Shown one piece after another: positions 1-64,000 of a stretch of DNA of 64,000 nucleotides. Within the stretch, counting starts at the first letter, position 1; every line of letters begins with the position of its first letter. The notes below the pieces were generated by a model, which was not told where the DNA came from, searched no databases, and was given only the letters and a program-made list of their open reading frames with translations. The stretch is taken from positions 512,001-576,000 of the forward strand of contig CAWHHI010000011.1 in NCBI GenBank assembly GCA_963829055.1, given 5' to 3'. The DNA comes from an uncultured Gemmatimonadaceae bacterium. Lineage in GTDB: Bacteria > Gemmatimonadota > Gemmatimonadetes > Gemmatimonadales > Gemmatimonadaceae. The position numbers and the translations under genes are program-made.

Positions 1-1716
1 CCCGCCTAACGCGCCGAGGCGTTCGCCCATACCCGTCAGGCCGAGCCCGGGATCGCCCGTCAGGCCGCGACCGTCATCGCGTACCTCGAGGTCGAGCGCG
101 CCAGCCCGCTGCACGAGCACGATCGTCACCGACTGCGCGCGCGCGTGGCGCGCGACGTTCGACAGCGCTTCCTGCAGGGCGCGGAACAGCGCCAGCTCCG
201 CGTCCCGCGACAGTGGCGGCAACGCGCTCGGCGCCGTGAACGACATGACGATTCCGGTGCGTTCCCCGAATCCCTCGACCAGCGCGTGCAGCGCCGAGAG
301 CAATCCCAGCTCGTCGAGCAGTGGCGGACGGAGATCGCGCGCGATGCTCCGGATGCTCGCCATTCCCGTATCGACCAGATCGAGCACGCGATCCATCCGC
401 GGGGCGAGCGCGGGTTCGACGGACTCGCGCAACACGCCGAGCTGCAGCTTCACCGCCGCGAATGCCTGCGCCGTCTCGTCATGCAGCTCCAGCGAGATGC
501 GGCGTCGCTCTTCCTCGTGTTGCCGTACCATGCGCACCGAGAGCCGCTCGAGCTGACGGGTGCGTGCGGCCAACCGACTCGTCAGGTCCGCGTTCTCCAG
601 GGCCGCGCCGACCTGCCGGCCGAGCGTGCGCAGGAACTCCTGACCGAGCGCGGTGAACGGATCGCCCTCGTTCCCGACGATCACGAGCGCGCCGACGTGC
701 TCGGCGTCGCGGATGACGGGCAGCACCGCGAGGTACGCGAAGTCGTCGCAGGACTGATCGAACGGGTCGGGCCAGTCGCGCGCCACTTCGGGAGAGCCGG
801 AGCGCATGGCTTGGCGCATGGTCTCCCACGCGGGGCCGAGTGGGGCGCGCCCGCCCCAGCCGGCGCACGCGCCGACGCCGCGCACGAAGACTCCGGTCTT
901 CTCCGCCTCGGCGCCATTTCCGTTCGCGGTCGAATCGGTGGCTCGATCGGTCAGACATAACGCGGCCCCACGCACGCCGCCCAGCGCCAGCGGTCGAGCC
1001 AGCAGCGAGTCGATGACGTCCGGGCCAGGTTGCGTGGGCGACCCGCTCGCGGACTGAAGGTCACCCGACAGCGCCGAGAGCGTCGCGAGCCCGCGGCGAA
1101 GATCTTCGACGACGAGCATCAGGATGCCGGCGCCAAGCGCGAGGACGAAGCAGATGTCGAGATAGTAGCCCCACGGATTCCACGCGCCGCGAGCCCGAAG
1201 CAGTGGGTAGTCGAGGTGGTGCAGCCCCCAGAGCACGAGGACGCCGGCGACGAAGCCGGCTGCGCGCGATCCAGTACGGCGGTGATAGCGCCAGAACGTC
1301 AGGCCTGTCCAGAGTGTCGCCAGGCTGAGGAACAGCACGGCGGGCCCTGCGGCGAGAAAGAAGTTCGCGAGCCGATAGATGGCGACGTAGGACCAGAGCG
1401 GCGGGAACAACACGAGTGCGAGATACCACCGTCGCCACTCGACGCGCTGCGAGAACGCGAGCGCGGCCCCCAGAAGCGCGAGCGCCGTCCAGCCGGTGAG
1501 TACTTGATGGACGTAGAGCCAGGGCTCGGAGGCGGTCGTGAGGAACCCACAGATCGCGCCAATGCGGAGCACGTACAGCCCCCACGCGACTGCCCACCAG
1601 AGGAAGTACCGCTTGCGAAACTGGACGAACAGAAATGCGCACAACGCGGCGATGCCCAGGGTGATGACCGCCTGGAGCAACGCGGCATTCAGTTCACTGA
1701 GGGATGCGGGGCGCAT
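1..1716 (-). CDS. Membrane-bound sensor histidine kinase (HisKA_3 + HATPase_c, GAF-like segment); C-terminus runs off the window edge
   Basis: Manual translation: hydrophobic N-terminus MRPASLSELNAALLQAVITLGIAALCAFLF, H-box RRIALELHDETAQ, N-box QEALSNVARHA, G-boxes LEVRDDGRG and GLGLTGMGERL. ATG at 1716 is in the same frame as the C-terminal boxes; the middle was not checked codon by codon. Confidence 0.85.
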   Translation of the reverse strand, partial: MRPASLSELNAALLQAVITLGIAALCAFLFVQFRKRYFLWWAVAWGLYVLRIGAICGFLTTASEPWLYVHQVLTGWTALALLGAALAFSQRVEWRRWYLALVLFPPLWSYVAIYRLANFFLAAGPAVLFLSLATLWTGLTFWRYHRRTGSRAAGFVAGVLVLWGLHHLDYPLLRARGAWNPWGYYLDICFVLALGAGILMLVVEDLRRGLATLSALSGDLQSASGSPTQPGPDVIDSLLARPLALGGVRGAALCLTDRATDSTANGNGAEAEKTGVFVRGVGACAGWGGRAPLGPAWETMRQAMRSGSPEVARDWPDPFDQSCDDFAYLAVLPVIRDAEHVGALVIVGNEGDPFTALGQEFLRTLGRQVGAALENADLTSRLAARTRQLERLSVRMVRQHEEERRRISLELHDETAQAFAAVKLQLGVLRESVEPALAPRMDRVLDLVDTGMASIRSIARDLRPPLLDELGLLSALHALVEGFGERTGIVMSFTAPSALPPLSRDAELALFRALQEALSNVARHARAQSVTIVLVQRAGALDLEVRDDGRGLTGDPGLGLTGMGERLGALGG

Positions 1717-1723
1717 CACACAA

Positions 1724-1836
1724 AGCTATCAGCCATCGAGCCATCAGCCATCAGCTCCAGCAAGCACCAGCCAGCAACCAGCTTCAGTCCCCAGTCCGCC
1801 GAGTCCCCAGTCCCCAGTCCCCAGTCGCTAGTCCCC
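1724..1836. repeat. Short tandem heptamer repeats (AGCCATC-type and CCCCAGT-type)
   Basis: agctatc agccatc gagccatc agccatc ... agtcccc agtcccc agtcccc seen directly, overlapping the actP stop. Confidence 0.8.
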
Positions 1837-3423
1837 CGTCGTCCCCACGTGCATTCTGCGTTCGGTTGCCGCGAACCCGTCCGAGGCGACCTGATCGCGC
1901 TTCGCGAGAGAAACGAGAATGCCCACCGCGAATGACAGCGGGATCGTCACGAGCGCCGGATTCTTGAGCGGGAACCATGCGTCGGCATGCTTGAGCAGGT
2001 CCACCTGAATCGTCGGCGAGAACCAGATCAGGAGCAACGTCGTCACCGTGCCGATCACCATGCTCGAGACGACCCCTTCCGTCGTACACCGCTTCCAGAA
2101 AATCGACAGGACGAGCGCGGGAAAGTTGCCGCTCGCGGCGATCGCGAAGGCGAGCGAGACCATGTACGCCACGTTCTGCCCCTTGAACAGAATGCCGAGC
2201 AGCACCGCGATGACGTCCGAGCGCGACCGTCGCCACGCGCGCGACGCGGAGCTGTTCGCGCGCGTCAGCCTTGCCGTGGCGGAACACGTTGACCCACAGA
2301 TCGTGCGACAGCGCGGCCGCGCCGGAGAGCGTGAGCCCCGCCACCACCGCCAGGATCGTCGCGAACGCGACGGCGGCGATGAATCCGAGGAACGGCGTGC
2401 CGCCTAACACTTCCGCGAGCAACGGCGCCGCCATGTTGCCGCCCTTGTCCACCGCCTTGATGGCGTCCGGACCGACGAGCACCATCGCGCCGAAGCCGAG
2501 CACGAACGTCATCAGGTAGAACACGCCGATGAGGCCCGTCGCGTAGAACACCGACGTCCGCGCGGCGCGCGCGTCGGGTACCGTGTAGAAGCGCATCAGA
2601 ATGTGCGGCAGTCCGGCCGTGCCGAACATGAGCGCCATGCCTAACGAAATCGCATCCAGCGGCGCGGCGACGAGCTTGCCCGGCGCGAGGACGGCGTCGC
2701 CGTAGCGGTCCGCCGCCGCCGCGAACAGCGCGAGCGGATTCATCCCGAACTTCGCGAGCACCATGATGGCCAGAAGGCCGGCGCCGCCGAGCAGCAGGCC
2801 GGCTTTCACGATCTGCACCCACGTCGTCGCGATCATCCCGCCGAACAGCACGTACGCCAGCATCGCCGCGCCGACGATCACGATCGCCGTTTCGTACTGC
2901 AGACCGAACATGAGCCGGATCAATCCGCCGGCTCCGACCATCTGCGCGATCAGGTAGAAGATCACCGTCGACAGCGTTCCGATGGCCGCCGCGATGCGCA
3001 CCGGCGTCTGACTGCAGTCGAGCCGCGACAACATCGGCGAACGTGTACTTGCCGAGATTCCGCAGCGGCTCGGCGATCAGGAACAGGACGACTGGCCATC
3101 CGACGAGCCAGCCCGTCGAGTAGATGAGACCGTCGAACCCGGTGGTCGAGACGAGACCCGGCGATCCCCAGGAACGACGCCGCGCTCATGTAATCGCCCG
3201 CGAGCGCCATTCCGTTCTGCGCGGGCGTGATGGTTCGACCCGCCGCGTAGAAGTCCTCGGTGGTCCGCGTTCGTCGTGCGGCCCAGTACGTGATGCCGAG
3301 CGTGATCGCGATGAAAGCGAAGAAGAACACCATCGCGATGACGTTAGGCTCGCCGATCCGCGTCGTTACGGTGGCGCCCGCCGGCGCCTGTTGGGCCGCC
3401 TGGACGATCGTCATGACGGTCAT
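1828..3423 (-). CDS. actP: Cation/acetate symporter ActP (SSS family), three apparent frameshifts (~3157, ~3015, ~2215)
   Basis: Motifs [69 protein letters not shown] lie in successive frames; follows DUF485. Confidence 0.9.
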
Positions 3424-3701
3424 GTCGCTCGCCCCTCACGTCGCACGGCTTCGAGCCCGGCGTCGTAGTGCGTGTTCGCCCAGCGCACGTAGATCCACGT
3501 GAGCACCCACGACAGCACGATCACGAGCGCGCCGAGCAGCACGCCGACGCTGAGTCCCCGCGTCACGAGACGTCCCATGAGCGGCTTGTTGTACGCGATG
3601 AGCAGGATGAAACCGAAGTAGATGGCGACCATCACTGCCGTGAGGCTGATGGCGATGCGCCACCGCGTTTCCGCGAGCGACCGAAACCGCTGATCGGACA
3701 T
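3420..3701 (-). CDS. DUF485 (YjcH-like) inner membrane protein
   Basis: Two TM helices, [13 protein letters not shown] motif, 4-nt overlap with the actP start (conserved gene pair). Confidence 0.88.
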
Positions 3702-3818
3702 GCGCCGCAATAGGATCGGGGGCCCAGCGAGGCTGGGAACGTGGACCGGGAACCGGACCCGGTGGTGAGCCGCCCGCAAACCTGCTTCCGGAAGGCGGAA
3801 GCAGCAACGGCGGGAAGT

Positions 3819-3931
3819 TGTCATCCCGAGAAGCGCAGCGACGAAGGAGGGACCTTCTGTGATGGCATCGAGCCGGCCACGAGCAATTCACAGAGGATCC
3901 CTCGCTGCGCTACGCTGCGCTCGGGATGACA
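3819..3931. repeat. REP-like palindromic element (TGTCATCCCGAG...CTCGGGATGACA family)
   Basis: Terminal inverted repeats seen directly; related copies elsewhere in the window. Confidence 0.85.
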
Positions 3932-3969
3932 CACCTCCTTCCCAGGGCCTCCTTCCTACGGCCTCGTTC

Positions 3970-4470
3970 CTATCCGCTACTCGGCGCCGGATCGATGATG
4001 GGTGTCAGCCCAAGCCATTTCCGCACGTAGCCCATCTGCCCCACGTGGTAGGCCTCGTGCAGCGAGAAGTACCCGATCGCCCCGCGCAGCGTCGCATCCG
4101 TCGTCGGCACCCGCGATGCCGGCGGTGCCGCCAGGTCGGTCTCGGTCAACACCGTCAGGCGCTGCACGAGGATATCCGACAGCTCCTCCCACACCGTGAC
4201 GATCTCCTGCGGCTTGGGGTAGAGTGACGCCGGACCGACCTTCGCCCCGGTATCGAACAGGCTCCCCCACGGGAACGCGTGCGGAACGCCGACGAGTGTC
4301 ACCAGACGGGTCCGGAAATGCGTTACGTGCCCAGCCAACCAGAGCAACGGATTCGACAACTCCCCCGGGCGCCGCATTGCCTCCTCAGCGTCTACCCCAT
4401 TCATCGCCTTACTGAACAGATTGGTCGTGATCCGAAACTGCTCCGCCACCGGCCCGATGCTCGCGTGCAT
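3970..4470 (-). CDS. DinB/YfiT family protein
   Basis: NPLLWLAGH and HEAYHVGQMGYVRK metal-binding His motifs; GGAG upstream of ATG 4470. Confidence 0.85.
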   Translation of the reverse strand: MHASIGPVAEQFRITTNLFSKAMNGVDAEEAMRRPGELSNPLLWLAGHVTHFRTRLVTLVGVPHAFPWGSLFDTGAKVGPASLYPKPQEIVTVWEELSDILVQRLTVLTETDLAAPPASRVPTTDATLRGAIGYFSLHEAYHVGQMGYVRKWLGLTPIIDPAPSSG

Positions 4471-4518
4471 GCGCACTCCGTCATGTGTTGCGTGTACCGT
4501 GTAACGTAGATTGACCCC

Positions 4519-4702
4519 TGGGGACTGGGGACTGAGGAACTGCGGCTGGTTGCTGGGTGGTCGTGCTGGTTGCTGGGTGACGCTGGGTGCGGCTGCGTGC
4601 AGCGAGCAGCGCGTGGTGTCCTAGGCGGTAATAGCAGCAGCGGGCAGCGTGCGGCCGCAGCATGCAGCCGTCGGCCGAGGTGCCCAGCGTCGCTGCAGCA
4701 GC
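4519..4702. repeat. Composite dispersed repeat (GGGGACT heptamers + GCTGGGTG units + ~45-bp core), intergenic copy
   Basis: Its reverse complement aligns by eye with 47057-47204; sub-units recur at 45891-46000 and 63560-63802. Confidence 0.8.
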
Positions 4703-4744
4703 TATCGGATGTGACTTCGCCCGCGCACCAGAAGTTGACTATCT

Positions 4745-5290
4745 GTGGATACCTCTGACGCCGCCGTAATTCGGCGAGTCCTGAACGGAGACGTCGAAGC
4801 GTACTCGATTCTCGTCGAGCGCTACTTCGACCATTACGTTCGCTTTGCCGTCCACCTCGTGGGCAACCGCGAGGATGCCGAAGAGGTCGTTCAGGACACC
4901 TTTCTTCGGGCGTACCGCGCACTCGGCCGCTACGAGGAACGGGAACGCTTCGGCGCCTGGCTGTTGCGCATCCTGGTGAACCGCGCGCGTACCGTGAGTG
5001 CCATGGGTCGCCGCCGGGAGAAGATGTTCCCGGACCAGGTCGACGACACCCTGCCCGAGGCAGCCGAGGCGCACCCGGCCGAGCGTGCGGCGCTCCGCGA
5101 AGAGGTGGCGCGAGCGCTCTCGCAGATCGGGACCGACCAGCGCGAGGCGTTCCTGCTCCATTACGTCGAAGGGCTGAGCTACGAAGAGATGGCCGCCGTG
5201 ACCGGTTCCGGGATATCGGCGCTCAAGATGCGAGTCAAGCGGTCGTGCGAACGACTGCGTGAGATCCTTCAGGGGGTGAATCGTGTTTGA
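4745..5290 (+). CDS. ECF RNA polymerase sigma-70 factor
   Basis: Region 2 DAEEVVQDTFLRAY...FGAWLLRILVN; region 4 REAFLLHYVEGLSYEEMA. Confidence 0.93.
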   Translation: MDTSDAAVIRRVLNGDVEAYSILVERYFDHYVRFAVHLVGNREDAEEVVQDTFLRAYRALGRYEERERFGAWLLRILVNRARTVSAMGRRREKMFPDQVDDTLPEAAEAHPAERAALREEVARALSQIGTDQREAFLLHYVEGLSYEEMAAVTGSGISALKMRVKRSCERLREILQGVNRV

Positions 5291-5932
5291 TCGTGTGCCG
5301 GCACCAGACCCGCTCGCGTCGCTCATCGACGAGCTCCGCGAGCCCGTTGTGGGCGACCCGGCGGCGAAGCGTCGGGTGATGGAGTTGGTTCGCGAATGCC
5401 CTGTCCCCGTCGCGACCGTCGGCGCTCGCGTACACGCGCTCCCGACGCGCTCCCGCGGCATTCGCCGCGATCCGCAAGCTGCGCGGCGAGCGGAGCGAAT
5501 TCCGACGCAGCGCGACCGCGAGCACGCTCGCGACCGCCGCCGGGATCGCCCTCCTCATGGCCGTCGGCAATCAGGACCGAGCGACGCCGCGCCTGACGCC
5601 CGCGCGCCGCGCCGTCATCATCGGCGATAGCGTTGCCTCCGTCGCGTCGGCGATCCGGGACACGCTTCGCATCGTCCAGTTCATCCTCACGGCACCTGCC
5701 GCGTCACGGGTGGCGCTCGCAGGCGACTTCAACGGCTGGGACACGCGCTCCGTACCGCTCACGCGCGAGACGCGAGACGGACGTTGGGCCGTCACGCTCG
5801 CGCTCGCGCCGGGCCGCCACCAATTACGCCTACGTCGTCGACGACACCCAGTGGGTGCGCGACCCCGTCGGCACGCCGGCCGAGCCTAACGAGCTGACGC
5901 CGCCGCGCTCGGTCGTCATCATCAACCGTTAG
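5283..5932 (+). CDS. Putative anti-sigma partner with C-terminal CBM48/AMPK-beta-like (isoamylase early set) domain, frameshifted
   Basis: Overlaps the sigma stop. VQFILTAPAASRVALAGDFNGWD...WAVTLALAPGRH, then YAYVVDDTQWVRDP in the next frame (~5822); at least one more shift near 5450-5550. Confidence 0.75.
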
Positions 5933-6353
5933 GCGCCGTCCGAGGTCCGCATCGTCGCGGAACGATTCCGGTCGGCGACGATCGCGGCTCCAACGGCAAC
6001 TGCCGATCACCGCGGAGGACTGCTTCGGTAAGCGTCTCAGACGAAGGGAGCGAGCGGATTCGTCTGATCAGGCGGATCGACTCCTCGAACGTGCAGGGCG
6101 CTACGGCAACGAGCGGAATTGAAGGAGGAACGGCCCCGGACATCGAATGCGATGCCGAGGCCGTTCCCAAAGAATCCCCGCCGCTTGCGTGACCAGCTGT
6201 CCCGGTCGCGATCGGATCAGGCCCTTTCAGTCGTTTCCGGCCTCTTCTCAAAACACCTTCGTTCTGGATGGTTGCCGAAGCAGTCCTCGGCGTCCTCCGT
6301 GAACTTGCTGTTGCCGTTGTCGTCGCATCGCACGACGCATTGCGGCGCGAGAA

Positions 6354-8795
6354 TCAGTCGCCCCGCAACGCGTCCGTCGGATCCACGTGGGCCGCGCGGC
6401 GTGCAGGCAGATAGCTCGCCGTGAACGCGACCGCCGTCACCAGCACCGTCACACCCACGAACGTGATCGGATCGCTGGCGCCAATGCCGTACAGCAGTCC
6501 GCGCATGGCACGCGTCGCCAGGAACCCAGCGACAATGCCCGAGGTGAGGCCCACCGCCGTCAGACGCATCCCTTCGCCGACGACCATACGCACCACCTGC
6601 GCCTCCTGCGCGCCTAACGCCCGGCGGATGCCGATTTCTCGTGAGCGCTCGGCGACGGCGTACGAGAGAACACCGTAGATCCCGACGGACGCCAGAACGA
6701 GCGCGAGCAACGCGAACGTGACGAGCAGCGCCATCGTGAACCGTCGTTGCGCGACGGAAGCAGCGATGAGCTGCTCCATCGTCGCCACCTCCGCCAGCGG
6801 TGTGCCATGCGCTGCCTCCCGAACGGCGGCGCGAACGCGGAGCCACCAGCGCGAGCGGATCCGTGCGCGCGCGCACGATCAGCGCAATGTCGTCCGAATT
6901 CTGCTGCGTATACGGCACGTACATCTCGGGCTTGGGCGTCACATCGAGCCCGGAATAGCTCACGTCGTCCACCACGCCGACGATCGTGCGCCACTCGTTT
7001 GACCCCGATTGCACGCGACGACCGAGCGCTCGGCCGTCTCCGAAATGCAGCTTGCGCGAACCGGCGATTCACCACGACGACCTTCGGCGACGTCTCGTCG
7101 TCCGAACGCGTTAGGCTCCGGCCCTCACGGACAGGAATACGCAACGTCTCGAAGTACCCCGGCGCGACGATGTAGAAACGCGCCTGCGGTTGCTGCTGGC
7201 CGGCGGGGGTGGGCTTCCCCTCGATCTCCAGACCAAAGAAGTCCTCGCGCTCGCTGAATGGTACGAGCGACGATGCGCTCACCGATGATACTCCAGGCAG
7301 GTGCGAGACGCGCTCGAGCAACGCGCTGTATAGCGCTCGCCGCGACGGCTCGTTCGGGTAGTCGCGTCCCGATGGGCGGAGACTCGCCGTGAGGACGCCG
7401 CGGGGCTCGAATCCTGGGCTCACAGCCATGAGCCGAGCGATGCTCCGCGTGAGCAGGCCAGCGGCGACGAGCAGGACCATCGCCAGGGCAACCTGCGCCA
7501 CGACGAGTCCCGATCGCGCGCGACGAGAGCGCCGATCGCTACTCGATCTGCGACCACCGTCGTTGAGCGCGCGTGCGAGGTCGACGCGCGACGCGCGCAC
7601 CGCCGGGACGATCCCGAACACGAGCCCGGTCAGCACCGACGCGACCATCGCGAACGCGAGCACGCGCGTGTCCACCCCAACGTCTGCGACTCGCGGGAAG
7701 CCCGCGGGCAGCATGCCGCGCAGCGCATCCGTCCCCCAGACGACCACGATCAATCCTAACGCGCCACCAAGGACCGCGAGCACCACACTTTCCGTCAGAG
7801 CCTGTGCGATGATCCTGCCGCGACCGGCGCCGAGCGCGGCGCGTACGGTGACCTCACGCTGCCGCCTGGTGGCACGCGCGAGCTGAAGGTTCGCGACGTT
7901 CGCACACGCGATGAGCAGCACGAGCGCGACCGCACCGAGAAGCGTGAGCAGCGCGGGCCGCACGGGAGCCGCGATCTGTTCAGGGAGCGGAATGATGGTC
8001 GACGTCCAGCCGACGTTGCTCGCTGGAAATGCCTGAGCCATGCGCCGCGACGTCTCGGTCGCTGCCGCACGAGCCTGAGACAGCGCCACCCCATCCCGGA
8101 GCCGCGCGATCACACCGAGGTATCGCCCGTCGCGCCTCGGATAGGCGGGGTCGATCACGTGCGGCACCCAGAATTCCGGTCTTCACTTTCGTGAGGATCG
8201 GGTACATCGACGGCAGCGGGAAGCGGAACGACTCGGGCATGACGCCGACGACCGTGAGCCGCTCGCCGTCGATCTCGACCGGCTTTCCGAGAATGTCGGT
8301 GGCGCCGCCGAAGCGTCGCTGCCAGAGGTCGTGCGACAGCAACACCACACCGGGCCGACCCGGCTGCTCCTCCTGCGGGGTGAAGCCGCGGCCGACAACG
8401 GGCCGGACGCCGAGCGTCGTCAGCAGCGACGGCGTGAGCTCCGCGCCCCAGAGCTGCTCCGCATCGCCGTCGCCGCCGAACGTCGACGACCGATAGCGAA
8501 ACGCACCGGCGTCGCTGAACACAGCGCGGTCCGCCCGGTAGTCGGTGAAGTTGCCGGGCGACGTCGGGATGTGCGTCACCCCGAAGTCCATCGCCGGATT
8601 GTCTTCCCAGATCATGACCAGACGATCCGGCGCCTGGTACGGCAGCGGCCGCAGGATGACGCCGTTCACGACGCTGAAGATGGCCGTGTTGGCGCCGATA
8701 CCTAACGCGAGCGTGATCACCACGGCGGCGGTGAACGTCGGGGCTCGCCGCAACGAGCGGAGCGTCGCGCGGAGATCGTGCAACAGCGAATCCAT
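6354..8795 (-). CDS. Duplicated MacB/FtsX-like ABC transporter permease (ADOP type), frameshifts near 8165, 7010 and 6800
   Basis: TLALGIGANTAIFSVVNGVILRPLPY, VLLIACANVANL, GIYGVLSYAV...REIGIRRALGA, PARRAAHVDP motifs in successive frames. Confidence 0.9.
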
Positions 8796-8971
8796 GGGGT
8801 GTGCTCTCGATTGTGGCAGCCACGCCCAAGGGAAGATGCATGCCTCGTTGATGAAGTCGGCAACCCGTTGTCCCACAGCGGCTTGCGACTGAGACACGGG
8901 CGGTCGCTTTGATCGTTTCCGAACAGGTCATCCCACTGCCGAACAGAGGACCGATCCTTGCGCGACGCGCG

Positions 8972-9481
8972 ATGCACATTGGCGTCGTCGCTAACTTCAC
9001 CGGTCCCTCCAACGTGTCTCCCGACGGTCGATCGAGCTCCGGCAATACTCGCGTCCTCATCATTGCGACCGACCCAATGGTCGCTGCACTCGTCGGGCTC
9101 CTGCTCGACCCCGACCGATACGACCCGCTGTTTCCGCACGCCGAAGAACGGCCAGAAGACGCACTCGCGCGCGTCAGGCCACCGCTGGTGCTCGTGCTGG
9201 ACTGCGACCTGGACGCCGCCCACTCCGACCTGTTTTACGCACGCACCGCGAAGACACGAGCGACTGTTGTCCTGTTCGGACCACCAGGCAGTCGCGACAC
9301 CGTCGTCGAGCTCGCGCAGCTCCGAGGCGTCCCGTACGTGTACCTCCCTACCGACCGCGCGGCGCTCACGGAAGCGATTCAGACAGCCATCGTGCACGCG
9401 ATGAGCGCCGGTGTCTGGAGTATTGCGGCTCCGTTTTTCCTGGGCGCGCTCGCATTCTCGAGGCTCGTGGCCGCGTCCTGA
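8972..9481 (+). CDS. Hypothetical protein, degenerate receiver (CheY-like) fold with hydrophobic C-terminus
   Basis: RVLIIATDP...RPPLVLVLDCD...YVYLPTD pattern resembles a REC domain; start uncertain (8909-9016). Confidence 0.5.
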   Translation: MHIGVVANFTGPSNVSPDGRSSSGNTRVLIIATDPMVAALVGLLLDPDRYDPLFPHAEERPEDALARVRPPLVLVLDCDLDAAHSDLFYARTAKTRATVVLFGPPGSRDTVVELAQLRGVPYVYLPTDRAALTEAIQTAIVHAMSAGVWSIAAPFFLGALAFSRLVAAS

Positions 9482-9554
9482 TTCATTGTCTCGGCCGCGC
9501 ACTGCCAGCAGCGCTTGGCGTCGCCGCGCCTCTCCGCCACATCCTTTGTCACAT

Positions 9555-10595
9555 ATGACACCGGTGACACTCGCCGCGCCTCGCGACGACGATGAGCTCG
9601 AGGAACTCCTCTCGCGCCCGGCGCCGGCCGTCATCGACGCACTGCGTCGCGCGCCCGGTGACGTCATCATCCTCGGCGCCGGCGGCAAGATGGGACCGTC
9701 GCTCGCCACGATGGTACGACGCGCGGCCGACGCCCTCGATGACGGTCGAGACGTCACTGCCGTCTCTCGCTTCTCATCGCCTGACGCGGCTACGCGGCTC
9801 GAGCACGCAGGCATCCGCGTCGTGCGAGCCGAGCTCGGCGATCGTGACGCCATCGCGCGCCTGCCTGACGCGGCGAACGTCATCTACATGGCGGGGCAGA
9901 AATTCGGGACGCGTGATCTGCCGTCGCTCACGTGGGCGGTGAACACGCTCGTGCCCGCAATGGTCGCCGAGCGCTATGCATCGTCACGCATCGTCGCGTT
10001 TTCCACGGGGAACGTGTACCCGCTATCGCCGGCCAGCGGCACGGGGTCGCGCGAAAGCGACGCACTCACGCCCGTCGGTGAATACGCGAACTCGTGCGTC
10101 GGACGCGAGCGCGTCCTCGAGCACATATCGCGCACGCGCGGAACACCGATGTCGATCATTCGACTCAATTACGCGGTCGACCTGCGCTACGGCGTGCTCG
10201 TGGACATTGCGCAGCACATAGCCGCCGGTGAGCCCGTGCGGGTCGACATGGGATACGTGAACGTGATCTGGCAGGGTGATGCGAATGCGCAGGCCATCCG
10301 CGCCCTCGAGCTCGCCGCCTCGCCGCCGTTCGTGGTGAACGTCACCGGACCCGAACGACTCTCGGTTCGCGAAACCGCCGCGAAGCTCGGTGCGCTGCTC
10401 GGTGTTACTCCGCGCACCGAGGGCACCGAGGCGCCAGACGCGCTGCTCAGTGACACGTCGCTCGCGCAATCGCGCTTCGGACCGCCCGACGTCTCGACGG
10501 ACCAGCTCATCGAGTGGGTCGCCTCATGGGTCGCGCGCGGCGGAACTCGACTGGGCAAGGCGACGAAGTTCGAGGTGCGCGATGGTCGCTACTAA
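9555..10595 (+). CDS. NAD-dependent epimerase/dehydratase family protein
   Basis: IILGAGGKMG Rossmann motif, FSTGNVY, RLNYAVDLRYGVLVD. Confidence 0.88.
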   Translation: MTPVTLAAPRDDDELEELLSRPAPAVIDALRRAPGDVIILGAGGKMGPSLATMVRRAADALDDGRDVTAVSRFSSPDAATRLEHAGIRVVRAELGDRDAIARLPDAANVIYMAGQKFGTRDLPSLTWAVNTLVPAMVAERYASSRIVAFSTGNVYPLSPASGTGSRESDALTPVGEYANSCVGRERVLEHISRTRGTPMSIIRLNYAVDLRYGVLVDIAQHIAAGEPVRVDMGYVNVIWQGDANAQAIRALELAASPPFVVNVTGPERLSVRETAAKLGALLGVTPRTEGTEAPDALLSDTSLAQSRFGPPDVSTDQLIEWVASWVARGGTRLGKATKFEVRDGRY

Positions 10596-11676
10596 CGGTC
10601 GCCTCGAAACGCTGACGGCACTCCAGGCGATCCGCTCCGGCTGCGTCATCCCGGCGCACCCACTCGCGCTCACGGAGGATCGCAAGCTCGACGAGCGCCA
10701 TCAACGCGCGCTGACTCGGTACTATGTCGCCGCCGGCGCGGGCGGCATCGCCGTCGGCGTGCACACGACGCAGTTCGCCATCCGTGAGGCGAAGCACAGC
10801 CTGCTCCGTCCGGTCCTCGAGCTCGCGGCGACGACTGCGCGAGGCGCATTGCCCAGGCTTGGCGGCTCGCTCGACGCTCCGCGCCTCGCTCCATTCGCGC
10901 TCGTCGCCGGCGTCTGTGGTCCCACTCGTCAGGCGGTCGCCGAGGCAGAGCTCGCGAATTCGTTAGGCTACCACGCCGGTCTCCTCAGCCTCGCCGCCAT
11001 GCGCGGCTCGGAGCCCGCGGCGATCATCGCTCACTGCCGAGCGATCGCCGACGTCATGCCGCTCGTCGGCTTCTACCTGCAACCGGCGGTCGGCGGCATC
11101 CCGCTGGGCTACGCGTTCTGGCGAGAGTTCGCCGAGATCCCGAACGTCGTCGCCGTGAAGGTCGCGCCGTTCGACCGCTATCGAACGATCGATGTCGTCC
11201 GAGCCGTGAGCGACGCCGGCCGGACCGATATCGCGCTCTACACCGGCAACGACGACAACATCGTCGGGGATCTCGTAACGCCGTTCCCATTCGGCCAGGA
11301 CGGAGCGCCTCGTCGCTTCGTCGGCGGCTTGTTCGGCCAGTGGGCGGTGTGGACGCGTCGCGCCGTCGAGTTGCTCGATCAGGCGCGCGCAGCGAGCGAG
11401 ACCGATCACGTCCCGGCAGACTTGCTTCGCGTGGGCGCGGCACTCACCGACGCGAATGCCGCGGTGTTCGACGTGCGACACGCGTTCGCGGGCTGCATCG
11501 CGGGCATCCACGAGGTGCTGCGCCGGCAGGGACTCATGCGGGGCATCTGGTGCCTCGATCCGGCGGAAGGTCTCTCGCCGGGCCAGTCGGCGGAGATCGA
11601 CCGCGTGACGCGGTCTTACCCCGACCTCACCGACGACGAGTTCGTCGCCGCGCACCTGGACAGCTGGCTCGCCTAA
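10582..11676 (+). CDS. Dihydrodipicolinate synthase/aldolase family protein
   Basis: VIPAHPLAL, GIAVGVHTTQF, FYLQPAVGG, Schiff-base Lys in VAVKVAPF; overlaps the epimerase stop. Confidence 0.88.
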   Translation: MVATNGRLETLTALQAIRSGCVIPAHPLALTEDRKLDERHQRALTRYYVAAGAGGIAVGVHTTQFAIREAKHSLLRPVLELAATTARGALPRLGGSLDAPRLAPFALVAGVCGPTRQAVAEAELANSLGYHAGLLSLAAMRGSEPAAIIAHCRAIADVMPLVGFYLQPAVGGIPLGYAFWREFAEIPNVVAVKVAPFDRYRTIDVVRAVSDAGRTDIALYTGNDDNIVGDLVTPFPFGQDGAPRRFVGGLFGQWAVWTRRAVELLDQARAASETDHVPADLLRVGAALTDANAAVFDVRHAFAGCIAGIHEVLRRQGLMRGIWCLDPAEGLSPGQSAEIDRVTRSYPDLTDDEFVAAHLDSWLA

Positions 11677-11684
11677 CGCGTTGT

Positions 11685-11807
11685 GTCATTCCGAGCGGAG
11701 CGACGAAGGGCGGAGTCGAGGAATCGCGATCGTCCGCGCCCAGAGGGCCCTCTACCCGGACGATCGCGATTCCTCGACTCGCGCCTCGGCGCTCCGCTCG
11801 GAATGAC
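11685..11807. repeat. REP-like palindromic element (GTCATTCCGAGCG variant) between convergent genes
   Basis: GTCATTCCGAGCGGAGC...GAGTCGAGGAATCGCGATCGTCC / GGACGATCGCGATTCCTCGACTC...GCTCCGCTCGGAATGAC. Confidence 0.88.
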
Positions 11808-11821
11808 CGGGGCTTTGCGTC

Positions 11822-12316
11822 TTACCGGCTGACGAGCTGCGCGTGCCACGAGTCGCGCATCGGCCGCTCGAACTCCTGCCGCCACGCCGACGCCGACGTG
11901 ATCGCCGTATCGAACACCGGCGTATCCGGCCCGATGCGTCCGTCGGCCACGAGCTGATTGAACGCATTCCGCGTCGTCACGTTGACGCGCCCGTCCGCAT
12001 CACGATAGTACACGCGGCCGCCACCGAGCATCGTCGTTCCGAGCACCGGCTCGAGCCGCGCGAGCGTGCGGAACAATCCGTCGATCGAGCACCCCGACGC
12101 GCCAGCCGTCGACTGATCGACACCGATCGCGAGGAAGCGGTCGTCGCGCCACTCACGTGCGCACGCGAGCGGAGCGCCGTGGGCGTTCCACTGCGCGAGA
12201 AAATCATCGACGGCGCTCAGAAGCTGCTCCGTTGCCGCCGGAGACGGTTCGGCCGCCGCGCCGAACACCCAGACGCGTGCGTCGTCGGGAAGCGAATCGA
12301 AAGACACTCGAGGCAT
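11822..12316 (-). CDS. Conserved hypothetical protein (ASGCSID motif family)
   Basis: LPDDARVWVF...WNAHGAPL...GASGCSIDGL...SWH pattern matches a conserved family of unknown function that I recognise. Confidence 0.75.
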   Translation of the reverse strand: MPRVSFDSLPDDARVWVFGAAAEPSPAATEQLLSAVDDFLAQWNAHGAPLACAREWRDDRFLAIGVDQSTAGASGCSIDGLFRTLARLEPVLGTTMLGGGRVYYRDADGRVNVTTRNAFNQLVADGRIGPDTPVFDTAITSASAWRQEFERPMRDSWHAQLVSR

Positions 12317-12497
12317 GAGTCGGTCGCTGTGTGTCGCTGGTGTCGCTGTGCGAAGAGCCACGAATCGTGACCATATCAGATGCTTGCCGAAAGCTAACGC
12401 CCGCTGCCGCTGTCCAATCCCATCGCGGGTGACGACAGCGCGGCGGATCGCGTACCATTCCGAACGACGCCGCGCTCCCCACCACACACCCTGAATC

Positions 12498-13764
12498 GTG
12501 GCCGCACTCCATACCGCCGTCGCTGCGCCTGTTCGGCAGCGCTCCACTCGAGGCGACCGGGACGTCCGTCGAGCAATTCCTGCTTCTTCTCGCGGTCATC
12601 CTCGTTGCCGCGAAAGTGCTCGGTGAGCTCGCGGAGCGCATCGGTCAGCCGGCCGTCGTTGGAGAGCTCCTCGCCGGTGTGATTCTCGGCCCGTCTATCC
12701 TGGGCTTCGTCGACCCCACGCTCCCGTCGCTCCACCTGCTCGCTGAGATCGGCGTCGTGCTGCTGCTCTTCGGCATCGGCCTCGAGACAGATCTGAAGCG
12801 ACTCATGAGCGTCGGCGGCGCTGCATTCACCGTCGCGGTCGTCGGCGTGGTCCTGCCATTCGCGGCGGGATTCGGTGTCGCGCGCGGGCTCGGCCTCGAA
12901 CTACTTCCTGCCATCGTCGCCGGCGCGGCGCTCACGGCGACGTCGGTCGGTATCACCGCGCGCGTGCTCTCCGACCTCGGTCAGCTCAAGAGCGTCGAAG
13001 GCCAGATCGTACTCGGCGCCGCCGTCATCGATGACGTTATCGGCCTCGTGATCCTGGCCGTCGTCAGCGACCTCGTCGCAGGGAACGCACCGAGCGTGCT
13101 CGGAGTGCTGCGCACCACGGGCATCGCGTTCGGCTTTCTCGCGGCGGCGCTGCTGCTCGGCCGCGTCATCGTGCCCCCGCTGTTCTCACTCGTAGCACGC
13201 ACGGGGAAGGAACACACACTCGCGTCGATGGCCCTCGCACTCGCGTTTCTGCTCGCGGTGGCAGCCTCCGAAATCGGCTCGGCGCTCATCGTCGGCGCGT
13301 TCGCGGCGGGGCTCGTGCTCGCGCCAACAGAGCATGTGCACGTCATCGAGCGCGGCATCATCCGGCTCGCGAACGTGTTCGTGCCCATCTTCTTCGTCGC
13401 TGTCGGCGCGGCGGTCGACGTGCGCACGTTCGGGTCGCGCGACGTCCTCATTGTCGGGTTCGCACTCACGGCCGTGGCGATCGTTGGAAAGTTCGCGGCC
13501 GGATTCGCGCCCGTATGGATCAAGGCGAACAAGACGCTCATCGGCGTCGGCATGATCCCACGCGGTGAGGTCGGCCTGATCTTCGCGCAGACCGGGTTGA
13601 CTGCCGGCGTGATCGACGCGGGCGAGTACAGCGCGCTCATGCTCATGGTGCTCGTGACCACGTTCATCGCGCCCCCACTGCTCCGCCAGCTCATCTCGAA
13701 GATGGCCGGCGCGACGCGTGATACCGACATTGGCGCGGTCGGCGAGATGACCACGGAAGCCTGA
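12498..13764 (+). CDS. CPA2 (Kef/NapA-like) cation:proton antiporter; start uncertain (GTG 12498 needs a frameshift; ORF track starts at 12616)
   Basis: GQPAVVGELLAGVILGP, LLFGIGLETD, ATSVGITARVL, AAVIDDVIGL, GMIPRGEVGLIFA. A hydrophobic helix continues in frame upstream of 12616. Confidence 0.9.
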
Positions 13765-13799
13765 CCTGGTCCGCTGGTATCCACCTAGTATTCACCGCC

Positions 13800-15599
13800 A
13801 TGATCGCAGAGTCCTTCACCGCGACCATCGCACTCATCGGTATCGTCATTCTCGTCGCGTCGCTGCTGTCGGGCGCCGTCGAGCGGACTGGCATGCCGCA
13901 GGTCGCGATCTTTCTCCTCCTCGGCGCCGTACTCGGCCCGATCGGGCTGAACCTCTTCGACCTCGCCCTGGATTCGCCCGCGCTCCACGCGATCGCGACG
14001 CTCGCGCTCGTGCTGGTGCTGTTCAGTGACGCGATCTCCATCGACCTGCGAGAAGTCAAACGCAATTCCCGCCTCGCGCTGCTCGTGCTCGGACCGGGGT
14101 CGCTCATTCCAGCAGTGCTCATCGCCGTCGCGTCCCGGTACCTGCTCGGCCTCCACTGGGCGGCATCCGCGATCGTCGGCGCCGCACTCGCGTCAACCGA
14201 TCCCGTCCTGCTTCGCGGGCTGCTGCGCCGGCAGGACGTGCCTGCGCAGGCACGGCTCGCGCTGCGGCTCGAGAGCGGGATGAACGACGTGGTGCTGCTG
14301 CCCATCGTCGTGTTGAGCATGCTGTTCCTTCCTGGCCTGCCTGCTGGCGTGCATCCAAGCGCAGCCCGGCTCGCACTCGGGCTCCTCATCCTCGGACCGG
14401 GCGCAGGCGTGTTGGCCGGGCTGGTGGGCATCACGCTGCTGGATCGTATTCGCAAGAGCGTCGGCGTCCGACGAGACTACGAATCGCTGTACGCACTCGG
14501 CGTCGCGTTCACGGCGTTCGCCGCCGCCGAGGCGGCAGGTGGCAGCGGATTTCTCGCGGCGTTCGCGGCAGGAATCACCGTTGCTGCTCTCGACGTGGAG
14601 CTGTGTGACTGCTTCCTGGATTACGGCGAAGCAACGGCGGAAATGTTCCTGCTGCTCACGTTCGTGGCGTTCGGCGCGTCGCTGATCTGGCAGGGGCTCA
14701 GCATCGTGAGCTTGCGGAGCCTGACGTTCGCGTTCTTCGCGCTCATCATCCGCACCCTCGTGCTGTTCCCGGTGCTGAAGCGCGCCGGCCTGGATCGGCG
14801 GAGTCTGCGCATTGTGGCGTGGGTCGGCCCGCGTGGACTCAGCACGCTGTTGCTGGTCCTGCTCCCGGTGTTCGCCGGCATCCCAGATAGCGCACAATTG
14901 TTCACGATCTGCTGCCTCGTCGTGCTCCTGTCCGTGCTTCTGCACGGCAGCGCGATCGGCCTGATCGTGCGTCGGCCTCAGCCCGCGCCGGGCGCGGCCA
15001 TCAATCCTGCTTCCGCGTTAGGTGCATTGGCGCCGGGCGCGCCGCCACTGGCAGCGAAAGCCCCGACGCCAGCGCTCGAGGTTATCCCGCCACTCGCGAC
15101 AGAGGCGGCGCTCGCGGCAAAGCCGGCAACCGAGACACGGGATGCGGTCGCGGCGAAACCAGCGCTCGACGGAACACCGCAGGACACCGCCGCTGAGCAG
15201 GCCGAGCCGCCGATCCCCGAGAAGATCACCATCGACGAGATGCAGGCGATGCAGAGCGCCGGCGAGACGCCACTGGTGCTCGACGTTCGGACGCAACGCA
15301 CCTACGAAGCCGATCCGTTCATTGCGCGTGGCGCGGTGCGCTTACCGCCCTTGGATGCGGTGCGCCTCGCGACGGCGCACCGCATCCCGTGGAAGGCGAC
15401 GCTCGTCGCCTACTGTGCCTGAAAGAACGAAGAGACAAGCACCCGTGTGGTGCGAGAGCTGAGACGAGCCGGTTGGAAGCGAGCCCGCGCCCTCAAGGGC
15501 GGGTGGGCCGAGTGGCGTGCGCGCAACCTGCCGGTCGACCCGGCGGAGCCTAACGAGTTGGAGCCTCAGTCGCCCTCGGCGCGACCGAACATCAGGTGA
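13800..15599 (+). CDS. CPA1/NhaP-type cation:proton antiporter fused to a rhodanese-like domain, with probable selenocysteine at UGA 15420-15422
   Basis: LASTDPV, RLESGMNDVV, WVGPRGLST antiporter motifs. Rhodanese VLDVRT...LVAYCA-[TGA]-KNEETSTRVVRELRRAGWKRARALKGGWAEW continues in frame to TGA 15597-15599. Confidence 0.85.
15439..15453 (+). promoter_or_regulatory. Candidate bacterial SECIS hairpin
   Basis: GCACC-CGTGT-GGTGC stem-loop; loop starts 21 nt after the UGA and has G at loop position 2. Confidence 0.55.
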
Positions 15600-17049
15600 A
15601 TCAATGGTCGGTCCTCCGTGCGGGCGAACACGTACACGTGGTCGCCCGCCGTGATCGTCGTGTCTCCCTTCGGCGGCACGACGTCCTGCCCGCGGACGAT
15701 CAATGCCACCGACGCACCGTCGGGAAACGGGAGATCGGCCAGGGACACGCCGGCGACGGCAAGCGCCTCGTCGACGTAGAACGACATCAGCTCGCCGTTG
15801 AGCGGCTGCATGGACTCGATCTCCAGCACCGCCGGCGGAGCAGGCGCTTCATTCGTGCCGAGGCCGAGTCGTCGCGTTACCCAGCCGACGGTCGTTCCCG
15901 GTACCAGCGCGTTGATGACGACGATGAAGAACACGACGTCGAAGATGCGCAGCGAGCCCGGCGCACCCGCCAGCACGGGGATCGTCGCGAGAATGATCGG
16001 CACGGCCCCGCGAAGTCCGACCCATCCGATGTACGCGACTTCCCGCGCGCGATACCCGAATGGGAGGAGACACAGCCAGACGACGAGAGGCCGCGCGACT
16101 ACGGCAAGAAACAGCGCGAGCGCGAGCCCAATGCCGGCGACGTCGAACAGCCGTGACGGAAACACCAGCAATCCGAGCACGAGGAACATCACCACTTGCC
16201 CGAGCCACGCGAGCGCGTGGTGTACGCGGAGCAACCCGGCGCGGTACGGCAGCGGGCCGTTGCCGAGAATCAGCCCCGTGACGTACACCGAGAGGAAGCC
16301 GCTGCCGTGCAGGATCGTCGGCACGCCGAACGCGAGGAATGCGATCGCCGAGCGTGAGCGCCGGATAGAGTCCTCCGCCCGGCAACTTGACGCGCCGCAA
16401 CAACGCACGACCGCCGTATCCGAACGCCACGCCAAGCGCGCCGCCGACGACCATCTCGACGACGAACTCGAGCGGCAGATTCCAGTACGATGCGTGACCG
16501 CCGCTCGCGAGTTGCGCGGTCAACGCGGTCGTCAGCATCACGGCGACGGGATCGTTGATGCCTGATTCGACCTCGAGCGTGACGCCGACGCGCCGCTTGA
16601 GGTGAAGGCCGCTTCCACGCAGAACGGAGAACACCGCGGCGGCGTCTGTGGACGACACGACCGCGCCAAGAACGAGCGCCTCCGTCCACGAGAAGCCGAG
16701 CACGTGGCCCGCCGAGCGCAATGAGCGCGGTGGTGCCTAACACACCGACCGTGGCCAGCACTCCCGCCGGCTTTGCCGTCTCGCGCACGGCATCCATCGG
16801 CGTGTGCAGACCGCCGTCGAACAGGATGAGCACGAGCGCGACGGTGCCGAGCCGGAACGCGACCGCGTAATTCTCGAACGCGATGCCGCCGATGCCCTCG
16901 GAGCCGGCGAGCACGCCGATGAGCAGGAATGCCAGGGCTACCGGGACCGCGAAGCGTTCCGCGGCCCGGCTGAAGATGATGCTCAGCGCCAGCAGGACGC
17001 CGAACGTCGTGAGGAGGAGCGCGGTCGCCAGCGGCTCGGTGCCAGTCAC
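15566..17049 (-). CDS. cvrA: K+/H+ antiporter CvrA/NhaP2 with C-terminal TrkA-C (RCK_C) domain, frameshifts near 16715 and 16350
   Basis: GSEGIGGIAFEN, LILFDGGL, SSTDAAAVFSVLR, LEVESGINDP, WVGLRGAVPIILA, ALIVRG...GDHVYVF. Confidence 0.88.
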
Positions 17050-17097
17050 GCGCTACTCCTCACGATGGAGGGGTGAAGGAAAATTGCGGTCGTCAGG

Positions 17098-17340
17098 CTA
17101 CTCCGAATCGGAGTGCACGAGACGCCGCAGGCTCTCGCTGGCTGGCGATTGCCGCGACTGACGAAGCATGAGAACGAACCCGGCTGCGAAGATCACTCCC
17201 GATGCCACGAGCAACGGGATACGCAGCGCTTGCGGCACGAACAGCGCCGTCAGGACAGGGATGAAGGAACACGCCATGACGATCAGCCACCGCTCGGTCT
17301 TTGGCGACGCGGTGGGACCACGGTTGATATTCTCGGACAT
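17098..17340 (-). CDS. Small two-TM hypothetical membrane protein
   Basis: 80 aa, two hydrophobic segments, GGAG upstream of ATG. Confidence 0.65.
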   Translation of the reverse strand: MSENINRGPTASPKTERWLIVMACSFIPVLTALFVPQALRIPLLVASGVIFAAGFVLMLRQSRQSPASESLRRLVHSDSE

Positions 17341-17442
17341 ATACGGCTCCGCCCGCCGCGTGACACTCTGTCACGCAGCGGCTTTGTGGTTGTCAGTTGT
17401 TGTTGGGAGACGCGGTGGCGTGCGGCCGTGGACTCAGGCGCG

Positions 17443-17882
17443 CTACGCTATGTCCGAACGAGGCGGAGCAGTGGCGTCGTACGGTTTGCCATCGCCACAG
17501 CCGGCGCATGGGGAGCGGCGCGGTATCGGCGCGACCGACGCGCTCGGCAACGGCGACAGCTACTCGTCCACGCGAGCGATTCCAGCGGCGGACGGATTCG
17601 CGCCTCCGACATGCGCGACGGTTGGACTCCGCAGCGGCAGCACACCGCGCGCTCGTGATCCGAGCGACGGCGCCGCCGGATCGTAGACGCGCCGATGTCG
17701 GCATCACCGACGTGGTGCGCACGAAGCCCGACAATGAGCGGCGCCCTCGTCTGCTCGACGCCCGAGACACCACATGGTCGCGACCCGAAGGCCGCGACCA
17801 CGAGGATGCACAGGCGAAACAGCAGCGAAGAGAACAGGCGCGGGCTCCGGACAAAGGCGTGCCGAAAACTAATCGGCGACAC
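17443..17882 (-). CDS. Possible exported leader-type protein ending ...KPYDATAPPRSDIA (needs frameshift correction)
   Basis: Signal-like N-terminus in frame 17882; C-terminal PYDATAPP motif in another frame ending at TAG 17443-17445. Confidence 0.3.
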
Positions 17883-17916
17883 CCGCGCCTGCCTAACTAC
17901 ACAGTGAGCGACAATG

Positions 17917-18861
17917 CTACGGCTTCACCGCCGATGGCAGCTGAACCATCGGCATCGCGTTGCCCGTTACCTGCGGCATTTGCCCGTTCCAGCGCTTCGC
18001 CATCTCGTACTGCACCAGATTCGCCGTCACACTCGCTGACAGGAGCAGATTCGCCTTGGCCTGCGCTTCGGCCTCCGCGAGAATCGCCTTCGCGCGACCC
18101 GCCGCCTTGATCGAATCGCCCTGCGCCTGGAACTGGTTCTTCTGCAGTTCGTTCTGCGCCGTGAGCGCCTGCTGTTGCATCACGTTCTTCGTGTTGATCG
18201 CGTCGATGACGCCCTGCGGCGCGCGCAGCTCGTTGATCGTGAACTGCTTGACGACGATCCCGTAGGGTGCGAGCCGGTCCGAGATCCGCCCCTGCGTCTT
18301 GTTCACCACCTCGGCCTTCTTCGGCCCGATGACGTCCGCGATCGGCTCGGTGCCCACGACCTCCTGAAGCGCCTGACGAATCGACTGCTTCACATACCCG
18401 TGCTGGATGGTCGCGATGTCCGTGCGGAACGTCTGGTAGAGCGCCGGCACACGCGTCGGGTCGAGCTCGAACGACATGGACACGTCGAGCGAGATCGGCT
18501 GCCCTTCCACGCTGTTGACGTTGATCTCGTCGTTGCCCCGTGAGCCCTCATTGTTCCCGCGCGTCAGCACGAGCGTCTGCATGTACACCGGGTACTCCTC
18601 GATCTGACTGAGGATGCGGGTTCCGCGGATGCAGCCCGGGCCGAGTGGCGTGCGATCCACGCCGCCGCCGGCGCGATGGATCAGGATGCCGACATGTCCA
18701 GGATTGATGTACGTGACCGTCGAGGGCAGGAGCACGAGCAGCAGAATGAGCGCGGCCGCGGTGAACAACAGCCGACCAATCTTCGTTCCGAAGCTGGACC
18801 CACGATCGCCGCGCATGCCACCACGAATGGTACCGAGGCGATCGCCGATTGAGCTCTCCAC
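17917..18861 (-). CDS. SPFH/Band-7 (prohibitin-like) membrane protein
   Basis: TM anchor, INPGHVGI, IEEYP, coiled coil AEAEAQAKANLLL, RWNGQMPQV; GGAG RBS upstream. Confidence 0.9.
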   Translation of the reverse strand: MESSIGDRLGTIRGGMRGDRGSSFGTKIGRLLFTAAALILLLVLLPSTVTYINPGHVGILIHRAGGGVDRTPLGPGCIRGTRILSQIEEYPVYMQTLVLTRGNNEGSRGNDEINVNSVEGQPISLDVSMSFELDPTRVPALYQTFRTDIATIQHGYVKQSIRQALQEVVGTEPIADVIGPKKAEVVNKTQGRISDRLAPYGIVVKQFTINELRAPQGVIDAINTKNVMQQQALTAQNELQKNQFQAQGDSIKAAGRAKAILAEAEAQAKANLLLSASVTANLVQYEMAKRWNGQMPQVTGNAMPMVQLPSAVKP

Positions 18862-18968
18862 CGTTATCTCCTTGACCGGCCGGGGCCGACGTTAGGCCGC
18901 CGGCCGCATCATCCTGGGTGACGGTTCCAGACTTCCCGCGGACGCGGCGTCTGTCCCGTTAGGTGTAC

Positions 18969-18994
18969 TACGAACTTCTAACGCAACTGTTTCT
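18969..18994 (-). promoter_or_regulatory. ECF (SigW-like) promoter AGAAAC-N16-CGTA
   Basis: Spacing counted by hand; ~110 nt upstream of the SPFH gene; a matching element sits at 21478-21504. Confidence 0.6.
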
Positions 18995-19010
18995 TCCAAC
19001 CGATCCGCAA

Positions 19011-19271
19011 TCAGACGTGCCCATCGATCGCTTCACGGTAACACTCCGGGCACATCACCTCGCCCGATTCGAGCCGCACCATCTCCCGCTCCTCGTGCGC
19101 GCCATGCAGCGCGCACGTTAGGCTCACCGCGCGTTCGATCTGCTTGCGATTGCGCGATTGCTCGAGCACTCGTCCCGGCGCGGTGTAGTGACGCACGACG
19201 AAGACGACGAGCGTCACCGCCACCACGAGCAACGCCACGAACATCACGCCTTCGATGATGATCGCGTTCAT
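19011..19271 (-). CDS. Small membrane protein with C-terminal CxxH...CxxC putative Zn ribbon
   Basis: One TM helix then TCALHG...VMCPECY; ATGA overlap with the flotillin stop. Confidence 0.7.
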   Translation of the reverse strand: MNAIIIEGVMFVALLVVAVTLVVFVVRHYTAPGRVLEQSRNRKQIERAVSLTCALHGAHEEREMVRLESGEVMCPECYREAIDGHV

Positions 19272-20605
19272 CGCTTGGTCGAAGGGGACATCACCGGGGA
19301 GAGCGACGACACCGGCGAGCTCACCGGCGAATTGACCGGCGCTGTGCCATTGCCGTCGAGCAATCCTGCCTTACCCACGAGCTGCGCCGCGAGCACCGTC
19401 TGGATCACGCTCGTGATGCTGTTCGTCGTGGACTCGGCCGCGCTGTCGCCACCGTTCGAGATCGTGATGAGCTTCGCCTGCGCCAACGCGTCCGCGATCG
19501 CGGGGCCGAGCTGCGGCAGGAGCTCGATCTGCTTGTACCGGAAGTAGCTCTCGCCACCGGCGGCAATCGCCTCGTTCACCTTGTGGATCGCCTCGGCCGT
19601 CGCGTCCGCGACCGTGCGAATCCGGATCGCCTCGGCGTCCGCCGACGCGACCGCTTCAATGCGCACGCGTTCTGCATCGGCTTTCGCCTGCGCGATCTGC
19701 GTCGCATCGAGCTCCGATGTACGCTGCAACGCGAGCGCATCCTGCTTCTTGGCTTCCGCCTGCGCGATGAGCGCGGCGTTCGACGCACGCGTCTGCTCGA
19801 GCTCACGCTGCTTGTCGGAGATGGCGCGCTCGGCATCGAGCTGCGCTTCCTTCGCGCGGCGCATCTGCTGCGCCGTCGCGATCTCGGCGTTCGCCTGCGC
19901 TTCGACGGCGCTCTGACGACGACGCGCTTCCGCGACTTCGCTCTGAACGACCTTGATGTTCAGCGAGTTGAAGACGAGCCCGAGATCCGTGAGCTCGCGC
20001 GAGCACGCCTTGCGGATGATCACCGCGAGCGGATCGTCTTCGTCCTCCATGCGTCGCTGTGAGCCGTCAGCGTCGTGGCGTTCCGTGCGCACGACAGCGA
20101 CTGACGCTGCCGCTTCGAGCAGCGCGCGCGGTGTCGGCGCCGTGCGCGCCGAGTACAGCTGATCGTGCGTGAGCAGGTTGATCGCTCGACGGCCGGAGCT
20201 CGACAACAGATCGGTCAGCGTGTTCAGCTGGTCTGCGTCGCTCTTACTGAAGAAGCGGTTCGCCGCCGTCTTGATCATCGTGTCGCTGTCGCCGACGGAC
20301 ACGATGGCGCTCGCGAGCACGCGCACCTTGATCGGACGCGGGACATCGCTGTCATCGATGTCTGCTGTCTGATCAGTGATGTCGAGATCGACGTTGATGA
20401 CTTTGCTCGAGATCGTCGTTCCCGTCGTGAGCAACGGAATTTCCTTGGACTTCCCGGGACCGCGATAGATCACGGATCCGCCGTGAAGCCAGCTCACGAT
20501 GCGAATGGTGCCTGCTTCGACGTTGCGCAGGAACGACGCAACGATGCCAGGGATGACTATGAAGACTCCAACGAGGATCGCGCCTATCAGGTAGATGTTC
20601 ATCAT
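19268..20605 (-). CDS. Flotillin-like SPFH protein
   Basis: N-terminal TM, SPFH-like core (AANRFFSK, LGLVFNSLNIK), long Ala/Glu coiled coil (AEAKK, ADAEAIRI); downstream of NfeD. Confidence 0.8.
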   Translation of the reverse strand: MMNIYLIGAILVGVFIVIPGIVASFLRNVEAGTIRIVSWLHGGSVIYRGPGKSKEIPLLTTGTTISSKVINVDLDITDQTADIDDSDVPRPIKVRVLASAIVSVGDSDTMIKTAANRFFSKSDADQLNTLTDLLSSSGRRAINLLTHDQLYSARTAPTPRALLEAAASVAVVRTERHDADGSQRRMEDEDDPLAVIIRKACSRELTDLGLVFNSLNIKVVQSEVAEARRRQSAVEAQANAEIATAQQMRRAKEAQLDAERAISDKQRELEQTRASNAALIAQAEAKKQDALALQRTSELDATQIAQAKADAERVRIEAVASADAEAIRIRTVADATAEAIHKVNEAIAAGGESYFRYKQIELLPQLGPAIADALAQAKLITISNGGDSAAESTTNSITSVIQTVLAAQLVGKAGLLDGNGTAPVNSPVSSPVSSLSPVMSPSTKR

Positions 20606-20700
20606 AAAAGTTTGGTTCCCTTGGCTTAGTAGTCGCTCGGCGCCGCGTCGTTGCGCTTGGAGCGAGACGGTGACCCTAGGTCTCCGACGCGCTCGGCGTG

Positions 20701-21378
20701 CTACGCGCCGAGATATGTGACTGTGCAGCGATTGCGCGTGTCGTCGACTGCCTCGATGCGCAGGCGATCGCCCGCTCGCACCTTCCGCGCAGTCGCTCGT
20801 TCCGCAGGATTCAGCGTCGCCAGGAGCTGCACCACCTGACCGTCGAGCTCGACGGCGACGAGGCCGTGGCCGTTCGCATCGAAGCTCGTGACCGCGCGCG
20901 CCTCGTCCGTCACGACACTCTCGAGTGTGACAGCCGGGGACGAGGCGAAGCGGAACAGGAATCGCCAGAGCGGCGCGACGAGCAGCCACTCGAACGCCAC
21001 GCCGGCGCCTAACGCGGCAATCAGCAGAGCGGGCTCGGCGAGCACCGGACGCAGCAGCAGACCTGCCGCACCGAATCCGACGAGCATGCTGAACGCGACG
21101 CGTGGCTGCAGGAGAGAAAGGACGCGCGAGGCACCGGAGGCACGCGCGCTTCCTGCGCGGCCGGTCGATGCGACCACGTGGGCCGCGCCTCCATGATCAT
21201 GACCGGCATGACCGCTGTGCCCGGGGCCGCCATGACCGTGGCTGCCGTGACCGTGCCCATGAGCGTGCCCGTGAGCGGCATGCCCGTGACCTGCGTGCGT
21301 CGAGTGTGCGAAACCGCTCAACGCCATGACGCCGAGACCAACACTCCCGAGCGTCAGGCCGAACGTGTAGGGGTCCAT
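20701..21378 (-). CDS. NfeD-like membrane protein with His/Gly-rich loop
   Basis: TM helices, GHGHAAHGHAHGHGHGSHGH tract, C-terminal OB-fold-like GLVAVELDGQ...GDRLRIEAVD. Confidence 0.75.
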   Translation of the reverse strand: MDPYTFGLTLGSVGLGVMALSGFAHSTHAGHGHAAHGHAHGHGHGSHGHGGPGHSGHAGHDHGGAAHVVASTGRAGSARASGASRVLSLLQPRVAFSMLVGFGAAGLLLRPVLAEPALLIAALGAGVAFEWLLVAPLWRFLFRFASSPAVTLESVVTDEARAVTSFDANGHGLVAVELDGQVVQLLATLNPAERATARKVRAGDRLRIEAVDDTRNRCTVTYLGA

Positions 21379-21403
21379 GGTTTGTAGTGAGCGCCCCAAA
21401 GCG

Positions 21404-21450
21404 AAAAGGGAGTGAGCCACACCGCGGAAGGCGGTGACCGCATCACTCCC
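21404..21450 (-). terminator. Long hairpin plus short U-tract in the nfeD 5' leader (terminator/attenuator-like)
   Basis: Minus strand GGGAGTGA-TGCGGT-CACCGC-CTTCC-GCGGTG-TGGC-TCACTCCC-TTTT. Confidence 0.5.
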
Positions 21451-21477
21451 AATCGATAGGCGCGCACACAATAAGTA

Positions 21478-21504
21478 TACGTGTACTTCCGCCGCGTCGT
21501 TTCG
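21478..21504 (-). promoter_or_regulatory. ECF (SigW-like) promoter CGAAAC-N17-CGTA
   Basis: ~100 nt upstream of the nfeD ATG; matches the element at 18969-18994. Confidence 0.6.
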
Positions 21505-21562
21505 CAGCCTCGCCAATCGTAATAATTACAACGACTTAGACGATGATGAAGGGGCTTGCGCC

Positions 21563-22457
21563 TTATTTGCCGAGCTCGTGTCGGAGGGCCCCGGCGAGCT
21601 CCGGGTAGTCGAAATGGAATCGCGAGTCGAGCAGCCGCTGAGGGAGAACGCGCTGCCCCGAGAGCAACGTCTCTTCGCCCATCTCCGCCGAACATGAGCT
21701 TCACCGCAAACTCGGGAACCGTCGCGAGCGCAGGCCGGTGAAGCACCTCGCCGAGTGTGTGTGAGAACTGCGCGTTGGTCGCGGGATTGGGTGCGGTGAC
21801 GTTTACCGGACCGGTGATTGCGTCCGTCTCCATGAGAAAGACGAGCGCGCGCAGAAGATCGTGCATACCGATCCAGCTCATCCACTGATCGCCTCTGCCG
21901 ATCTTCCCTCCGCCCCCAAGGTTGAACAACGGCAGCAGCTTGGCGAGAACGCCGCCGTCGGGGTGCATAACGAGTCCGAGACGCGGGTACACGAGACGCA
22001 CGCCGGCATCGCGAGCCGGCGTCGCGGCATTCTCCCATTGCTGGACGACGTCGGCGAGAAAGCCGCGGCCGGGCGCGCTGCTCTCGTCGAGCGCATCGCT
22101 ACCGCGCGATCCGTAGATGCCGATCGCCGAAGTGCTGAGGAAGACGCGTGGCGGCGTTCTGACGGCAGCCATCGTCTTCGCGAGGATCTCTGTGCTCCGC
22201 AGTCGGCTCGTGAGGATCGCGCGCTTGTGCTCCTGCGTCCACCGTTGCGCGACGTTCTCGCCCACCAGGTTCACGACGACGTCAGCGCCATCGAGCGCGG
22301 CGGGGTCGAGGCGACCTGCGTTCAGATCCCACTGGAAATCCACGCCGCGGCTGGACGCTCGGCCAATGCGCCGTAGCTCATGTCCTGCTTTTGTCAGGTG
22401 ACGGGCGAACGCGGTGCCCAGAAAACCCGATGCTCCTGCGATCGCGACGGTAGTCAC
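21563..22457 (-). CDS. TIGR01777 (YfcH-like) epimerase-family oxidoreductase, frameshift near 21685
   Basis: IAGASGFLG, STSAIGIYG, GDQWMSWI, GPVNVTAPNP; C-terminus MGEETLLSGQRVLPQRLL...ELGK* in another frame. Confidence 0.88.
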
Positions 22458-22466
22458 AGTGGTTTC

Positions 22467-23102
22467 TTACGCTTGGAGCTCGAGGCTCCGCCAGAGGTAC
22501 CAGGAGGCGACGGTGCGATACGGCGCCCACACTGCTCCGATCTTGCTGACTCGCACAGGAAGGGGGCGTTTGCGTAGTCGATACGCGAGCTGAATCGCCT
22601 TCTGAATTCCGAGATCGAGCTCCGGAAGTACGTCCGGTCGCCCGAGCCGGAACATGAGGAACATCTGTGCCGTCCAGCGACCGACGCCCTTCACCTGAAC
22701 GAGTACATTGATCACGTCATCGTCGGACAGCTCGTGCAGTGCCTCGATGGGAAGCTCGTTCGCCGCGACGCGCGCTGCGAGATCCTTCAGGTAGGAGAGC
22801 TTCTGCCGAGACAATCCGGCGCCTCGCAGATGGTCATCGGGCGTGATCGCCAGCTCGTCAGGCAGCGGCGCTCGACCGCCGTACAGATCCAGGACGCGGC
22901 CGTGGATCGTCGCCGCCGCCTTGCCTGAAAGCTGCTGGTAGATGATGGACCGACACACGGCGTCGAAGTGCGTGCCGGCGGTCGCGCGAACCAGGCGAAA
23001 CGGACCGACACGGCGAATGACGTCGCCGAGCACTGGATCGGCGGCGGTGAGGTAGGCGATCGCGCGGCGAGGCGTGCGCGGAAGCGTCGGCGGCGTGGAC
23101 AA
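22467..23102 (-). CDS. DNA-3-methyladenine glycosylase (AlkA/HhH-GPD family); start uncertain (up to 23168)
   Basis: SIIYQQLSGKAA, VKGVGRWTAQMFLMF, DVLPELDLG, WAPYRTVASWYLW. Confidence 0.9.
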   Translation of the reverse strand: MSTPPTLPRTPRRAIAYLTAADPVLGDVIRRVGPFRLVRATAGTHFDAVCRSIIYQQLSGKAAATIHGRVLDLYGGRAPLPDELAITPDDHLRGAGLSRQKLSYLKDLAARVAANELPIEALHELSDDDVINVLVQVKGVGRWTAQMFLMFRLGRPDVLPELDLGIQKAIQLAYRLRKRPLPVRVSKIGAVWAPYRTVASWYLWRSLELQA

Positions 23103-23242
23103 CCGAGGAGCAGGAATGGCAGAGGCCCGTTGATGAAAAACGATGGGTCCTGCCGTCGGCAGGCCCACCGCATAACGATCTCACGTGCAGGCGACGGTCA
23201 CCAGTCTCGCTCACTCGCGAACGCGGCGGCGACCGCCAGATC

Positions 23243-23491
23243 CTACTTCCCGCGTTGCCGATCGTGCGCGAGCCGATTCTTCTCGCTCTGCAAGTCGGCG
23301 TCGTCGTGCTGTTGCCGATCTTCGTGAATCTTGTGGCGACCCAATTCGGCCCCGCTCGCGTTCGGCTCGCCTTCGTCCGCCTGGTCTCCGCCACTCTGGA
23401 GCTGCTCGAGATTCCTTTGACGCGCCTTGTCGCCGTATTCGCCCTCGGCATGCCGCTGAGCGCCCGGCTGATTGTTGCTCTGATCTTTCAT
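23243..23491 (-). CDS. Small hydrophilic hypothetical protein
   Basis: GGAGG RBS before ATG; 82 aa, highly charged. Confidence 0.65.
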   Translation of the reverse strand: MKDQSNNQPGAQRHAEGEYGDKARQRNLEQLQSGGDQADEGEPNASGAELGRHKIHEDRQQHDDADLQSEKNRLAHDRQRGK

Positions 23492-23825
23492 GGACACCTC
23501 CGGCTTACAACCGGAGGGGCAAGCGACATGCCGACCGCCTGCCGCGTGCTCAGATGTCGCCGCGCGATGACGTCGTCATCACGAGCACGATACGATCGGC
23601 CGACGATCCAGGGAACGCGTAGACGTCGTTCGCGCCGGGAACCTGGCGGGAGCCGCGAGCCGAGCGGGTCGTGCGCCCGGCTGGAATCGGTACGGCGGCA
23701 AACCGGGACCGGATTGCCCCGCATGGCGGCCATGGATTGGCGTATCGTTCGAGCGTTGCGACGAGTAGCGGAATCCTGGACCCAATCGCGGTGTATCAAC
23801 CGCGGTGTACCAAACGCGGTGTATC

Positions 23826-24746
23826 ATGGGACGCCCCGTCGTTTCCGATCGCAGGACCTCGACCACGAGATTCACTGTGTTGCGCCATACTCGATCTTCC
23901 GGGCTGCCGTCCGCGCTGCTTCTGACGACCGCACTTGCTCTCGGTGCGTGTCGCGACCGGGCGGCCGACGACACCGCAGTGACGGATTCCGCGCTCGCGC
24001 GCGATCTCACTCTCGCGAGCGCGGCTGCTGCTCCCGTCCCTGAGCTTCGCGACATTCCCGACTCGGCACCTCCGGTAGAGGAGATGCCGCGCGAGCCCGT
24101 CGTGCGTCGCTCACCGGCACCGGTACGCGCACCGGTACGTGAGAAACCGAAGCCCGTGACGACCGCCCCCGCGCCAGCGCCTGTGGTCGAGACGCCAGCG
24201 CCTGCGCCCGCACCCACGCGCACCGGCGTGATCGGAGCCGGCACGATGGTCGGAATGACACTCGATTCCCGCGCCTGCTCGGACGCGAATCGACCGGGCG
24301 ACAAGATGGTCGCCCATACCAGCGAGGCGGTGACGGGGACGAACGGCGTGGTCTTTCCGGCGGGCTCGCCCGTGGTGGTCGAGGTCGCGACGGTGGTTCA
24401 GGGAGGGACTCCCGACTCATCGACCGTGACGTTCCGCGTGAAGTCGATCGAGGTCAACGGCGTCGCCCATGCCGTGACCGGCGACGTGATCGCCACCGGG
24501 ACGCTGGACAAGACGCGCGTGGAGACCAAGGCTGCGGACAAGAAGAAAGTGATTGGCGGCGCGATCCTTGGCGCCATCGTCGGCAAAGTGGCGGGCGGCG
24601 GTGCGAGAGGGACGATCATTGGCGCCGCGGCCGGAGCGGCTGCAGGAGCGGCCGCGGCCGCCGTGTCAGCGAAATACGAGACGTGCGTGCCCGCTGGAGC
24701 CCCGCTCAGGATGACCATCAGCGCGCCCATCGTGGTCGAGTTGTAG
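23826..24746 (+). CDS. Hypothetical lipoprotein with Pro-rich linker and glycine zipper
   Basis: Lipobox LALGAC, PAPAP linker, GGAILGAIVGKVAGG...GAAAGAAAGA. Confidence 0.75.
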   Translation: MGRPVVSDRRTSTTRFTVLRHTRSSGLPSALLLTTALALGACRDRAADDTAVTDSALARDLTLASAAAAPVPELRDIPDSAPPVEEMPREPVVRRSPAPVRAPVREKPKPVTTAPAPAPVVETPAPAPAPTRTGVIGAGTMVGMTLDSRACSDANRPGDKMVAHTSEAVTGTNGVVFPAGSPVVVEVATVVQGGTPDSSTVTFRVKSIEVNGVAHAVTGDVIATGTLDKTRVETKAADKKKVIGGAILGAIVGKVAGGGARGTIIGAAAGAAAGAAAAAVSAKYETCVPAGAPLRMTISAPIVVEL

Positions 24747-24890
24747 TCGAGTTGTAGCGGTGGTCGACGTGTAGGGCCCGCTAGGGCTACGGTCGCGGCA
24801 GTCGGAACGCGTGCCCGGCGAGGTGCGCACGAATATGTTCAAGCACCCGCCTCGGCGGGCGTTCCAGCGAATCACCCACTCTGTAAGGTC

Positions 24891-25922
24891 ATGCGCGTCA
24901 TCGTCATCGCGGCGTTGTCTCTGCTGCCCGCCATTCCTCTGCTCGGGCAGACCCCGACAAGCTCCGCCGCCGTCCACCGCGGCCTCGAGTCGATCACCGC
25001 GGCCGATGTGAAGCGACGCATTGCGATCATCGCCGACGATTCGATGGGCGGACGTGACACGCCAAGCCGCGGGCTCGACGCCACGGCACGCTACATTGCG
25101 TCGGAATTTCAACGTTTCGGCCTGACACCGGGCGGCGACAGCGGCACGTTCATTCAGCGGTATCCCATCCCGGGAAGTCGCGAGGGCCGACCGAGCGGGG
25201 CGTCGCGGACGGCGCCTAACGTTGTCGGTGTGCTCGAAGGGTCCGACCCGGTCCTCAAGAACGAGTACATCGTGCTTTCCGCCCACATGGACCACGTGGG
25301 CATTGGCGCACCCGTGGACGGCGACTCGATCTACAACGGCGCCGATGACGACGCGTCAGGCACAACGGGTGTCATCGAACTGGCGGAAGCGTTGAGCATG
25401 CCCGGCGCCCGCCCCAAACGCTCCGTCGTGTTCCTCACCGTGAGCGGCGAGGAGCACGGGCTCTGGGGCAGCGCCTGGTTCAGCGAACACCCCGTCGTAC
25501 CGATGTCGCAGGTGGTGGCGGATCTGAACATCGACATGATCGGCCGCAACTGGAAGGACACCATCGTCGTGATCGGCAAGGAGCACTCCGACCTGGGCGC
25601 AACGCTCGACCGCGTGAATCGCGCGCATCCCGAGCTGCGCATGAAGGCGATCGATGACATTCGGCCGGAGGAGAACTTCTACTTCCGGTCCGACCACTAC
25701 AACTTCGCGCGGAAGGGCGTGCCGATTCTGTTCTTCTTCAATGGCACGCACCCGGACTATCACGGGCCTAACGACGAGCCGGACCGCATCGACGCCGAGA
25801 AGGAATCGCGCATCGTACGCCTCGTGTACCTGATCACACAGGAAGTAGGTGACGCGCCGGCGCGTCCCGCGTGGAACCCGGCCAGCTACAAGCGCATCGT
25901 GCGCCCGCAGACGCGCGAGTGA
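24891..25922 (+). CDS. Secreted M28 family peptidase
   Basis: Signal peptide, SAHMDH, NGADDDASG, SGEEHGLWGS, NIDMIG, RSDHYNF, DYHGPND. Confidence 0.92.
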   Translation: MRVIVIAALSLLPAIPLLGQTPTSSAAVHRGLESITAADVKRRIAIIADDSMGGRDTPSRGLDATARYIASEFQRFGLTPGGDSGTFIQRYPIPGSREGRPSGASRTAPNVVGVLEGSDPVLKNEYIVLSAHMDHVGIGAPVDGDSIYNGADDDASGTTGVIELAEALSMPGARPKRSVVFLTVSGEEHGLWGSAWFSEHPVVPMSQVVADLNIDMIGRNWKDTIVVIGKEHSDLGATLDRVNRAHPELRMKAIDDIRPEENFYFRSDHYNFARKGVPILFFFNGTHPDYHGPNDEPDRIDAEKESRIVRLVYLITQEVGDAPARPAWNPASYKRIVRPQTRE

Positions 25923-26295
25923 CGAGCCTGATCGCCGCACGTACAGCGGCTGCCGCAGGCGCCGCCGCACCGAGTGTTGCCAGAACTAACGCGGTCGTAA
26001 GCCGGGTGGCTCCCATGTAATGCACACTCCGATCAAGGGAGAAGAACCGGACGCGATCGTGCCACTTGCTCCTCTTCCAAAGCTCGATCGTACGACGAAC
26101 GGGTCGCGTTATCCTGGGTGGGAGGGAACGCGACTCATCCTTGGGCGAGAGAATCTTACTCAGATCGGGCGAACGGCAAAGCCCGGCAGCCGAGGACAAT
26201 CACCAATAGCGTTGCCAGCCCGGGCAGCGCATACTACCGGGCCGCAGCAGCCGTGATTCCGCAGCGACTCTCCCGAGCCCTAACGCCAAGCCTCG

Positions 26296-26661
26296 ATGTC
26301 TTCCGTCAGCTTCTTTCGCTGGTCCGACCTTCCCGAGGAGCGTTTGTCGCCGCTGCTCGGGCGCAAGCTCATCACCGGTAGCCGGATGATGCTCGCGCAC
26401 GTGTATCTCAAGAAGGGATGCATTGTTCCCAAGCACAATCACGAGAACGAGCAGTTGACCTACATTCTCGAGGGCGCGCTACGCTTCTCGATCGGCGAGG
26501 ATGGAAGCGAGACGGTCGACGTGCGGGCGGGAGAGGTGCTGCACATTCCCTCGTTCGTCTGGCACCAGGCCGAGGCGCTCGAGGACACGCTCGACGTGGA
26601 CGTGTTCAGTCCACCGCGTCAGGACTGGATCGACAAGACGGACGCGTACCTTCGGCGTTAG
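26296..26661 (+). CDS. Cupin domain protein
   Basis: PKHNHENEQLTYILEG...HIPSFVWHQA...DVFSPPRQDW. Confidence 0.9.
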   Translation: MSSVSFFRWSDLPEERLSPLLGRKLITGSRMMLAHVYLKKGCIVPKHNHENEQLTYILEGALRFSIGEDGSETVDVRAGEVLHIPSFVWHQAEALEDTLDVDVFSPPRQDWIDKTDAYLRR

Positions 26662-26990
26662 GCGCGGCGGCGAATGGCGTGGCGGATGGCGGCGGCGATG
26701 CCCACCGCCACGCCGACCCCGATCATCAGCAGACCGAGCGACGACTGCGCGCTGAAGTAGTCGGCGCGCTGTACGTACGACGTGACGCCGGCAGGCAGTG
26801 TCTGCGTGCCGTTCGCGAGCGACGCGAGGCCGTTCCGCGCGAGCAGGAACAACGTGGTGCCGGCGACGATCGTGAGCATCGAGAGCGCATCCCACAGTCG
26901 GTCGGCGGAGTGCACGACACTGGCGGCGCCGTGCGGGCCACGCGGCTGAACGAACTCGATGTGTGCCGGGACTCCGAGCGGTGTATCCAC
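26658..26990 (-). CDS. Hypothetical two-TM membrane protein (start uncertain)
   Basis: Two hydrophobic segments; convergent stop overlaps the cupin stop. Confidence 0.55.
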   Translation of the reverse strand: MDTPLGVPAHIEFVQPRGPHGAASVVHSADRLWDALSMLTIVAGTTLFLLARNGLASLANGTQTLPAGVTSYVQRADYFSAQSSLGLLMIGVGVAVGIAAAIRHAIRRRA

Positions 26991-27206
26991 GCGTGCCTCG
27001 CGATGACGGTTCCAGTACCTGTCTCGACCTACCTCATGCGATGACGCGTGACCGGGCCCGGATGGCACTCAGGTGCGAGTGCTGTTGATAGCAGGCGATT
27101 CCGGCCTCGATTGCAGATTGGCAAAGCCGCGTGACGGCGAGGCCGTCGTTGCCAATTCTGGCAATACGGCCTGCATCGCCTGCTCAACAGCTGACGCTCG
27201 CCTCCA

Positions 27207-27860
27207 CTAGGGCTTGCTCCGGAGCATCTCCGCGAACTTCCGCTTCCACTCGTCTTTCATCGCCGAGACACGGACGCCCCTCCCCGCCCGCTTCGCCATT
27301 CCCATGAGCCCCAGCGGCGATGGGTGCGTGATCTGGTGATACGCAATGTCCGGATCGTCGCGGAGTCCGAGGTGCGTCCCGAGCAGCCAGTCCGCGGTCT
27401 TGCCAAGGACGATCACGCTGTGCAGTCCGCGCCGCCGAGCTTTCGCGAGCTCCGCGCGCACGCGACGCACATTTTCAGGGCTGCTCATCTCGGCTTTTGT
27501 CGGCGCGCGGAAGTGCTCACCATCGTCCGTCGGGCAGACGGGATACGCGTTCGACAACGCGACGTCGCTGACGACGGGTCGGATCCCGGCCTCGACGAGC
27601 GCCGCACCATCCCACCGCACCTGGTCGAGCGGTCGGGTGAAGCGAACCCGATCTTCGGCCTCCAGCGCCTCGTACAACGGGCGACCGGCACGATCACCGA
27701 AGAACGGGATCTTCGACTTGTCGGCCCCGTTAGGCCCGGGTGCTTCGCCGAAAATGATCGCGGACACAGCCCCCTTGGCGGGGAAGAACGCGGGGACACG
27801 CGTACCCAGGATGCGTCCCTTTGGTGATGCGGATCGCCTGGCCTTCGCTACAGTGACCAT
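27207..27860 (-). CDS. Uracil-DNA glycosylase superfamily protein (family 4/5-like)
   Basis: GEAPG...PFFGDRAG, SNAYPVCP, VIVLGKTA, HPSP motifs. Confidence 0.82.
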   Translation of the reverse strand: MVTVAKARRSASPKGRILGTRVPAFFPAKGAVSAIIFGEAPGPNGADKSKIPFFGDRAGRPLYEALEAEDRVRFTRPLDQVRWDGAALVEAGIRPVVSDVALSNAYPVCPTDDGEHFRAPTKAEMSSPENVRRVRAELAKARRRGLHSVIVLGKTADWLLGTHLGLRDDPDIAYHQITHPSPLGLMGMAKRAGRGVRVSAMKDEWKRKFAEMLRSKP

Positions 27861-27902
27861 TGGTGCGCGCCTACCGTCTTTGGATTGATGATTCCATCCG
27901 CG

Positions 27903-29000
27903 ATGCGCGTGCCGGTTCTCCGGCGCGCGCTCTTGTTTCTCGGGGTACCTGTCCTCGTGATTCTGGTCACGAAAGTCGTGGCCGGAAGCGAGGTGCGAGG
28001 CGCTGTCGGTTCCCTGTTCAAGGAACCAGCGCTTCCCCCAGCCGAACTGGTCAACGTTCCCGTGTCGATACCGCGGGACCACGTCGTCGTGCTCGACGAT
28101 TCACTGTTCGGCCGCAGCGGGAAAGTCCGCTTCCGACTCCTCGGGCACAGTGAAGCAGAACAGGTGTCTGGCCTCAAGGACGTGTTCGGCGCGGAAGCCA
28201 TCGCGCGCCCGGCTGTTCTCGGGATGTCTACCGTCGACGATCCGCAGGCGTTCTCGTTCATCACGATGCGGTCCTGGCACGACAAGCGAGGCGCCTATGT
28301 CGGGCCGTACCGAATGGGCTGGTGGCCCGGCGAACGGACCATCGTCGCCACCAATTACGAGAACCCGGTCGGGTTCATCGAAGTGACACCGGACAACGCG
28401 AACACGCGTCTGTCGGAACACTTCCGGCTCAATGATTTCCTGACGCACGACCAGGATCGCGTGTGGCCGAAGTACGTCGTGCTGCGTGAGGCGTTGCTCG
28501 ACAAGCTCGAGCTCGTGCTCTCGACGATGGAAGCACAGGGCGTACCGACGCGCAGCGCGCACGTCCTGAGCGGATTCCGGGCGCCGTACTACAACGCCGG
28601 GCTCGTGGCCGAGGGCGCCGCGCGCGCGAGTCGGCATCAGTTCGGCGACGCCTCCGACATCATCATCGACAACGATCGCGATGGTCGTATGGACGACCTC
28701 AATCGTGATGGTCGCGTCGACTTCCGCGACACGGAGGTCATTCTCCGCGCCGTCGAGCGGGTCGAACGCACGTATCCGGAGCTCGTCGGCGGCTTGGGTC
28801 TCTATGCGGGCATGGGACCCAGTGGCCCGTTCGCACACATCGATGTACGCGGCTCGCGCGCGCGATGGACGAGCACCGGCACCTCCCAGCGTGCTGCGGC
28901 GCCTCGTTATGCATGGAGCGGCGATCCAGCGAGGGCCGAGCGGGTGCAGGGATGCAGCGCGACGGGCGCGTCGGCTGCGTTGTGCGTGGGCGTGAAGTAG
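27903..29000 (+). CDS. Peptidase M15-like (Zn D-Ala-D-Ala carboxypeptidase fold) exported protein
   Basis: LSEHFRLNDF, SGFRAPYYN, SRHQFGDASD, FAHIDVRG; Dx[DN]xDG Ca-binding-like insert DNDRDGRMDDLNRDG. Confidence 0.82.
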   Translation: MRVPVLRRALLFLGVPVLVILVTKVVAGSEVRGAVGSLFKEPALPPAELVNVPVSIPRDHVVVLDDSLFGRSGKVRFRLLGHSEAEQVSGLKDVFGAEAIARPAVLGMSTVDDPQAFSFITMRSWHDKRGAYVGPYRMGWWPGERTIVATNYENPVGFIEVTPDNANTRLSEHFRLNDFLTHDQDRVWPKYVVLREALLDKLELVLSTMEAQGVPTRSAHVLSGFRAPYYNAGLVAEGAARASRHQFGDASDIIIDNDRDGRMDDLNRDGRVDFRDTEVILRAVERVERTYPELVGGLGLYAGMGPSGPFAHIDVRGSRARWTSTGTSQRAAAPRYAWSGDPARAERVQGCSATGASAALCVGVK

Positions 29001-29015
29001 AGGCGCCCTGGGCGG

Positions 29016-30008
29016 CTAGGCTACGCCGGTCATTGAGTTGCGTCCGGCGCGCGAATCGTCGTCACGATCAACGATGCGTGGTTGCCGGTCTCGCGCGTGG
29101 CGTGTCGCTTCGACGTTCCAGCCGCGCCGAATTCGCTCGTAGAAATAGCCTGCTGCGTACGCCACCTGCGACCACAGGTGGAGCACGGCGAGCATCAGAC
29201 CTCGCACCCCACCCGTGCGGCGCAGTGGATATGTGATGAGGCCGAAGTAGAAACGCACCGGCTCCAGTCGAAGCGACGGGTGCCCTCGTCCGGCGCGCGA
29301 GCGATGCAGGTCGAACGCACCGCGACCGTAGTAGAAATGCTGGCGGTTGAACCGCACGAACCCGAGTACGTGCGCGTGATCGACGACGATGTCGGCCACG
29401 TATTCGAGATCGTACCCGGCGCCCACCCACCGCTCGCAGAAATCGCGGTCTTCGGCCGCCGGGAGCGCGAACGTCTCGTCGAAGCCGCCGAGCTCCAGGA
29501 ACTCCACGCGTGGCACGGCGAGGTTGTTGGTGGTGAAGAACCGTCGCGCCGCGGAATTCTCGCCGAAGTAGTCGTACAGAAAATCGACGATGCCCTGACT
29601 CGCCGACGCGTAGATGTTATCCGTAAGGAGGTTCACGACCCGGCCCCCAACGCCTCGCGGCTTGCCGCTAGCGCTGATCGCGCGATCGATAGAGCTCAGC
29701 CAATCGGGGCGTGGTGCGCAGTCGTCATCGGTGAACACGAGATACCGCCCGCGCGCCAGGTCAGCGCCGGTGTTGCGCGCAGCGGCCGGCCCTCCATGCG
29801 GCGCACATACGAGCCGCGCGTCGAGCGATCGGTCCATCGACGCTACGAGATCGGCAGGGGGCACGGGACTGCCGTCGTCGACCACCACGAGCTCGAAGCG
29901 ATCCCGGGGGAAATCCTGTGACTCGATGGCCTTCAGGCAGCGCGCGAGAGCATCTCGCCGCCTGTAGGTGGGTATGACTATCGAGTAATCGGGACTGTTA
30001 GGGGTCAT
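29016..30008 (-). CDS. Glycosyltransferase family 2
   Basis: SIVIPTY, VVDDGS, AARNTG, FTDDDC, GGFDETF...EDRD. Confidence 0.92.
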   Translation of the reverse strand: MTPNSPDYSIVIPTYRRRDALARCLKAIESQDFPRDRFELVVVDDGSPVPPADLVASMDRSLDARLVCAPHGGPAAARNTGADLARGRYLVFTDDDCAPRPDWLSSIDRAISASGKPRGVGGRVVNLLTDNIYASASQGIVDFLYDYFGENSAARRFFTTNNLAVPRVEFLELGGFDETFALPAAEDRDFCERWVGAGYDLEYVADIVVDHAHVLGFVRFNRQHFYYGRGAFDLHRSRAGRGHPSLRLEPVRFYFGLITYPLRRTGGVRGLMLAVLHLWSQVAYAAGYFYERIRRGWNVEATRHARDRQPRIVDRDDDSRAGRNSMTGVA

Positions 30009-30081
30009 CGATGACGCAAGTTATTACAGCCCCACGGACGCGCGTAATGGATCCACACATGGCGGCAAGAAGCAATCCGGT

Positions 30082-30996
30082 TCAGGTCGGCTGACTGGCG
30101 AGCATTCGCCGCAGCTCGACCCGCCAATTGTCGAGGCGAATTCCAAATCGCTCAGCCGCCCGCCGATTGAACAGCGCCGAATACGCGGGCCTCGGCGCAA
30201 CGGCATTGAACTCTGCGGCAGAGGTTGGTATGACGACCGGCGCGGAAGCGCTAATCGCGCGCGCGGCGATGACCTCCTGCGCAATTTCGAACCGGCTCGC
30301 CTCGCCACTGCCGCCAAGATGGTAGACACCCCAATCGTCGCGCGGCACACGGAAATCGGTCGGCGTCGCAACTGTCCGCAGGATACCAGCCGTCGAGTCT
30401 GCAAGAGATTGGCTCCAGGTAGGCGATCCAACCTGATCCGTCACAACGCGTACCGGCCGGGACTCGTTCAACTGGCGCAGCAGCGTCGCAACGAAGCCGT
30501 TGCCCTCAGCGGAATACACCCAGCTCGTCCGGATAATGAAATGCGGTGCGTCAGACGCCGCGACCCCGCGTTCACCCGCGAGCTTGGTCGCTCCGTACAC
30601 ATTGATCGGGTTCGGCTCCGCATGTTCATCGTACGGCGTCGACGCCGCTCCGTCGAACACGTAGTCGGTCGAATAGTGGACGATCAGCGCCCCTACGTCG
30701 CGGGATGCTTCTGCCATCACCGTCGGCGCAACGTCATTCACCGCGCGCGCGAGATCCGGCTCACGCTCGGCTCGATCGACATTCGTCAGGGCCGCGGCGT
30801 TCACGACGGCCGCGGGGCGCACGCGGTGGATGACAGCGCGCAGCGTGTCCGGTTTCGTGAGGTCGGCGTCCGCTCGAGACGGCGCGACCACAGCCCCCAG
30901 GGGCGCGAGCGCTCGCAGCAGCTGACGCCCGACCTGTCCTGTGCCGCCGAACAACAGGAGTGGCCGACTCGGGCGCTCCTGCGATGCCTCGTTCAC
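30082..30996 (-). CDS. rfbD: dTDP-4-dehydrorhamnose reductase
   Basis: GGTGQVG, HYSTDYVFDG, YGATKLAGE, RTSWVY, DQVGSPT, APRPAYS; GTGA overlap with rfbC. Confidence 0.93.
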   Translation of the reverse strand: MNEASQERPSRPLLLFGGTGQVGRQLLRALAPLGAVVAPSRADADLTKPDTLRAVIHRVRPAAVVNAAALTNVDRAEREPDLARAVNDVAPTVMAEASRDVGALIVHYSTDYVFDGAASTPYDEHAEPNPINVYGATKLAGERGVAASDAPHFIIRTSWVYSAEGNGFVATLLRQLNESRPVRVVTDQVGSPTWSQSLADSTAGILRTVATPTDFRVPRDDWGVYHLGGSGEASRFEIAQEVIAARAISASAPVVIPTSAAEFNAVAPRPAYSALFNRRAAERFGIRLDNWRVELRRMLASQPT

Positions 30997-31613
30997 CGAT
31001 CGAGCTGTGGAAGCCAGTCGCTCAACATGTCGCGCAGCAACGGAGCCGACGCGTCTCGCGGGGAGACAATGGCCTGGGCGATGGGCCACTCGATGCCGAT
31101 GCTCGCGTCATTCCAGCGGACCGCGCGCTCATCATCGGGCGAATAAAAATCGGAGCACTTGTAGACGACCACGGACACGTCCGATACAGTCTGGTACGCG
31201 TGCGCGAACCCGGGCGGAATGTACAGCTGTCGTCCGTTGGATTCGGACAGCATGTAGGCTGCCCAGCGGCCGAACGTTGGGGAACCGATGCGAACATCGA
31301 CCGCCACGTCGAAGACGTCGCCCATCGCGACGCTGACGAGCTTTCCCTGTGGTCGTGGATTCTGAAAATGCAGTCCGCGGATGACCCCGCGGCGCGAATG
31401 GGCCGCGTTATCCTGGACGAACCGCGGCAGACCGGCGTCCTCGCGCACTGCATCCTCGCGCCAGAGCTCCGTGAATGTTCCCCGCGTGTCACGGAACACG
31501 GGACGCTCGAACAGGCGGAGATCAGGCAGGACGACGGGTCCCCAATGCGATCCGTCCGGCACCGGGATTGCTCGGGTATGTGATCTGTCGCCACCGACTC
31601 TACTATCGCTCAC
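30993..31613 (-). CDS. rfbC: dTDP-4-dehydrorhamnose 3,5-epimerase (start uncertain)
   Basis: DTRGTFTE, FVQDN, RGLHFQ, QGKLV, DVAVDVR, PPGFAH. Confidence 0.93.
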   Translation of the reverse strand: MSDSRVGGDRSHTRAIPVPDGSHWGPVVLPDLRLFERPVFRDTRGTFTELWREDAVREDAGLPRFVQDNAAHSRRGVIRGLHFQNPRPQGKLVSVAMGDVFDVAVDVRIGSPTFGRWAAYMLSESNGRQLYIPPGFAHAYQTVSDVSVVVYKCSDFYSPDDERAVRWNDASIGIEWPIAQAIVSPRDASAPLLRDMLSDWLPQLDR

Positions 31614-31886
31614 TCGCGTCCCTCGGTCGCGCCACGCGCGAGAGCGCGGCGACACAGTCGTGGTATCAACCTAACCAGCACCTTGCACATTGCATGCGAC
31701 CCCTGCCGGGCGGGGCAATCGCTCAGTCAGTGCAATGATCGGGCTTGCTGCAGGTCGAACCTCAATTCTTCTTACGCTGAATGAACGCTCCTGCGGACAC
31801 CGAATGAATACTGCTGGGTCGCCTCGTTCGCTTCGTCACGTGGCCCTAACGACTGCCTGCACGAGGAACGCCAGAGGAGCACCGGT

Positions 31887-32789
31887 ATGATAGCCGCGGT
31901 GCGTCACGAACGTGCGCCAGATCACAACGGGATCTGGGTCGTCGTCGTGAACTGGCGGCAGACCGATGCAACGCTCGCGTGTCTCGCGTCGCTCGAGCGA
32001 GCAGGCGTGGACTCGCGCTCCGTCGTCGTTGTGGACAACGGGTCCGGCGACGACTTCGCGGCTCGCCTCGAGTCGCGCTACCCAGACGCGATTCAGCTAC
32101 CCCAGTCGACTAACCTCGGGTTCGCGAAAGCGGTCAACATCGGCGCCCGATACGCCATCGCGCACGGCGCGACCGCCGTACTGTTGTTGAACAACGACGC
32201 CGTCGTGATGCCTGATGCGATCCGGGAGTTCGCGACACGCCTTCGCGACTCACCCACGCTCGGCGTGATTACGGCAAAGATCTTCCTCACCGAAGCGCCG
32301 GATCACCTGTGGGCCGTCGGCGGCAAGTTCACAGGGCGTCGGGTGGTCGAGATTGGCGCTGGCGAGCGCGATATCGGTGCGTACGACGACACGTCGCTCG
32401 ACTTCGCCTATGGTTGCGCGCTGCTCGTACGCGCCGAGATGTTTCGCGAGATCGGCGGCTTCGATGAGCGGTTCTTCCTCTACTACGAGGACATCGACCT
32501 CTGTCTTCGTGCGCGCGCCGCGGGGTGGGAGGTTGCAATGGCGCCCGCCGCGCACGTGCTCCACGAAGGCTCGAAGAGCACGCGCGGCGAGCCGACCGCT
32601 AAGGTCTACCACCACGCGCGCAGTCGCGCCCTGTTCTTCGCTCGCCACGTGCATGGCACCCGCCGAGCACTGTTCATTGCGTCGGAGTTGGCATTCATCG
32701 CTCGGCAGATCGGGCAGCATATCCTGAGGGGCGAGCCTCGCAACGCGATCGCGTACGTGCGCGGCACACTCGATGCGCTGCTTTCGTGA
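31887..32789 (+). CDS. Glycosyltransferase family 2 (rhamnosyltransferase-like)
   Basis: VVVNW, VVDNGS, NLGFA, LLNND, GFDERFFLYYEDIDL. Confidence 0.92.
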   Translation: MIAAVRHERAPDHNGIWVVVVNWRQTDATLACLASLERAGVDSRSVVVVDNGSGDDFAARLESRYPDAIQLPQSTNLGFAKAVNIGARYAIAHGATAVLLLNNDAVVMPDAIREFATRLRDSPTLGVITAKIFLTEAPDHLWAVGGKFTGRRVVEIGAGERDIGAYDDTSLDFAYGCALLVRAEMFREIGGFDERFFLYYEDIDLCLRARAAGWEVAMAPAAHVLHEGSKSTRGEPTAKVYHHARSRALFFARHVHGTRRALFIASELAFIARQIGQHILRGEPRNAIAYVRGTLDALLS

Positions 32790-32796
32790 ACCATCC

Positions 32797-34008
32797 GTGA
32801 ACGTGTTGATGCTCACGCCAATGGTGCCGCACGCCAATGCGCCGAGCGCTGGCGCCATCGTCATGCACGGGGAGCTGATGGCCGTGGCAGCACACCACGA
32901 CGTCACGCTCGCCACACTCGCGACGTCGGCCGACGATTCCGCCATTCAGACATTGCGGGATTCGGGGCTTCGCGTGCACGCGGTGCCGCGTCGGCGCGAC
33001 CACGGCGTCGGCGCCCTCGTACGCCGAGGCACGCTCGGCATCCGCTGGCGCTTTGGGCACCTACCGTTGCGTACCCTCGTGTTCCACGAGCGGGCGATGC
33101 AAGCGACACTCGACCGACTTGGCGGCGTGCCGTTCGATGCGGTTCACATCATAGACAACGCCATGGCGCAATACCGCCGTCCGCGTGCGCGTACGACCCT
33201 GCTGTCCGAATACGAGGTGCGCGTGGACGCCGAAGACGGCATGGTCTCGGCGCGCGCGATGCGTTCCGCGCGCGACCGCGAGGCCGAGCGGCAGCGGTGG
33301 CGGCGCTACCAGTCGGAGGTGTGGTCGTCTGTGGACCGCGTGCAGGTGTTCACGGATCGGGATGCAACCACGGTGCGCGAGTTGGCTCCGCAGGCGTCCG
33401 GCCGAGTGTTCGTCAACCCATTCGGTGTGGACCTGCCCGCTTCCGTCGGACACGAGCCTCTGCCCGGGAGTCTGGTCTTCGTCGGCGGGTTCGCGCATCC
33501 GCCTAACGTGGATGCGGCCGTCTGGCTCGCGGAGACAATCCTTCCACTCGTGCGCGCCCGATGCCCCGGCGCCCGCCTGACGATCGTGGGTGCCGATCCG
33601 CCCGGAGCCGTACAACGGCTTGCCGGCGCCGAGACGGTGGTCACGGGACGAGTGGACGCCGTGGATCCCTATATCGACTCGGCGGAAGTGGTCGTGGCGC
33701 CGCTACGGTCGGGCGGCGGGATGCGGCTCAAGGTGTTGCAAGCCATGGCGCGAGAGAAGCCGGTCGTGACCACGCCGCGCGGCGCCGAAGGGATCTGGAA
33801 TCCACCGGGCGCGCCGACGCTTCGCGTGGCCGATGACGCAGAGGGCATTGCCGCACACATCGTCCAGCTGTTGGGGTCGCGCGAAGCACGCTGCACGTTA
33901 GGCGCGCGCGCCCGGGCGGCGGTCGCCGAGCATCACACGTGGGAGCAATTCGCCGAGCGTGTGGACGCGCTGTACGCGTCTCTGCCGGTTGCCGGAGCGG
34001 CCGCATGA
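32797..34008 (+). CDS. Glycosyltransferase family 4
   Basis: FVGGFAHPPNVDA, PLRSGGGMRLKVLQAMA, VVTTPRGAEG. Confidence 0.9.
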   Translation: MNVLMLTPMVPHANAPSAGAIVMHGELMAVAAHHDVTLATLATSADDSAIQTLRDSGLRVHAVPRRRDHGVGALVRRGTLGIRWRFGHLPLRTLVFHERAMQATLDRLGGVPFDAVHIIDNAMAQYRRPRARTTLLSEYEVRVDAEDGMVSARAMRSARDREAERQRWRRYQSEVWSSVDRVQVFTDRDATTVRELAPQASGRVFVNPFGVDLPASVGHEPLPGSLVFVGGFAHPPNVDAAVWLAETILPLVRARCPGARLTIVGADPPGAVQRLAGAETVVTGRVDAVDPYIDSAEVVVAPLRSGGGMRLKVLQAMAREKPVVTTPRGAEGIWNPPGAPTLRVADDAEGIAAHIVQLLGSREARCTLGARARAAVAEHHTWEQFAERVDALYASLPVAGAAA

Positions 34009-34796
34009 GCGAATCCCGCCAGGGCGCGGTCCCGATTCTCATGTATCACCAGGTCTCGGACACGCCGCACGCGAATTTCGTCAAATACACGGTCACGCGA
34101 CGTGCATTTTCGGCGCAGATGAAGTGGCTGGCGGCTACGGGGTATGTCTCGATCGACCTCGGCAACTTGCTCGCGCATCGGAACGGCGGAACGCCCATCC
34201 CACCTCGCGCAGTGGTCATCACGTTCGACGACGGCTTTCGCGAGTGCGCCGAGCTGGCCGCGCCAGTCATGGAAGCAAGCGGACTGACGGCGACATTCTT
34301 CCTCGTCGCGGGTCTCATGGGCGAGACGAGTCGGTGGCTCGTGGCCGAGCGCGGGATCGAGCTGCCAATCATGTCGTGGGAGAACGCCCGCGCACTCGAG
34401 AATTCGGGACATCGGTGCGAATCACACAGCATGACGCACCCGAGACTGGCCCGTCTCTCGCCATCAGCGTGTCGAGATGAGCTGTCGCGCTCGCGCGCCG
34501 TGCTCGAGAACGAGCTCGGGCATCCGGTGCGCCACCTCGCGTACCCATTCGGTTCCGAGAGTGAGCACGTGCGGGAGATCGCCGCCGAGTGTGGGTACGA
34601 GTCCGGCTGTACGGTGGCCATCGGTCTTTCATCCAGTGCAGACGATCCGCTCGGCCTCCGCCGTGTCCCCGTGTTAGGCACCGACTCGCTGCTCGACTTC
34701 ATCTCGCGTTTGAGAACGGCGTACACGGTTCGTGACCGCCTCTCGGCGCTCGCAAGATCGGTGGTCGGTGCGGCGCCGAGCGGCGTCGACACGTGA
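34005..34796 (+). CDS. Polysaccharide deacetylase (CE4/NodB)
   Basis: PILMYH, VITFDDG, SHSMTH, LAYPFG. Confidence 0.92.
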   Translation: MSESRQGAVPILMYHQVSDTPHANFVKYTVTRRAFSAQMKWLAATGYVSIDLGNLLAHRNGGTPIPPRAVVITFDDGFRECAELAAPVMEASGLTATFFLVAGLMGETSRWLVAERGIELPIMSWENARALENSGHRCESHSMTHPRLARLSPSACRDELSRSRAVLENELGHPVRHLAYPFGSESEHVREIAAECGYESGCTVAIGLSSSADDPLGLRRVPVLGTDSLLDFISRLRTAYTVRDRLSALARSVVGAAPSGVDT

Positions 34797-34806
34797 TCGG
34801 TGGTCG

Positions 34807-35797
34807 GTGAGCACACATCCTCGCGCGAGCATCGTGATCCCGACGCACCAGCGTCGCGAGTCGCTCGCGCGCGTGCTGCGCAGCCTCACGAGCCAGTCGC
34901 TGTCGCCTGACGAGTACGAAATCATCGTCGCCATTGACGGCTCGACGGATGGAACGCGCGAGATGGTCGAGGCGTCGCAGAGCGTCAGATCAGTGTGGAA
35001 GCCGCGCGGCGGACGTGCCTCGGCGTGTAACGCCGGCCTCAGGCTCGCGGCCGCGCCGATCGTCATCTTCCTCGATGACGACATGGAGGCGACGCCCGGC
35101 TTCGTCGCCGCGCATCTCGCCGTGCACGGCGCCACATCTGACGTCGGCGTAGTGGGCGCGGTGCCGATCGCGGTGGATGGCTCCGCGACGCTGGTCACCC
35201 GGTACGTCGCGAGCAAGTTCAACGGGCATCTCGAGCAACCTCGCGAAGCCCGGCTATGTGTTCGGGCTTCGAGACTTCTACAGTGGCAACTTCTCGGTGG
35301 CACGTGACGCGATGATCGCCGTTGGCGGGTTCGATGAGGCATTCGCGGTCTACGGCAACGAAGATCTCGACCTGTCGCTGCGCCTGCGTGCCAACGGCGT
35401 GCAACTCGTCTATTCGCCGGACGCCGTGGCGTACCAGCACTACGAGAAGGACTTCGCGGCGCTAGCGCGAGATACGCGGGAGAAAGGGCGGACGGCCGTG
35501 CAGCTCGCGCGGAAGCATCCGTCGTCGGCGGCGGACCTCAAGCTGTCGCAGTTCGATCGCGGGCCGTTGGTGGGTCGGCTTGCGCGCAACGCACTGCTGG
35601 CCGCCAGTAACTGGTGGCCGCGTACGCCTGACATCGTCGTGCGAACAATGTCATGGCTCGGGAACCGACGCGCGCCGGCGTTGCACCGCGTGTACCCGGT
35701 CGCGCTCGACTACCTGTACTGGTTAGGCGTGCGATCCGCTCGGGCAGGTGATGACGCCGTCACCGAACGTGGACCAACGACCGCGCCGGTTCCGTGA
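34807..35797 (+). CDS. Glycosyltransferase family 2, frameshift near 35235
   Basis: SIVIPT, IDGSTDGT, FLDDDM, then SGNFSV...GGFDEAF...EDLDL in the next frame. Confidence 0.88.
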
Positions 35798-36906
35798 CCC
35801 GCACCGTCATTCACTACAGCGATAGCACGGTGTTCGGCGGCACGGAGCGCGCGATTCTTCACCTCGCGAAGGGAATGGATCGCGCGGAGTGGCGGGTCGT
35901 GCTGATGCACGACCACGCCGCGCCGTCGGAGCTCGTGGATCGGGCGCGCGCCGTCGGAGCAGAGACGCACGTGGCGCCGCGCGTCGGCGGGAAGCTCGAC
36001 GTCGCGCATCTCGCGGAGCTCACCGCCGCGGTGCGGAGGCATCACGCGGACGTCTTTCATGCGCATCTGCACTGGCCGTTGGCGGCCAAGTACGGGATCG
36101 CCGCGGCGGCGGCAGCGCGCGTACCGGTGGTGGTCGCCACGGCGCAGCTGCACGTGGAGCTCGATCACGCGGGCTTCGTGGACCTGCAGCATCGCGCGAT
36201 GACCAGCATGATCGACCGATACATCGCCGTCTCGCGTGACGTCGGGGCTCAGCTGCAACGGCGGTTCGGGGTCCCACCGGCAAAAGTGGTCGTCATACCT
36301 AACGCGGTCGACCTCGACGACATCGCTGCCCGTCGTGGGCCACCGCCGAACTGGCCGGCGACGCGCGGCCAGCGTGTCGCGCTCATCCTGGCCCGTCTCG
36401 AGACGGACAAAGGCATCGAGTATGCAATCGAGGCCGCTGCTACGCTCCCCAACGTCGCGCTCGTGATCGCCGGCGCCGGCACCCGCCGCGCCGATCTCGA
36501 GGCCCGTGCATCCGCGCTCGGAATCGCCGAGCGCGTGCACCTGCTCGGCCATCGGAGCGATGCCCCAGCGCTGCTCAAATACGCTGACGTGTTCGTGCTC
36601 CCGTCGCTCGTGGAGGGACTGCCGCTGTCGGTGCTCGAAGCCATGGCGGCGGGTGTGCCGGTCGTCGCGACGGACATTCCGGGAACTCGTGAGGCGGTGG
36701 AGCACGACGTCACCGGGTTGCTCGTGCCGCCGCGTGACCCACGAGCGCTGGCGCACGCAATCGACCGTGTGCTCGGTGACGTCGACTCGGCACGAGCCTG
36801 GACGCTGGCGGCTCGCGAGCGTGCGCGACGCGAGTTCTCGACCGACGCCGTCGTCGCGCGGGTGACCGAGCTGTACGCGTCGCTGCTGTCCAGGCACGCA
36901 CGGTGA
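35794..36906 (+). CDS. Glycosyltransferase family 4
   Basis: GGTER, VIPNAVD, FVLPSLVEGLPLSVLEAMA, TGLLVPP. Confidence 0.93.
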   Translation: MTRTVIHYSDSTVFGGTERAILHLAKGMDRAEWRVVLMHDHAAPSELVDRARAVGAETHVAPRVGGKLDVAHLAELTAAVRRHHADVFHAHLHWPLAAKYGIAAAAAARVPVVVATAQLHVELDHAGFVDLQHRAMTSMIDRYIAVSRDVGAQLQRRFGVPPAKVVVIPNAVDLDDIAARRGPPPNWPATRGQRVALILARLETDKGIEYAIEAAATLPNVALVIAGAGTRRADLEARASALGIAERVHLLGHRSDAPALLKYADVFVLPSLVEGLPLSVLEAMAAGVPVVATDIPGTREAVEHDVTGLLVPPRDPRALAHAIDRVLGDVDSARAWTLAARERARREFSTDAVVARVTELYASLLSRHAR

Positions 36907-38474
36907 CCGTCGCAAGCGCAGTGCAGCTGGCGGAGCGCGAACGCAATCGTCTTCTGCGTCGCGTGGACTGGCGATTCCTGCTCGCGCAGCCCGTGGTAGA
37001 TCGGGTGCTCTGCCTGGCCGGCGATGACCTGCGAGATGGATGTCGGCTCGTGGCGACGCACGTCGATGTCGCGCTCGCCGAGAGTAGCGGCCCATACAAT
37101 GTCGCCGTGACGCAGGACGCCGACGATGACACGCTGGCGAAGGTATTCGAGCGCCTGCGCGGCGGGGGAGAGCTATACAGCGAGTGGAGCACCGCGCAGG
37201 ACCACGACGGCATCCGCCGTCGTCTGGCTGTCGCTGGCTTCACCGACATACGGCTGTACTGGCCATGGCCAGCTCCACCTAACGCCGAAGTGTGGGTACC
37301 GCTCGACGCCCCGGTGGCCTTCGGTCACTACCTCGCGACCGATCGCCACGTGTACTCCGGGTGGCGCCACCGGCTTGGCACACAGGCGCGGCGCGCACTC
37401 GCGACCTGGCAGCTCGATTCAGGTCGAGTGGTCCCGCTCTGCGTCGTGGCTCGCGCGCGCGGCGACGCCGACGATCCCGCAGCCGAACCGGGCATTCTCC
37501 AGGCGGTCCGTGCATCGCGGCAGCTCGATCAACGCGAGGAGCGCCTAACGTGCGCGCTGCTGACCGGAGGCCCACGGGCGATCAGCAAGGTCGTTGGTCT
37601 CGTGTATTCCGACCATGCGCCCACTCCGGCGTTCGTCATCAAGTGGCCGCGGGTCGAAGAGTCCGCGGCGGGTCTCGAGCGTGAGGCCGAGGCGCTCGCG
37701 GCGTCTCACACCAGCGGTGTGGTCGTGGGCATCCCACGTCTGCTCGGCCGAACCGGGAGCGGCGTCAGGCTCGCCGTTGCGGAGACAGCGGCCCGCGGCG
37801 CGCCAATGTTCACCCGCGTGTCACGGGCGACGCTCGCACCGCTCGCCAGGGAGGGCGCGTCATGGCTCGCGGGTTTTCACGCAACGCATCGGCGCGCACC
37901 ATGTGACGCCGTGACGTGGAACGCTCGCACCACTCACGCCATCGCGCGATTCGCGGACACGTTCGACGCCGTCATCGATCCCGCGTTGCTGGACGAGACG
38001 ACGTCCGCGCTCGCGTTTCCCGGCGAAGGGATGGCGGACGTCATAGAGCACCGCGACTTCGGGCCGTGGAACATCCTCGTCGAGGACACCGGCGCGCTCA
38101 CGGTGCTCGACTGGGAATCATCGCGCGTCCATGGGTTGCCGCTGCTCGATCTCATCTACTTCGTCACGTACATGGCGTTCTTCGTGGATGGCGCAATGGT
38201 GTCTCGGCGATTCACCGAGTCGTATCGTGTGACGCTCGATCCGCGGAGCTCGACCGGTGCCCTGCGAGCGGAGTTGATGGAGCGGTATCGACAGCGGTTC
38301 GGTATCTCGGTGGCGATGGAGCGCGCGTTGCGTGCGCTCTGCTGGATCGAGCACGCGGACTCCGAATTCCAGCACTTCACCGCCGATGCGGGCGGACGTC
38401 CACCAGATGACGCGTTGCGCGCGAGCGTGTTCGTGCAGTTGTGGAAAGAAGAGATGGTCGCTCTCCGTCGGTGA
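36903..38474 (+). CDS. Aminoglycoside-phosphotransferase-like kinase with degenerate methyltransferase-like N-terminus
   Basis: Brenner-type HRDFGPWNIL and LDWE motifs, FVIKWP; N-terminal LRGGGELYSE...AGFTDIRLY. Confidence 0.75.
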   Translation: MTVASAVQLAERERNRLLRRVDWRFLLAQPVVDRVLCLAGDDLRDGCRLVATHVDVALAESSGPYNVAVTQDADDDTLAKVFERLRGGGELYSEWSTAQDHDGIRRRLAVAGFTDIRLYWPWPAPPNAEVWVPLDAPVAFGHYLATDRHVYSGWRHRLGTQARRALATWQLDSGRVVPLCVVARARGDADDPAAEPGILQAVRASRQLDQREERLTCALLTGGPRAISKVVGLVYSDHAPTPAFVIKWPRVEESAAGLEREAEALAASHTSGVVVGIPRLLGRTGSGVRLAVAETAARGAPMFTRVSRATLAPLAREGASWLAGFHATHRRAPCDAVTWNARTTHAIARFADTFDAVIDPALLDETTSALAFPGEGMADVIEHRDFGPWNILVEDTGALTVLDWESSRVHGLPLLDLIYFVTYMAFFVDGAMVSRRFTESYRVTLDPRSSTGALRAELMERYRQRFGISVAMERALRALCWIEHADSEFQHFTADAGGRPPDDALRASVFVQLWKEEMVALRR

Positions 38475-38517
38475 ACGCGACCCGCACCTGTCGTCCTCTC
38501 TCGCACGGTACGTCACC

Positions 38518-39222
38518 ATGTCGTCGCCATTCACCGCCCTGCACCGCCTCATTCGCTCGGTCGTTCCCATCCGCATTCGCGGCATTCCGGAGCGCGCGCG
38601 GTGGATGAACACGCACCCCATGAGCGACTCGTGGGGCTTCGAGCGCGGCACGCCTGTGGACCGGTACTACATCGAACGGTTTCTCGAGCGGAACGCCAAT
38701 GCCATTCGCGGTGACGTGCTGGAGATCAAGAGCAGCGCGTACACGGATCGGTTCGGGCGAGGCGTCGGTTCGCGGACCGTGCTCGACATCAATGCCACGA
38801 ATCCCCAGGCGACGCTCATCGGCGATCTCGCTGATCCTGCGCAGCTGCCCGCCGAACGATTCGACTGCTTCATCCTCACGCAGACGCTGCAACTGATCTA
38901 CGACATGCACTCGGCAATACAAGGAGCGCACACGGTGCTACGGAGCGGTGGCACGCTGCTCGTCACCGTGCCATGCATCAGTCGGGTCGTGCCGAGGTAC
39001 GGGCTCGAGAGCGACTTCTGGCGATTCACACCGGCGTCGTGTCGCAGGCTGTTCGGCGACGCGTTCGGCGCGACGCAGGTGACGGTCGAGCCGGTGGGCA
39101 ACGTGGGAGCGGCGGTGGCGTTTCTGCGTGGTGCCGCCATGGAGGAACTGCCACGCCACGTGCTCAATGCGAACGACCCCTACTTCCCGGTGATCATCAC
39201 CGTTCGCGCGGTCAAGCGCTGA
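38518..39222 (+). CDS. Class I SAM-dependent methyltransferase
   Basis: GFERGTPVDRYYIE, VLEI, FDCFILTQTL, LRSGGTLLVTVP, DFWRFT. Confidence 0.88.
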   Translation: MSSPFTALHRLIRSVVPIRIRGIPERARWMNTHPMSDSWGFERGTPVDRYYIERFLERNANAIRGDVLEIKSSAYTDRFGRGVGSRTVLDINATNPQATLIGDLADPAQLPAERFDCFILTQTLQLIYDMHSAIQGAHTVLRSGGTLLVTVPCISRVVPRYGLESDFWRFTPASCRRLFGDAFGATQVTVEPVGNVGAAVAFLRGAAMEELPRHVLNANDPYFPVIITVRAVKR

Positions 39223-39252
39223 CGTGCGGCTGACAGCGGCGCGGCTACACAA

Positions 39253-40190
39253 TCATTTCGCATCACGCGGACGTCGGAGTCGATTGGCCACGTGACTGGT
39301 GAATAGACGTAGACGATTCGCCACACTCGGTACACCGGGCTCGCGAGCGCGCGTCATCGCCCACTGCACAGCGCTCCGTAGCTCGTCGTCGGCGAGGCCG
39401 TTCGTTTCAATAAAATCCTGAAGCCACTCCAGGTAGTGATACCGCGCCGCGACCGCGAGCCCGTCCGCTTTCGCGCGCTCGTACACCGAATCGGGATGGC
39501 GGCGATAGCGATCCCAGATGCGGTTCGCGACCAGCACATGCTCGCGCAGCATCACCTTCGCGAAGAATACGAGGTCTTCGCTCGACGCGTTCGCACCGAT
39601 GAACTCCTCGTTGAACCCGCCACTGCGCTCCACCGCCTCGCGGCGAAGAATGACGCTGCACGGACACGGCACGGCGACGGTCCCACGGAGGCAGCGCTCG
39701 AGCAAGCGCGGCGGCTCGATGACTGTATCGTGCGCGAAGCCGAGCTCCGGAACGCGATCGCGGGCGCGATCCGCGGGCGCGTTGGTCCATCCGTACCAGT
39801 AGAGCGAGTTGCCGTACAACATCCCGACGTGCGGGTGCGCCTCCAGCAGTGCGACCTGCTCGTGAAGCTTCGTGGGTAGCCAGACGTCGTCGGCATCGAG
39901 CAGCGCGATGTACGCACCGCGCGCGTGCCGGATGGCGAGATTGCGGGACGCACTCGCGCCTCGATTCTCCCCACCCGCGATGCGACAGCAGCATCATACG
40001 GTGCGGCTCGCGCGCCACGTACTCGGACGCGATGGCCGCACTTCCATCGCCACCGCCGTCGTCCACGAGCAGAAGCTCCCACGCGTCGTAGCGTCTGCGC
40101 CCGCACGCTCTCGATCGTCTCACGCAGAAAGCGCTCGGCGCGATAGACGGGGACGATCACCGATACCAGCGGACGAGCAGTCGCCGACAT
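39253..40190 (-). CDS. Glycosyltransferase family 2, frameshifts near 40095 and 39970
   Basis: VSVIVPVY...FLRETIES, WELLLVDDG, LLDADDVW, SGGFNEEF...EDL across frames. Confidence 0.85.
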
Positions 40191-40195
40191 CGCGC

Positions 40196-41296
40196 TCACG
40201 GCTTCGGTGGCATGGCGCGGCGACTGCGCGACTCGGTCGAGTCGTCCGCGCAGGGCGGCCAGGCGTCGTGAGCCCGGCAGGGTACGGGCAACGAGCGGAG
40301 CCGTTAGGCTCAGGCGATCGAGCGGCTCGGCGGTAGTCGCCATCGGACAAACGCCTGGCATGTTGCTTCAGCGTCGCGGCAATCGTGCGGGCGACGTCGT
40401 GTCTTCAGCGCGTCGGGGTCAGCGAGCATCCGCGGACTCGACGCACACAGCCGATCGAGTACCGCGAGTACGCCGTCGAGCGTGGTGACAAAGTCCGTCG
40501 GCGTAAGCGCCGACGCATCTCCCCGAACCAGTGCGCCCATCGCCGAGAGCGTGGCGGCCGACGGCACGGGGAGGCCTAACGACTCGAATGTTTCGCGCCG
40601 CGATGCGCACGACTTCCCCCGACTGGTCGCCTATGGTCGCCGTGAGCGTCGTCGCCCCCATGCGGTATCTCACGAGCGAGTCGGGCAGGTTGGCGACGCG
40701 ATGAGCCACTGCCAGCCGCGACCAGAGGTCGTAGTCCTGTGCGTAGACGAACGCCTCGTCGTAGTCTCCCATCGCGCGGACCACGGCAGCGCGAAACACG
40801 ACAGCCGAGTGAACGAAGGGGCAGTAGAAGTGGAGCACCCAGCGGATCCGGTCGTAATCCACCGGCAGCGTTCGGTCGCCGAGCAATGCACCGCGTTCGT
40901 CGATCTTCCGATATGCACGCGCCGACCAGCGCCACGTCGGGATTGGCGTCGAGAAACGCGACCTGGCGAGCGAGTCGATCAGGCTCCGAGACATCGTCCG
41001 CGTCGTGTCTGGCGATGAGCATGCCTCGCGCGAGCGCGAGGCCTCTATTCAGGCTGCGCGTCAACCCGATGTTCGTGGCGTTGCGCGTTATGCGGACGCG
41101 TGCGTCGGTGATCGCGCCGAGCACGCGCGGCGGTACCGTCGGTCGAGCCGTCATCGACGACGAGAAGCTCGAAATCGCCGAACGACTGGCCGAGCACGGA
41201 GTCGATGGCCTCGCGGAGATGCCGCTCGCCATTGAAGACCGTCATCAGCACCGTCACCCGAGGCGCGGTCTGCGGCGCACGCACGTCGTCGCTCAT
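40196..41296 (-). CDS. Glycosyltransferase family 2, several frameshifts, 3' end uncertain
   Basis: [46 protein letters not shown]...AQDYDLW across frames. Confidence 0.82.
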
Positions 41297-42564
41297 AACG
41301 CTTCGTAGCTCGCCGTCGACGGCGGAACGATGTGGCCGTGATCCGCTGAATGCGGATAACTGCGTCCCGTGGATGGCGACTCGTGCACCTCGAAGCGGAC
41401 CGCGCGTTCCACGGCGTCGAGCGTGTCGGCGTGATGGCTGCCTACCCACACCGTCACGAAGTACTGGCCGGGCACGAGCGGTGGCAACTCGACCGCGATG
41501 CGCACTCGGTGACCGCCACTCGCGTCAGGCACGAACGCTTCCGGCACGAACCCTTCCAGCCGCGGCAGCGCCTGCATGAGGGCCACGCCCGCGGCGTCGA
41601 GTATGTCGACGGTCACGAATGCCGGCTTGTGACGGCCTCGCGTCTCGAGCAGGACATCCAGCTCGAGCGTCAGGTTCGGCTGCACGCCAGCGAGTCGAGA
41701 CTCGATCCGCGTGATGGCGAGCGGCGTATCGGCCGCGGACGACGGGCGCGTCCACGTGGACGCCTCCTCGCGAAATCCGTGGGCGACGTAGTACGCGATG
41801 CACTCGCCCGGCTCGCCAACCCTAACGAGTTGCCCTCCATCGAGCACCATCGCCGAACGACACAGCGTGCGCACGGCCGCCATGTTGTGACTGACGAACA
41901 ACACCGTCCTGCCCTCGCCAGCCACTCGGCCCATCTTGCCGATGCATTTTCGCTGGAACTCCAGGTCGCCGACGGCGAGCACTTCATCCACGAGCAGGAT
42001 GTCCGGCTCGAGATGCGCCGCGACGGCGAACGCGAGGCGCAGGTACATCCCACTCGAGTAGTGCTTCACCTGCGTGTCGAGGAAGCGCTCGACTTCGGCG
42101 AACGCGACGATCTCGTCGAACTTTCGCGCGATCTCCGTACGACGCATGCCGAGGATCGCGCCGTTCAGGAAGATGTTCTCGCGCCCCGTGAGATCCGGGT
42201 GAAATCCCGTTCCGACCTCGAGCAGCGAGCCCACACGTCCGACGACGCGCACTCGTCCCGTCGTCGGCTGCGTGATGCGCGAGAGGATCTTCAGCAACGT
42301 GCTCTTGCCCGCGCCGTTGCGGCCGATGATCCCGAGGGTCTCGCCTTCACGCACGTCGAACGAGACATCGCGCAGCGACCAGAGCGTCGTGGCGTCGTCG
42401 CGCTCCTCGCGCCGCGCGAACGATGCCACTGCATTCGCGGCCCGTCTCACCGCGGCGCGCGAGAACGTCGCGGCGAGCGCATCACGCAACGAATCGGATC
42501 CGGACGTCTCACCCAGCACGTACCGCTTTCCGAGGCCTGACGCGGCGATCACGGCTTCACTCAC
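41293..42564 (-). CDS. wzt: Polysaccharide ABC exporter ATP-binding subunit with C-terminal Wzt_C-like domain
   Basis: [38 protein letters not shown]; ~150-aa C-terminal extension. Confidence 0.93.
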
Positions 42565-42576
42565 GGCCAGTCACCG

Positions 42577-43452
42577 TCACACCAGGTCCGCGAACGTGCG
42601 CTCCACGCGCCGGAAGTAGAAGGCGCCCCCAACGAGCACGACCATCGCCGTGATGGCGGATACCGCGACCATCACTCCCGGCGCAGTGCTCGTGCCGAGC
42701 AACGACCAGCGGAAGCCTTCCACAACGCCGGTCATCGGATTGACTGCGTAGAGCACGCGCCAGCGCGCCGGCAGCAGACTGCTCGGATACGCGATGGGCG
42801 TGGCGAACAACCAGAACTGCACGAGGAACGGCACGATGTAGCGAACGTCGCGGTACCGCACACTGAGCGCGGCGAACCATATGCCTGCTCCGAGCGCCGT
42901 CACGAACGCGAGCAACGCGAGCGGCAGCACCCAGATCACGTTCCAGGTTGGGTGCACTCCATAGAAGAGCATCATCCCCACGAGCACGACGAACGCGAGC
43001 GCGAAATCGAGCGCCGCGGACAACACCGTCGCGATCGGAATCGCGAGCCGCGGGAAGTAGACCTTTCGCAGCAGGTTCTGGCTCACCACCAGACTGTTCG
43101 CCGCCTGCGTCAGCCCCTGCGCGAAGAACGTCCAGGGCACGAGCCCCGCAAAGCTCCACAGCGGGTACGGCAATCCGTCCGATGGAATGCGACCGAGGCG
43201 TCCGAAGAAGATGCTGAAGACGACCATCGCGAACACCGGCTGGAGAATCGCCCAACTGGCGCCAAGCGCGGTCTGCTTGTACCGGACCTTGATGTCGCGC
43301 CACGCGAGGAAGTACACGAGCTCTCGCTGGTCCCATAGCTCGCGGAGGTCGAGCGGGACCCAGGAGCGCGGCGGCTCGATGACCGTGACCGGTCGCGAGC
43401 CGCCGACGCCTCGGTCGCTGGCAGCGGCTGGGACGGTGGCGGAAACACGCAT
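42577..43452 (-). CDS. wzm: Polysaccharide ABC exporter permease
   Basis: RDIKVRYKQTALG, KVYFPR, YRDVRY, ATPIAYP, NPMTG, ERTFAD. Confidence 0.93.
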   Translation of the reverse strand: MRVSATVPAAASDRGVGGSRPVTVIEPPRSWVPLDLRELWDQRELVYFLAWRDIKVRYKQTALGASWAILQPVFAMVVFSIFFGRLGRIPSDGLPYPLWSFAGLVPWTFFAQGLTQAANSLVVSQNLLRKVYFPRLAIPIATVLSAALDFALAFVVLVGMMLFYGVHPTWNVIWVLPLALLAFVTALGAGIWFAALSVRYRDVRYIVPFLVQFWLFATPIAYPSSLLPARWRVLYAVNPMTGVVEGFRWSLLGTSTAPGVMVAVSAITAMVVLVGGAFYFRRVERTFADLV

Positions 43453-43878
43453 GGGATCAGAAGCTAATTGCTGGCGCATTGCGGTCGCACTCGCCCATTC
43501 CTGAGCAAGGCGTGATCCGTATCGTCGAGTGACATCAACGAATGTCGCTCGCGCGCAGCAGTTCGCAGCCGTGGACGGAGGAGATCGTGAAGCCGCGCCG
43601 ACGCGGGAAGCGCTTGCGGGACGCGGTTCTACGGGATCGACCCCTCGCGCACCCATCGACTCCGGCCTGATCGAGAAGGCGAAGGCACATCGGTTGCCTT
43701 GACCTTGGGCCAGAGTCGCGGCGTGATCAGCTAGCGCCGACGACTCGATCGCGCCGGCGCGCGGTCATTCTCGAGCATTCGTTCAATCCGGCCGTGCGGA
43801 GCGTTCAAATGTTCGGGGGGGGCCGCCGCCAGCGCCAACTTCTCGGCGCAAGCTTCTCAGCGCCGGTATGGCGTCAAC

Positions 43879-44568
43879 TCACGCCTCGAGTTGCCAGCCG
43901 CTCTCGCGATGTTTGATCGGCCGAGCGGGAACGCCCACTGCCGTGCAGTTGGACGGTAGGTCGTTGGCGATCACCCCACCGGCGCCCACGATCGTCCAGT
44001 CGCCAACGCGGACGCCTTCAATGGTCGTCACGCCGCTCCCGATGTCGCAGCCCGCCCCGACCTCGACAGCACCCGAGAGATTCGTCGCCGGCGCAATGGT
44101 CGCAAAATCACCCACTCGGCAATCATAGCTGATGTTGCACACGCGATTCACGGTGACGAACGCGCCGATCTGAATGTTCACGGTCAGCATCGTCCCGGCG
44201 GCAATCGCGGTGCCCGGCCCGATCTCGAGCCAGCGACACAGACGCACGGTCGGATGAACGATGGTGATGAAGCGCTGAGCGTCGCTTCCAACGCGCGCAA
44301 CGATATGTCGCTTCGAGATTGGACTCCCCACACCGAGCGCGATGCGCACGCTCGAGCCCTGGGTGTTCAACCAATCGAGGCCGCCGAGCACGGGGAACCC
44401 GTTGATTTCGCGGCCATGCGTGGACGGATCATCGTCGATGAATCCGAGCACATCCCACCGGGCGCGATGGGCATTGATGTCTTCGATGAGCTGAACGGTC
44501 TCGCGACCGTGGCCACCTGCACCGTACACGACGACCGGCTGGATGCGGTCGCCAAATAGATCACGCAC
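43879..44568 (-). CDS. NeuD/PglD-like sugar acetyltransferase
   Basis: YGAGGHGRE, GFIDDD, IVHP, hexapeptide repeats, VGVPARP. Confidence 0.9.
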   Translation of the reverse strand: MRDLFGDRIQPVVVYGAGGHGRETVQLIEDINAHRARWDVLGFIDDDPSTHGREINGFPVLGGLDWLNTQGSSVRIALGVGSPISKRHIVARVGSDAQRFITIVHPTVRLCRWLEIGPGTAIAAGTMLTVNIQIGAFVTVNRVCNISYDCRVGDFATIAPATNLSGAVEVGAGCDIGSGVTTIEGVRVGDWTIVGAGGVIANDLPSNCTAVGVPARPIKHRESGWQLEA

Positions 44569-44750
44569 GCTGAGCTTCCTCCGAATTGCGACGTTCGCGT
44601 GATCGACGGATCACGCGTGGAGTCGCAACTTCTCGGAAGCCCGATGCGATTCCAGCCGCGCGACCGTTGCGAATCGCAACGGTCATGCGCGAGAGCGACG
44701 ATGAAATAACGACGAGATGACCGTCGTATTACCGTCGCATCAGGGTGGAG

Positions 44751-45782
44751 TCAGGTCGTGTTCGCGAGTTGCTCGATGCCGTGATAGCTGCGATACCACT
44801 CGACGAATCGTCGCACACCTTCCTCGATGCTGGTCGCGGGTCGGAAGCCGACATCACGCTCGAGATCCTCGACGTCGGCGTAGGTTGCCGCGACATCGCC
44901 GGGCTGCATGTCGAGCATGCGCTTCTTCGCCGTGCGGCCGAGCGCCTCTTCGAGCACCTCGATCATGCGACCGAGTTGCACCGGTGAGTTGTTGCCAATG
45001 TTGTAGAGGCGATACGGCGCGCGACTCGTCGCGGGATCAGGCGCATCGCCGGACCAGCGTGGATCGGACTTCGCGACGTTGTCGGTCACGCGAATCACGC
45101 CTTCGACAATGTCGTCGATGTAGGTGAAGTCGCGTTGCATGCGGCCGTGATTGAAGACGTCGATCTCGCGTCCTTCGAGGATCGCTTTCGTGAACAGGAA
45201 CAGCGCCATGTCCGGGCGACCCCACGGCCCGTACACGGTGAAGAACCTGAGACCGGTCGTCGGAATGCCGTAGAGATGGCTGTAGCAATGCGCCATCAGC
45301 TCGTTCGCCTTCTTGGTCGCGGCGTACAGGCTCACGGGATGATCGACGTTGTCGTGCACGGCGAACGGCATGTGCGTGTTGGCGCCGTACACGGACGATG
45401 ACGACGCGTACACGAGGTGCTCGACGGGATTGTGCCGGCAGCCCTCGAGGATGTTCAGGAAGCCGACGACGTTGCTGTCGACGTACGCGTGCGGGTTCGT
45501 GAGCGAGTAGCGCACGCCGGCCTGTGCGGCGAGGTGCACGACGCGATCGAATCGCTCACGGGCGAACAGCGCGGTCATCTGATCGCGATCGGCGACGTCG
45601 AGCTTCTCGAAGCGGAAGCTCGCGTGTGGCCGTAGCCGAGCGAGGCGGGCTTCCTTGAGCCTGACATCGTAGTAGTCGCTCACGCAGTCGACGCCCACGA
45701 CGGTATCACCGCGCTCGAGGAGACGCGTGGCGGTGTGGTAGCCGATGAAACCGGCCGCGCCGGTAACGAGGATCTTGGCCAT
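44751..45782 (-). CDS. NAD-dependent epimerase (UDP-glucuronate 4-epimerase type)
   Basis: [43 protein letters not shown]. Confidence 0.93.
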
Positions 45783-45890
45783 TGACGATAGGACGGTCTG
45801 GATGTCGGTGCGTTTCGGAATGCCGCGGGTCCGAAGCAAGATACCATCCTCTCTGGGCGCCCCTGACGTTCGAGATGCGGGACAACGGCA

Positions 45891-46000
45891 GCTGGTGGCT
45901 GGGTGGTCGTGCTGGTGGCTGGGTGACGCTGGGTGCTAGCTGGATGCGGCAGGTCCACCCAGCGTCACCCAGCAACAAGCACACACACCCAGCAACCAGC
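45891..46000. repeat. Inverted-repeat copy of the GCTGGGTG-unit element
   Basis: Left arm ...GCTGGGTGACGCTGGGTG, right arm CACCCAGCGTCACCCAGC...; left arm nearly identical to 4545-4590. Confidence 0.8.
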
Positions 46001-46026
46001 TCCTGTTTTCCTGACTGTCGGCATTC

Positions 46027-46055
46027 TTGCTTTCGGCCTCTGTTCGGTATAGAGT
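46027..46055 (+). promoter_or_regulatory. Sigma-70 promoter TTGCTT-N17-TAGAGT upstream of imuA, overlapped by TTTC-N7-GTTC (possible LexA box)
   Basis: Spacing counted by hand; lies ~80 nt before the imuA ATG. Confidence 0.5.
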
Positions 46056-46135
46056 CTGCCTCAGCTGCTCGGCGTCTGGAGCAGGCAGTGTCCGTCGTCG
46101 TTCCGGTCCTCGATGGTCGTCGCCGTCCTCGCCTA

Positions 46136-46831
46136 ATGCCCGCCGTTTCCATTGCCGCTCTTCGTGAGCTCATCGAGCAGCGCTTTCCCGACGCGACGCC
46201 GGCTAATTGGCGGGCGGCGGAGCCGGTGGCAACCGGGGTGGGGCCGCTCGACCGGATTCTTCCGGGAGGTGGGCTTCCGCGTGGGCAGTTGACAGTGTGG
46301 ACGCCCCAGGGCGGGGCCTGTTCCATGTTGCGCGCCGCCTGTCGCTCCACGGTCGCCAACAGCGAGCGCGCCGTCTGGATCGATACGGCGGGGACGGTCG
46401 TCGGTGCGTTCTGGGAAGTCGGGCCGTTTCTCGTGCAACCCAAGAGTCGGAAGGACGCCCTGAAAGGGGCCGAGGAGCTTCTCCGGTGCGGTGGGTTCGC
46501 GCTGGTGGTACTGGACGGTACGGAGCCGGAGGGGACGGAGATGGTTCGTCTCACGCGCGCGGTGCGGGAGGGGGGTGGCGCGTTCGTAGCCATCACGCCT
46601 CATCCGTCACTGGCGAAGCTCCGCATGGAGTCGAAGATCATTCCCCACAGCTATCGGTGGACTCATGGGCCGTTCGATGATCCGGTCGAAGTGCAGCATG
46701 CGACCATCAAGGTCCGGGCGCGGGCCGCGGGATGGAATGCTTCTGCCGAGATCACGGTCCCGATAATTCCTCACGATGTTCGTCTGTCTCTGGAGCCCGG
46801 CCTGGCGGACCGTCGCGGACTCCCTCGCTGA
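46136..46831 (+). CDS. imuA: ImuA/RecA-like mutasome accessory protein
   Basis: ATGVGPLDRILPGGGLPRGQL, AVWID, AEELLRCGGFALVVLD; degenerate Walker A; precedes imuB. Confidence 0.8.
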   Translation: MPAVSIAALRELIEQRFPDATPANWRAAEPVATGVGPLDRILPGGGLPRGQLTVWTPQGGACSMLRAACRSTVANSERAVWIDTAGTVVGAFWEVGPFLVQPKSRKDALKGAEELLRCGGFALVVLDGTEPEGTEMVRLTRAVREGGGAFVAITPHPSLAKLRMESKIIPHSYRWTHGPFDDPVEVQHATIKVRARAAGWNASAEITVPIIPHDVRLSLEPGLADRRGLPR

Positions 46832-48323
46832 CCTCTCCCCCGCTCTTCTCACGGTCGCGCCACGCGTGGTCACAGAGGAGCGGCGAGGGGGGTTGGTGTG
46901 GGTGGACGCCCGCGGCCTGGACGCCGAGCACATTGCGCGCTCGGCGTTGGAAGTGTTGAGGGGGTTGGGATTGTCGAACGTGCGGGTGGGAGTAGGGCGA
47001 GTGCGCAGTCGTGGCGGAGATTTGGGCGGTGGCGGGAGCTGGGAACTGCGGACTGGGACCGAGGCTGCATGCTGCGGCTGCGCGCTGCCCGCTGCTGCCA
47101 ATACCGCCCCGTCACCCACGCAGCACACCCGCAGGCGACCAGCGACCAGCACGAGCGCCCAGCGACCAGTCAGTCCCCGTCCCCAATCCCCAGTCCCCAG
47201 TCCCGGTGAAGATTCGTTAGGCTCTCTCCCCGTCTCCGTTCTCGAGCCCGATCCCGCACTCGCTGCCCTGCTCGATGGCATTGGCGTCGAGACCTGCGGC
47301 GAGCTCGCGGCGCTCGCGGGGGAGTCCGTCGAGGTCCGGCTCGGCGCCGATGGCGTGCGATTGTGGAAGCTCGCGCGTGGCGATGACGACCGACTGATCT
47401 TCTCGCCCATCCCGCGCGCGCTGCCGCACGCATCGCTCGAGTGGAGCGACTACGTGCTCACCGACACTGAGCGGCTCCTCTTCTCGGTGAACGCGCTGCT
47501 CGGTACGGTGTGCGAGAAGCTGATTGATCGCGGATCGCTCGCGCGGGAGATGACGCTCGAGCTCCGGCTCGCGAGTGGCAACACGCTCACGCAGGGCATC
47601 CGCGCGGGCCGAGCGACGGCGAGTCGCAAGACGTGGCTGCGTCTCGCGCGGGCGACGCTCGAACGGATGGTGCTTCCCGCAGGCGTCGTCGGCCTAACGC
47701 TGTACGCGGCGGCGGTCGTAACGGACGAGGGAAACCAGGGCGATCTCTTCGACCGCGGCTTCGCGACCGCCGCCGCGACGGAGGCGGCACTCGCGTCGCT
47801 GGCGGAAGAACAGGGCGACGTGGTCGTGGTGCCGGAGAATACGGAGCATCCGCTGGTGGAGCGGAGAACGAAATGGGTCGGAAAGCGGGAACCGGGAACG
47901 GGCCGGCGGAAAGCGGAAGGCGGACGGAGGAAGGCGGTGAAGCCTAACAAGCCGACTGCAGCAACCGGCGAGCAGCCTGCAGCCCCAGTTCCCAGTTCCC
48001 AGTTTCCTGTTCCCCGTCTATCAGTCGATTCCCAGATCCCGGCTCCTGATTCCCGACTCACTCTTTACCTGCTTCCGACACCGCGTGCCATCGAGGCGCG
48101 CACGGAATCGCGACGCGATCACATCGTGCCGACTGCCTATCGCGACGGCGGGGCGTGGTATGGAATTCTCTCGGTTGCGGGACCCGATCGCGTGTCCGGC
48201 GAGCGGTGGGGCGAAGGCTACGCGCGCGAATACTTTCGCTGCATTGTCGACGACGGAGGCATGGTGTGGCTCTACCGTGATGCACGAGCGGACGGGTGGT
48301 ACATCCATGGCTGGTGGGATTGA
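46776..48323 (+). CDS. imuB: ImuB, inactive Y-family polymerase, with two repeat-derived insertions
   Basis: LPVSVL...GIGVETCGELA...RLG, clamp motif QGDLF, C-terminal AGPDRVSGERW...REYF...WLYRD...WYIHGWWD. Confidence 0.85.
   Translation: MFVCLWSPAWRTVADSLADLSPALLTVAPRVVTEERRGGLVWVDARGLDAEHIARSALEVLRGLGLSNVRVGVGRVRSRGGDLGGGGSWELRTGTEAACCGCALPAAANTAPSPTQHTRRRPATSTSAQRPVSPRPQSPVPSPGEDSLGSLPVSVLEPDPALAALLDGIGVETCGELAALAGESVEVRLGADGVRLWKLARGDDDRLIFSPIPRALPHASLEWSDYVLTDTERLLFSVNALLGTVCEKLIDRGSLAREMTLELRLASGNTLTQGIRAGRATASRKTWLRLARATLERMVLPAGVVGLTLYAAAVVTDEGNQGDLFDRGFATAAATEAALASLAEEQGDVVVVPENTEHPLVERRTKWVGKREPGTGRRKAEGGRRKAVKPNKPTAATGEQPAAPVPSSQFPVPRLSVDSQIPAPDSRLTLYLLPTPRAIEARTESRRDHIVPTAYRDGGAWYGILSVAGPDRVSGERWGEGYAREYFRCIVDDGGMVWLYRDARADGWYIHGWWD
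47034..47204. mobile_element. MITE-like palindromic repeat inserted inside imuB
   Basis: Homologous, in opposite orientation, to intergenic 4519-4680; imperfect inverted heptamer arms. Mobility is inferred. Confidence 0.6.
47877..48057. repeat. Second heptamer-repeat palindrome inside imuB
   Basis: GTCGGAAAGCGGGAACCGGGAAC versus the reverse complement of GATCCCGGCTCCTGATTCCCGAC (18/23 by eye); internal GGCGGAA and CCCAGTT heptamers. Confidence 0.65.
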
Positions 48324-48364
48324 ACTGCGCTGCACGCTGGGCACACCTGCCGACGGCTGCATGC

Positions 48365-48407
48365 AGCTACCAGCTCTAGCCGATAGCTGATAGCTGATAG
48401 CTTTTTT
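48365..48407 (+). terminator. Heptamer-derived hairpin plus T-tract after imuB
   Basis: AGCTACCAGCT...(GATAGCT)3-TTTTT. Confidence 0.45.
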
Positions 48408-48409
48408 CC

Positions 48410-49306
48410 ATGACTATTCATACGATCCTCCTTCCCTACGACTCTGGCCACCGCGACGCCCGCATGGGGCGTGGGCCACTGCACTTACGCGAACGTGGCG
48501 CGCTCGATCGACTGCGCGCGGCGGGGCACGATGTCATCGAATCGCTCGTCGAAGCGCCTGACGCGTTCCCGACCGAGATCGGGACCTCGTTCGCGCTCTA
48601 CCGGGTGCTGGCTGAGGACGTCCGCGCGACCGTGACCGGCGGAGCCTTTCCGCTCACTCTCGCCGGGAACTGCGGCAGCGCACTCGGCACCGTGAGCGGG
48701 GTGCGGGCCGCCACGCCTAACGACCGTTCGGATGTCGGCGTCATCTGGCTCGATGCCCACGCCGACTTCAACACGCCCGAGACAACCGCGACCGGCTTTC
48801 TCGATGGCACAGCACTCGCCGCACTCGCGGGCCACTGCTGGCACACGCTCACGGCGTCCATTCCCGGCTTTCGCCCGGTGTCCGACGCCCACGTCGTGCT
48901 CGTCGGCGCACGCGACCTCGACGCCGGCGAGGAAACCGCTCTCGCGCGATCACAGATCGCGCGCGTCGAGGCGGCACGGATGCAGTCAGACGGCGCCCAG
49001 GCTGCGCTCGACGATGCGCTGACCACGCTCGCCCGCCGCCACATCTCGCGCGTCTACCTGCACATCGATCTCGACGTCCACGAACCAACCGACGCTCAGG
49101 CGAATCAGTACGCGGTCCCGGGTGGTCTTTCCCCGAGCACGGTGCGCGACCTCGTCAGCGTCGTCGCCGATCGCTTCGAGATCTCCGCGGCCGCACTCAC
49201 GGCGTACGATCCGGCGTACGACGCGGACGGACGAATGCTGAACGTCGCAATGGAGTTGATGGGACGCGTCGCGAGCGTGTCATCCCGGGTGAAGCGAGAG
49301 ATCTAG
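48410..49306 (+). CDS. Arginase/ureohydrolase family protein
   Basis: AGNC, WLDAHADFNTPET, VLVGARDLD, YLHIDLDV. Confidence 0.9.
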   Translation: MTIHTILLPYDSGHRDARMGRGPLHLRERGALDRLRAAGHDVIESLVEAPDAFPTEIGTSFALYRVLAEDVRATVTGGAFPLTLAGNCGSALGTVSGVRAATPNDRSDVGVIWLDAHADFNTPETTATGFLDGTALAALAGHCWHTLTASIPGFRPVSDAHVVLVGARDLDAGEETALARSQIARVEAARMQSDGAQAALDDALTTLARRHISRVYLHIDLDVHEPTDAQANQYAVPGGLSPSTVRDLVSVVADRFEISAAALTAYDPAYDADGRMLNVAMELMGRVASVSSRVKREI

Positions 49307-49311
49307 ATCCA

Positions 49312-49450
49312 TGTCATTCCGAGCGGAGGCCGCAGGCCGGAGTCGAGGAATCCTTGGCTTGCAGGGTAGAGGGCCCTTTATAAGGACAGTCTCGATTCCT
49401 CATGCGCCCGCCGTTCGCGGGCACCCGGCTGGCGCTCGCTCGGAATGACA
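49312..49450. repeat. REP-like palindromic element directly upstream of dnaE2
   Basis: TGTCATTCCGAGCG...GAGTCGAGGAATC / GATTCCTC...CGCTCGGAATGACA. Confidence 0.85.
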
Positions 49451-49457
49451 CGGTTCC

Positions 49458-52400
49458 GTGTTCGCTGAGCTTCGAGCGCATACCGGCTTCTCGTTCGGCG
49501 ACGGCACCATCACGCCCGAACGGCTCGTCGACCGCGCCATCGCGTTAGGCTTCACCGCCATCGGCGTCACCGACACCGCCGACCTCGGCGGCATCCCCCG
49601 CTTCGTGAACGCCGCGCGTCTGAGCGGCAAGCTGCGACCCATCGTCGGCGTCGAGCTCCGCGTGGATGGCCGACCCGCCGCGTTCCTCGCCCGCACCGCC
49701 GAAGGCTACCGCAACCTCGCCGCGCTCGTCACCCGCGCGCGCATGGGCGCGTGGGCGAGCTGGACCAAGACCAACGGCCAGGACCGCCGCGGCAGGCCTA
49801 ACGTGACGTGGCGCGAAGTCGCCGAGCTCAGCGTCGGGCTGCACGCGCTCACCGGACCCGCGACCGGCCCCATCGCCGCCACCGTCCGCGCCGGTGATCG
49901 CGCGAACGCGCGCCGCATGCTCGACGAATGGCGCGAGGTATTCGGTGAGCGACTCGCCGTCGAAGTGCAACTGCACTACACCGGCGGCGCCGAGGGCGCA
50001 CTCGCTGGCGCGCTCGTCGACCTCGCCGAGCGACGCAAGATTCCCTGGGTCGTCGCGCATGACCCGCGCTACATCGACAACGACGGCCGACTCGTGCACG
50101 ATGCGCTCACGGCGCTGCGCTACAACGTCGACGTCGATACCGCGACCAAGGGCGGCTTCCTCCATCCGAACGGCGAGTGGCGCCTCCTCTCTCCGGAGGA
50201 GATGGGGCGCCGGTGGCAGGGCCGCGAGCAGGGCATCGAGGAGAGCGCGCGCATCGCCGCCGAATGCGGCGACTTCGAGCTCGGGTGGATGCGTCCGCCG
50301 ATGCCGAAGTTCCCCGTGCCGGGTCGCCACACCGACGAGAGCTTCCTCGAGGAGCGAGTCTACATCGGCGCGAAGGAGCGATGGGGAGACACGCTGAGCG
50401 ACGCGCAGGTTGCGCAGATCCAGAAAGAGCTCGGCGTCATCGGCCGCCTCGGATTTGCCGGCTTCTTTCTCGTCATGTGGGATGCGGTGCACTACGCCCA
50501 GGAGAAGGGCATCCTCTGTCAGGGTCGGGGCAGCGCCGCCAATTCGGTGATCGCGTACCTGCTTGGCATCACGGCCGTGGATCCGGTGCGACATGGCTTG
50601 CTGTTCGAACGCTTTCTCTCCGAAACGCGCGCCGACGGCAAGACCGCCGAGCCGCCGGACATCGACGTCGACTTCGAGCACGACCGGCGTGAGGAAGTCC
50701 TCGACTACGTCTACGAGAAATACGAGCGGTCGAAGGCGGCGATTACGTGCACCGTCCAGAATTATCGGGCGCCTAACGCCATACTGGACGCGATGCGCGC
50801 GTTCGGTTATCCCGCGGAGTTGGCCGTGCAGTTCTCCAAGCGGCTGCACTATTCGGAGCCCGCGGACGCCGTCACGGCGATGCGCGACGGGCTGGCGAAG
50901 CGGTTCGAGCTCGACATCGAGGGGCCACGCGGCCGCGCCCTGCTCGCCGCCATCGGGGCATTCGATGGGCTGCCGCGGCTTCGCTCCACACATGTCGGTG
51001 GATTCGTGCTGTCATCGGCGTCGTTAGGCGACTACATGCCCATCGAGCAGACGACCATGGGACGCACGATCATCCAGTTCGACAAGGACGACCTGGACAT
51101 GATCGGCGTGCCGAAGTTCGACTTCCTCGGACTCGGCGCCCTGTCACTCGTGCGCTACGCGTTCGATGAGATCGAGCGGCGCACGGGCAACCGGCCAGCC
51201 ATGTATCGATTGCCGCCGGACGACGCGAAGACGTACGACCTCATCTCCCGCGGCGAGACGATCGGTACGTTCCAGATCGAGAGCCGCGCGCAGATCGCGT
51301 CCATCCTGCACACGAAGCCCGAACGGCTCTACGACATCGTCGTGCAGGTCGCGCTCATCCGTCCCGGCCCTATCCAGGCGAAGTTCGTCCGCCCCTACAC
51401 GCGCAGGCGGCGCGGACAGGAGGAGGTGTTCTACCAGCATCCCAATCTGCGGCCGATTCTCGAGCGCACGCAGGGCATCCCGATCTTCCAGGAGCAGGCG
51501 ATGGCGGTGTCGATGGCGTTAGGCGGCTTCAGTGCCGCCGAGGCTGACGAGCTGCGTCGCACGATGGGCCACATGCGGAAGAAAGGGAGACTCGTGTCGG
51601 TGCTCGAGAAGCTCGAGGCGCGCATGATCGCGAACGAGGTCGCCCCGGACATCGCGCATCAGATCTGCGAAGACCTGCAGAGCTTCGCCAACTATGGATT
51701 CCCCGAGTCGCACGCGTGGAGCTTTGCGCTGATAGCGTACGCGACGGCGTGGCTCAAGACGCACCACCCGACGGAGTTCTACTTCGGCATCCTCAACGCG
51801 TGGCCCATGGGCTTCTACTCGCCGGCGACGTTGATCCATGATGCCGGTCGTCATCGGGTAGAAGTGCGGCCGCCCTGCATGCGTGACGGTCAGCGCATGT
51901 GTACGACCGAGGAGACCGACGATCCGGCGCGCCCTGCCCTGCGTGTGGGCTGGCGTTATGTGCATGGCATCGGGGAGAAAGCGCTCGATGCGCTCGAGGC
52001 GGCCTGGAAGCTCGGGCGGTTCACGTCCATCGAGGACGTCGTGCGCCGAGCGAGCCTCGGCCGATCCGATGCGCTGTATCTCGCACGCGCGGCGGCGTTC
52101 AACGCCTGGGAACCCGACCGTCGCAAGGCTGGCTGGGAGGCGCTCCGCTGTGTGAGCGACACGCTCCCGCTCGCGCCGGCGCGTCCCGCGCATCATTCGC
52201 CGCGCGTGCTCGACCAGACCGAGACGATTTTCCTCGACTACGCGACGACGGGCACGAGCATCCACGGGCATCCGATGCAGCATCTGCGCGAATTTCTCAC
52301 GTCGCGCGGCGCGAAGAGCAGCGCCGACCTGCCATCGCTTCGTGGAGGCGAGACGATCGCCATCGCCGGACTGGTGACGGTGCGTCAGCGTCCGCAGACG

Positions 52401-52625
52401 GCGAAGGGGACGTTGTTCCTGCTGCTGGAGGACGAGTTCGGCTTCATCAACGTGATCGTGCCGAACACGCTCGTGGAGGATAACGCCGAGGTCGTGAAGT
52501 TCGCGCCGTTCATTGCCGTGCAGGGCCAGTTCCAGCGCGACGGGCAGGTGATGAACGTGGTGGGACGCCGCTTCCGCGCGCTGCGTACGCACGAGATCGC
52601 GACGAAGTCACGCGACTTTCGCTGA
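49458..52625 (+). CDS. dnaE2: Error-prone DNA polymerase DnaE2 (ImuC)
   Basis: PHP domain, GRGSAANS, PPDIDVDFEH, HVGG, KFDFLGLG, FQIESRAQ, YGFPESHA, C-terminal SRDFR motif typical of DnaE2. Confidence 0.96.
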   Translation: MFAELRAHTGFSFGDGTITPERLVDRAIALGFTAIGVTDTADLGGIPRFVNAARLSGKLRPIVGVELRVDGRPAAFLARTAEGYRNLAALVTRARMGAWASWTKTNGQDRRGRPNVTWREVAELSVGLHALTGPATGPIAATVRAGDRANARRMLDEWREVFGERLAVEVQLHYTGGAEGALAGALVDLAERRKIPWVVAHDPRYIDNDGRLVHDALTALRYNVDVDTATKGGFLHPNGEWRLLSPEEMGRRWQGREQGIEESARIAAECGDFELGWMRPPMPKFPVPGRHTDESFLEERVYIGAKERWGDTLSDAQVAQIQKELGVIGRLGFAGFFLVMWDAVHYAQEKGILCQGRGSAANSVIAYLLGITAVDPVRHGLLFERFLSETRADGKTAEPPDIDVDFEHDRREEVLDYVYEKYERSKAAITCTVQNYRAPNAILDAMRAFGYPAELAVQFSKRLHYSEPADAVTAMRDGLAKRFELDIEGPRGRALLAAIGAFDGLPRLRSTHVGGFVLSSASLGDYMPIEQTTMGRTIIQFDKDDLDMIGVPKFDFLGLGALSLVRYAFDEIERRTGNRPAMYRLPPDDAKTYDLISRGETIGTFQIESRAQIASILHTKPERLYDIVVQVALIRPGPIQAKFVRPYTRRRRGQEEVFYQHPNLRPILERTQGIPIFQEQAMAVSMALGGFSAAEADELRRTMGHMRKKGRLVSVLEKLEARMIANEVAPDIAHQICEDLQSFANYGFPESHAWSFALIAYATAWLKTHHPTEFYFGILNAWPMGFYSPATLIHDAGRHRVEVRPPCMRDGQRMCTTEETDDPARPALRVGWRYVHGIGEKALDALEAAWKLGRFTSIEDVVRRASLGRSDALYLARAAAFNAWEPDRRKAGWEALRCVSDTLPLAPARPAHHSPRVLDQTETIFLDYATTGTSIHGHPMQHLREFLTSRGAKSSADLPSLRGGETIAIAGLVTVRQRPQTAKGTLFLLLEDEFGFINVIVPNTLVEDNAEVVKFAPFIAVQGQFQRDGQVMNVVGRRFRALRTHEIATKSRDFR

Positions 52626-52655
52626 AGCACTGGTGGCATCTCGATGCGACAGGGT

Positions 52656-52702
52656 TGTCATCCCGAGCGCCCCGTTGTCATCCCGAGCGCAGCGAGGGAT
52701 CT
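52656..52702. repeat. Two tandem REP left arms (TGTCATCCCGAGCGC)
   Basis: Seen directly; no adjacent partner arm. Confidence 0.8.
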
Positions 52703-52710
52703 TCATCGTC

Positions 52711-53091
52711 ATGAACACGCTCGCGCATCTTCTCGTCGATCTGCTGTCGACCGCGCCCGGGCTGGTCCCGATCTACCGCGAGCATCTCGCGCTGCATGAC
52801 GCGTTGCACCCGGAGATGTTCATCGCGCAGGTGGCGGCGTGGCTCAGCGGCACCCTGCATGCTGCCGGTGAGCAGACGATTCCAGGTGGCGCTGGTGGCC
52901 ACGTTGCGCGGACGCTCGTCGAGGTGATCGAAACGCACCTGACAACCGGAGACGCGGAGGTCCGCGAGCTCATCGCGCTGACGTTCCTCGACTCGGTAGA
53001 CGCGGGCCCGGCGAACGAGGTCCTCCGACTACACTTCGGACCATCGCTCCGCGCCGAGGTGGCGCGACGCGACGGCTGGTCGGTGAATTGA
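52711..53091 (+). CDS. Small helical hypothetical protein (DUF7674-like)
   Basis: E...GDAEVRELIALTFLDS...FGPSLR pattern; family assignment from memory only. Confidence 0.6.
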   Translation: MNTLAHLLVDLLSTAPGLVPIYREHLALHDALHPEMFIAQVAAWLSGTLHAAGEQTIPGGAGGHVARTLVEVIETHLTTGDAEVRELIALTFLDSVDAGPANEVLRLHFGPSLRAEVARRDGWSVN

Positions 53092-53108
53092 CTTCAACAA
53101 AAACGTGG

Positions 53109-53267
53109 TGTCATCCCGAGCGTCAGCGAGGGATCTTCTGTGAAGTACTCGTGGCCGGACTGGCCACGATGACGGCAAACAAGATCCCTCGCTGACGCTC
53201 GGGATGACAATTGCTGTCGCTCGGGATGACAGCCGCTCGGGATGACAACCCGTCGCTCGGGATGACA
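53109..53267. repeat. REP-like palindrome plus three extra right arms (GCTCGGGATGACA)
   Basis: TGTCATCCCGAGCGTCAGCGAGGGATCTT / AAGATCCCTCGCTGACGCTCGGGATGACA, then three tandem arms. Confidence 0.9.
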
Positions 53268-53278
53268 TAACGGATCCA

Positions 53279-53980
53279 GTGGCCGACCTCACCAACGCGC
53301 TCGTCTACTACGTCGTCTTCCTGCTCTCCACCACGCTGCACGAGGCGGCGCATGCGTGGGCAGCGGCACGCGGGGGAGATCTGACCGCCTACCACGGCGG
53401 GCAGGTATCGCTCGATCCCATTCCGCACATCCGCCGCGAGCCATTCGGGATGCTCATCCTCCCGCTCGCGAGCGCGCTCATGACCGGGTGGCCGTTCGGG
53501 TACGCCAGCGCGCCGTTCGACCCGCAATGGGCGATGCGCCATCCGAAGCGCGCCGCGCTCATGTCGCTCGCCGGCCCCGGCGCAAACCTGCTGCTCGTCG
53601 TGCTCGCGGCCGCGCTGATCCGTGCCGGCGTCGCCGCCGACGTGTTCTACGCGCCGAGCAGCATCCGCTTCGGCGAGGTCACCGCCAGCAATGCCGAGGG
53701 TGTGTGGCCCGCGCTGGCGGTGATGGTGAGTGCGTTCTTCTCGCTCAACCTGCTGCTGGCGGCGTTCAACCTGCTGCCGTTTCCGCCACTCGACGGCAGC
53801 GGCGCGGTACCGATCCTCCTCAGCGACAACGCTGCTCGCAAATATCAGACGTTCATGTGGAGCAACCGCGCCTTCGGGCTGCTCGGGCTCGTCCTCGCCT
53901 GGCAGTTCTTCAAGTACGTGTTCGACCCTGTGTTCTTCGGCGCGGTCAACCTGCTGTACCCGGGTATGCGCTACGGCTGA
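53279..53980 (+). CDS. Site-2 protease (M50) family protein
   Basis: HEAAH, SLAGPGAN, FNLLPFPPLDG. Confidence 0.93.
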   Translation: MADLTNALVYYVVFLLSTTLHEAAHAWAAARGGDLTAYHGGQVSLDPIPHIRREPFGMLILPLASALMTGWPFGYASAPFDPQWAMRHPKRAALMSLAGPGANLLLVVLAAALIRAGVAADVFYAPSSIRFGEVTASNAEGVWPALAVMVSAFFSLNLLLAAFNLLPFPPLDGSGAVPILLSDNAARKYQTFMWSNRAFGLLGLVLAWQFFKYVFDPVFFGAVNLLYPGMRYG

Positions 53981-54141
53981 CGACAGCGGGCGTTAGGCGC
54001 GCCAACGAGCGCGCGACGTCCGGCGTCCGACGAAAGGCCGATTCACCCCCCAACCATCGTTGGGGTCAAGTCCAGCCATCCGACCAGCCCCGTTGTGAAC
54101 GACGCCAGGCAAATTGCGCGCAGCATTCAACCCATTTGCCC

Positions 54142-54663
54142 ATGTCGCTCATCGCATTTTCACTATTCGCGCTCACGCTCCCGTCCGCCGCACCTAACGC
54201 CGATTCCACACGACGCCTGGTCCGGACGCCGCAACGAATCGTCTCCACCGCCGCCGACTCCGTCCGGCGGAGACCGCCGGCCGCCCGCGAAGGATCTGTC
54301 GACGCGTTGGGCCTCACTCCCGCGACGACAACCACACCGACGACAGCGGCCTCACCATCGCCCCGCGTAGCGAGCTTTTCGTGGCCGGGCGTCTACGACC
54401 TCGTCGGCTCGGGATTTCCAGAGGGCGACCGAATGGCCGTCCTGGAGATTGGCCGGAAGGACACCTCGTACACGCTACAGAAACTCAGCGGACCGCCGGG
54501 GAACGCGACAATATTTCAGGTCACCGGCAATCGGGCGCACATCGTGTGGAACCTCGGCACCGACCTGATGTACGTTGACCTGCGAGGGTCGGGCGACTCC
54601 CTCACCGGCGAGTGGTTCATCGGCGACGAAGGGGGACCGCTGCGGGGCGCTCGGCGACGCTGA
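54142..54663 (+). CDS. Hypothetical exported protein
   Basis: Signal-like N-terminus, Thr/Pro linker, beta-rich C-terminus (WPGVYDL...LTGEW...LRGARR). Confidence 0.6.
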   Translation: MSLIAFSLFALTLPSAAPNADSTRRLVRTPQRIVSTAADSVRRRPPAAREGSVDALGLTPATTTTPTTAASPSPRVASFSWPGVYDLVGSGFPEGDRMAVLEIGRKDTSYTLQKLSGPPGNATIFQVTGNRAHIVWNLGTDLMYVDLRGSGDSLTGEWFIGDEGGPLRGARRR

Positions 54664-54773
54664 TCGACTCGCGAGACCGGTGACCGTTGCGAGCGAGCGC
54701 GCATCGCACGACCATTCAACCGACGGGCACGCGACTGCGGCGCGCTCGTCGGTTGTGACATTGGAGGACGATC

Positions 54774-55364
54774 ATGGGATGGTGGCGTGATGCAGTCGCA
54801 CGCGCGAAGGAGCAGATGATGATGGAAACTCGAACTATTCGCGGCGTGGCCGTGACGGTGCTCAACACGCGCCCGGACATCGAAACGAGCCGCGTATTCG
54901 AGCGGCTCGACGGCGCGCTCGGCGTCATCGAACGGTATCAGCCACACCGGCTGCGACGATTTCGGCGCGACGTGCGCGGCATCATCGTCAAACGGTTTGC
55001 CTGTCGCGCGGCGTTCTTCGGCGATACACGGCAGTGTCTGATCGAGCTCACGTTCGCGGGCGAGGGGAACTTCTCCGACGCTCAGGTCGCCGCGTCGATC
55101 GTGCACGAAGGTGTACACGCGCGACTCCTCACCATGGGACTCGCCGGTCATCCAGGGTGTCAGGCGCGTGAAGAACGGCTGTGTCGCAAGGCGGAGCTGG
55201 AACTGGGCCTCGCGGTACCGGGCGCCGATGCGGTCGTCGACCGCGCGCTCGCGTCGCTCGAGCTCGACGATCCGGAGGTCGCACCGGCGGTCGACTGGCG
55301 CATCGCCGAGCAGCGCATTGCCGAGGCGGATGCCGCGGCGGCGCGGCGGCGGTCGGACGCGTGA
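54774..55364 (+). CDS. Hypothetical protein with HExxH motif (zincin-like)
   Basis: GGAGG RBS; SIVHEGVHARL...REERLC. Confidence 0.65.
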   Translation: MGWWRDAVARAKEQMMMETRTIRGVAVTVLNTRPDIETSRVFERLDGALGVIERYQPHRLRRFRRDVRGIIVKRFACRAAFFGDTRQCLIELTFAGEGNFSDAQVAASIVHEGVHARLLTMGLAGHPGCQAREERLCRKAELELGLAVPGADAVVDRALASLELDDPEVAPAVDWRIAEQRIAEADAAAARRRSDA

Positions 55365-55858
55365 CCGACGTCGCCGTCGACACACGCGCCAACGGGCCGG
55401 ACGATGCGCCCGTCGAGTCGGTGCGCGGCGAGTACACCATCTCGACCGACCGCGCGCGGATCGACGTCCCGGCCGTGCATGCGTTCCTGTCGCAGACGTA
55501 CTGGTCACCGGGCATCCCCGAGTCGGTCGTTAGGCGCGCGATCGCCGGCGCGATCTGCTTCGGCATCTATCACGGGCGCGACCAGGTCGGGTTCGCACGC
55601 GTGATCACCGATCGAGCGACATACGCGTACCTCTCGGACGTCTACGTACTCGAAGCGCATCGCGGACGCGGGCTCGCGAAGTGGCTGATGGACGTCATCA
55701 TGTCGCACCCGTCGCTGCAGGGACTGCGTCGCTTCTCACTCTCGACGCGAGACGCACACGGCTTGTACGCGCAGTTCGGGTTCGAGGTCGTCGGGAATCC
55801 CGATCGGCAGATGGAAATAATGCGGCGCGACATTTACCTGCGTTCGCCCGAGCGTTGA
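55361..55858 (+). CDS. GNAT family N-acetyltransferase
   Basis: QVGFARVITD, YLSDVYVLEAHRGRGLAKWL, DAHGLYAQFGF. Confidence 0.92.
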   Translation: MTDVAVDTRANGPDDAPVESVRGEYTISTDRARIDVPAVHAFLSQTYWSPGIPESVVRRAIAGAICFGIYHGRDQVGFARVITDRATYAYLSDVYVLEAHRGRGLAKWLMDVIMSHPSLQGLRRFSLSTRDAHGLYAQFGFEVVGNPDRQMEIMRRDIYLRSPER

Positions 55859-56436
55859 CGCGACTGCTCCGAGTGCTCGCGTCGGCCGGGCTCGTCGCGA
55901 TCGCGTCGTGCGCCGCGGCCGCCGAACGCGCCAGCGACTCCACCGACGCCGCGTCCGCCGCGCCCACCACCGCAGTATCCGGAACGCCGCCGGACAGCGC
56001 GACGGTGGTCGCAGCCACCGAGGCGTTGCGCCAATTCCTCGACGCATCCCGGGAAGGTTCATCCACACGTGCATCGCTGGCGCGTCTCACAGCGTGCGCG
56101 GAAGGGAATGACTCGCCGCCCGGCCCCATGCTCGCCTCGTTCGAGTTGTTGCCGAGTACCGCACGCGCCGACACGGTCGTCGGACGCGCCGTCGTAACTA
56201 CCGTCGCCGATCAGGATGTGGATCGCCAGCATCCCGGGTACTTCGTGGCGCGATTGCGCGTGCGATCGGACACACTCGAGTGGGACGTGCTGCGCTCCGA
56301 ATCGGGCGACTGGACGGTGTGCAACGGCCTGCGGTTCGGACTCACGGCGCCGGACAGCCTCACGACGTGGCGGCCTAACGGCGCGTCATCAGCGGCGGCG
56401 CGCGCGCTCGCCGACTCGGTCGGCGCTCGCCGCTGA
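55855..56436 (+). CDS. Hypothetical lipoprotein
   Basis: TTGA overlap with the GNAT stop; lipobox-like AIASC. Confidence 0.6.
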   Translation: MTRLLRVLASAGLVAIASCAAAAERASDSTDAASAAPTTAVSGTPPDSATVVAATEALRQFLDASREGSSTRASLARLTACAEGNDSPPGPMLASFELLPSTARADTVVGRAVVTTVADQDVDRQHPGYFVARLRVRSDTLEWDVLRSESGDWTVCNGLRFGLTAPDSLTTWRPNGASSAAARALADSVGARR

Positions 56437-56444
56437 TCGCTCGT

Positions 56445-57062
56445 ATGTCGCCCCGAGCTCGCACCGTGTCCGACGCGACGATCCTCGTCGCGACCGCCCG
56501 CATGATCTCTCGCGTCGGGCCGGCACGCCTAACGCTGGCGGATGTCGGCGATGAAGTCGGCCTCGCGCCGGCAACGCTGCTCCAGCGGTTCGGCTCGAAA
56601 CGCGGGCTGCTCATCGCGCTCGTCCAGCAGACGCTGGAATCCGTTGATGACTCGTTCACTTCCGTGCGTGCATCGCGGCACAGTGCGCTCGACGCCGCAA
56701 TCGCGGCGGCGGGGACCATGGCGGAGCACGTCCGCACGCCGGAGGAGTTGGCGAACAACCTCGCCTTCTTCCAGATCGACCTCAGCGATGCCGAATTCCA
56801 TCGACTCGCGCTGGAGCACTCTCGTCGCGTGCGGGCGGGCTATCAGGCGCTTCTACAGGAGGCGATCACCGTGGGCGAGCTGATCGAGTGCGACGCCGGA
56901 GCGCTGGCGAGCGCGTTGCAGGCGGTTGCCGCCGGCTCCCTGCTCAACTGGGCGATCCACCGCGATGGCCCAGTGGCCGATTGGGTGCGAGCCGACATCG
57001 AAACGCTGATCACGCCGTATCGCGCCGCCACCGTGACGCCGGCGCTGACACGACGCCGCTGA
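56445..57062 (+). CDS. TetR/AcrR family transcriptional regulator
   Basis: HTH LTLADVGDEVGLAPATLLQRFGSKRGLL. Confidence 0.92.
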   Translation: MSPRARTVSDATILVATARMISRVGPARLTLADVGDEVGLAPATLLQRFGSKRGLLIALVQQTLESVDDSFTSVRASRHSALDAAIAAAGTMAEHVRTPEELANNLAFFQIDLSDAEFHRLALEHSRRVRAGYQALLQEAITVGELIECDAGALASALQAVAAGSLLNWAIHRDGPVADWVRADIETLITPYRAATVTPALTRRR

Positions 57063-57066
57063 TGTC

Positions 57067-59136
57067 TCAGTTCGGCTTGATTGGGAATTCGGGCTTGCGT
57101 ATCGCCATCGAGTCGACCGAGACGGGGCGCCAATCGACCTGGTCGAGCGCGGCGACCGTCGACGACACGAGGTCCGCGAGACCAGCCATCGGGTTTTGCA
57201 TGTCGATTGGCTTGCTCTCGACCACACGCAAGACGCGATTCCGCTGCACGTCGAACAGCTGCAGCTGCAGCACGATGGCAGAGTCGGAGCGCGGGTAGTA
57301 CAGGCCTGTCATGACCGCGCCTGCTCCTACGGCACGCGCGAGTGCCATGCGCGTCCGCGATGCATAGAAGCGCGGATCGGTGAGCGTCGCCGCGTCGACG
57401 GCGTCATAGCCCGGTCGTGCCGCTATGGCGCGACGGAGACTGTCGGAGATGGCCAACGCCACGCCCGCGAGGTCGCGTCGCAGCGTCGAGTTGCGCGCGG
57501 CACCGATCAGCACACGCCGGACGCCCGGCGGCGGCGGTGGCACGGGCGGCGTTTCCGACGGCGCGATGCGATACACCGTCGCCCCGGGGGCGTTAGGGTC
57601 GGGCACCGGGCGCGGACCGCCAGCGGCACCGGGCACGCCCGTGACTCCTGGAACGTTAGGCATTGTCGCCGACATCCTCGCCAACTCGCGGAACTTCTCG
57701 ATCTCCTTCGGATCGAAGCCGGGTGGCATCTCGCCGCGCCGTTCGCCGCGCCGCAGCGCTCCGACGATTCGCATCAGCGAATCGCTCAGCGCCTTTTCGA
57801 AGCGCAGCGACAACGAATCCGCGAGCGCGCGCTCGCCTTTCGCCACCTGCGAATCACGCCGCGCCGTCACGCGCTTGCGGATCGCGTCGGCGATCGCCAG
57901 CGACTCCGCACGCGTGAGCACGATCGGCGCCCGTGCGGCCGAGTCGGCGAACGGACGGGTCGAGGCACCGCTCGGCACTGGCACCGTGGCGGTGGCGGGA
58001 GCCGTCGCCGTGGCGGTCACCGACGCCGCCGCGCCGGTCCCGCTGCGGCGCCACGTGCCTAACGCCACAGCGACGCCGCCAACGACCACCAGCAGCGCGC
58101 CGGCAACGAGCGCGCGTCGTTGTCCAGCCGCGCGTGCCGCCGGCCCCTTCGCGGTCACCGCGCCGGACCCCACCGTACCTCCGGGTGGCGTAGACACCCC
58201 ATCCAGCTCGTCCAGCAGCGCGTTCGCCGTCTGCGGACGATGCTCGGGCAGCTTCTCCAGGCACCGCATGATCACCGCCGACAGTGCCGGCGGCACATCG
58301 TCGCGGATCGTGTCGAGCGGGTCGGGAACGCGCGTGAGCTGCGCCGCCATCGTCGCCTGCGGTGAGGTCCCGACGAACGGCGATTGCCCCGACAGCAGCT
58401 CGTACGCGAGCAACCCGACCGCGTAGATGTCGATGCGATGGTCCGCCGCCGGATCGGCCGCGAGTTGCTCGGGTGCCATGTACGCCGGGGTGCCGATGGC
58501 CATCCCCGCCGACGTCATCCCCGACACTGGCATCGCCGCGCTGAGCGCCTTGGCGACACCGAAGTCGGTGACGAGCGCGTGAGCGCCGCGCGCATCGCCT
58601 GTGTACCCGGCGAGCAGGATGTTGCCCGGTTTGATGTCGCGGTGTACGACGCCTCGACCATGCGCATACGCGAGCGCGCCGACCACGTCGTGCAGGATCC
58701 GCAGCACCTCACGCACCGGAAGCCGGCCACGGCGCACGATCGCCGCGCGCAACGACTCGCCCTCGATGAACGGCATCGTGTAGTACAGCAGCTCGCCTTC
58801 AGTCGCCGCGCCCGACGTGATGCTGGTCGCGCGCGACTGTGCGGTCACGTCGTCGGCGGCGGGAGGTGCGTCAGACGACGGGATTCTGCCGGCTGAGAGC
58901 AGCGGGACGATGTGCGGATGCTGGAGCTGCGCCGCGACCTGGATCTCACGCTGGAAGCGCTCGCGGTTCACACCCGCCGAGAGCTCGGGCGGCAGCACTT
59001 TGATGACGACCTTCCGGCCGAGCGCGTGTTCGGTCGCGGCAAAGACGCGACTCATGCCGGCTCCAACCAGCTCGTCGTCTATCCGGTAGGTGGCAGCGAG
59101 CGCTGCGGCGAGGCGGTCGCGGAAGTAGTCGGTCAC
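57067..59136 (-). CDS. Hanks-type Ser/Thr protein kinase with TM helix and C-terminal alpha/beta (TolB_N-like) domain
   Basis: GAGMSRVF, VVIK, HRDIKPGN, DFG, GTPAYMAPE; TM ALVAGALLVVVGGVAVAL. Confidence 0.92.
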   Translation of the reverse strand: MTDYFRDRLAAALAATYRIDDELVGAGMSRVFAATEHALGRKVVIKVLPPELSAGVNRERFQREIQVAAQLQHPHIVPLLSAGRIPSSDAPPAADDVTAQSRATSITSGAATEGELLYYTMPFIEGESLRAAIVRRGRLPVREVLRILHDVVGALAYAHGRGVVHRDIKPGNILLAGYTGDARGAHALVTDFGVAKALSAAMPVSGMTSAGMAIGTPAYMAPEQLAADPAADHRIDIYAVGLLAYELLSGQSPFVGTSPQATMAAQLTRVPDPLDTIRDDVPPALSAVIMRCLEKLPEHRPQTANALLDELDGVSTPPGGTVGSGAVTAKGPAARAAGQRRALVAGALLVVVGGVAVALGTWRRSGTGAAASVTATATAPATATVPVPSGASTRPFADSAARAPIVLTRAESLAIADAIRKRVTARRDSQVAKGERALADSLSLRFEKALSDSLMRIVGALRRGERRGEMPPGFDPKEIEKFRELARMSATMPNVPGVTGVPGAAGGPRPVPDPNAPGATVYRIAPSETPPVPPPPPGVRRVLIGAARNSTLRRDLAGVALAISDSLRRAIAARPGYDAVDAATLTDPRFYASRTRMALARAVGAGAVMTGLYYPRSDSAIVLQLQLFDVQRNRVLRVVESKPIDMQNPMAGLADLVSSTVAALDQVDWRPVSVDSMAIRKPEFPIKPN

Positions 59137-59503
59137 GTCGGACGGCGGGGCTCCGGGCGTAGCGCGAAGAAAGTGGAAGTTATCCGGTGTCGGCGTCGCG
59201 CGTAACGCCACGGGCGACCGCACATCCCTCGGACACATCGGGCCGTCCCATCGGTTCGTCGCTGAAGTTTTCGTAACGCATTCATTACCGTTCCCACACC
59301 CAGACGTGGCACCAATGCACCAGCTAATGGGTATGGTGTAGCTACGGGCGGATTATTCCCGGCATTCATGACGACGAGGGAAACGCTTCTGGCTCGAAGA
59401 TGATCTAATCTTCGAGCAACCTGAGCCAGTTTCCCGCGTTTGCGGGGAAGGAGTGGGCCGGCGGGTAGTCTGCAGCGTGACCTTGGTCTCGGAGCACGAG
59501 TTC

Positions 59504-62500
59504 GTGACACTGGCGGGCGAGTTGCGCGAGCAATTGCAGAGTTCCCTGGGCGACGTATTCGCCATCGAGCGTGAGCTCGGTGGCGGGGGAATGAGCCGCG
59601 TATTCCTCGCCCGCGAGCTCGCGCTGGACCGTCAGGTCGTCATCAAGGTCCTGCACCCCGAGCTCGCCGGCGTGAACGTGGACCGGTTCCGTCGCGAGAT
59701 CCAGGTCGTCGCCCAACTGCAGCACCCGCACATCGTTCCGGTGCTCGCGGCCGGCGATACGCTCGGCATCCTGTACTTCACGATGCCGTACATCGACGGC
59801 GAGTCGCTCCGGGCGTGGCTGGTGCGGGAGTCACGACTGCCGGTCGATGACGTCGTCCGGATCCTCCACGACGTCGCCGATGCGCTCGCGTACGCGCACG
59901 AGCGCGGCGTCGTGCACCGCGACATCAAGCCGGACAACGTGCTTGTCAGCCGCCGGCATGCGATGGTCACGGACTTCGGTGTCGCGAAGGCGCTGACCGT
60001 AGCGGCACACGGGGCCGGCGATGACCCGAGCAACGAGCCGTCGATCTCCACGACCACCGGTAGCGGGCTCGCGATCGGAACGCCCGCGTACATGGCGCCC
60101 GAACAGGCGGCGGGCGACCCGTCGACCGACCATCGCGCTGACATCTACGCCTTCGGCGTGCTCGCCTACGAGCTCCTCGCTGGCCGCCCGCCGTTCACGG
60201 GTCGGCGGCCGAGCGAGATTCTCGCGGCGCACATCGCCGAATTGCCGCAACCGATCGAGACGCTCCGCGCCGATCTGCCGCCCGCGTTGTCGGCGTTGGT
60301 GATGAGCTGTCTGGCGAAGCGGCCGATCGATCGGCCGCGCTCCGCAGTGGATGTCCGCGCGACGCTCGAGTCGTTGGCGACTCCGGGTGCCGGCACCGTG
60401 GTCAGCCCAACCGTCCGTCGCCGGCGCGCGGCCAGGCGAGCTGTCGGCATCACGGTCGCCGTGGCGTTGACACTGGTGGCGACGGCGGTCGCGTACTCAC
60501 GGCGTCAGGCCGAACGACCGCCGGTAGACGAGGGCCTCGTCGCCGTGGCGCCGTTCCGCGTCGCGAGTCGAGACGCGTCGCTGCGCTACCTGCGTGAGGG
60601 CATGCTCGACCTGCTCTCGGCCAAACTCACGGGAACCACGGGGCCTCGATCGGCCGACCCGCGATCGCTGCTCACGGCATGGCGTCGCGAGGCCGGCGCC
60701 GACTCGGCCGACCTGTCGCGCGCGCGCGCACTCGAGGTGGCCGAAGCGTTAGGCGCCGGCCAGCTGCTCATCGGTGATGTCACGGGGGACTCGTCGCATA
60801 TCACGCTCCAGGCCGTGCTCGTGCGTGTGCGTGACGGACGGGCGTTGGCACCGGCGAAAGTGGAAGGCGACCCGGACAGCCTGCCGAAGCTCGTCGACAT
60901 GCTGACCGCGCAGCTGCTGACGACGGATGCCGGCGAGGACGATCGTCTGGCGACGCTCACGAGTACGTCACTGCCGGCGCTTCGCTCGTTCCTCAACGGG
61001 CAGTGGCTCTACCGGCGCGGCCGGTATCGCGATGCGGCACAGGCATACTCCGCGGCCGTCGATCTCGACACGACGTTCGCGCTCGCCGCGCTACGCCTGG
61101 CGAGCGCCAGCAACTGGTTTGGTGTCCCCGGCCTCCGCGAAAAGGGCCTGCGACTCGCGTGGGCTGGGCGCGAGCGACTGGATCCGCGAGATCGCGCGCT
61201 GCTCGACGCAACGGCGGGACCGAACTATCCGTCGGCGTCGAGCTATCTCGACATCATGAAGGCGAAAGAGCGGTACGTCACGCTCGCGCCCGACCGCGCT
61301 GACGCGTGGTTCGAGCTTGGCGACGGGCTGTTTCACTTCGGCGCCGTCGTGGGCTACGCGGATTCCGACACACGCGCCGCCGACGCGTTCAAGCGAGCGT
61401 TGGCGCTCGACTCGACGTATGCACCCGCGGCCGAGCATCTCGTTGTTGATCGAGGCGCATCAAGGGGACACGGGCTCGGTGCGCCAGTTGGGCCAGCATT
61501 TCCTGGCGATCGACCCGGCGAGCGAGAACGCCGACGGCGTTCGCTGGCGCATGGCCGTCGCGTTAGGCGACTCGGCATCCCTGGCGGCGATCACACGCCG
61601 GCGTGACACGCTGACGCCGATCAGCGCGCACACGATGGCGTACATGAGCCAGCTCGACGCCGTCGATCTCGATCGTGCGCAGCGCGTTGCTGAGGCGGCG
61701 GTCGAGAACGCGCGCGCGGCGGGTGACAAGTACGCCGCGCTGGTGAGCGCGCATGACCTCGCCCTCAATCGCGGGCGGCCGTCGGCGGCGGTGGTGGCGA
61801 CGGCGCGGAGCCGCGATGTGGCCGTGACGAGTGCGCGCGTGTACCTGCGCGAGCGCATCCGGGACGCGCTGTACTGGGATGGCGACAGCACAGCCGCGGT
61901 CGCCGCGGCGCACGAGCTGGAGCGGACCGCGTTCGGCGCGGCGCCGGAGAAGCCGGCGGATCGTTATGCGCAGCTCGTGGACCTCTGTAACGTGGAGCTG
62001 TGGCGCGCGGGGCACGGCGATGCGCGCACGGTAGCGGGCAGCATCGCGCGACTGCGGCGGGTGTCGGCGTCGTCGGAGGACGCGGGGATCACGGCATTCG
62101 CGCACGCGTGCGCGACGCTGCTGGACGCGGTGGCGGCGACGAGCAGTGGTCGCGCCGATGCGCCAGTCGCGGTCGCGAAGCTCGACTCGATGCTTCGTAC
62201 GGGACCTGGCGGGTTCGTGCAGGATGCTGGGAACCTGATGCTCGCGCGACTCAAGGAGCGCCGCGGCGACGTGCGTGGCGCGTTGGCGGCGGTGCGTCGT
62301 CGCGAGACGTTCCTCACGCGTCCACTCTATCTGTCGACGTTCCTGCGCGAGGAGGGCCGTCTGGCGGCGCTGGCGGGGGAGAACGACGCGGCGATCGAGG
62401 CCTACCGCCACTACCTGACACTGCGCGCGGCGCCGGAGCCGCCGCTCAGGTCAGAGGTGGAGTACGTGCGTGATGAGCTCGGGAAGCTCGAGCGCGCGAA

Positions 62501-62516
62501 CGGCGCGAAAGAATAA
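59504..62516 (+). CDS. Hanks-type Ser/Thr protein kinase with TM helix and TPR-like C-terminus, frameshift near 61445
   Basis: GGGGMSRVF, HRDIKPDN, DFG, GTPAYMAPE, VAVAPF, RALALDSTYA; continues in ORF 61317-62516. Confidence 0.92.
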
Positions 62517-62556
62517 GCCATCAGCCATCAGCCATCAGCCATCAGCCATCAGCCAC
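62516..62556. repeat. (AGCCATC)5 tandem heptamer
   Basis: Five perfect copies plus one partial. Confidence 0.92.
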
Positions 62557-62561
62557 GGCGT

Positions 62562-62660
62562 TGTCATCCCGAGCGGCAGCGAGGGATCTTCTCGAACGGC
62601 ATCGTAGCCGAATTGGCCACGAGAACCGTCAGAAGATCCCTCGCTGCGCTCGGGATGACA
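62562..62660. repeat. REP-like palindromic element between convergent genes
   Basis: TGTCATCCCGAGCGGCAGCGAGGGATCTTCT / AGAAGATCCCTCGCTGCGCTCGGGATGACA. Confidence 0.9.
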
Positions 62661-62736
62661 CGCCGTTTCTCCGCCCTCCGCCGTCCGCCTCCGCCGTCCG
62701 CCCGCCGCCGTCCTCCTCCTTCCTACGGCCTCCTTC

Positions 62737-63671
62737 CTAAGGCCTGGCGGGTAGACTCGCCTTCCCGGTCGCGAACTCGAAGTGGCTACCGGACGGGAGA
62801 ACGTGCAGGCGGACGTCGGTCGCGCCTAACGTCGATTTGTCCGGTGTGACCGCCGCGTGTCTCGCGTCGTAGATCACCGCCTGCGACGCGCCAATGACGT
62901 CCCACGCACCGCCGGGCGACACCACGATCGCCGTCGATTCGTCAATGCCGACGCCGACGAAATTCGGGCGCTCCAGCACGACGCTGATGAGCCGGTTGTG
63001 CCGGCGGCGACGCAGGAAGTGCTGATCCACCGTCACGTTAGGCGGCAGGAAGCCGAAGCCGGGGACGAGCACGACGTCCTCGCGATCGATCGTCATCCAG
63101 CCGTCGCTCGAGTCACTCGGCGGGCGAGCACCACCGGGACGCCGTTCGTCACCGCTGATCATCGGATCCGACATCACCGCCGCGCCAGCCGACGTACCGC
63201 CGACAACGGCGCCGTGCCGGAAGCGCGAGCGAATCGAATCGAGAACGGCCGTTCCGAGGATCGCGGCGGTCAGGCGGCTCTGATCGCCGCCGGGGAACCA
63301 GATCCCAGTCGCCTGGCCGAGCAGTCGCGCGATGGAGTCGGCGCCAGTGTCGTTTCGCGCAAGGTTGAGCGACACGGCCTGCGCCGCACCAAGCTTCCGA
63401 AAATCAGCCGCCTTCTCGGCTCCCGACTCCGTGCCGGATTCGCTCGCCATCGGGAACACGACGATGCGCGCCTTCCCTGCTCCACCGGCGAGGTCGAGGA
63501 ATCGGCGATTCACGACCTCCGGAATCGGCCCGCCGCCGACGACGACGAGGTGACCGACTTGGGGACTCGGGGACTGGGGATTGGGGATTGGCGCAGACGG
63601 CACCGTTAGGCGCGGCCGAAGCACAGCCGGCGAGAAGCGACTACGGTAGCGAGTCGGATCAGGCGACGCAT
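62737..63671 (-). CDS. Cyanophycinase (peptidase S51), probably a lipoprotein; N-terminus frameshifted
   Basis: LVVVGGG, WFPGGDQSRL, GGTSAGAA nucleophile, DQHF...RHNRL, GIDESTA; MRRLIRLATVV/LLAGC signal in shifted frames from ATG 63671. Confidence 0.88.
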
Positions 63672-63802
63672 GCTGGGAACTGGGAACGGGAAACCGGGAA
63701 CGGAGACTACCAGCCGCTGGTTGCTGGGTGGTCATGCTGGGTGACGCTGGGTGCCGCTGAGTGCTGCTGAGCTGATGGCTGATGGCTACTGGCTGATAGC
63801 TG
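63560..63802. repeat. Cluster of heptamer/GCTGGGTG repeats (GGGGACT, TGGGAAC, GCTGATG)
   Basis: Same units as 1724-1836, 4519-4702 and 47034-47204; part lies inside the cyanophycinase N-terminus. Confidence 0.75.
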
Positions 63803-63809
63803 CTTGGTG

Positions 63810-64000
63810 CTATGGCCATCCGAAGACTACCGGTGCCTGCGCCGCCAGGCGTGCGCGAGTCAGATCCGACGCGGGGCGCCAGAAGCGCAGGCGGCCCGAC
63901 GTGATCGTGAAATTCACTCCCCAATGTGCGCCCGGGTCCGGGACCAGCGGCCCGGCGACGTCGACTCGCAGGTTCACTCGGCTCGAACGCGGCACCGCGA
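63810..64000 (-). CDS. C-terminal end of an unidentified protein starting outside the window
   Basis: Open frame ending ...AQAPVVFGWP* at 63810. Confidence 0.45.
   Translation of the reverse strand, partial: AVPRSSRVNLRVDVAGPLVPDPGAHWGVNFTITSGRLRFWRPASDLTRARLAAQAPVVFGWP

Follow-up and report, generated by a model that had tools for sequence, protein, structure and literature searches.

Two unrelated groups of soil bacteria share a short DNA word that recurs roughly every kilobase throughout their ordinary genes; its core is CCTAAC and its consensus (G)CCTAAC(G). We see about an even chance that this word is a third, independent family of DNA-uptake sequence, spread by biased uptake and recombination; the available portions of the literature describe sequence-specific uptake words for Neisseriaceae and Pasteurellaceae. 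Among 185,579 species genomes, a triple-word scan picked out members of two groups alone, the Gemmatimonadaceae (19 of 37) and the Chthoniobacterales (18 of 37), and the literature listings searched returned no published description of the word, in agreement with an earlier note on this DNA that had proposed a lineage-specific and undescribed signal. That note overlooked the second phylum, the identity of the word with the end of integron attC sites, and the mutual exclusion of copies below about 300 bp.

In the window, the whole 64-kb stretch of DNA analysed, exact counting gave 33 CCTAAC and 27 GTTAGG on the + strand, that is 60 hexamers in both orientations between positions 5 and 63610 (about 1 per 1.07 kb), 52 of which extend to CCTAACG and 41 to the octamer GCCTAACG. 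The counts made by eye in the earlier note (33, 27 and about 52) were accurate, and its background of about 20 hexamers was too high, since an order-2 Markov model predicts 3.9 hexamers and 0.8 octamers. CCTAAC starts on the + strand at 5, 2403, 2640, 5885, 6613, 7755, 8701, 11672, 15549, 16736, 17892, 21008, 25215, 25767, 26279, 31670, 31845, 33502, 36298, 37278, 37544, 40575, 41821, 47693, 47943, 48716, 49797, 50772, 54193, 56374, 56528, 58058 and 62825, and GTTAGG at 3343, 5928, 7110, 10962, 15017, 18891, 18958, 19117, 26657, 27729, 29997, 33897, 34673, 35722, 40303, 47216, 49544, 51023, 51518, 53992, 55529, 57592, 57655, 60748, 61562, 63037 and 63605. The hexamer is present at all 16 positions that had been listed as examples, the one at 2403 reading CCTAACA rather than CCTAACG.

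Most copies were said to be intragenic and in several frames, and our own gene calls place 41 of the 60 within genes, 2 at the end of a gene and the remaining 17 outside any called gene, with all four stop-free phases occupied; since these calls span just 74% of the source genome, many of these 17 are probably coding. The copy at 11672..11677 (+ strand) supplies the TAA stop of the ORF at 10390-11676, and that at 26657..26662 (− strand, GTTAGG on the + strand) the TAG stop of the ORF at 26296-26661, whereas no ORF of at least 120 amino acids ends at 5928, the third site for which this had been claimed. Five copies (49544, 49797, 50772, 51023 and 51518), in two reading phases, lie in the gene for the error-prone DNA polymerase DnaE2 (49458..52625, + strand; NCBIfam NF004225, above cut-off), an ordinary host gene outside the mechanism, and five more (57592, 57655, 58058, 60748 and 61562) lie in two divergent Ser/Thr kinase genes (57067..61606), which are likewise ordinary host genes. 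An Rfam scan of the window gave no matches.

Across the source genome (G000), a member of the Gemmatimonadaceae, there are 7,103 hexamers compared to 511 expected, and 5,004 octamers compared to 102 (49-fold). Within 4,676 confident genes CCTAAC occurs 1,875 times and GTTAGG 2,174 times, against 303-327 and 161-171, respectively, in three synonymous-codon shuffles. The enrichment therefore persists after codon correction, which argues for selection or drive on the DNA word itself, as had been suggested. The word contains 1,705 of the 2,451 TTA codons, together with 220 of 617 TAA stops and 149 of 1,248 TAG stops. A base-calling artefact, raised earlier as a concern, is contradicted by the presence of the word in short-read assemblies and by its excess on a finished plasmid of the isolate Gemmatirosa kalamazoonensis (701 copies). 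The word thus shares with the Neisseriaceae DUS and Pasteurellaceae USS a short non-palindromic sequence in strong excess on both strands beyond codon use.

Lineage dialects surround the unchanging core. Gemmatimonadaceae use an 8-mer with the variant GCATAACG, Chthoniobacterales the longer GCCTAACGA, and in one Chthoniobacterales genome (G273) the word extends to 14 bases; its occurrence is patchy inside genera and families. The sites sit in permissive positions and exceed matched sequence in conservation, as DUS and USS sites do. Orthologous sites were retained at 100 of 161 positions in one relative (G005, 80% identity) and at 69 of 162 in another (G004), compared to 3-47% (most 12-36%) for eight control hexamers. 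Differences at coding sites often change amino acids (46/83 and 37/67 in the two relatives). Gained or lost sites differ by many routes, mostly 2-4 changes, and these are substitutions: indels nearby numbered 28/125 and 29/125 compared to 17% and 20% in controls, and no insertion footprints were found at the sites. New sites fell within 200 bp of lost ones 18 times in G005 (10.7 expected) and 10 times in G004 (6.5 expected), which is only suggestive of compensatory turnover. No replication polarity was seen in 100-kb bins of nine contigs or along a contig of 1.87 Mb in which the GC skew switches. The non-palindromic form, both orientations, absent replichore polarity, conservation above controls, permissive positions and dialects round a constant core all speak for uptake; the density in conserved core genes, which is not raised (0.74-0.79 compared to 0.84 per kb), speaks against it.

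Copies of the word avoid one another below about 300 bp, also relative to a codon-aware null. Only 14 site pairs lie within 50 bp compared to 113 expected from codon opportunities, and 427 of 7,102 G000 sites (6%) have a neighbour within 100 bp. The exclusion is independent of orientation, follows a linear ramp, with a floor of 0.25 and a length of 370 bp, more closely than a step or an exponential, and is weak in G273 (0.7-0.8). The main word also excludes the variants ACCTAACG, CCCTAACG, GCCTAACA and GCATAACG, as if one protein reads all of them. Terminator-type inverted pairs, a trait of DUS and USS, are not frequent, with 15 such pairs at up to 35 bp in the set of 7,102 sites. Close-range exclusion supports the uptake reading, and its weakness in G273 and the lack of terminator pairing count against it.

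As an uptake sequence, the word would act through a type IV pilus receptor preferring extracellular DNA that bears (G)CCTAAC(G). Word-bearing fragments would enter more often via PilQ/ComEA/ComEC and then recombine with the chromosome, and word-less alleles would be replaced over time where the protein tolerates it, by molecular drive, perhaps with selection for self DNA. A second nearby copy would add little, both being carried on the same short fragments, which would make the exclusion fade as a ramp over roughly 300-370 bp. We infer that these bacteria are competent and biased in uptake, that an orphan FimT-like pilin may serve as receptor, and that the exclusion length may reflect fragment length. 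In Haemophilus, according to the accessible part of PMC7811141, two USS at most 100 bp apart add no uptake and short fragments recombine poorly; the latter clashes with a 300-bp scale.

The word is scarce in foreign DNA, as are DUS and USS. By tetranucleotide make-up, the three largest blocks devoid of the word (31-48 kb) look foreign, which fits uptake of self DNA; they may be assembly contamination instead of recent transfers. Viral scans gave word-rich loci in 2/40, 0/14 and 0/1 cases. One is a tailed phage (G397) at host density, with 26 copies in 28.5 kb (910 per Mb), and no tyrosine integrase was found in its 61% complete record; for the other, neither a virion match nor a useful Pfam hit was obtained. 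A phage at host density with no such integrase found counts against uptake and is explained as easily by an intracellular reader.

The source genome encodes pilMNOPQ, minor pilins, two major pilins, pilB/T/C, a ComEA-like protein, ComEC and DprA, several of these pilus and competence gene copies being frameshifted in the assembly. This machinery accords with uptake and is also present in word-poor relatives: ComEC was found in 45/46 genomes, DprA, secretin and pilins in 5/5, and a FimT-like pilin in 59/65 Gemmatimonadales. Since these genes are equally common in word-poor genomes, their presence explains nothing, which counts against the uptake reading, and ComEC, DprA, ComEA, secretin and pilins were rejected as discriminators. 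The orphan pilin of G000 has a FimU/FimT fold and a GRxR motif at its end; in Legionella FimT a GRxR motif binds DNA (partial text of PMC8897410), and the predicted USS receptor is likewise FimT-like (partial text of PMC12616744). It is a weakly supported candidate receptor. A post hoc RDR motif in the FimT-like pilin co-varies weakly with the word, occurring in 7/15 word-rich, 0/19 usable word-poor and 0/5 intermediate rows with the mistranslated G068 row set aside (best column p ~0.002 before correction; the label is not clustered on the tree). Metagenome FimT loci (80, reduced to 26 clusters, of which 14 with at least 6 kb of flank were used and 12 dropped) carried RDR in 4/4 word-rich and 0/10 word-poor clusters, 3 of the 4 rich ones in the G000 clade. 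RDR sits within the long N-terminal helix, not obviously on the DNA-binding face. The FimT query matched nothing in 5/5 word-rich Chthoniobacterales, and G000 pilins matched G273 only in the N-terminal helix. Matching the G000 gene set to about half of G273 (1.99 Mb), a comparison of these two word-rich genomes alone, gave 897 protein pairs (median identity 37%) and, among the top 150 judged by eye, no outstanding DNA-binding candidate. The missing FimT match and the lack of a shared candidate in the compared half weigh against uptake.

It is possible, at a clearly lower level of confidence, that an intracellular sequence-specific protein, such as a nucleoid organiser, a recombination or repair loader or a self-versus-foreign defence reader, needs regular sites, one per few hundred bases in whatever DNA the cell contains, which purifying selection would keep and phages would mimic as self. 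The orientation-free exclusion at a fixed scale, the even density across core and accessory genes, the phage at host density, the exclusion of variants like targets of one protein, and the word being a tyrosine-recombinase binding core are consistent with such a reader. However, site pairs show no 10-11 bp helical phasing, a ramp beats the step expected of a footprint, there is no Chi- or KOPS-like polarity, patchiness within genera and families would be odd for an essential organiser, and the compared half of G273 yielded no common candidate. A degenerate IntI encoded at C20:208008-208985 of G000, in which the lysine and the first histidine of what we take to be the usual catalytic set are missing, was rejected as the reader, its close orthologues among 69 other genomes being confined to G001 and G003.

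In Gemmatimonadales arrays the right end of attC has exactly the sequence of the octamer. Among the commonest classes in relatives' arrays 51 of 56 attC right ends are the word, one of the arrays adjoins intI (G027, C80), and the minor variant GCCTAACA equals the attC left end. The attC core is written R' GTTRRRY and R'' RYYYAAC, and the word conforms to GTTRRRY. Unlike attC, which lies between cassette genes and pairs with an inverse core 57-141 bp away to form a hairpin, the genomic copies are single and coding and lack such a partner (there is a deficit of inverted pairs at 60-140 bp, and contig C20 of G000 has only a handful of attC-like hairpins), and their abundance is untied to integrase presence: IntI matched in 13/17 word-rich and 17/24 word-poor genomes and was rejected as a discriminating gene. 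We think it rather unlikely that the receptor was selected for the attC end itself, importing gene cassettes from the soil pool and leaving the chromosomal copies as a by-product of molecular drive. Two phyla could then have converged on the octamer through one and the same external template, with no shared receptor gene, and in Vibrio single-stranded DNA from transformation is an efficient integrase substrate (accessible part of PMC12614218). Support for a resemblance of each phylum's flank to its local attC is thin, coming from two attC-like sites of G273 that close with the longer dialect of that genome and from 2/26 word-poor Chthoniobacterales with a strand-skewed AG extension.

It appears improbable that the word is created or preserved purely through mutation bias, by a methyltransferase with biased repair as in HIP1-like and Vsr-like models. 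An excess of 49-fold with neither terminator nor polarity signals would suit this, as would the adenine at the fifth letter of the core, several BREX targets having adenine in fifth place. However, four-fold-site divergence is flat with distance from sites (0.40-0.48 in all bins, both relatives), leaving no halo; gains and losses take many routes; and PF01555 and PF02384 gave no match in G000 (86% complete) and none common to five word-rich genomes, other methyltransferase families being screened by rough patterns only. About as improbable is that the integron integrase writes the word, with cassette insertion at secondary sites, imprecise excision or local conversion leaving attC ends: cassette insertion across the genome and imprecise excision by integrases do occur (accessible part of bioRxiv 10.1101/2022.09.11.507474) and the attC identity with an array beside intI agrees, yet IntI is as common in word-poor genomes, sites change by substitution, the GWT target is absent from many orthologous word-less states, conserved letters flank the crossover point on both sides where a single junction cannot leave them, and the attC-tolerated GTTAGAC is not enriched in G000 (24 compared to 57).

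Returning to the uptake sequence, it fits best among the four analogies offered in the earlier note (uptake, Chi, HIP1 and nucleoid sites), Chi being disfavoured by the lack of polarity and HIP1 or modification by the lack of a halo and of a shared match in the two methyltransferase families screened in five genomes. Chi and KOPS are over-represented non-palindromic octamers, as is the word, and phages may carry Chi; the word differs in having no replichore bias and a far higher fold excess. HIP1 of cyanobacteria is a palindromic octamer linked to methyltransferases and written through coding DNA against codon habits; the word shares the last trait, but is non-palindromic and has no shared methyltransferase (two families, five genomes). 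The spacing of about 1 per kb, which also speaks for uptake, resembles that of DUS (1.1-1.5 kb; PMC2397512, in part) and USS (about 1 kb; PMC7811141, in part). Like the Neisseriaceae DUS (receptor ComP), insofar as the consulted excerpts describe it, the word is short, non-palindromic, present in thousands of copies, conserved in permissive positions, varied in dialects round a constant core (PMC3630211) and absent from foreign DNA; unlike DUS, it has another sequence, no terminator pairing, close-range exclusion, a patchy presence within families, two phyla in common, identity to the attC end and no ComP-like receptor identified. With the Pasteurellaceae USS (predicted receptor ComN/PpdA, FimT-like) it shares, on the same partial sources, a core with a weaker flank (14 bases in G273) and a FimT-like candidate receptor; it has no AT-rich helical flanks, and USS cluster (23% within 100 bp of another) compared to 6% for the word.

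The word also has a practical use as a watermark, by which foreign contigs can be flagged and phages matched to these hosts. If it is a third uptake family in two abundant soil lineages, its origin by drive or selection would be testable by comparison, the word being patchy enough for many gains or losses and G. kalamazoonensis being a cultured carrier. Identity with the attC end could tie natural transformation to cassette acquisition by chromosomal integrons. If the reader is instead intracellular, a 50-fold, orientation-free word with 300-bp exclusion in two phyla and a phage would point to an undescribed DNA-reading system.

Recounting the window returned exactly the tally that the earlier note had made by eye, 33 copies of CCTAAC, 27 of GTTAGG and 52 heptamers, where a second-order Markov model of the same sequence predicts 3.9 hexamers. 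The excess extends over the 7.78-Mb source assembly, in which the window is C11:512001-576000, with a hexamer density of 0.75 to 1.2 per kb on all 20 contigs and genome-wide totals of 7,103 hexamers (511 expected) and 5,004 copies of GCCTAACG (102 expected). Forms of the word ranked top among the words of this genome at each length from 5 to 8, and the consensus was G(79%)CCTAAC G(90%), the further flanks holding almost no information. The gene content of the window is ordinary (DnaE2, kinases, transporters, glycosyltransferases), and an Rfam scan of it gave no matches. An imuA/imuB/dnaE2-like mutagenesis cluster, in which an arginase-family gene separates the polymerase-IV-like gene from dnaE2, occupies window positions 46136-52625. 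CTAG is strongly avoided in the genome (0.29 of expectation). Literature searches turned up no account of the word, nor of uptake sequences in these phyla; the motif could still stand in word surveys placed in supplements or subscription journals.

A self-trained gene finder gave 6,725 genes (74% coverage) on an assembly with many frameshifts, and we subjected the 4,676 confident genes to three within-gene synonymous shuffles. CCTAAC occurred 1,875 times in these genes versus 303-327 after shuffling, and GTTAGG 2,174 versus 161-171. The excess survives shuffling and is not a codon effect, which upholds the earlier proposal of a bias at the DNA level. The word contained 1,705 of 2,451 TTA codons and took in 220 of 617 TAA stops; it was also the spelling of 1,056 of 1,705 Pro-Asn pairs with a G next. 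The word was kept above most controls in alignments to two relatives: 100 of 161 sites in G005 (80% identity; 168 kb aligned), with eight control hexamers at 15-36%, and 69 of 162 in G004 (184 kb aligned), with controls at 3-47%, the highest being the preferred-codon Pro-Asn spelling. Sites found in one genome only were mostly 2-4 substitutions apart from the orthologous position and involved an amino-acid change in 46/83 and 37/67 coding cases; indels nearby were only slightly more frequent than at controls. The base-calling artefact that the earlier note had considered is ruled out, since the word is abundant in fragmented relatives, in MEGAHIT-style contigs and in a finished isolate replicon, the 1.04-Mb plasmid 2 of Gemmatirosa kalamazoonensis (701 copies versus 19 of the reversed word). 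Many genes of the source genome, including the comEA-like gene and the FimT-like pilin, are frameshifted, which suggests indel errors in the assembly.

Taking at least 100 octamers per Mb as rich, 12 of the 40 nearest relatives qualified, including 6/6 of the genus, as did 8 of 250 genomes sampled across the phylum, in two families, a third family being among the 40 relatives. In most remaining genomes of both samples the word was scarcer than the reversed-word control. The unpublished genome G013 enters both counts as a single word-poor genome, and no conclusion depends on it by itself. When 185,579 species genomes were searched for three octamers ~270 bp apart, a test that detects very rich genomes only, the result was 37 loci, 19 in Gemmatimonadota and 18 in Chthoniobacterales/Spartobacteria/Verrucomicrobiae, and none outside these two lineages. 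In the order of the chthoniobacterial genome G273, 10 of 121 genomes were rich; the word there is the dialect GCCTAACGA (A in 89-92%), which lacks the GCATAACG variant and reaches a 14-base motif in G273. AG came next in 5-68% of copies across 16 enriched Chthoniobacterales and in 2-14% across 8 rich Gemmatimonadales. Within the source genome, three word-free blocks of 31-48 kb at contig ends (C6:6854-55038, C6:591809-623330 and C11:7377-44055) have a foreign tetranucleotide make-up and second housekeeping gene copies at 53-60% identity; they are probably chimeric or contaminating sequence.

Three scans yielded 55 viral loci, two of them word-rich. One of these, a tailed phage, has genes for terminase, portal and capsid and contains the word 26 times in 28.5 kb. 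Viral contig L102 (G398) is 50 kb long, has terminal repeats and 24 octamer copies, and shows almost no recognisable proteins over the 20 kb read. That the word is recognized by an intracellular reader is a lesser possibility than biased DNA uptake, one that keeps some weight because the phage copies, the even density and the missing terminator pairs fit it equally well.

The word had no replichore polarity, either in the source genome or on a G273 contig of 1.87 Mb. Site pairs in the source genome showed no helical phasing. Pair correlation, in any orientation, was 0.27-0.29 below 75 bp and rose to 1 near 325 bp, with control octamers randomly spaced. When each gene's sites were redistributed over positions where synonymous recoding permits the word, 113 pairs within 50 bp were expected and 14 observed. 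A linear ramp with a floor of 0.25 and a length of 370 bp fitted the exclusion better than an exponential (by 8 log-likelihood units) or a step (by 26). The main word likewise excludes the variants ACCTAACG, CCCTAACG, GCCTAACA and GCATAACG, and leaves GCCTGACG and GCCGAACG free; therefore the consensus that is read is roughly RC(C/A)TAACR. Four-fold-site divergence did not drop near sites, which counts against a repair-halo model, and searches for the N6/N4 and type I methyltransferase families gave no match in the source genome and none common to five rich genomes. A methylation-repair bias as the maker of the word has test results against it and is highly improbable.

Word-poor relatives carry their few copies in same-strand runs ~550 bp apart. 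These runs are cassette arrays, one adjoining an integron integrase (G027 C80), whose attC-like hairpins begin GCCTAACA and finish CGTTAGGC; the genome word is therefore the attC right end, and the left end is its minor variant. The longer G273 dialect ends two attC-like sites of that genome. By octamer counts, 2 of 26 word-poor Chthoniobacterales had this extension on 40-49% of their few octamers, with the strand skew typical of arrays, and 23 had 10 or fewer. Loci L004-L008, from the word-poor Gemmatimonadales G027 and G025, are long homogeneous chromosomal integron arrays with attC sites of 90-135 bp. In the source genome, attC-like hairpins are scattered at C20:119-205 kb, and an integron-integrase homologue at C20:208008-208985 (L001:1468-2445, minus strand) is barely at the family cut-off and apparently without two residues of the catalytic set; G001 and G003 carry closer orthologues of it. 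Integrases are described in a preprint (bioRxiv 10.1101/2022.09.11.507474) as inserting cassettes at genomic secondary sites. Integrase matches occurred in 13/17 rich and 17/24 poor genomes, site-pair analysis of the source genome found no hairpin partner for genomic copies, and the G004 and G005 alignments gave no insertion-footprint pattern at gained or lost sites, where the substitution pattern differs; direct writing of the word by an integrase, with these test results against it, is very improbable.

Candidate machinery for biased uptake is present in the source genome, with names beyond family matches read from translations: C12:393-403 kb encodes pilMNOPQ together with both minor and major pilins, C12:489-495 kb encodes pilB/T/C next to a ComEA-like gene, and ComEC and DprA are there as well. 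A candidate orphan minor pilin at C8:164.9-165.3 kb (C-terminal GRVRR, one assembly frameshift) has homologues whose database names include FimT, and the model of its G164 orthologue (pLDDT 95) matched FimU best and Legionella FimT weakly. This FimT-like pilin occurs in 59 of 65 Gemmatimonadales, both rich and poor, and was not found in 5 Chthoniobacterales with the pilin query used. A post hoc association joins an RDR motif in this pilin to richness in five lineages that appear to be separate; no poor lineage has the motif, and neither do eight rich ones. In the word-rich chthoniobacterial genome G274, a ComEA-like helix-hairpin-helix domain is fused to a staphylococcal-nuclease-like domain (L247:712-1680, plus strand).

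By analogy, the word would work like the DUS and USS uptake sequences, but it almost never forms the terminator pairs that are a feature of those. Biased uptake followed by homologous recombination would leave dense, orientation-free sites, and would cover sites conserved yet turning over, dialects, absence from foreign blocks and short-range redundancy. Because of this combined anatomy we favor the word as a product of these two processes, at about even confidence; the special form of this reading in which uptake is tuned to attC is unlikely. The word is usable as a contamination watermark.

Follow-up and report, generated by a model that had tools for sequence, protein, structure and literature searches.

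A predicted selenocysteine-containing rhodanese domain fused to a CPA1-type cation:proton antiporter in Gemmatimonadaceae

Results

Organization of the locus

The window (the whole stretch of 64,000 nucleotides that was analysed, from an uncultured Gemmatimonadaceae bacterium) carries on its forward strand an ORF at 13800..15422, which encodes 540 aa and ends in ...VAYCA before a TGA codon at 15420-15422. Past this TGA the frame reads KNEETSTRVVRELRRAGWKRARALKGGWAEWRARNLPV... and stays open for 58 codons up to a terminal stop at 15597-15599, which is a TGA too, giving a total of 599 aa. According to the orthologue alignments, the full gene spans 13800..15599 (+) and comprises 599 codons, of which codon 541 is the UGA predicted to encode selenocysteine (Sec). 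The initial annotation had reported the end of the ORF, the 58-codon extension, its stop and a hairpin 3' of the internal UGA, and all of these coordinates were reproduced. DNA contigs from two independent studies and one RNA library have the same TGA at 15420-15422 with no variant listed, so the independent contigs read TGA rather than TGC or TGT and argue against a sequencing error at this codon.

Two other antiporter genes flank the predicted selenoprotein gene. Upstream lies a third member of the Na_H_Exchanger family (12616..13764, +; 382 aa; PF00999, E 4.3e-64), and downstream a convergent NhaP2-type antiporter gene with a TrkA_C domain (15566..17049, −), identified by Pfam matches on three ORF pieces. 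The latter gene occupies three different reading frames in the window, shares 34 nt with the 3' end of the selenoprotein gene, and has a homologue in the close relative L066 that is in one frame. In 42-44 of 80 loci, an NhaP2-type gene, with about 28% identity to the fusion protein, adjoins the fusion gene. NhaP2/CvrA-type K+(Na+)/H+ antiporters resemble the window protein in that a CPA1 membrane domain is followed by a C-terminal cytoplasmic regulatory domain, but this domain is a ligand-binding TrkA_C in the former and a Sec-rhodanese in the latter. No genes for sulfur or selenium metabolism were seen next to the selenoprotein gene. The other neighbours include an SPFH protein and unrelated enzymes.

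The antiporter domain and the linker

Residues 20-391 (13857..14972, +) match the CPA1 / Na_H_Exchanger membrane domain almost over the full length of the profile (Pfam PF00999, E 1.4e-42, 146.4 bits, profile positions 3-374 of 375). The AF2 model predicts 13 transmembrane (TM) helices, and the predicted topology places 20 Lys and Arg residues inside versus 3 outside. The antiporter motifs ASTDP (131-135), ESGMND (158-163) and GPRG (343-346) are invariant in 34 sequences. The family match, the 13-TM architecture and the TD, ND and R motifs together indicate that the protein is a predicted CPA1 cation:proton antiporter. The TDP, ES..ND and GPRG motifs align with those of PaNhaP, where these residues take part in ion binding, and the 13-helix architecture is also shared. 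The PaNhaP / MjNhaP1-type CPA1 antiporters (PDB 4cz8, 4cza) are the closest solved relatives of the membrane domain (E 1.6e-11); however, PaNhaP has neither a C-terminal rhodanese nor a selenocysteine, and a Cys-Asp-Cys motif of the window protein falls outside the aligned PaNhaP regions.

This Cys-Asp-Cys motif (C269-D270-C271; 14604..14612, +) is located at the predicted cytoplasmic start of TM10 and is shared without change by all 34 family members aligned; its conservation cannot be counted in the 80-locus set, for which [LV]DVELCDC served as the search pattern. We considered the motif as a rhodanese-specific partner and rejected this, as 2 of 18 paralogue loci that lack a rhodanese (17 of the 18 alignments cover this position) likewise have CxC there and no rhodanese was found in the flanks of the CxC-bearing paralogue loci. 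The link between the motif and the Sec domain is therefore not exclusive. The membrane domain is followed by an Ala/Pro-rich linker (residues 399-466; 14994..15197, +), which is predicted to be disordered (AF2 pLDDT below 50) and differs in length among orthologues.

The rhodanese domain and its relatives

A rhodanese domain (residues 478-574; 15231..15521, +) is complete only when the UGA is read through. The Pfam PF00581 match (E 4e-8, 34 bits against a cut-off of 22.2) covers profile positions 2-101 of 102 and spans the UGA, and the AF2 pLDDT is 89-97 across the domain, the UGA site included. The UGA at 15420-15422 forms the predicted CxU motif C539-A540-U541 (15414..15422, +) at the canonical position of the catalytic Cys, and U541 aligns with the loop Cys (CGGGFRS) of the rhodanese PDB 6mxv. 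The active-site loop U-K-N-E-E-T is acidic, unlike the anion-binding loops of sulfurtransferases.

The best NCBIfam rhodanese match is NF041203 (rhodanese_LYCAU; residues 475-580, E 5.5e-23), and the [L/A]-Y-C-A-U motif of this family, with Sec in the active-site loop, is present in the window protein. The score is 81 bits for the protein and 77.9 bits for the genome against a cut-off of 115 bits, and the orthologue domains score 75-81 bits; the window domain is thus regarded as a relative of NF041203 and is not called a member. Members above the cut-off were found neither in the window's genome nor in 60 relatives. The likeness to the CxU 'form 3' rhodanese selenoproteins (NF041203) consists in the Y-C-A-U motif and the Sec at the catalytic loop position, but the NF041203 model describes a free-standing protein of about 126 aa, and the window domain is the C-terminus of a 599-aa, 13-TM antiporter fusion.

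The initial annotation had stated that rhodanese-related selenoproteins exist, and this is borne out by NF041203: the CxU rhodanese is described as a predicted selenoprotein, 'form 3 CxU', in PMC13188914, and the NF041203-type protein as the predicted selenoprotein 'COG0607 form 2' in PMC9312934. TsoB ('form 5', NF045694; PMC13188914) likewise joins a Sec-containing rhodanese to a membrane-protein module, but by its description differs in having a DsbD-like partner, a UxxxxU motif and two Sec residues. None of the papers listed in literature searches appeared, by its entry, to describe a Sec-rhodanese fused to a CPA1 (NhaP-type) antiporter, and the word 'antiporter' occurs 0 times in the reviews PMC13188914 and PMC9312934. 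Hence only the antiporter fusion, of which the initial annotation knew no description, appears to be new; the type of Sec-rhodanese domain was already known from NF041203, as described in PMC13188914.

Conservation of the UGA codon and the downstream frame

Of the 27 orthologue loci recovered by whole-protein genome searches, all 27 have their TGA in one and the same column; leaving aside L046, from the unpublished genome G102, this is 26 of 26. A scan of named genomes, whose 80 loci overlap with the 27, found TGA in 78 and TGC (Cys) in 1, with 1 locus cut by a contig end. The Sec motif varies from VAYCAU in the window to LYCAU, VYCAU, AYCAU and FCAU in orthologues. Past the UGA, an alignment of seven orthologues has invariant residues at E544, T546, S547, R549, V550, R552, E553, R555, A557-W559, A562-L565, G567-W569, W572 and P578, and the sequences diverge, with differing stops, only beyond '...LPV'. 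Conserved TGA, or alternation of TGA and Cys, with conservation past the codon was what the initial annotation had proposed to look for, and both the 27/27 and 78/80 counts and the single Cys lineage agree with it.

The Cys form, L145, comes from a Capsulimonadaceae MAG; this antiporter orthologue shares 50% identity and the identical fusion order. Its motif F-C-T-C-P-N-D-E-T-S has Cys, encoded by TGC, where the window protein has Sec, and it differs further in that two rhodanese domains stand in tandem and no hairpin follows the codon. The initial annotation had placed the UGA at the second Cys position of the motif YCxCPNE-x-S, and FCTCPNDETS in this antiporter-fused orthologue accords with that placement.

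A covarying hairpin after the UGA

Bacterial SECIS elements have a characteristic distance from the UGA and a G in the loop. A SECIS-type hairpin, GCACC-CGTGT-GGTGC, is located at 15439..15453 (+), where a 5-bp stem GCACC/GGUGC encloses the loop CGUGU (15444-15448); the stem begins 16 nt and the loop 21 nt after the UGA. The hairpin, which the initial annotation had already pointed out, is paired in 375 of 375 cells, and 3 of its 5 pairs show compensatory changes. Changes on both sides of a pair occur in 15 cells in the hairpin versus 0-3 cells in slid controls. For the pair that alternates between G-C and A-U, the tree requires at least 3 independent switches (on starred branches), with 8 changes by parsimony, and each switch requires coupled Thr/Ala and Val/Ala replacements. 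The TGA, the downstream frame and the hairpin are kept in every orthologue examined, so their combination is not due to chance.

The hairpin is short, with 5 bp. An Rfam scan of 15300-15650 with E up to 10 returned no SECIS family and only three chance miRNA/sRNA matches. A possible lower stem (15429..15462, +; 15429-15433 with 15458-15462) is paired in 77-80% of cells, has no compensatory change and is weak, largely unpaired, in the window, and we do not claim it. RNAalifold proposes 3 pairs of this lower stem.

Selenocysteine machinery of the genome

The initial annotation had asked for the Sec machinery, most of which is present. The genome has selA (464.6 bits), selD (360.5 bits) and, adjoining selD, a tRNA-SeC(tca) with the anticodon UCA. 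The selD gene has its own in-frame TGA in 'CAG-U-ASK', thus apparently containing Sec; 16 nt past this UGA comes a 5-nt loop, CGGGC, that resembles the one in the window gene. The selB match (314.9 bits against a cut-off of 242) is less straightforward, as its two parts, model positions 1-344 and 509-579, do not share a frame in this assembly; the gene is either broken or has suffered an assembly indel, and selB is in a single frame in G005, G009 and G053. In the phylum sample, SelA was found in 24 of 24 carrier genomes versus a background of 242 of 301. A genome-wide scan for TGA codons in an open frame with a 5-bp hairpin of loop CGKGY behind them gave 57 candidates, among which only the window gene and selD look truly coding, and the hairpin scan therefore found no additional selenoproteins.

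Discussion

A single predicted selenoprotein gene

These results suggest that the TGA inside the antiporter gene almost certainly encodes selenocysteine and that the real protein carries a complete Sec-rhodanese domain. The initial annotation had proposed a Sec-containing cation:proton antiporter of about 599 aa with a CxU rhodanese, and the conserved TGA, the hairpin, the Sec machinery and the independent contigs support it. From comparative sequence data, it is thus very probable that 13800-15599 constitutes a single gene, whose product is a selenoprotein of 599 residues, in which a CPA1 antiporter is followed by a linker and a cytoplasmic Sec-rhodanese and the UGA is recoded by SelB via the hairpin.

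Possible roles of the fused domain

Gating of transport by redox or sulfur chemistry had been put forward as a possibility in the initial annotation. As a tentative reading of function, the antiporter, which keeps the ion-binding motifs, would exchange Na+ or K+ for H+, and the tethered Sec-rhodanese may be a cytoplasmic sensor of redox state, sulfur species or electrophiles that controls this exchange. The selenolate of U541, very nucleophilic and paired with C539, would attack oxidants, reactive sulfur or selenium species or electrophiles; the product at C539/U541 would be a selenenylsulfide or a Se-S(n) adduct, which could modulate exchange, perhaps by way of the invariant cytoplasmic C269-D-C271. 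KefC and KefB of the CPA2 subfamily are glutathione-gated K+/H+ antiporters, whose cytoplasmic C-terminal KTN/RCK domain binds glutathione adducts non-covalently. The putative sensor logic resembles this gating by thiol chemistry, as well as the TrkA_C regulation of the neighbouring NhaP2-type antiporter. The likeness to KefC/KefB is a functional analogy, in that a C-terminal cytoplasmic domain senses thiol chemistry and thereby governs a cation:proton antiporter; they belong to another CPA subfamily with a KTN/RCK sensor and without selenium, and no homology is claimed.

It is also conceivable, though rather doubtful, that the rhodanese is a working sulfur or selenium transferase at the membrane, acting on thiosulfate, polysulfide, selenite or selenide, and that the CPA-fold domain supplies or removes the substrate or coupled protons, in analogy to transporter/sulfur-carrier pairs. 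In the six-residue rhodanese loop, Sec takes precisely the catalytic position, the domain groups with the CxU rhodanese selenoproteins, which PMC13188914 and PMC9312934 file under sulfurtransferases, and the Cys-form orthologue L145 has two tandem rhodanese domains like many sulfurtransferases. However, the membrane domain retains the canonical CPA1 cation-binding motifs, the active-site loop is acidic and not cationic, and the gene has no sulfur or selenium metabolism genes seen beside it.

The sensor reading can be made more specific in a form that we consider unlikely. The protein might be the first selenium-gated ion exchanger, in which the C539/U541 pair would swap a selenenylsulfide or persulfide with C269-D-C271 at the mouth of TM10 and so turn the exchange of Na+ or K+ for H+ on or off. 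The tethered Sec-rhodanese would then be a covalent chalcogen sensor triggered by oxidants, reactive sulfur or selenium species, or electrophiles, and the whole might form a Kef-like protective circuit built on selenocysteine and genomically paired with a nucleotide-gated NhaP2 antiporter.

Known selenoprotein transporters are few; those named in the table of a 2026 review (PMC13188914) are limited to an E1-E2 ATPase, an ABC permease subunit and a putative mercuric transport protein. The antiporter fusion would add a secondary-active type and tie selenium biochemistry to pH and cation homeostasis, and it is a defined target for asking why Sec, not Cys, stays at the rhodanese active site.

Identity of the residue at the UGA

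Read-through with another residue, be it Cys via a tRNA-Sec-like tRNA or Trp or another amino acid via near-cognate suppression, is highly improbable. The comparative data reveal read-through and cannot name the inserted residue, and selB looks frameshifted in this assembly; nevertheless, selA, a Sec-type selD and a tRNA-Sec with the UCA anticodon are in the genome, the conserved hairpin is a signature of SelB-dependent decoding, homologues have the catalytic Cys at this site and the family is a curated selenoprotein family, and TGA also terminates the same gene at 15597-15599. Even less probable is that the TGA is a genuine stop after a truncated antiporter, with the downstream frame a decaying remnant, a pseudogene or a sequencing error: gene callers do end the relatives at this TGA and apparent frameshifts exist elsewhere in this assembly, but the comparative data contradict it, with 58 codons that stay open between genera of 54-74% identity and retain over 20 invariant residues, the same TGA in nearly all loci and in the independent contigs, and a truncated product that would stop in the middle of a beta-strand of the rhodanese fold in the AF2 model.

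The family is common and mis-annotated, and corrected gene calls change selenoproteome counts for soil bacteria. Truncation by annotation pipelines, as predicted initially, was found in 65 of 65 protein-database relatives, which are annotated without the last ~58 residues and half of the rhodanese domain, and 23 of 24 fetched database relatives end in ...YCA. A scan of genome collections recovered 392 relatives, mostly from Gemmatimonadota, with others on contigs labelled delta-proteobacterial, Binatia, Thermoanaerobaculia and Chloroflexota.

Conservation of the in-frame UGA codon

Comparison of sequences robustly supports reading 13800–15599 on the forward strand as a real selenoprotein gene. 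The open reading frame at 13800–15422 (+) encodes 540 aa ending in ...LVAYCA and stops at TGA 15420–15422, and another 58 codons follow in this frame, beginning KNEETSTRVVRELRRAGWKRARALKGGWAEWRARNLPV..., before a second TGA at 15597–15599; with coordinates rechecked, the description of this frame, its UGA, the extension and the downstream hairpin in the initial annotation was exact throughout. When the UGA was read as a residue, a Pfam search of the translation found a Na_H_Exchanger domain (residues 20–391, E = 1.4e-42); its Rhodanese hit (residues 478–574, 34 bits against a cut-off of 22.2) is full-length and crosses the UGA.

When 61 related genomes and a further 301 from the phylum were searched with the whole protein and with stops read through, close orthologues turned up at 27 loci (54–74% identity, the window's locus included), every one of which carries TGA in this column (26 of 26 without L046, a locus from the unpublished genome G102). 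A second scan (one genome per species, 392 relatives), which located loci by the motifs [LV]DVELCDC and EMFLL[LF]TF and overlaps the first set, retained 80 loci: TGA in 78, four of them read by eye after a pattern miss, TGC in one, and a contig end short of the site in one. In an alignment of seven orthologues, E544, T546, S547, R549, V550, R552, E553, R555, A557–W559, A562–L565, G567–W569, W572 and P578 are invariant past the UGA, and likeness and stop positions part company only beyond '...GLPV'. Both the TGA and the protein conservation beyond it are thus kept among orthologues, as a selenoprotein reading had anticipated.

Independent sequencing data agree at this codon. Contigs from two DNA studies span it, a 695-nt contig of X3 (15003–15697) and two contigs of X4 (14900–15423 and 15394–15458), and a 151-nt contig from the RNA-seq library X15 (15333–15483) includes the UGA and the hairpin with zero differences. 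No TGC, TGT or other variant at 15420–15422 is listed in the contigs of these three data sets, which by nature neither prove transcription nor rule out rare variants.

Covariation in the hairpin downstream of UGA

The hairpin GCACC-CGTGT-GGTGC lies at 15439–15453, its loop beginning 21 nt past the UGA. Pairing of the 5-bp stem holds in 375 of 375 cells over 79 sequences, 75 of them distinct. Two-sided changes occur at three of the five stem pairs (C-G to U-A twice, G-C to A-U 12 times, and C-G to U-A once), giving 15 compensatory cells against 0–3 in controls with the partner shifted by 1–3 columns, and the 27-sequence set agrees. The G-C/A-U switch entails paired Thr/Ala and Val/Ala replacements. 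On a quick maximum-likelihood tree of the membrane domain with 74 rows, from which five were left off (L086, L087, L102 and L141 after a pattern miss, L121 for its short upstream frame), this state changes eight times by parsimony, or at least three times when only well-supported branches are counted. The bases flanking the hairpin are almost unvarying at synonymous sites. A lower stem around it is paired in just 77–80% of cells and is not claimed.

Bacterial SECIS elements are usually judged by the position of the loop and a G within it. A search of the hairpin region against Rfam matched no SECIS family; the hairpin resembles the one following the UGA of selD in the same genome, which has a comparable 5-nt loop (CGGGC) 16 nt past that codon.

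Selenocysteine machinery in the host genome

The window's own genome carries selA (464.6 bits) and selD (360.5 bits; C16:625102–626214, locus L010), with tRNA-SeC(tca) immediately downstream of selD. An in-frame TGA in '...CAG-U-ASK...' indicates that selD is itself a predicted selenoprotein gene. Of the expected Sec gene set, selA, selD and the tRNA are thus present; selB scores above its cut-off (314.9 against 242 bits; C16:758145–760002, locus L002) but is spread over two frames in this assembly, its N-terminal part (model 1–344) in one and its C-terminal winged-helix part (509–579) in another. It occupies a single frame in three compared genomes (G005, G009 and G053). SelA is present in 24 of 24 carrier genomes against 242 of 301 in the phylum sample; because the carriers are kin, this co-occurrence amounts to consistency only.

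Predicted active site, topology and function

The predicted Sec, U541, aligns with the loop Cys of the solved rhodanese 6mxv (U-K-N-E-E-T-S against C-G-G-G-F-R-S), which places Sec at the canonical catalytic position; C539 precedes it by two residues. The sole Cys-form orthologue found, in a Capsulimonadaceae MAG (L145, 50% identity), is the same fusion with TGC at the Sec column and the motif F-C-T-C-P-N-D-E-T-S, in agreement with the Cys motif given in the initial annotation. In L145 there is no hairpin 3' of the TGC, and a second tandem rhodanese domain with C-S-C-P-D-D-K-T-S follows the first (from L145:4507 onward).

AlphaFold2, run with a 34-sequence alignment, predicts 13 helices in the membrane part, a disordered linker (residues 399–466) and a confidently modelled rhodanese domain (pLDDT 89–97 through the UGA position; mean pLDDT 79.5 and pTM 0.78 for the whole model). 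Given an outside N-terminus, Lys and Arg number 20 in the inside loops against 3 in the outside loops, so the rhodanese domain is predicted to be cytoplasmic. Comparison shows one gene whose UGA is decoded with the covarying hairpin, and places the predicted Sec at the catalytic site of a cytoplasmic rhodanese domain.

Among solved structures, PaNhaP (4cz8/4cza, E = 1.6e-11) comes nearest to the membrane part, and its TDP, ES..ND and GPRG motifs align with those of the selenoprotein and do not vary within the antiporter-rhodanese family. In PaNhaP these residues have ion-binding roles. A C269-D-C271 motif at the predicted cytoplasmic start of TM10 is likewise invariant in the family, and CxC at this site is also found in 2 of 18 rhodanese-less paralogue loci. 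The rhodanese-less paralogues L061 and L063 (33% identity, ORFs of 423–430 aa) have C-S-C or C-E-C there, which hints at a broader antiporter subfamily bearing CxC.

The antiporter would catalyse Na+/H+ or K+/H+ exchange. Its Sec-rhodanese domain might regulate it through reaction with electrophiles, oxidants or reactive species of sulfur or selenium. We hold this regulatory reading tentatively. The main functional rival, in which the rhodanese domain works as an enzyme that transfers sulfur or selenium, seems rather unlikely.

Annotation and genomic neighbourhood

Gene callers truncate the entire family at the UGA codon: all 65 relatives in the protein database are 357–540 aa long, carry PF00999 alone and end no later than the UGA position, and 23 of the 24 retrieved end in ...YCA. 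The antiporter-rhodanese selenoprotein family is thus widespread and consistently mis-annotated. Its domain type is already known, the best rhodanese family match being NCBIfam NF041203 ('rhodanese_LYCAU, rhodanese-related (seleno)protein') at 81 bits, below the cut-off of 115. The fusion itself appears not to have been published: searches of the open literature turned up no paper on it, and the reviews PMC13188914 and PMC9312934, both of which include this rhodanese type among predicted selenoproteins, contain 0 occurrences of 'antiporter'.

The gene is flanked by two further antiporter genes, making three Na_H_Exchanger-family genes in a row (12616–17049). The convergent one, an NhaP2-type antiporter with TrkA_C at 15566–17049 (−), is spread over three reading frames, with Pfam pieces in separate ORFs (profile positions 4–91, 98–202 and 215–374, plus TrkA_C). 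Compared with the closest relative, in which the gene keeps one frame, it differs by a net single base around 16,715 and again around 16,348. It is either a pseudogene or the product of an assembly indel; together with the split selB, it suggests indel errors in the assembly. A TrkA_C antiporter adjoins the Sec-rhodanese antiporter, convergent downstream or divergent upstream, in 42–44 of 80 loci (L066–L145). Read through, the selenoprotein coding sequence shares 34 nt (15566–15599) with the 3' end of the convergent gene; a truncated call would leave a gap of 143 nt.

Phylum counts from record titles need caution because L074, a 2,580-nt contig labelled Chloroflexota, may be mis-binned; in the membrane-domain tree it groups with L067 and L068 within a Gemmatimonadales clade that has good support. 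An SPFH/Band 7 gene lies nearby in the window (17917–18861), and such a gene is near in 10 of 80 loci.
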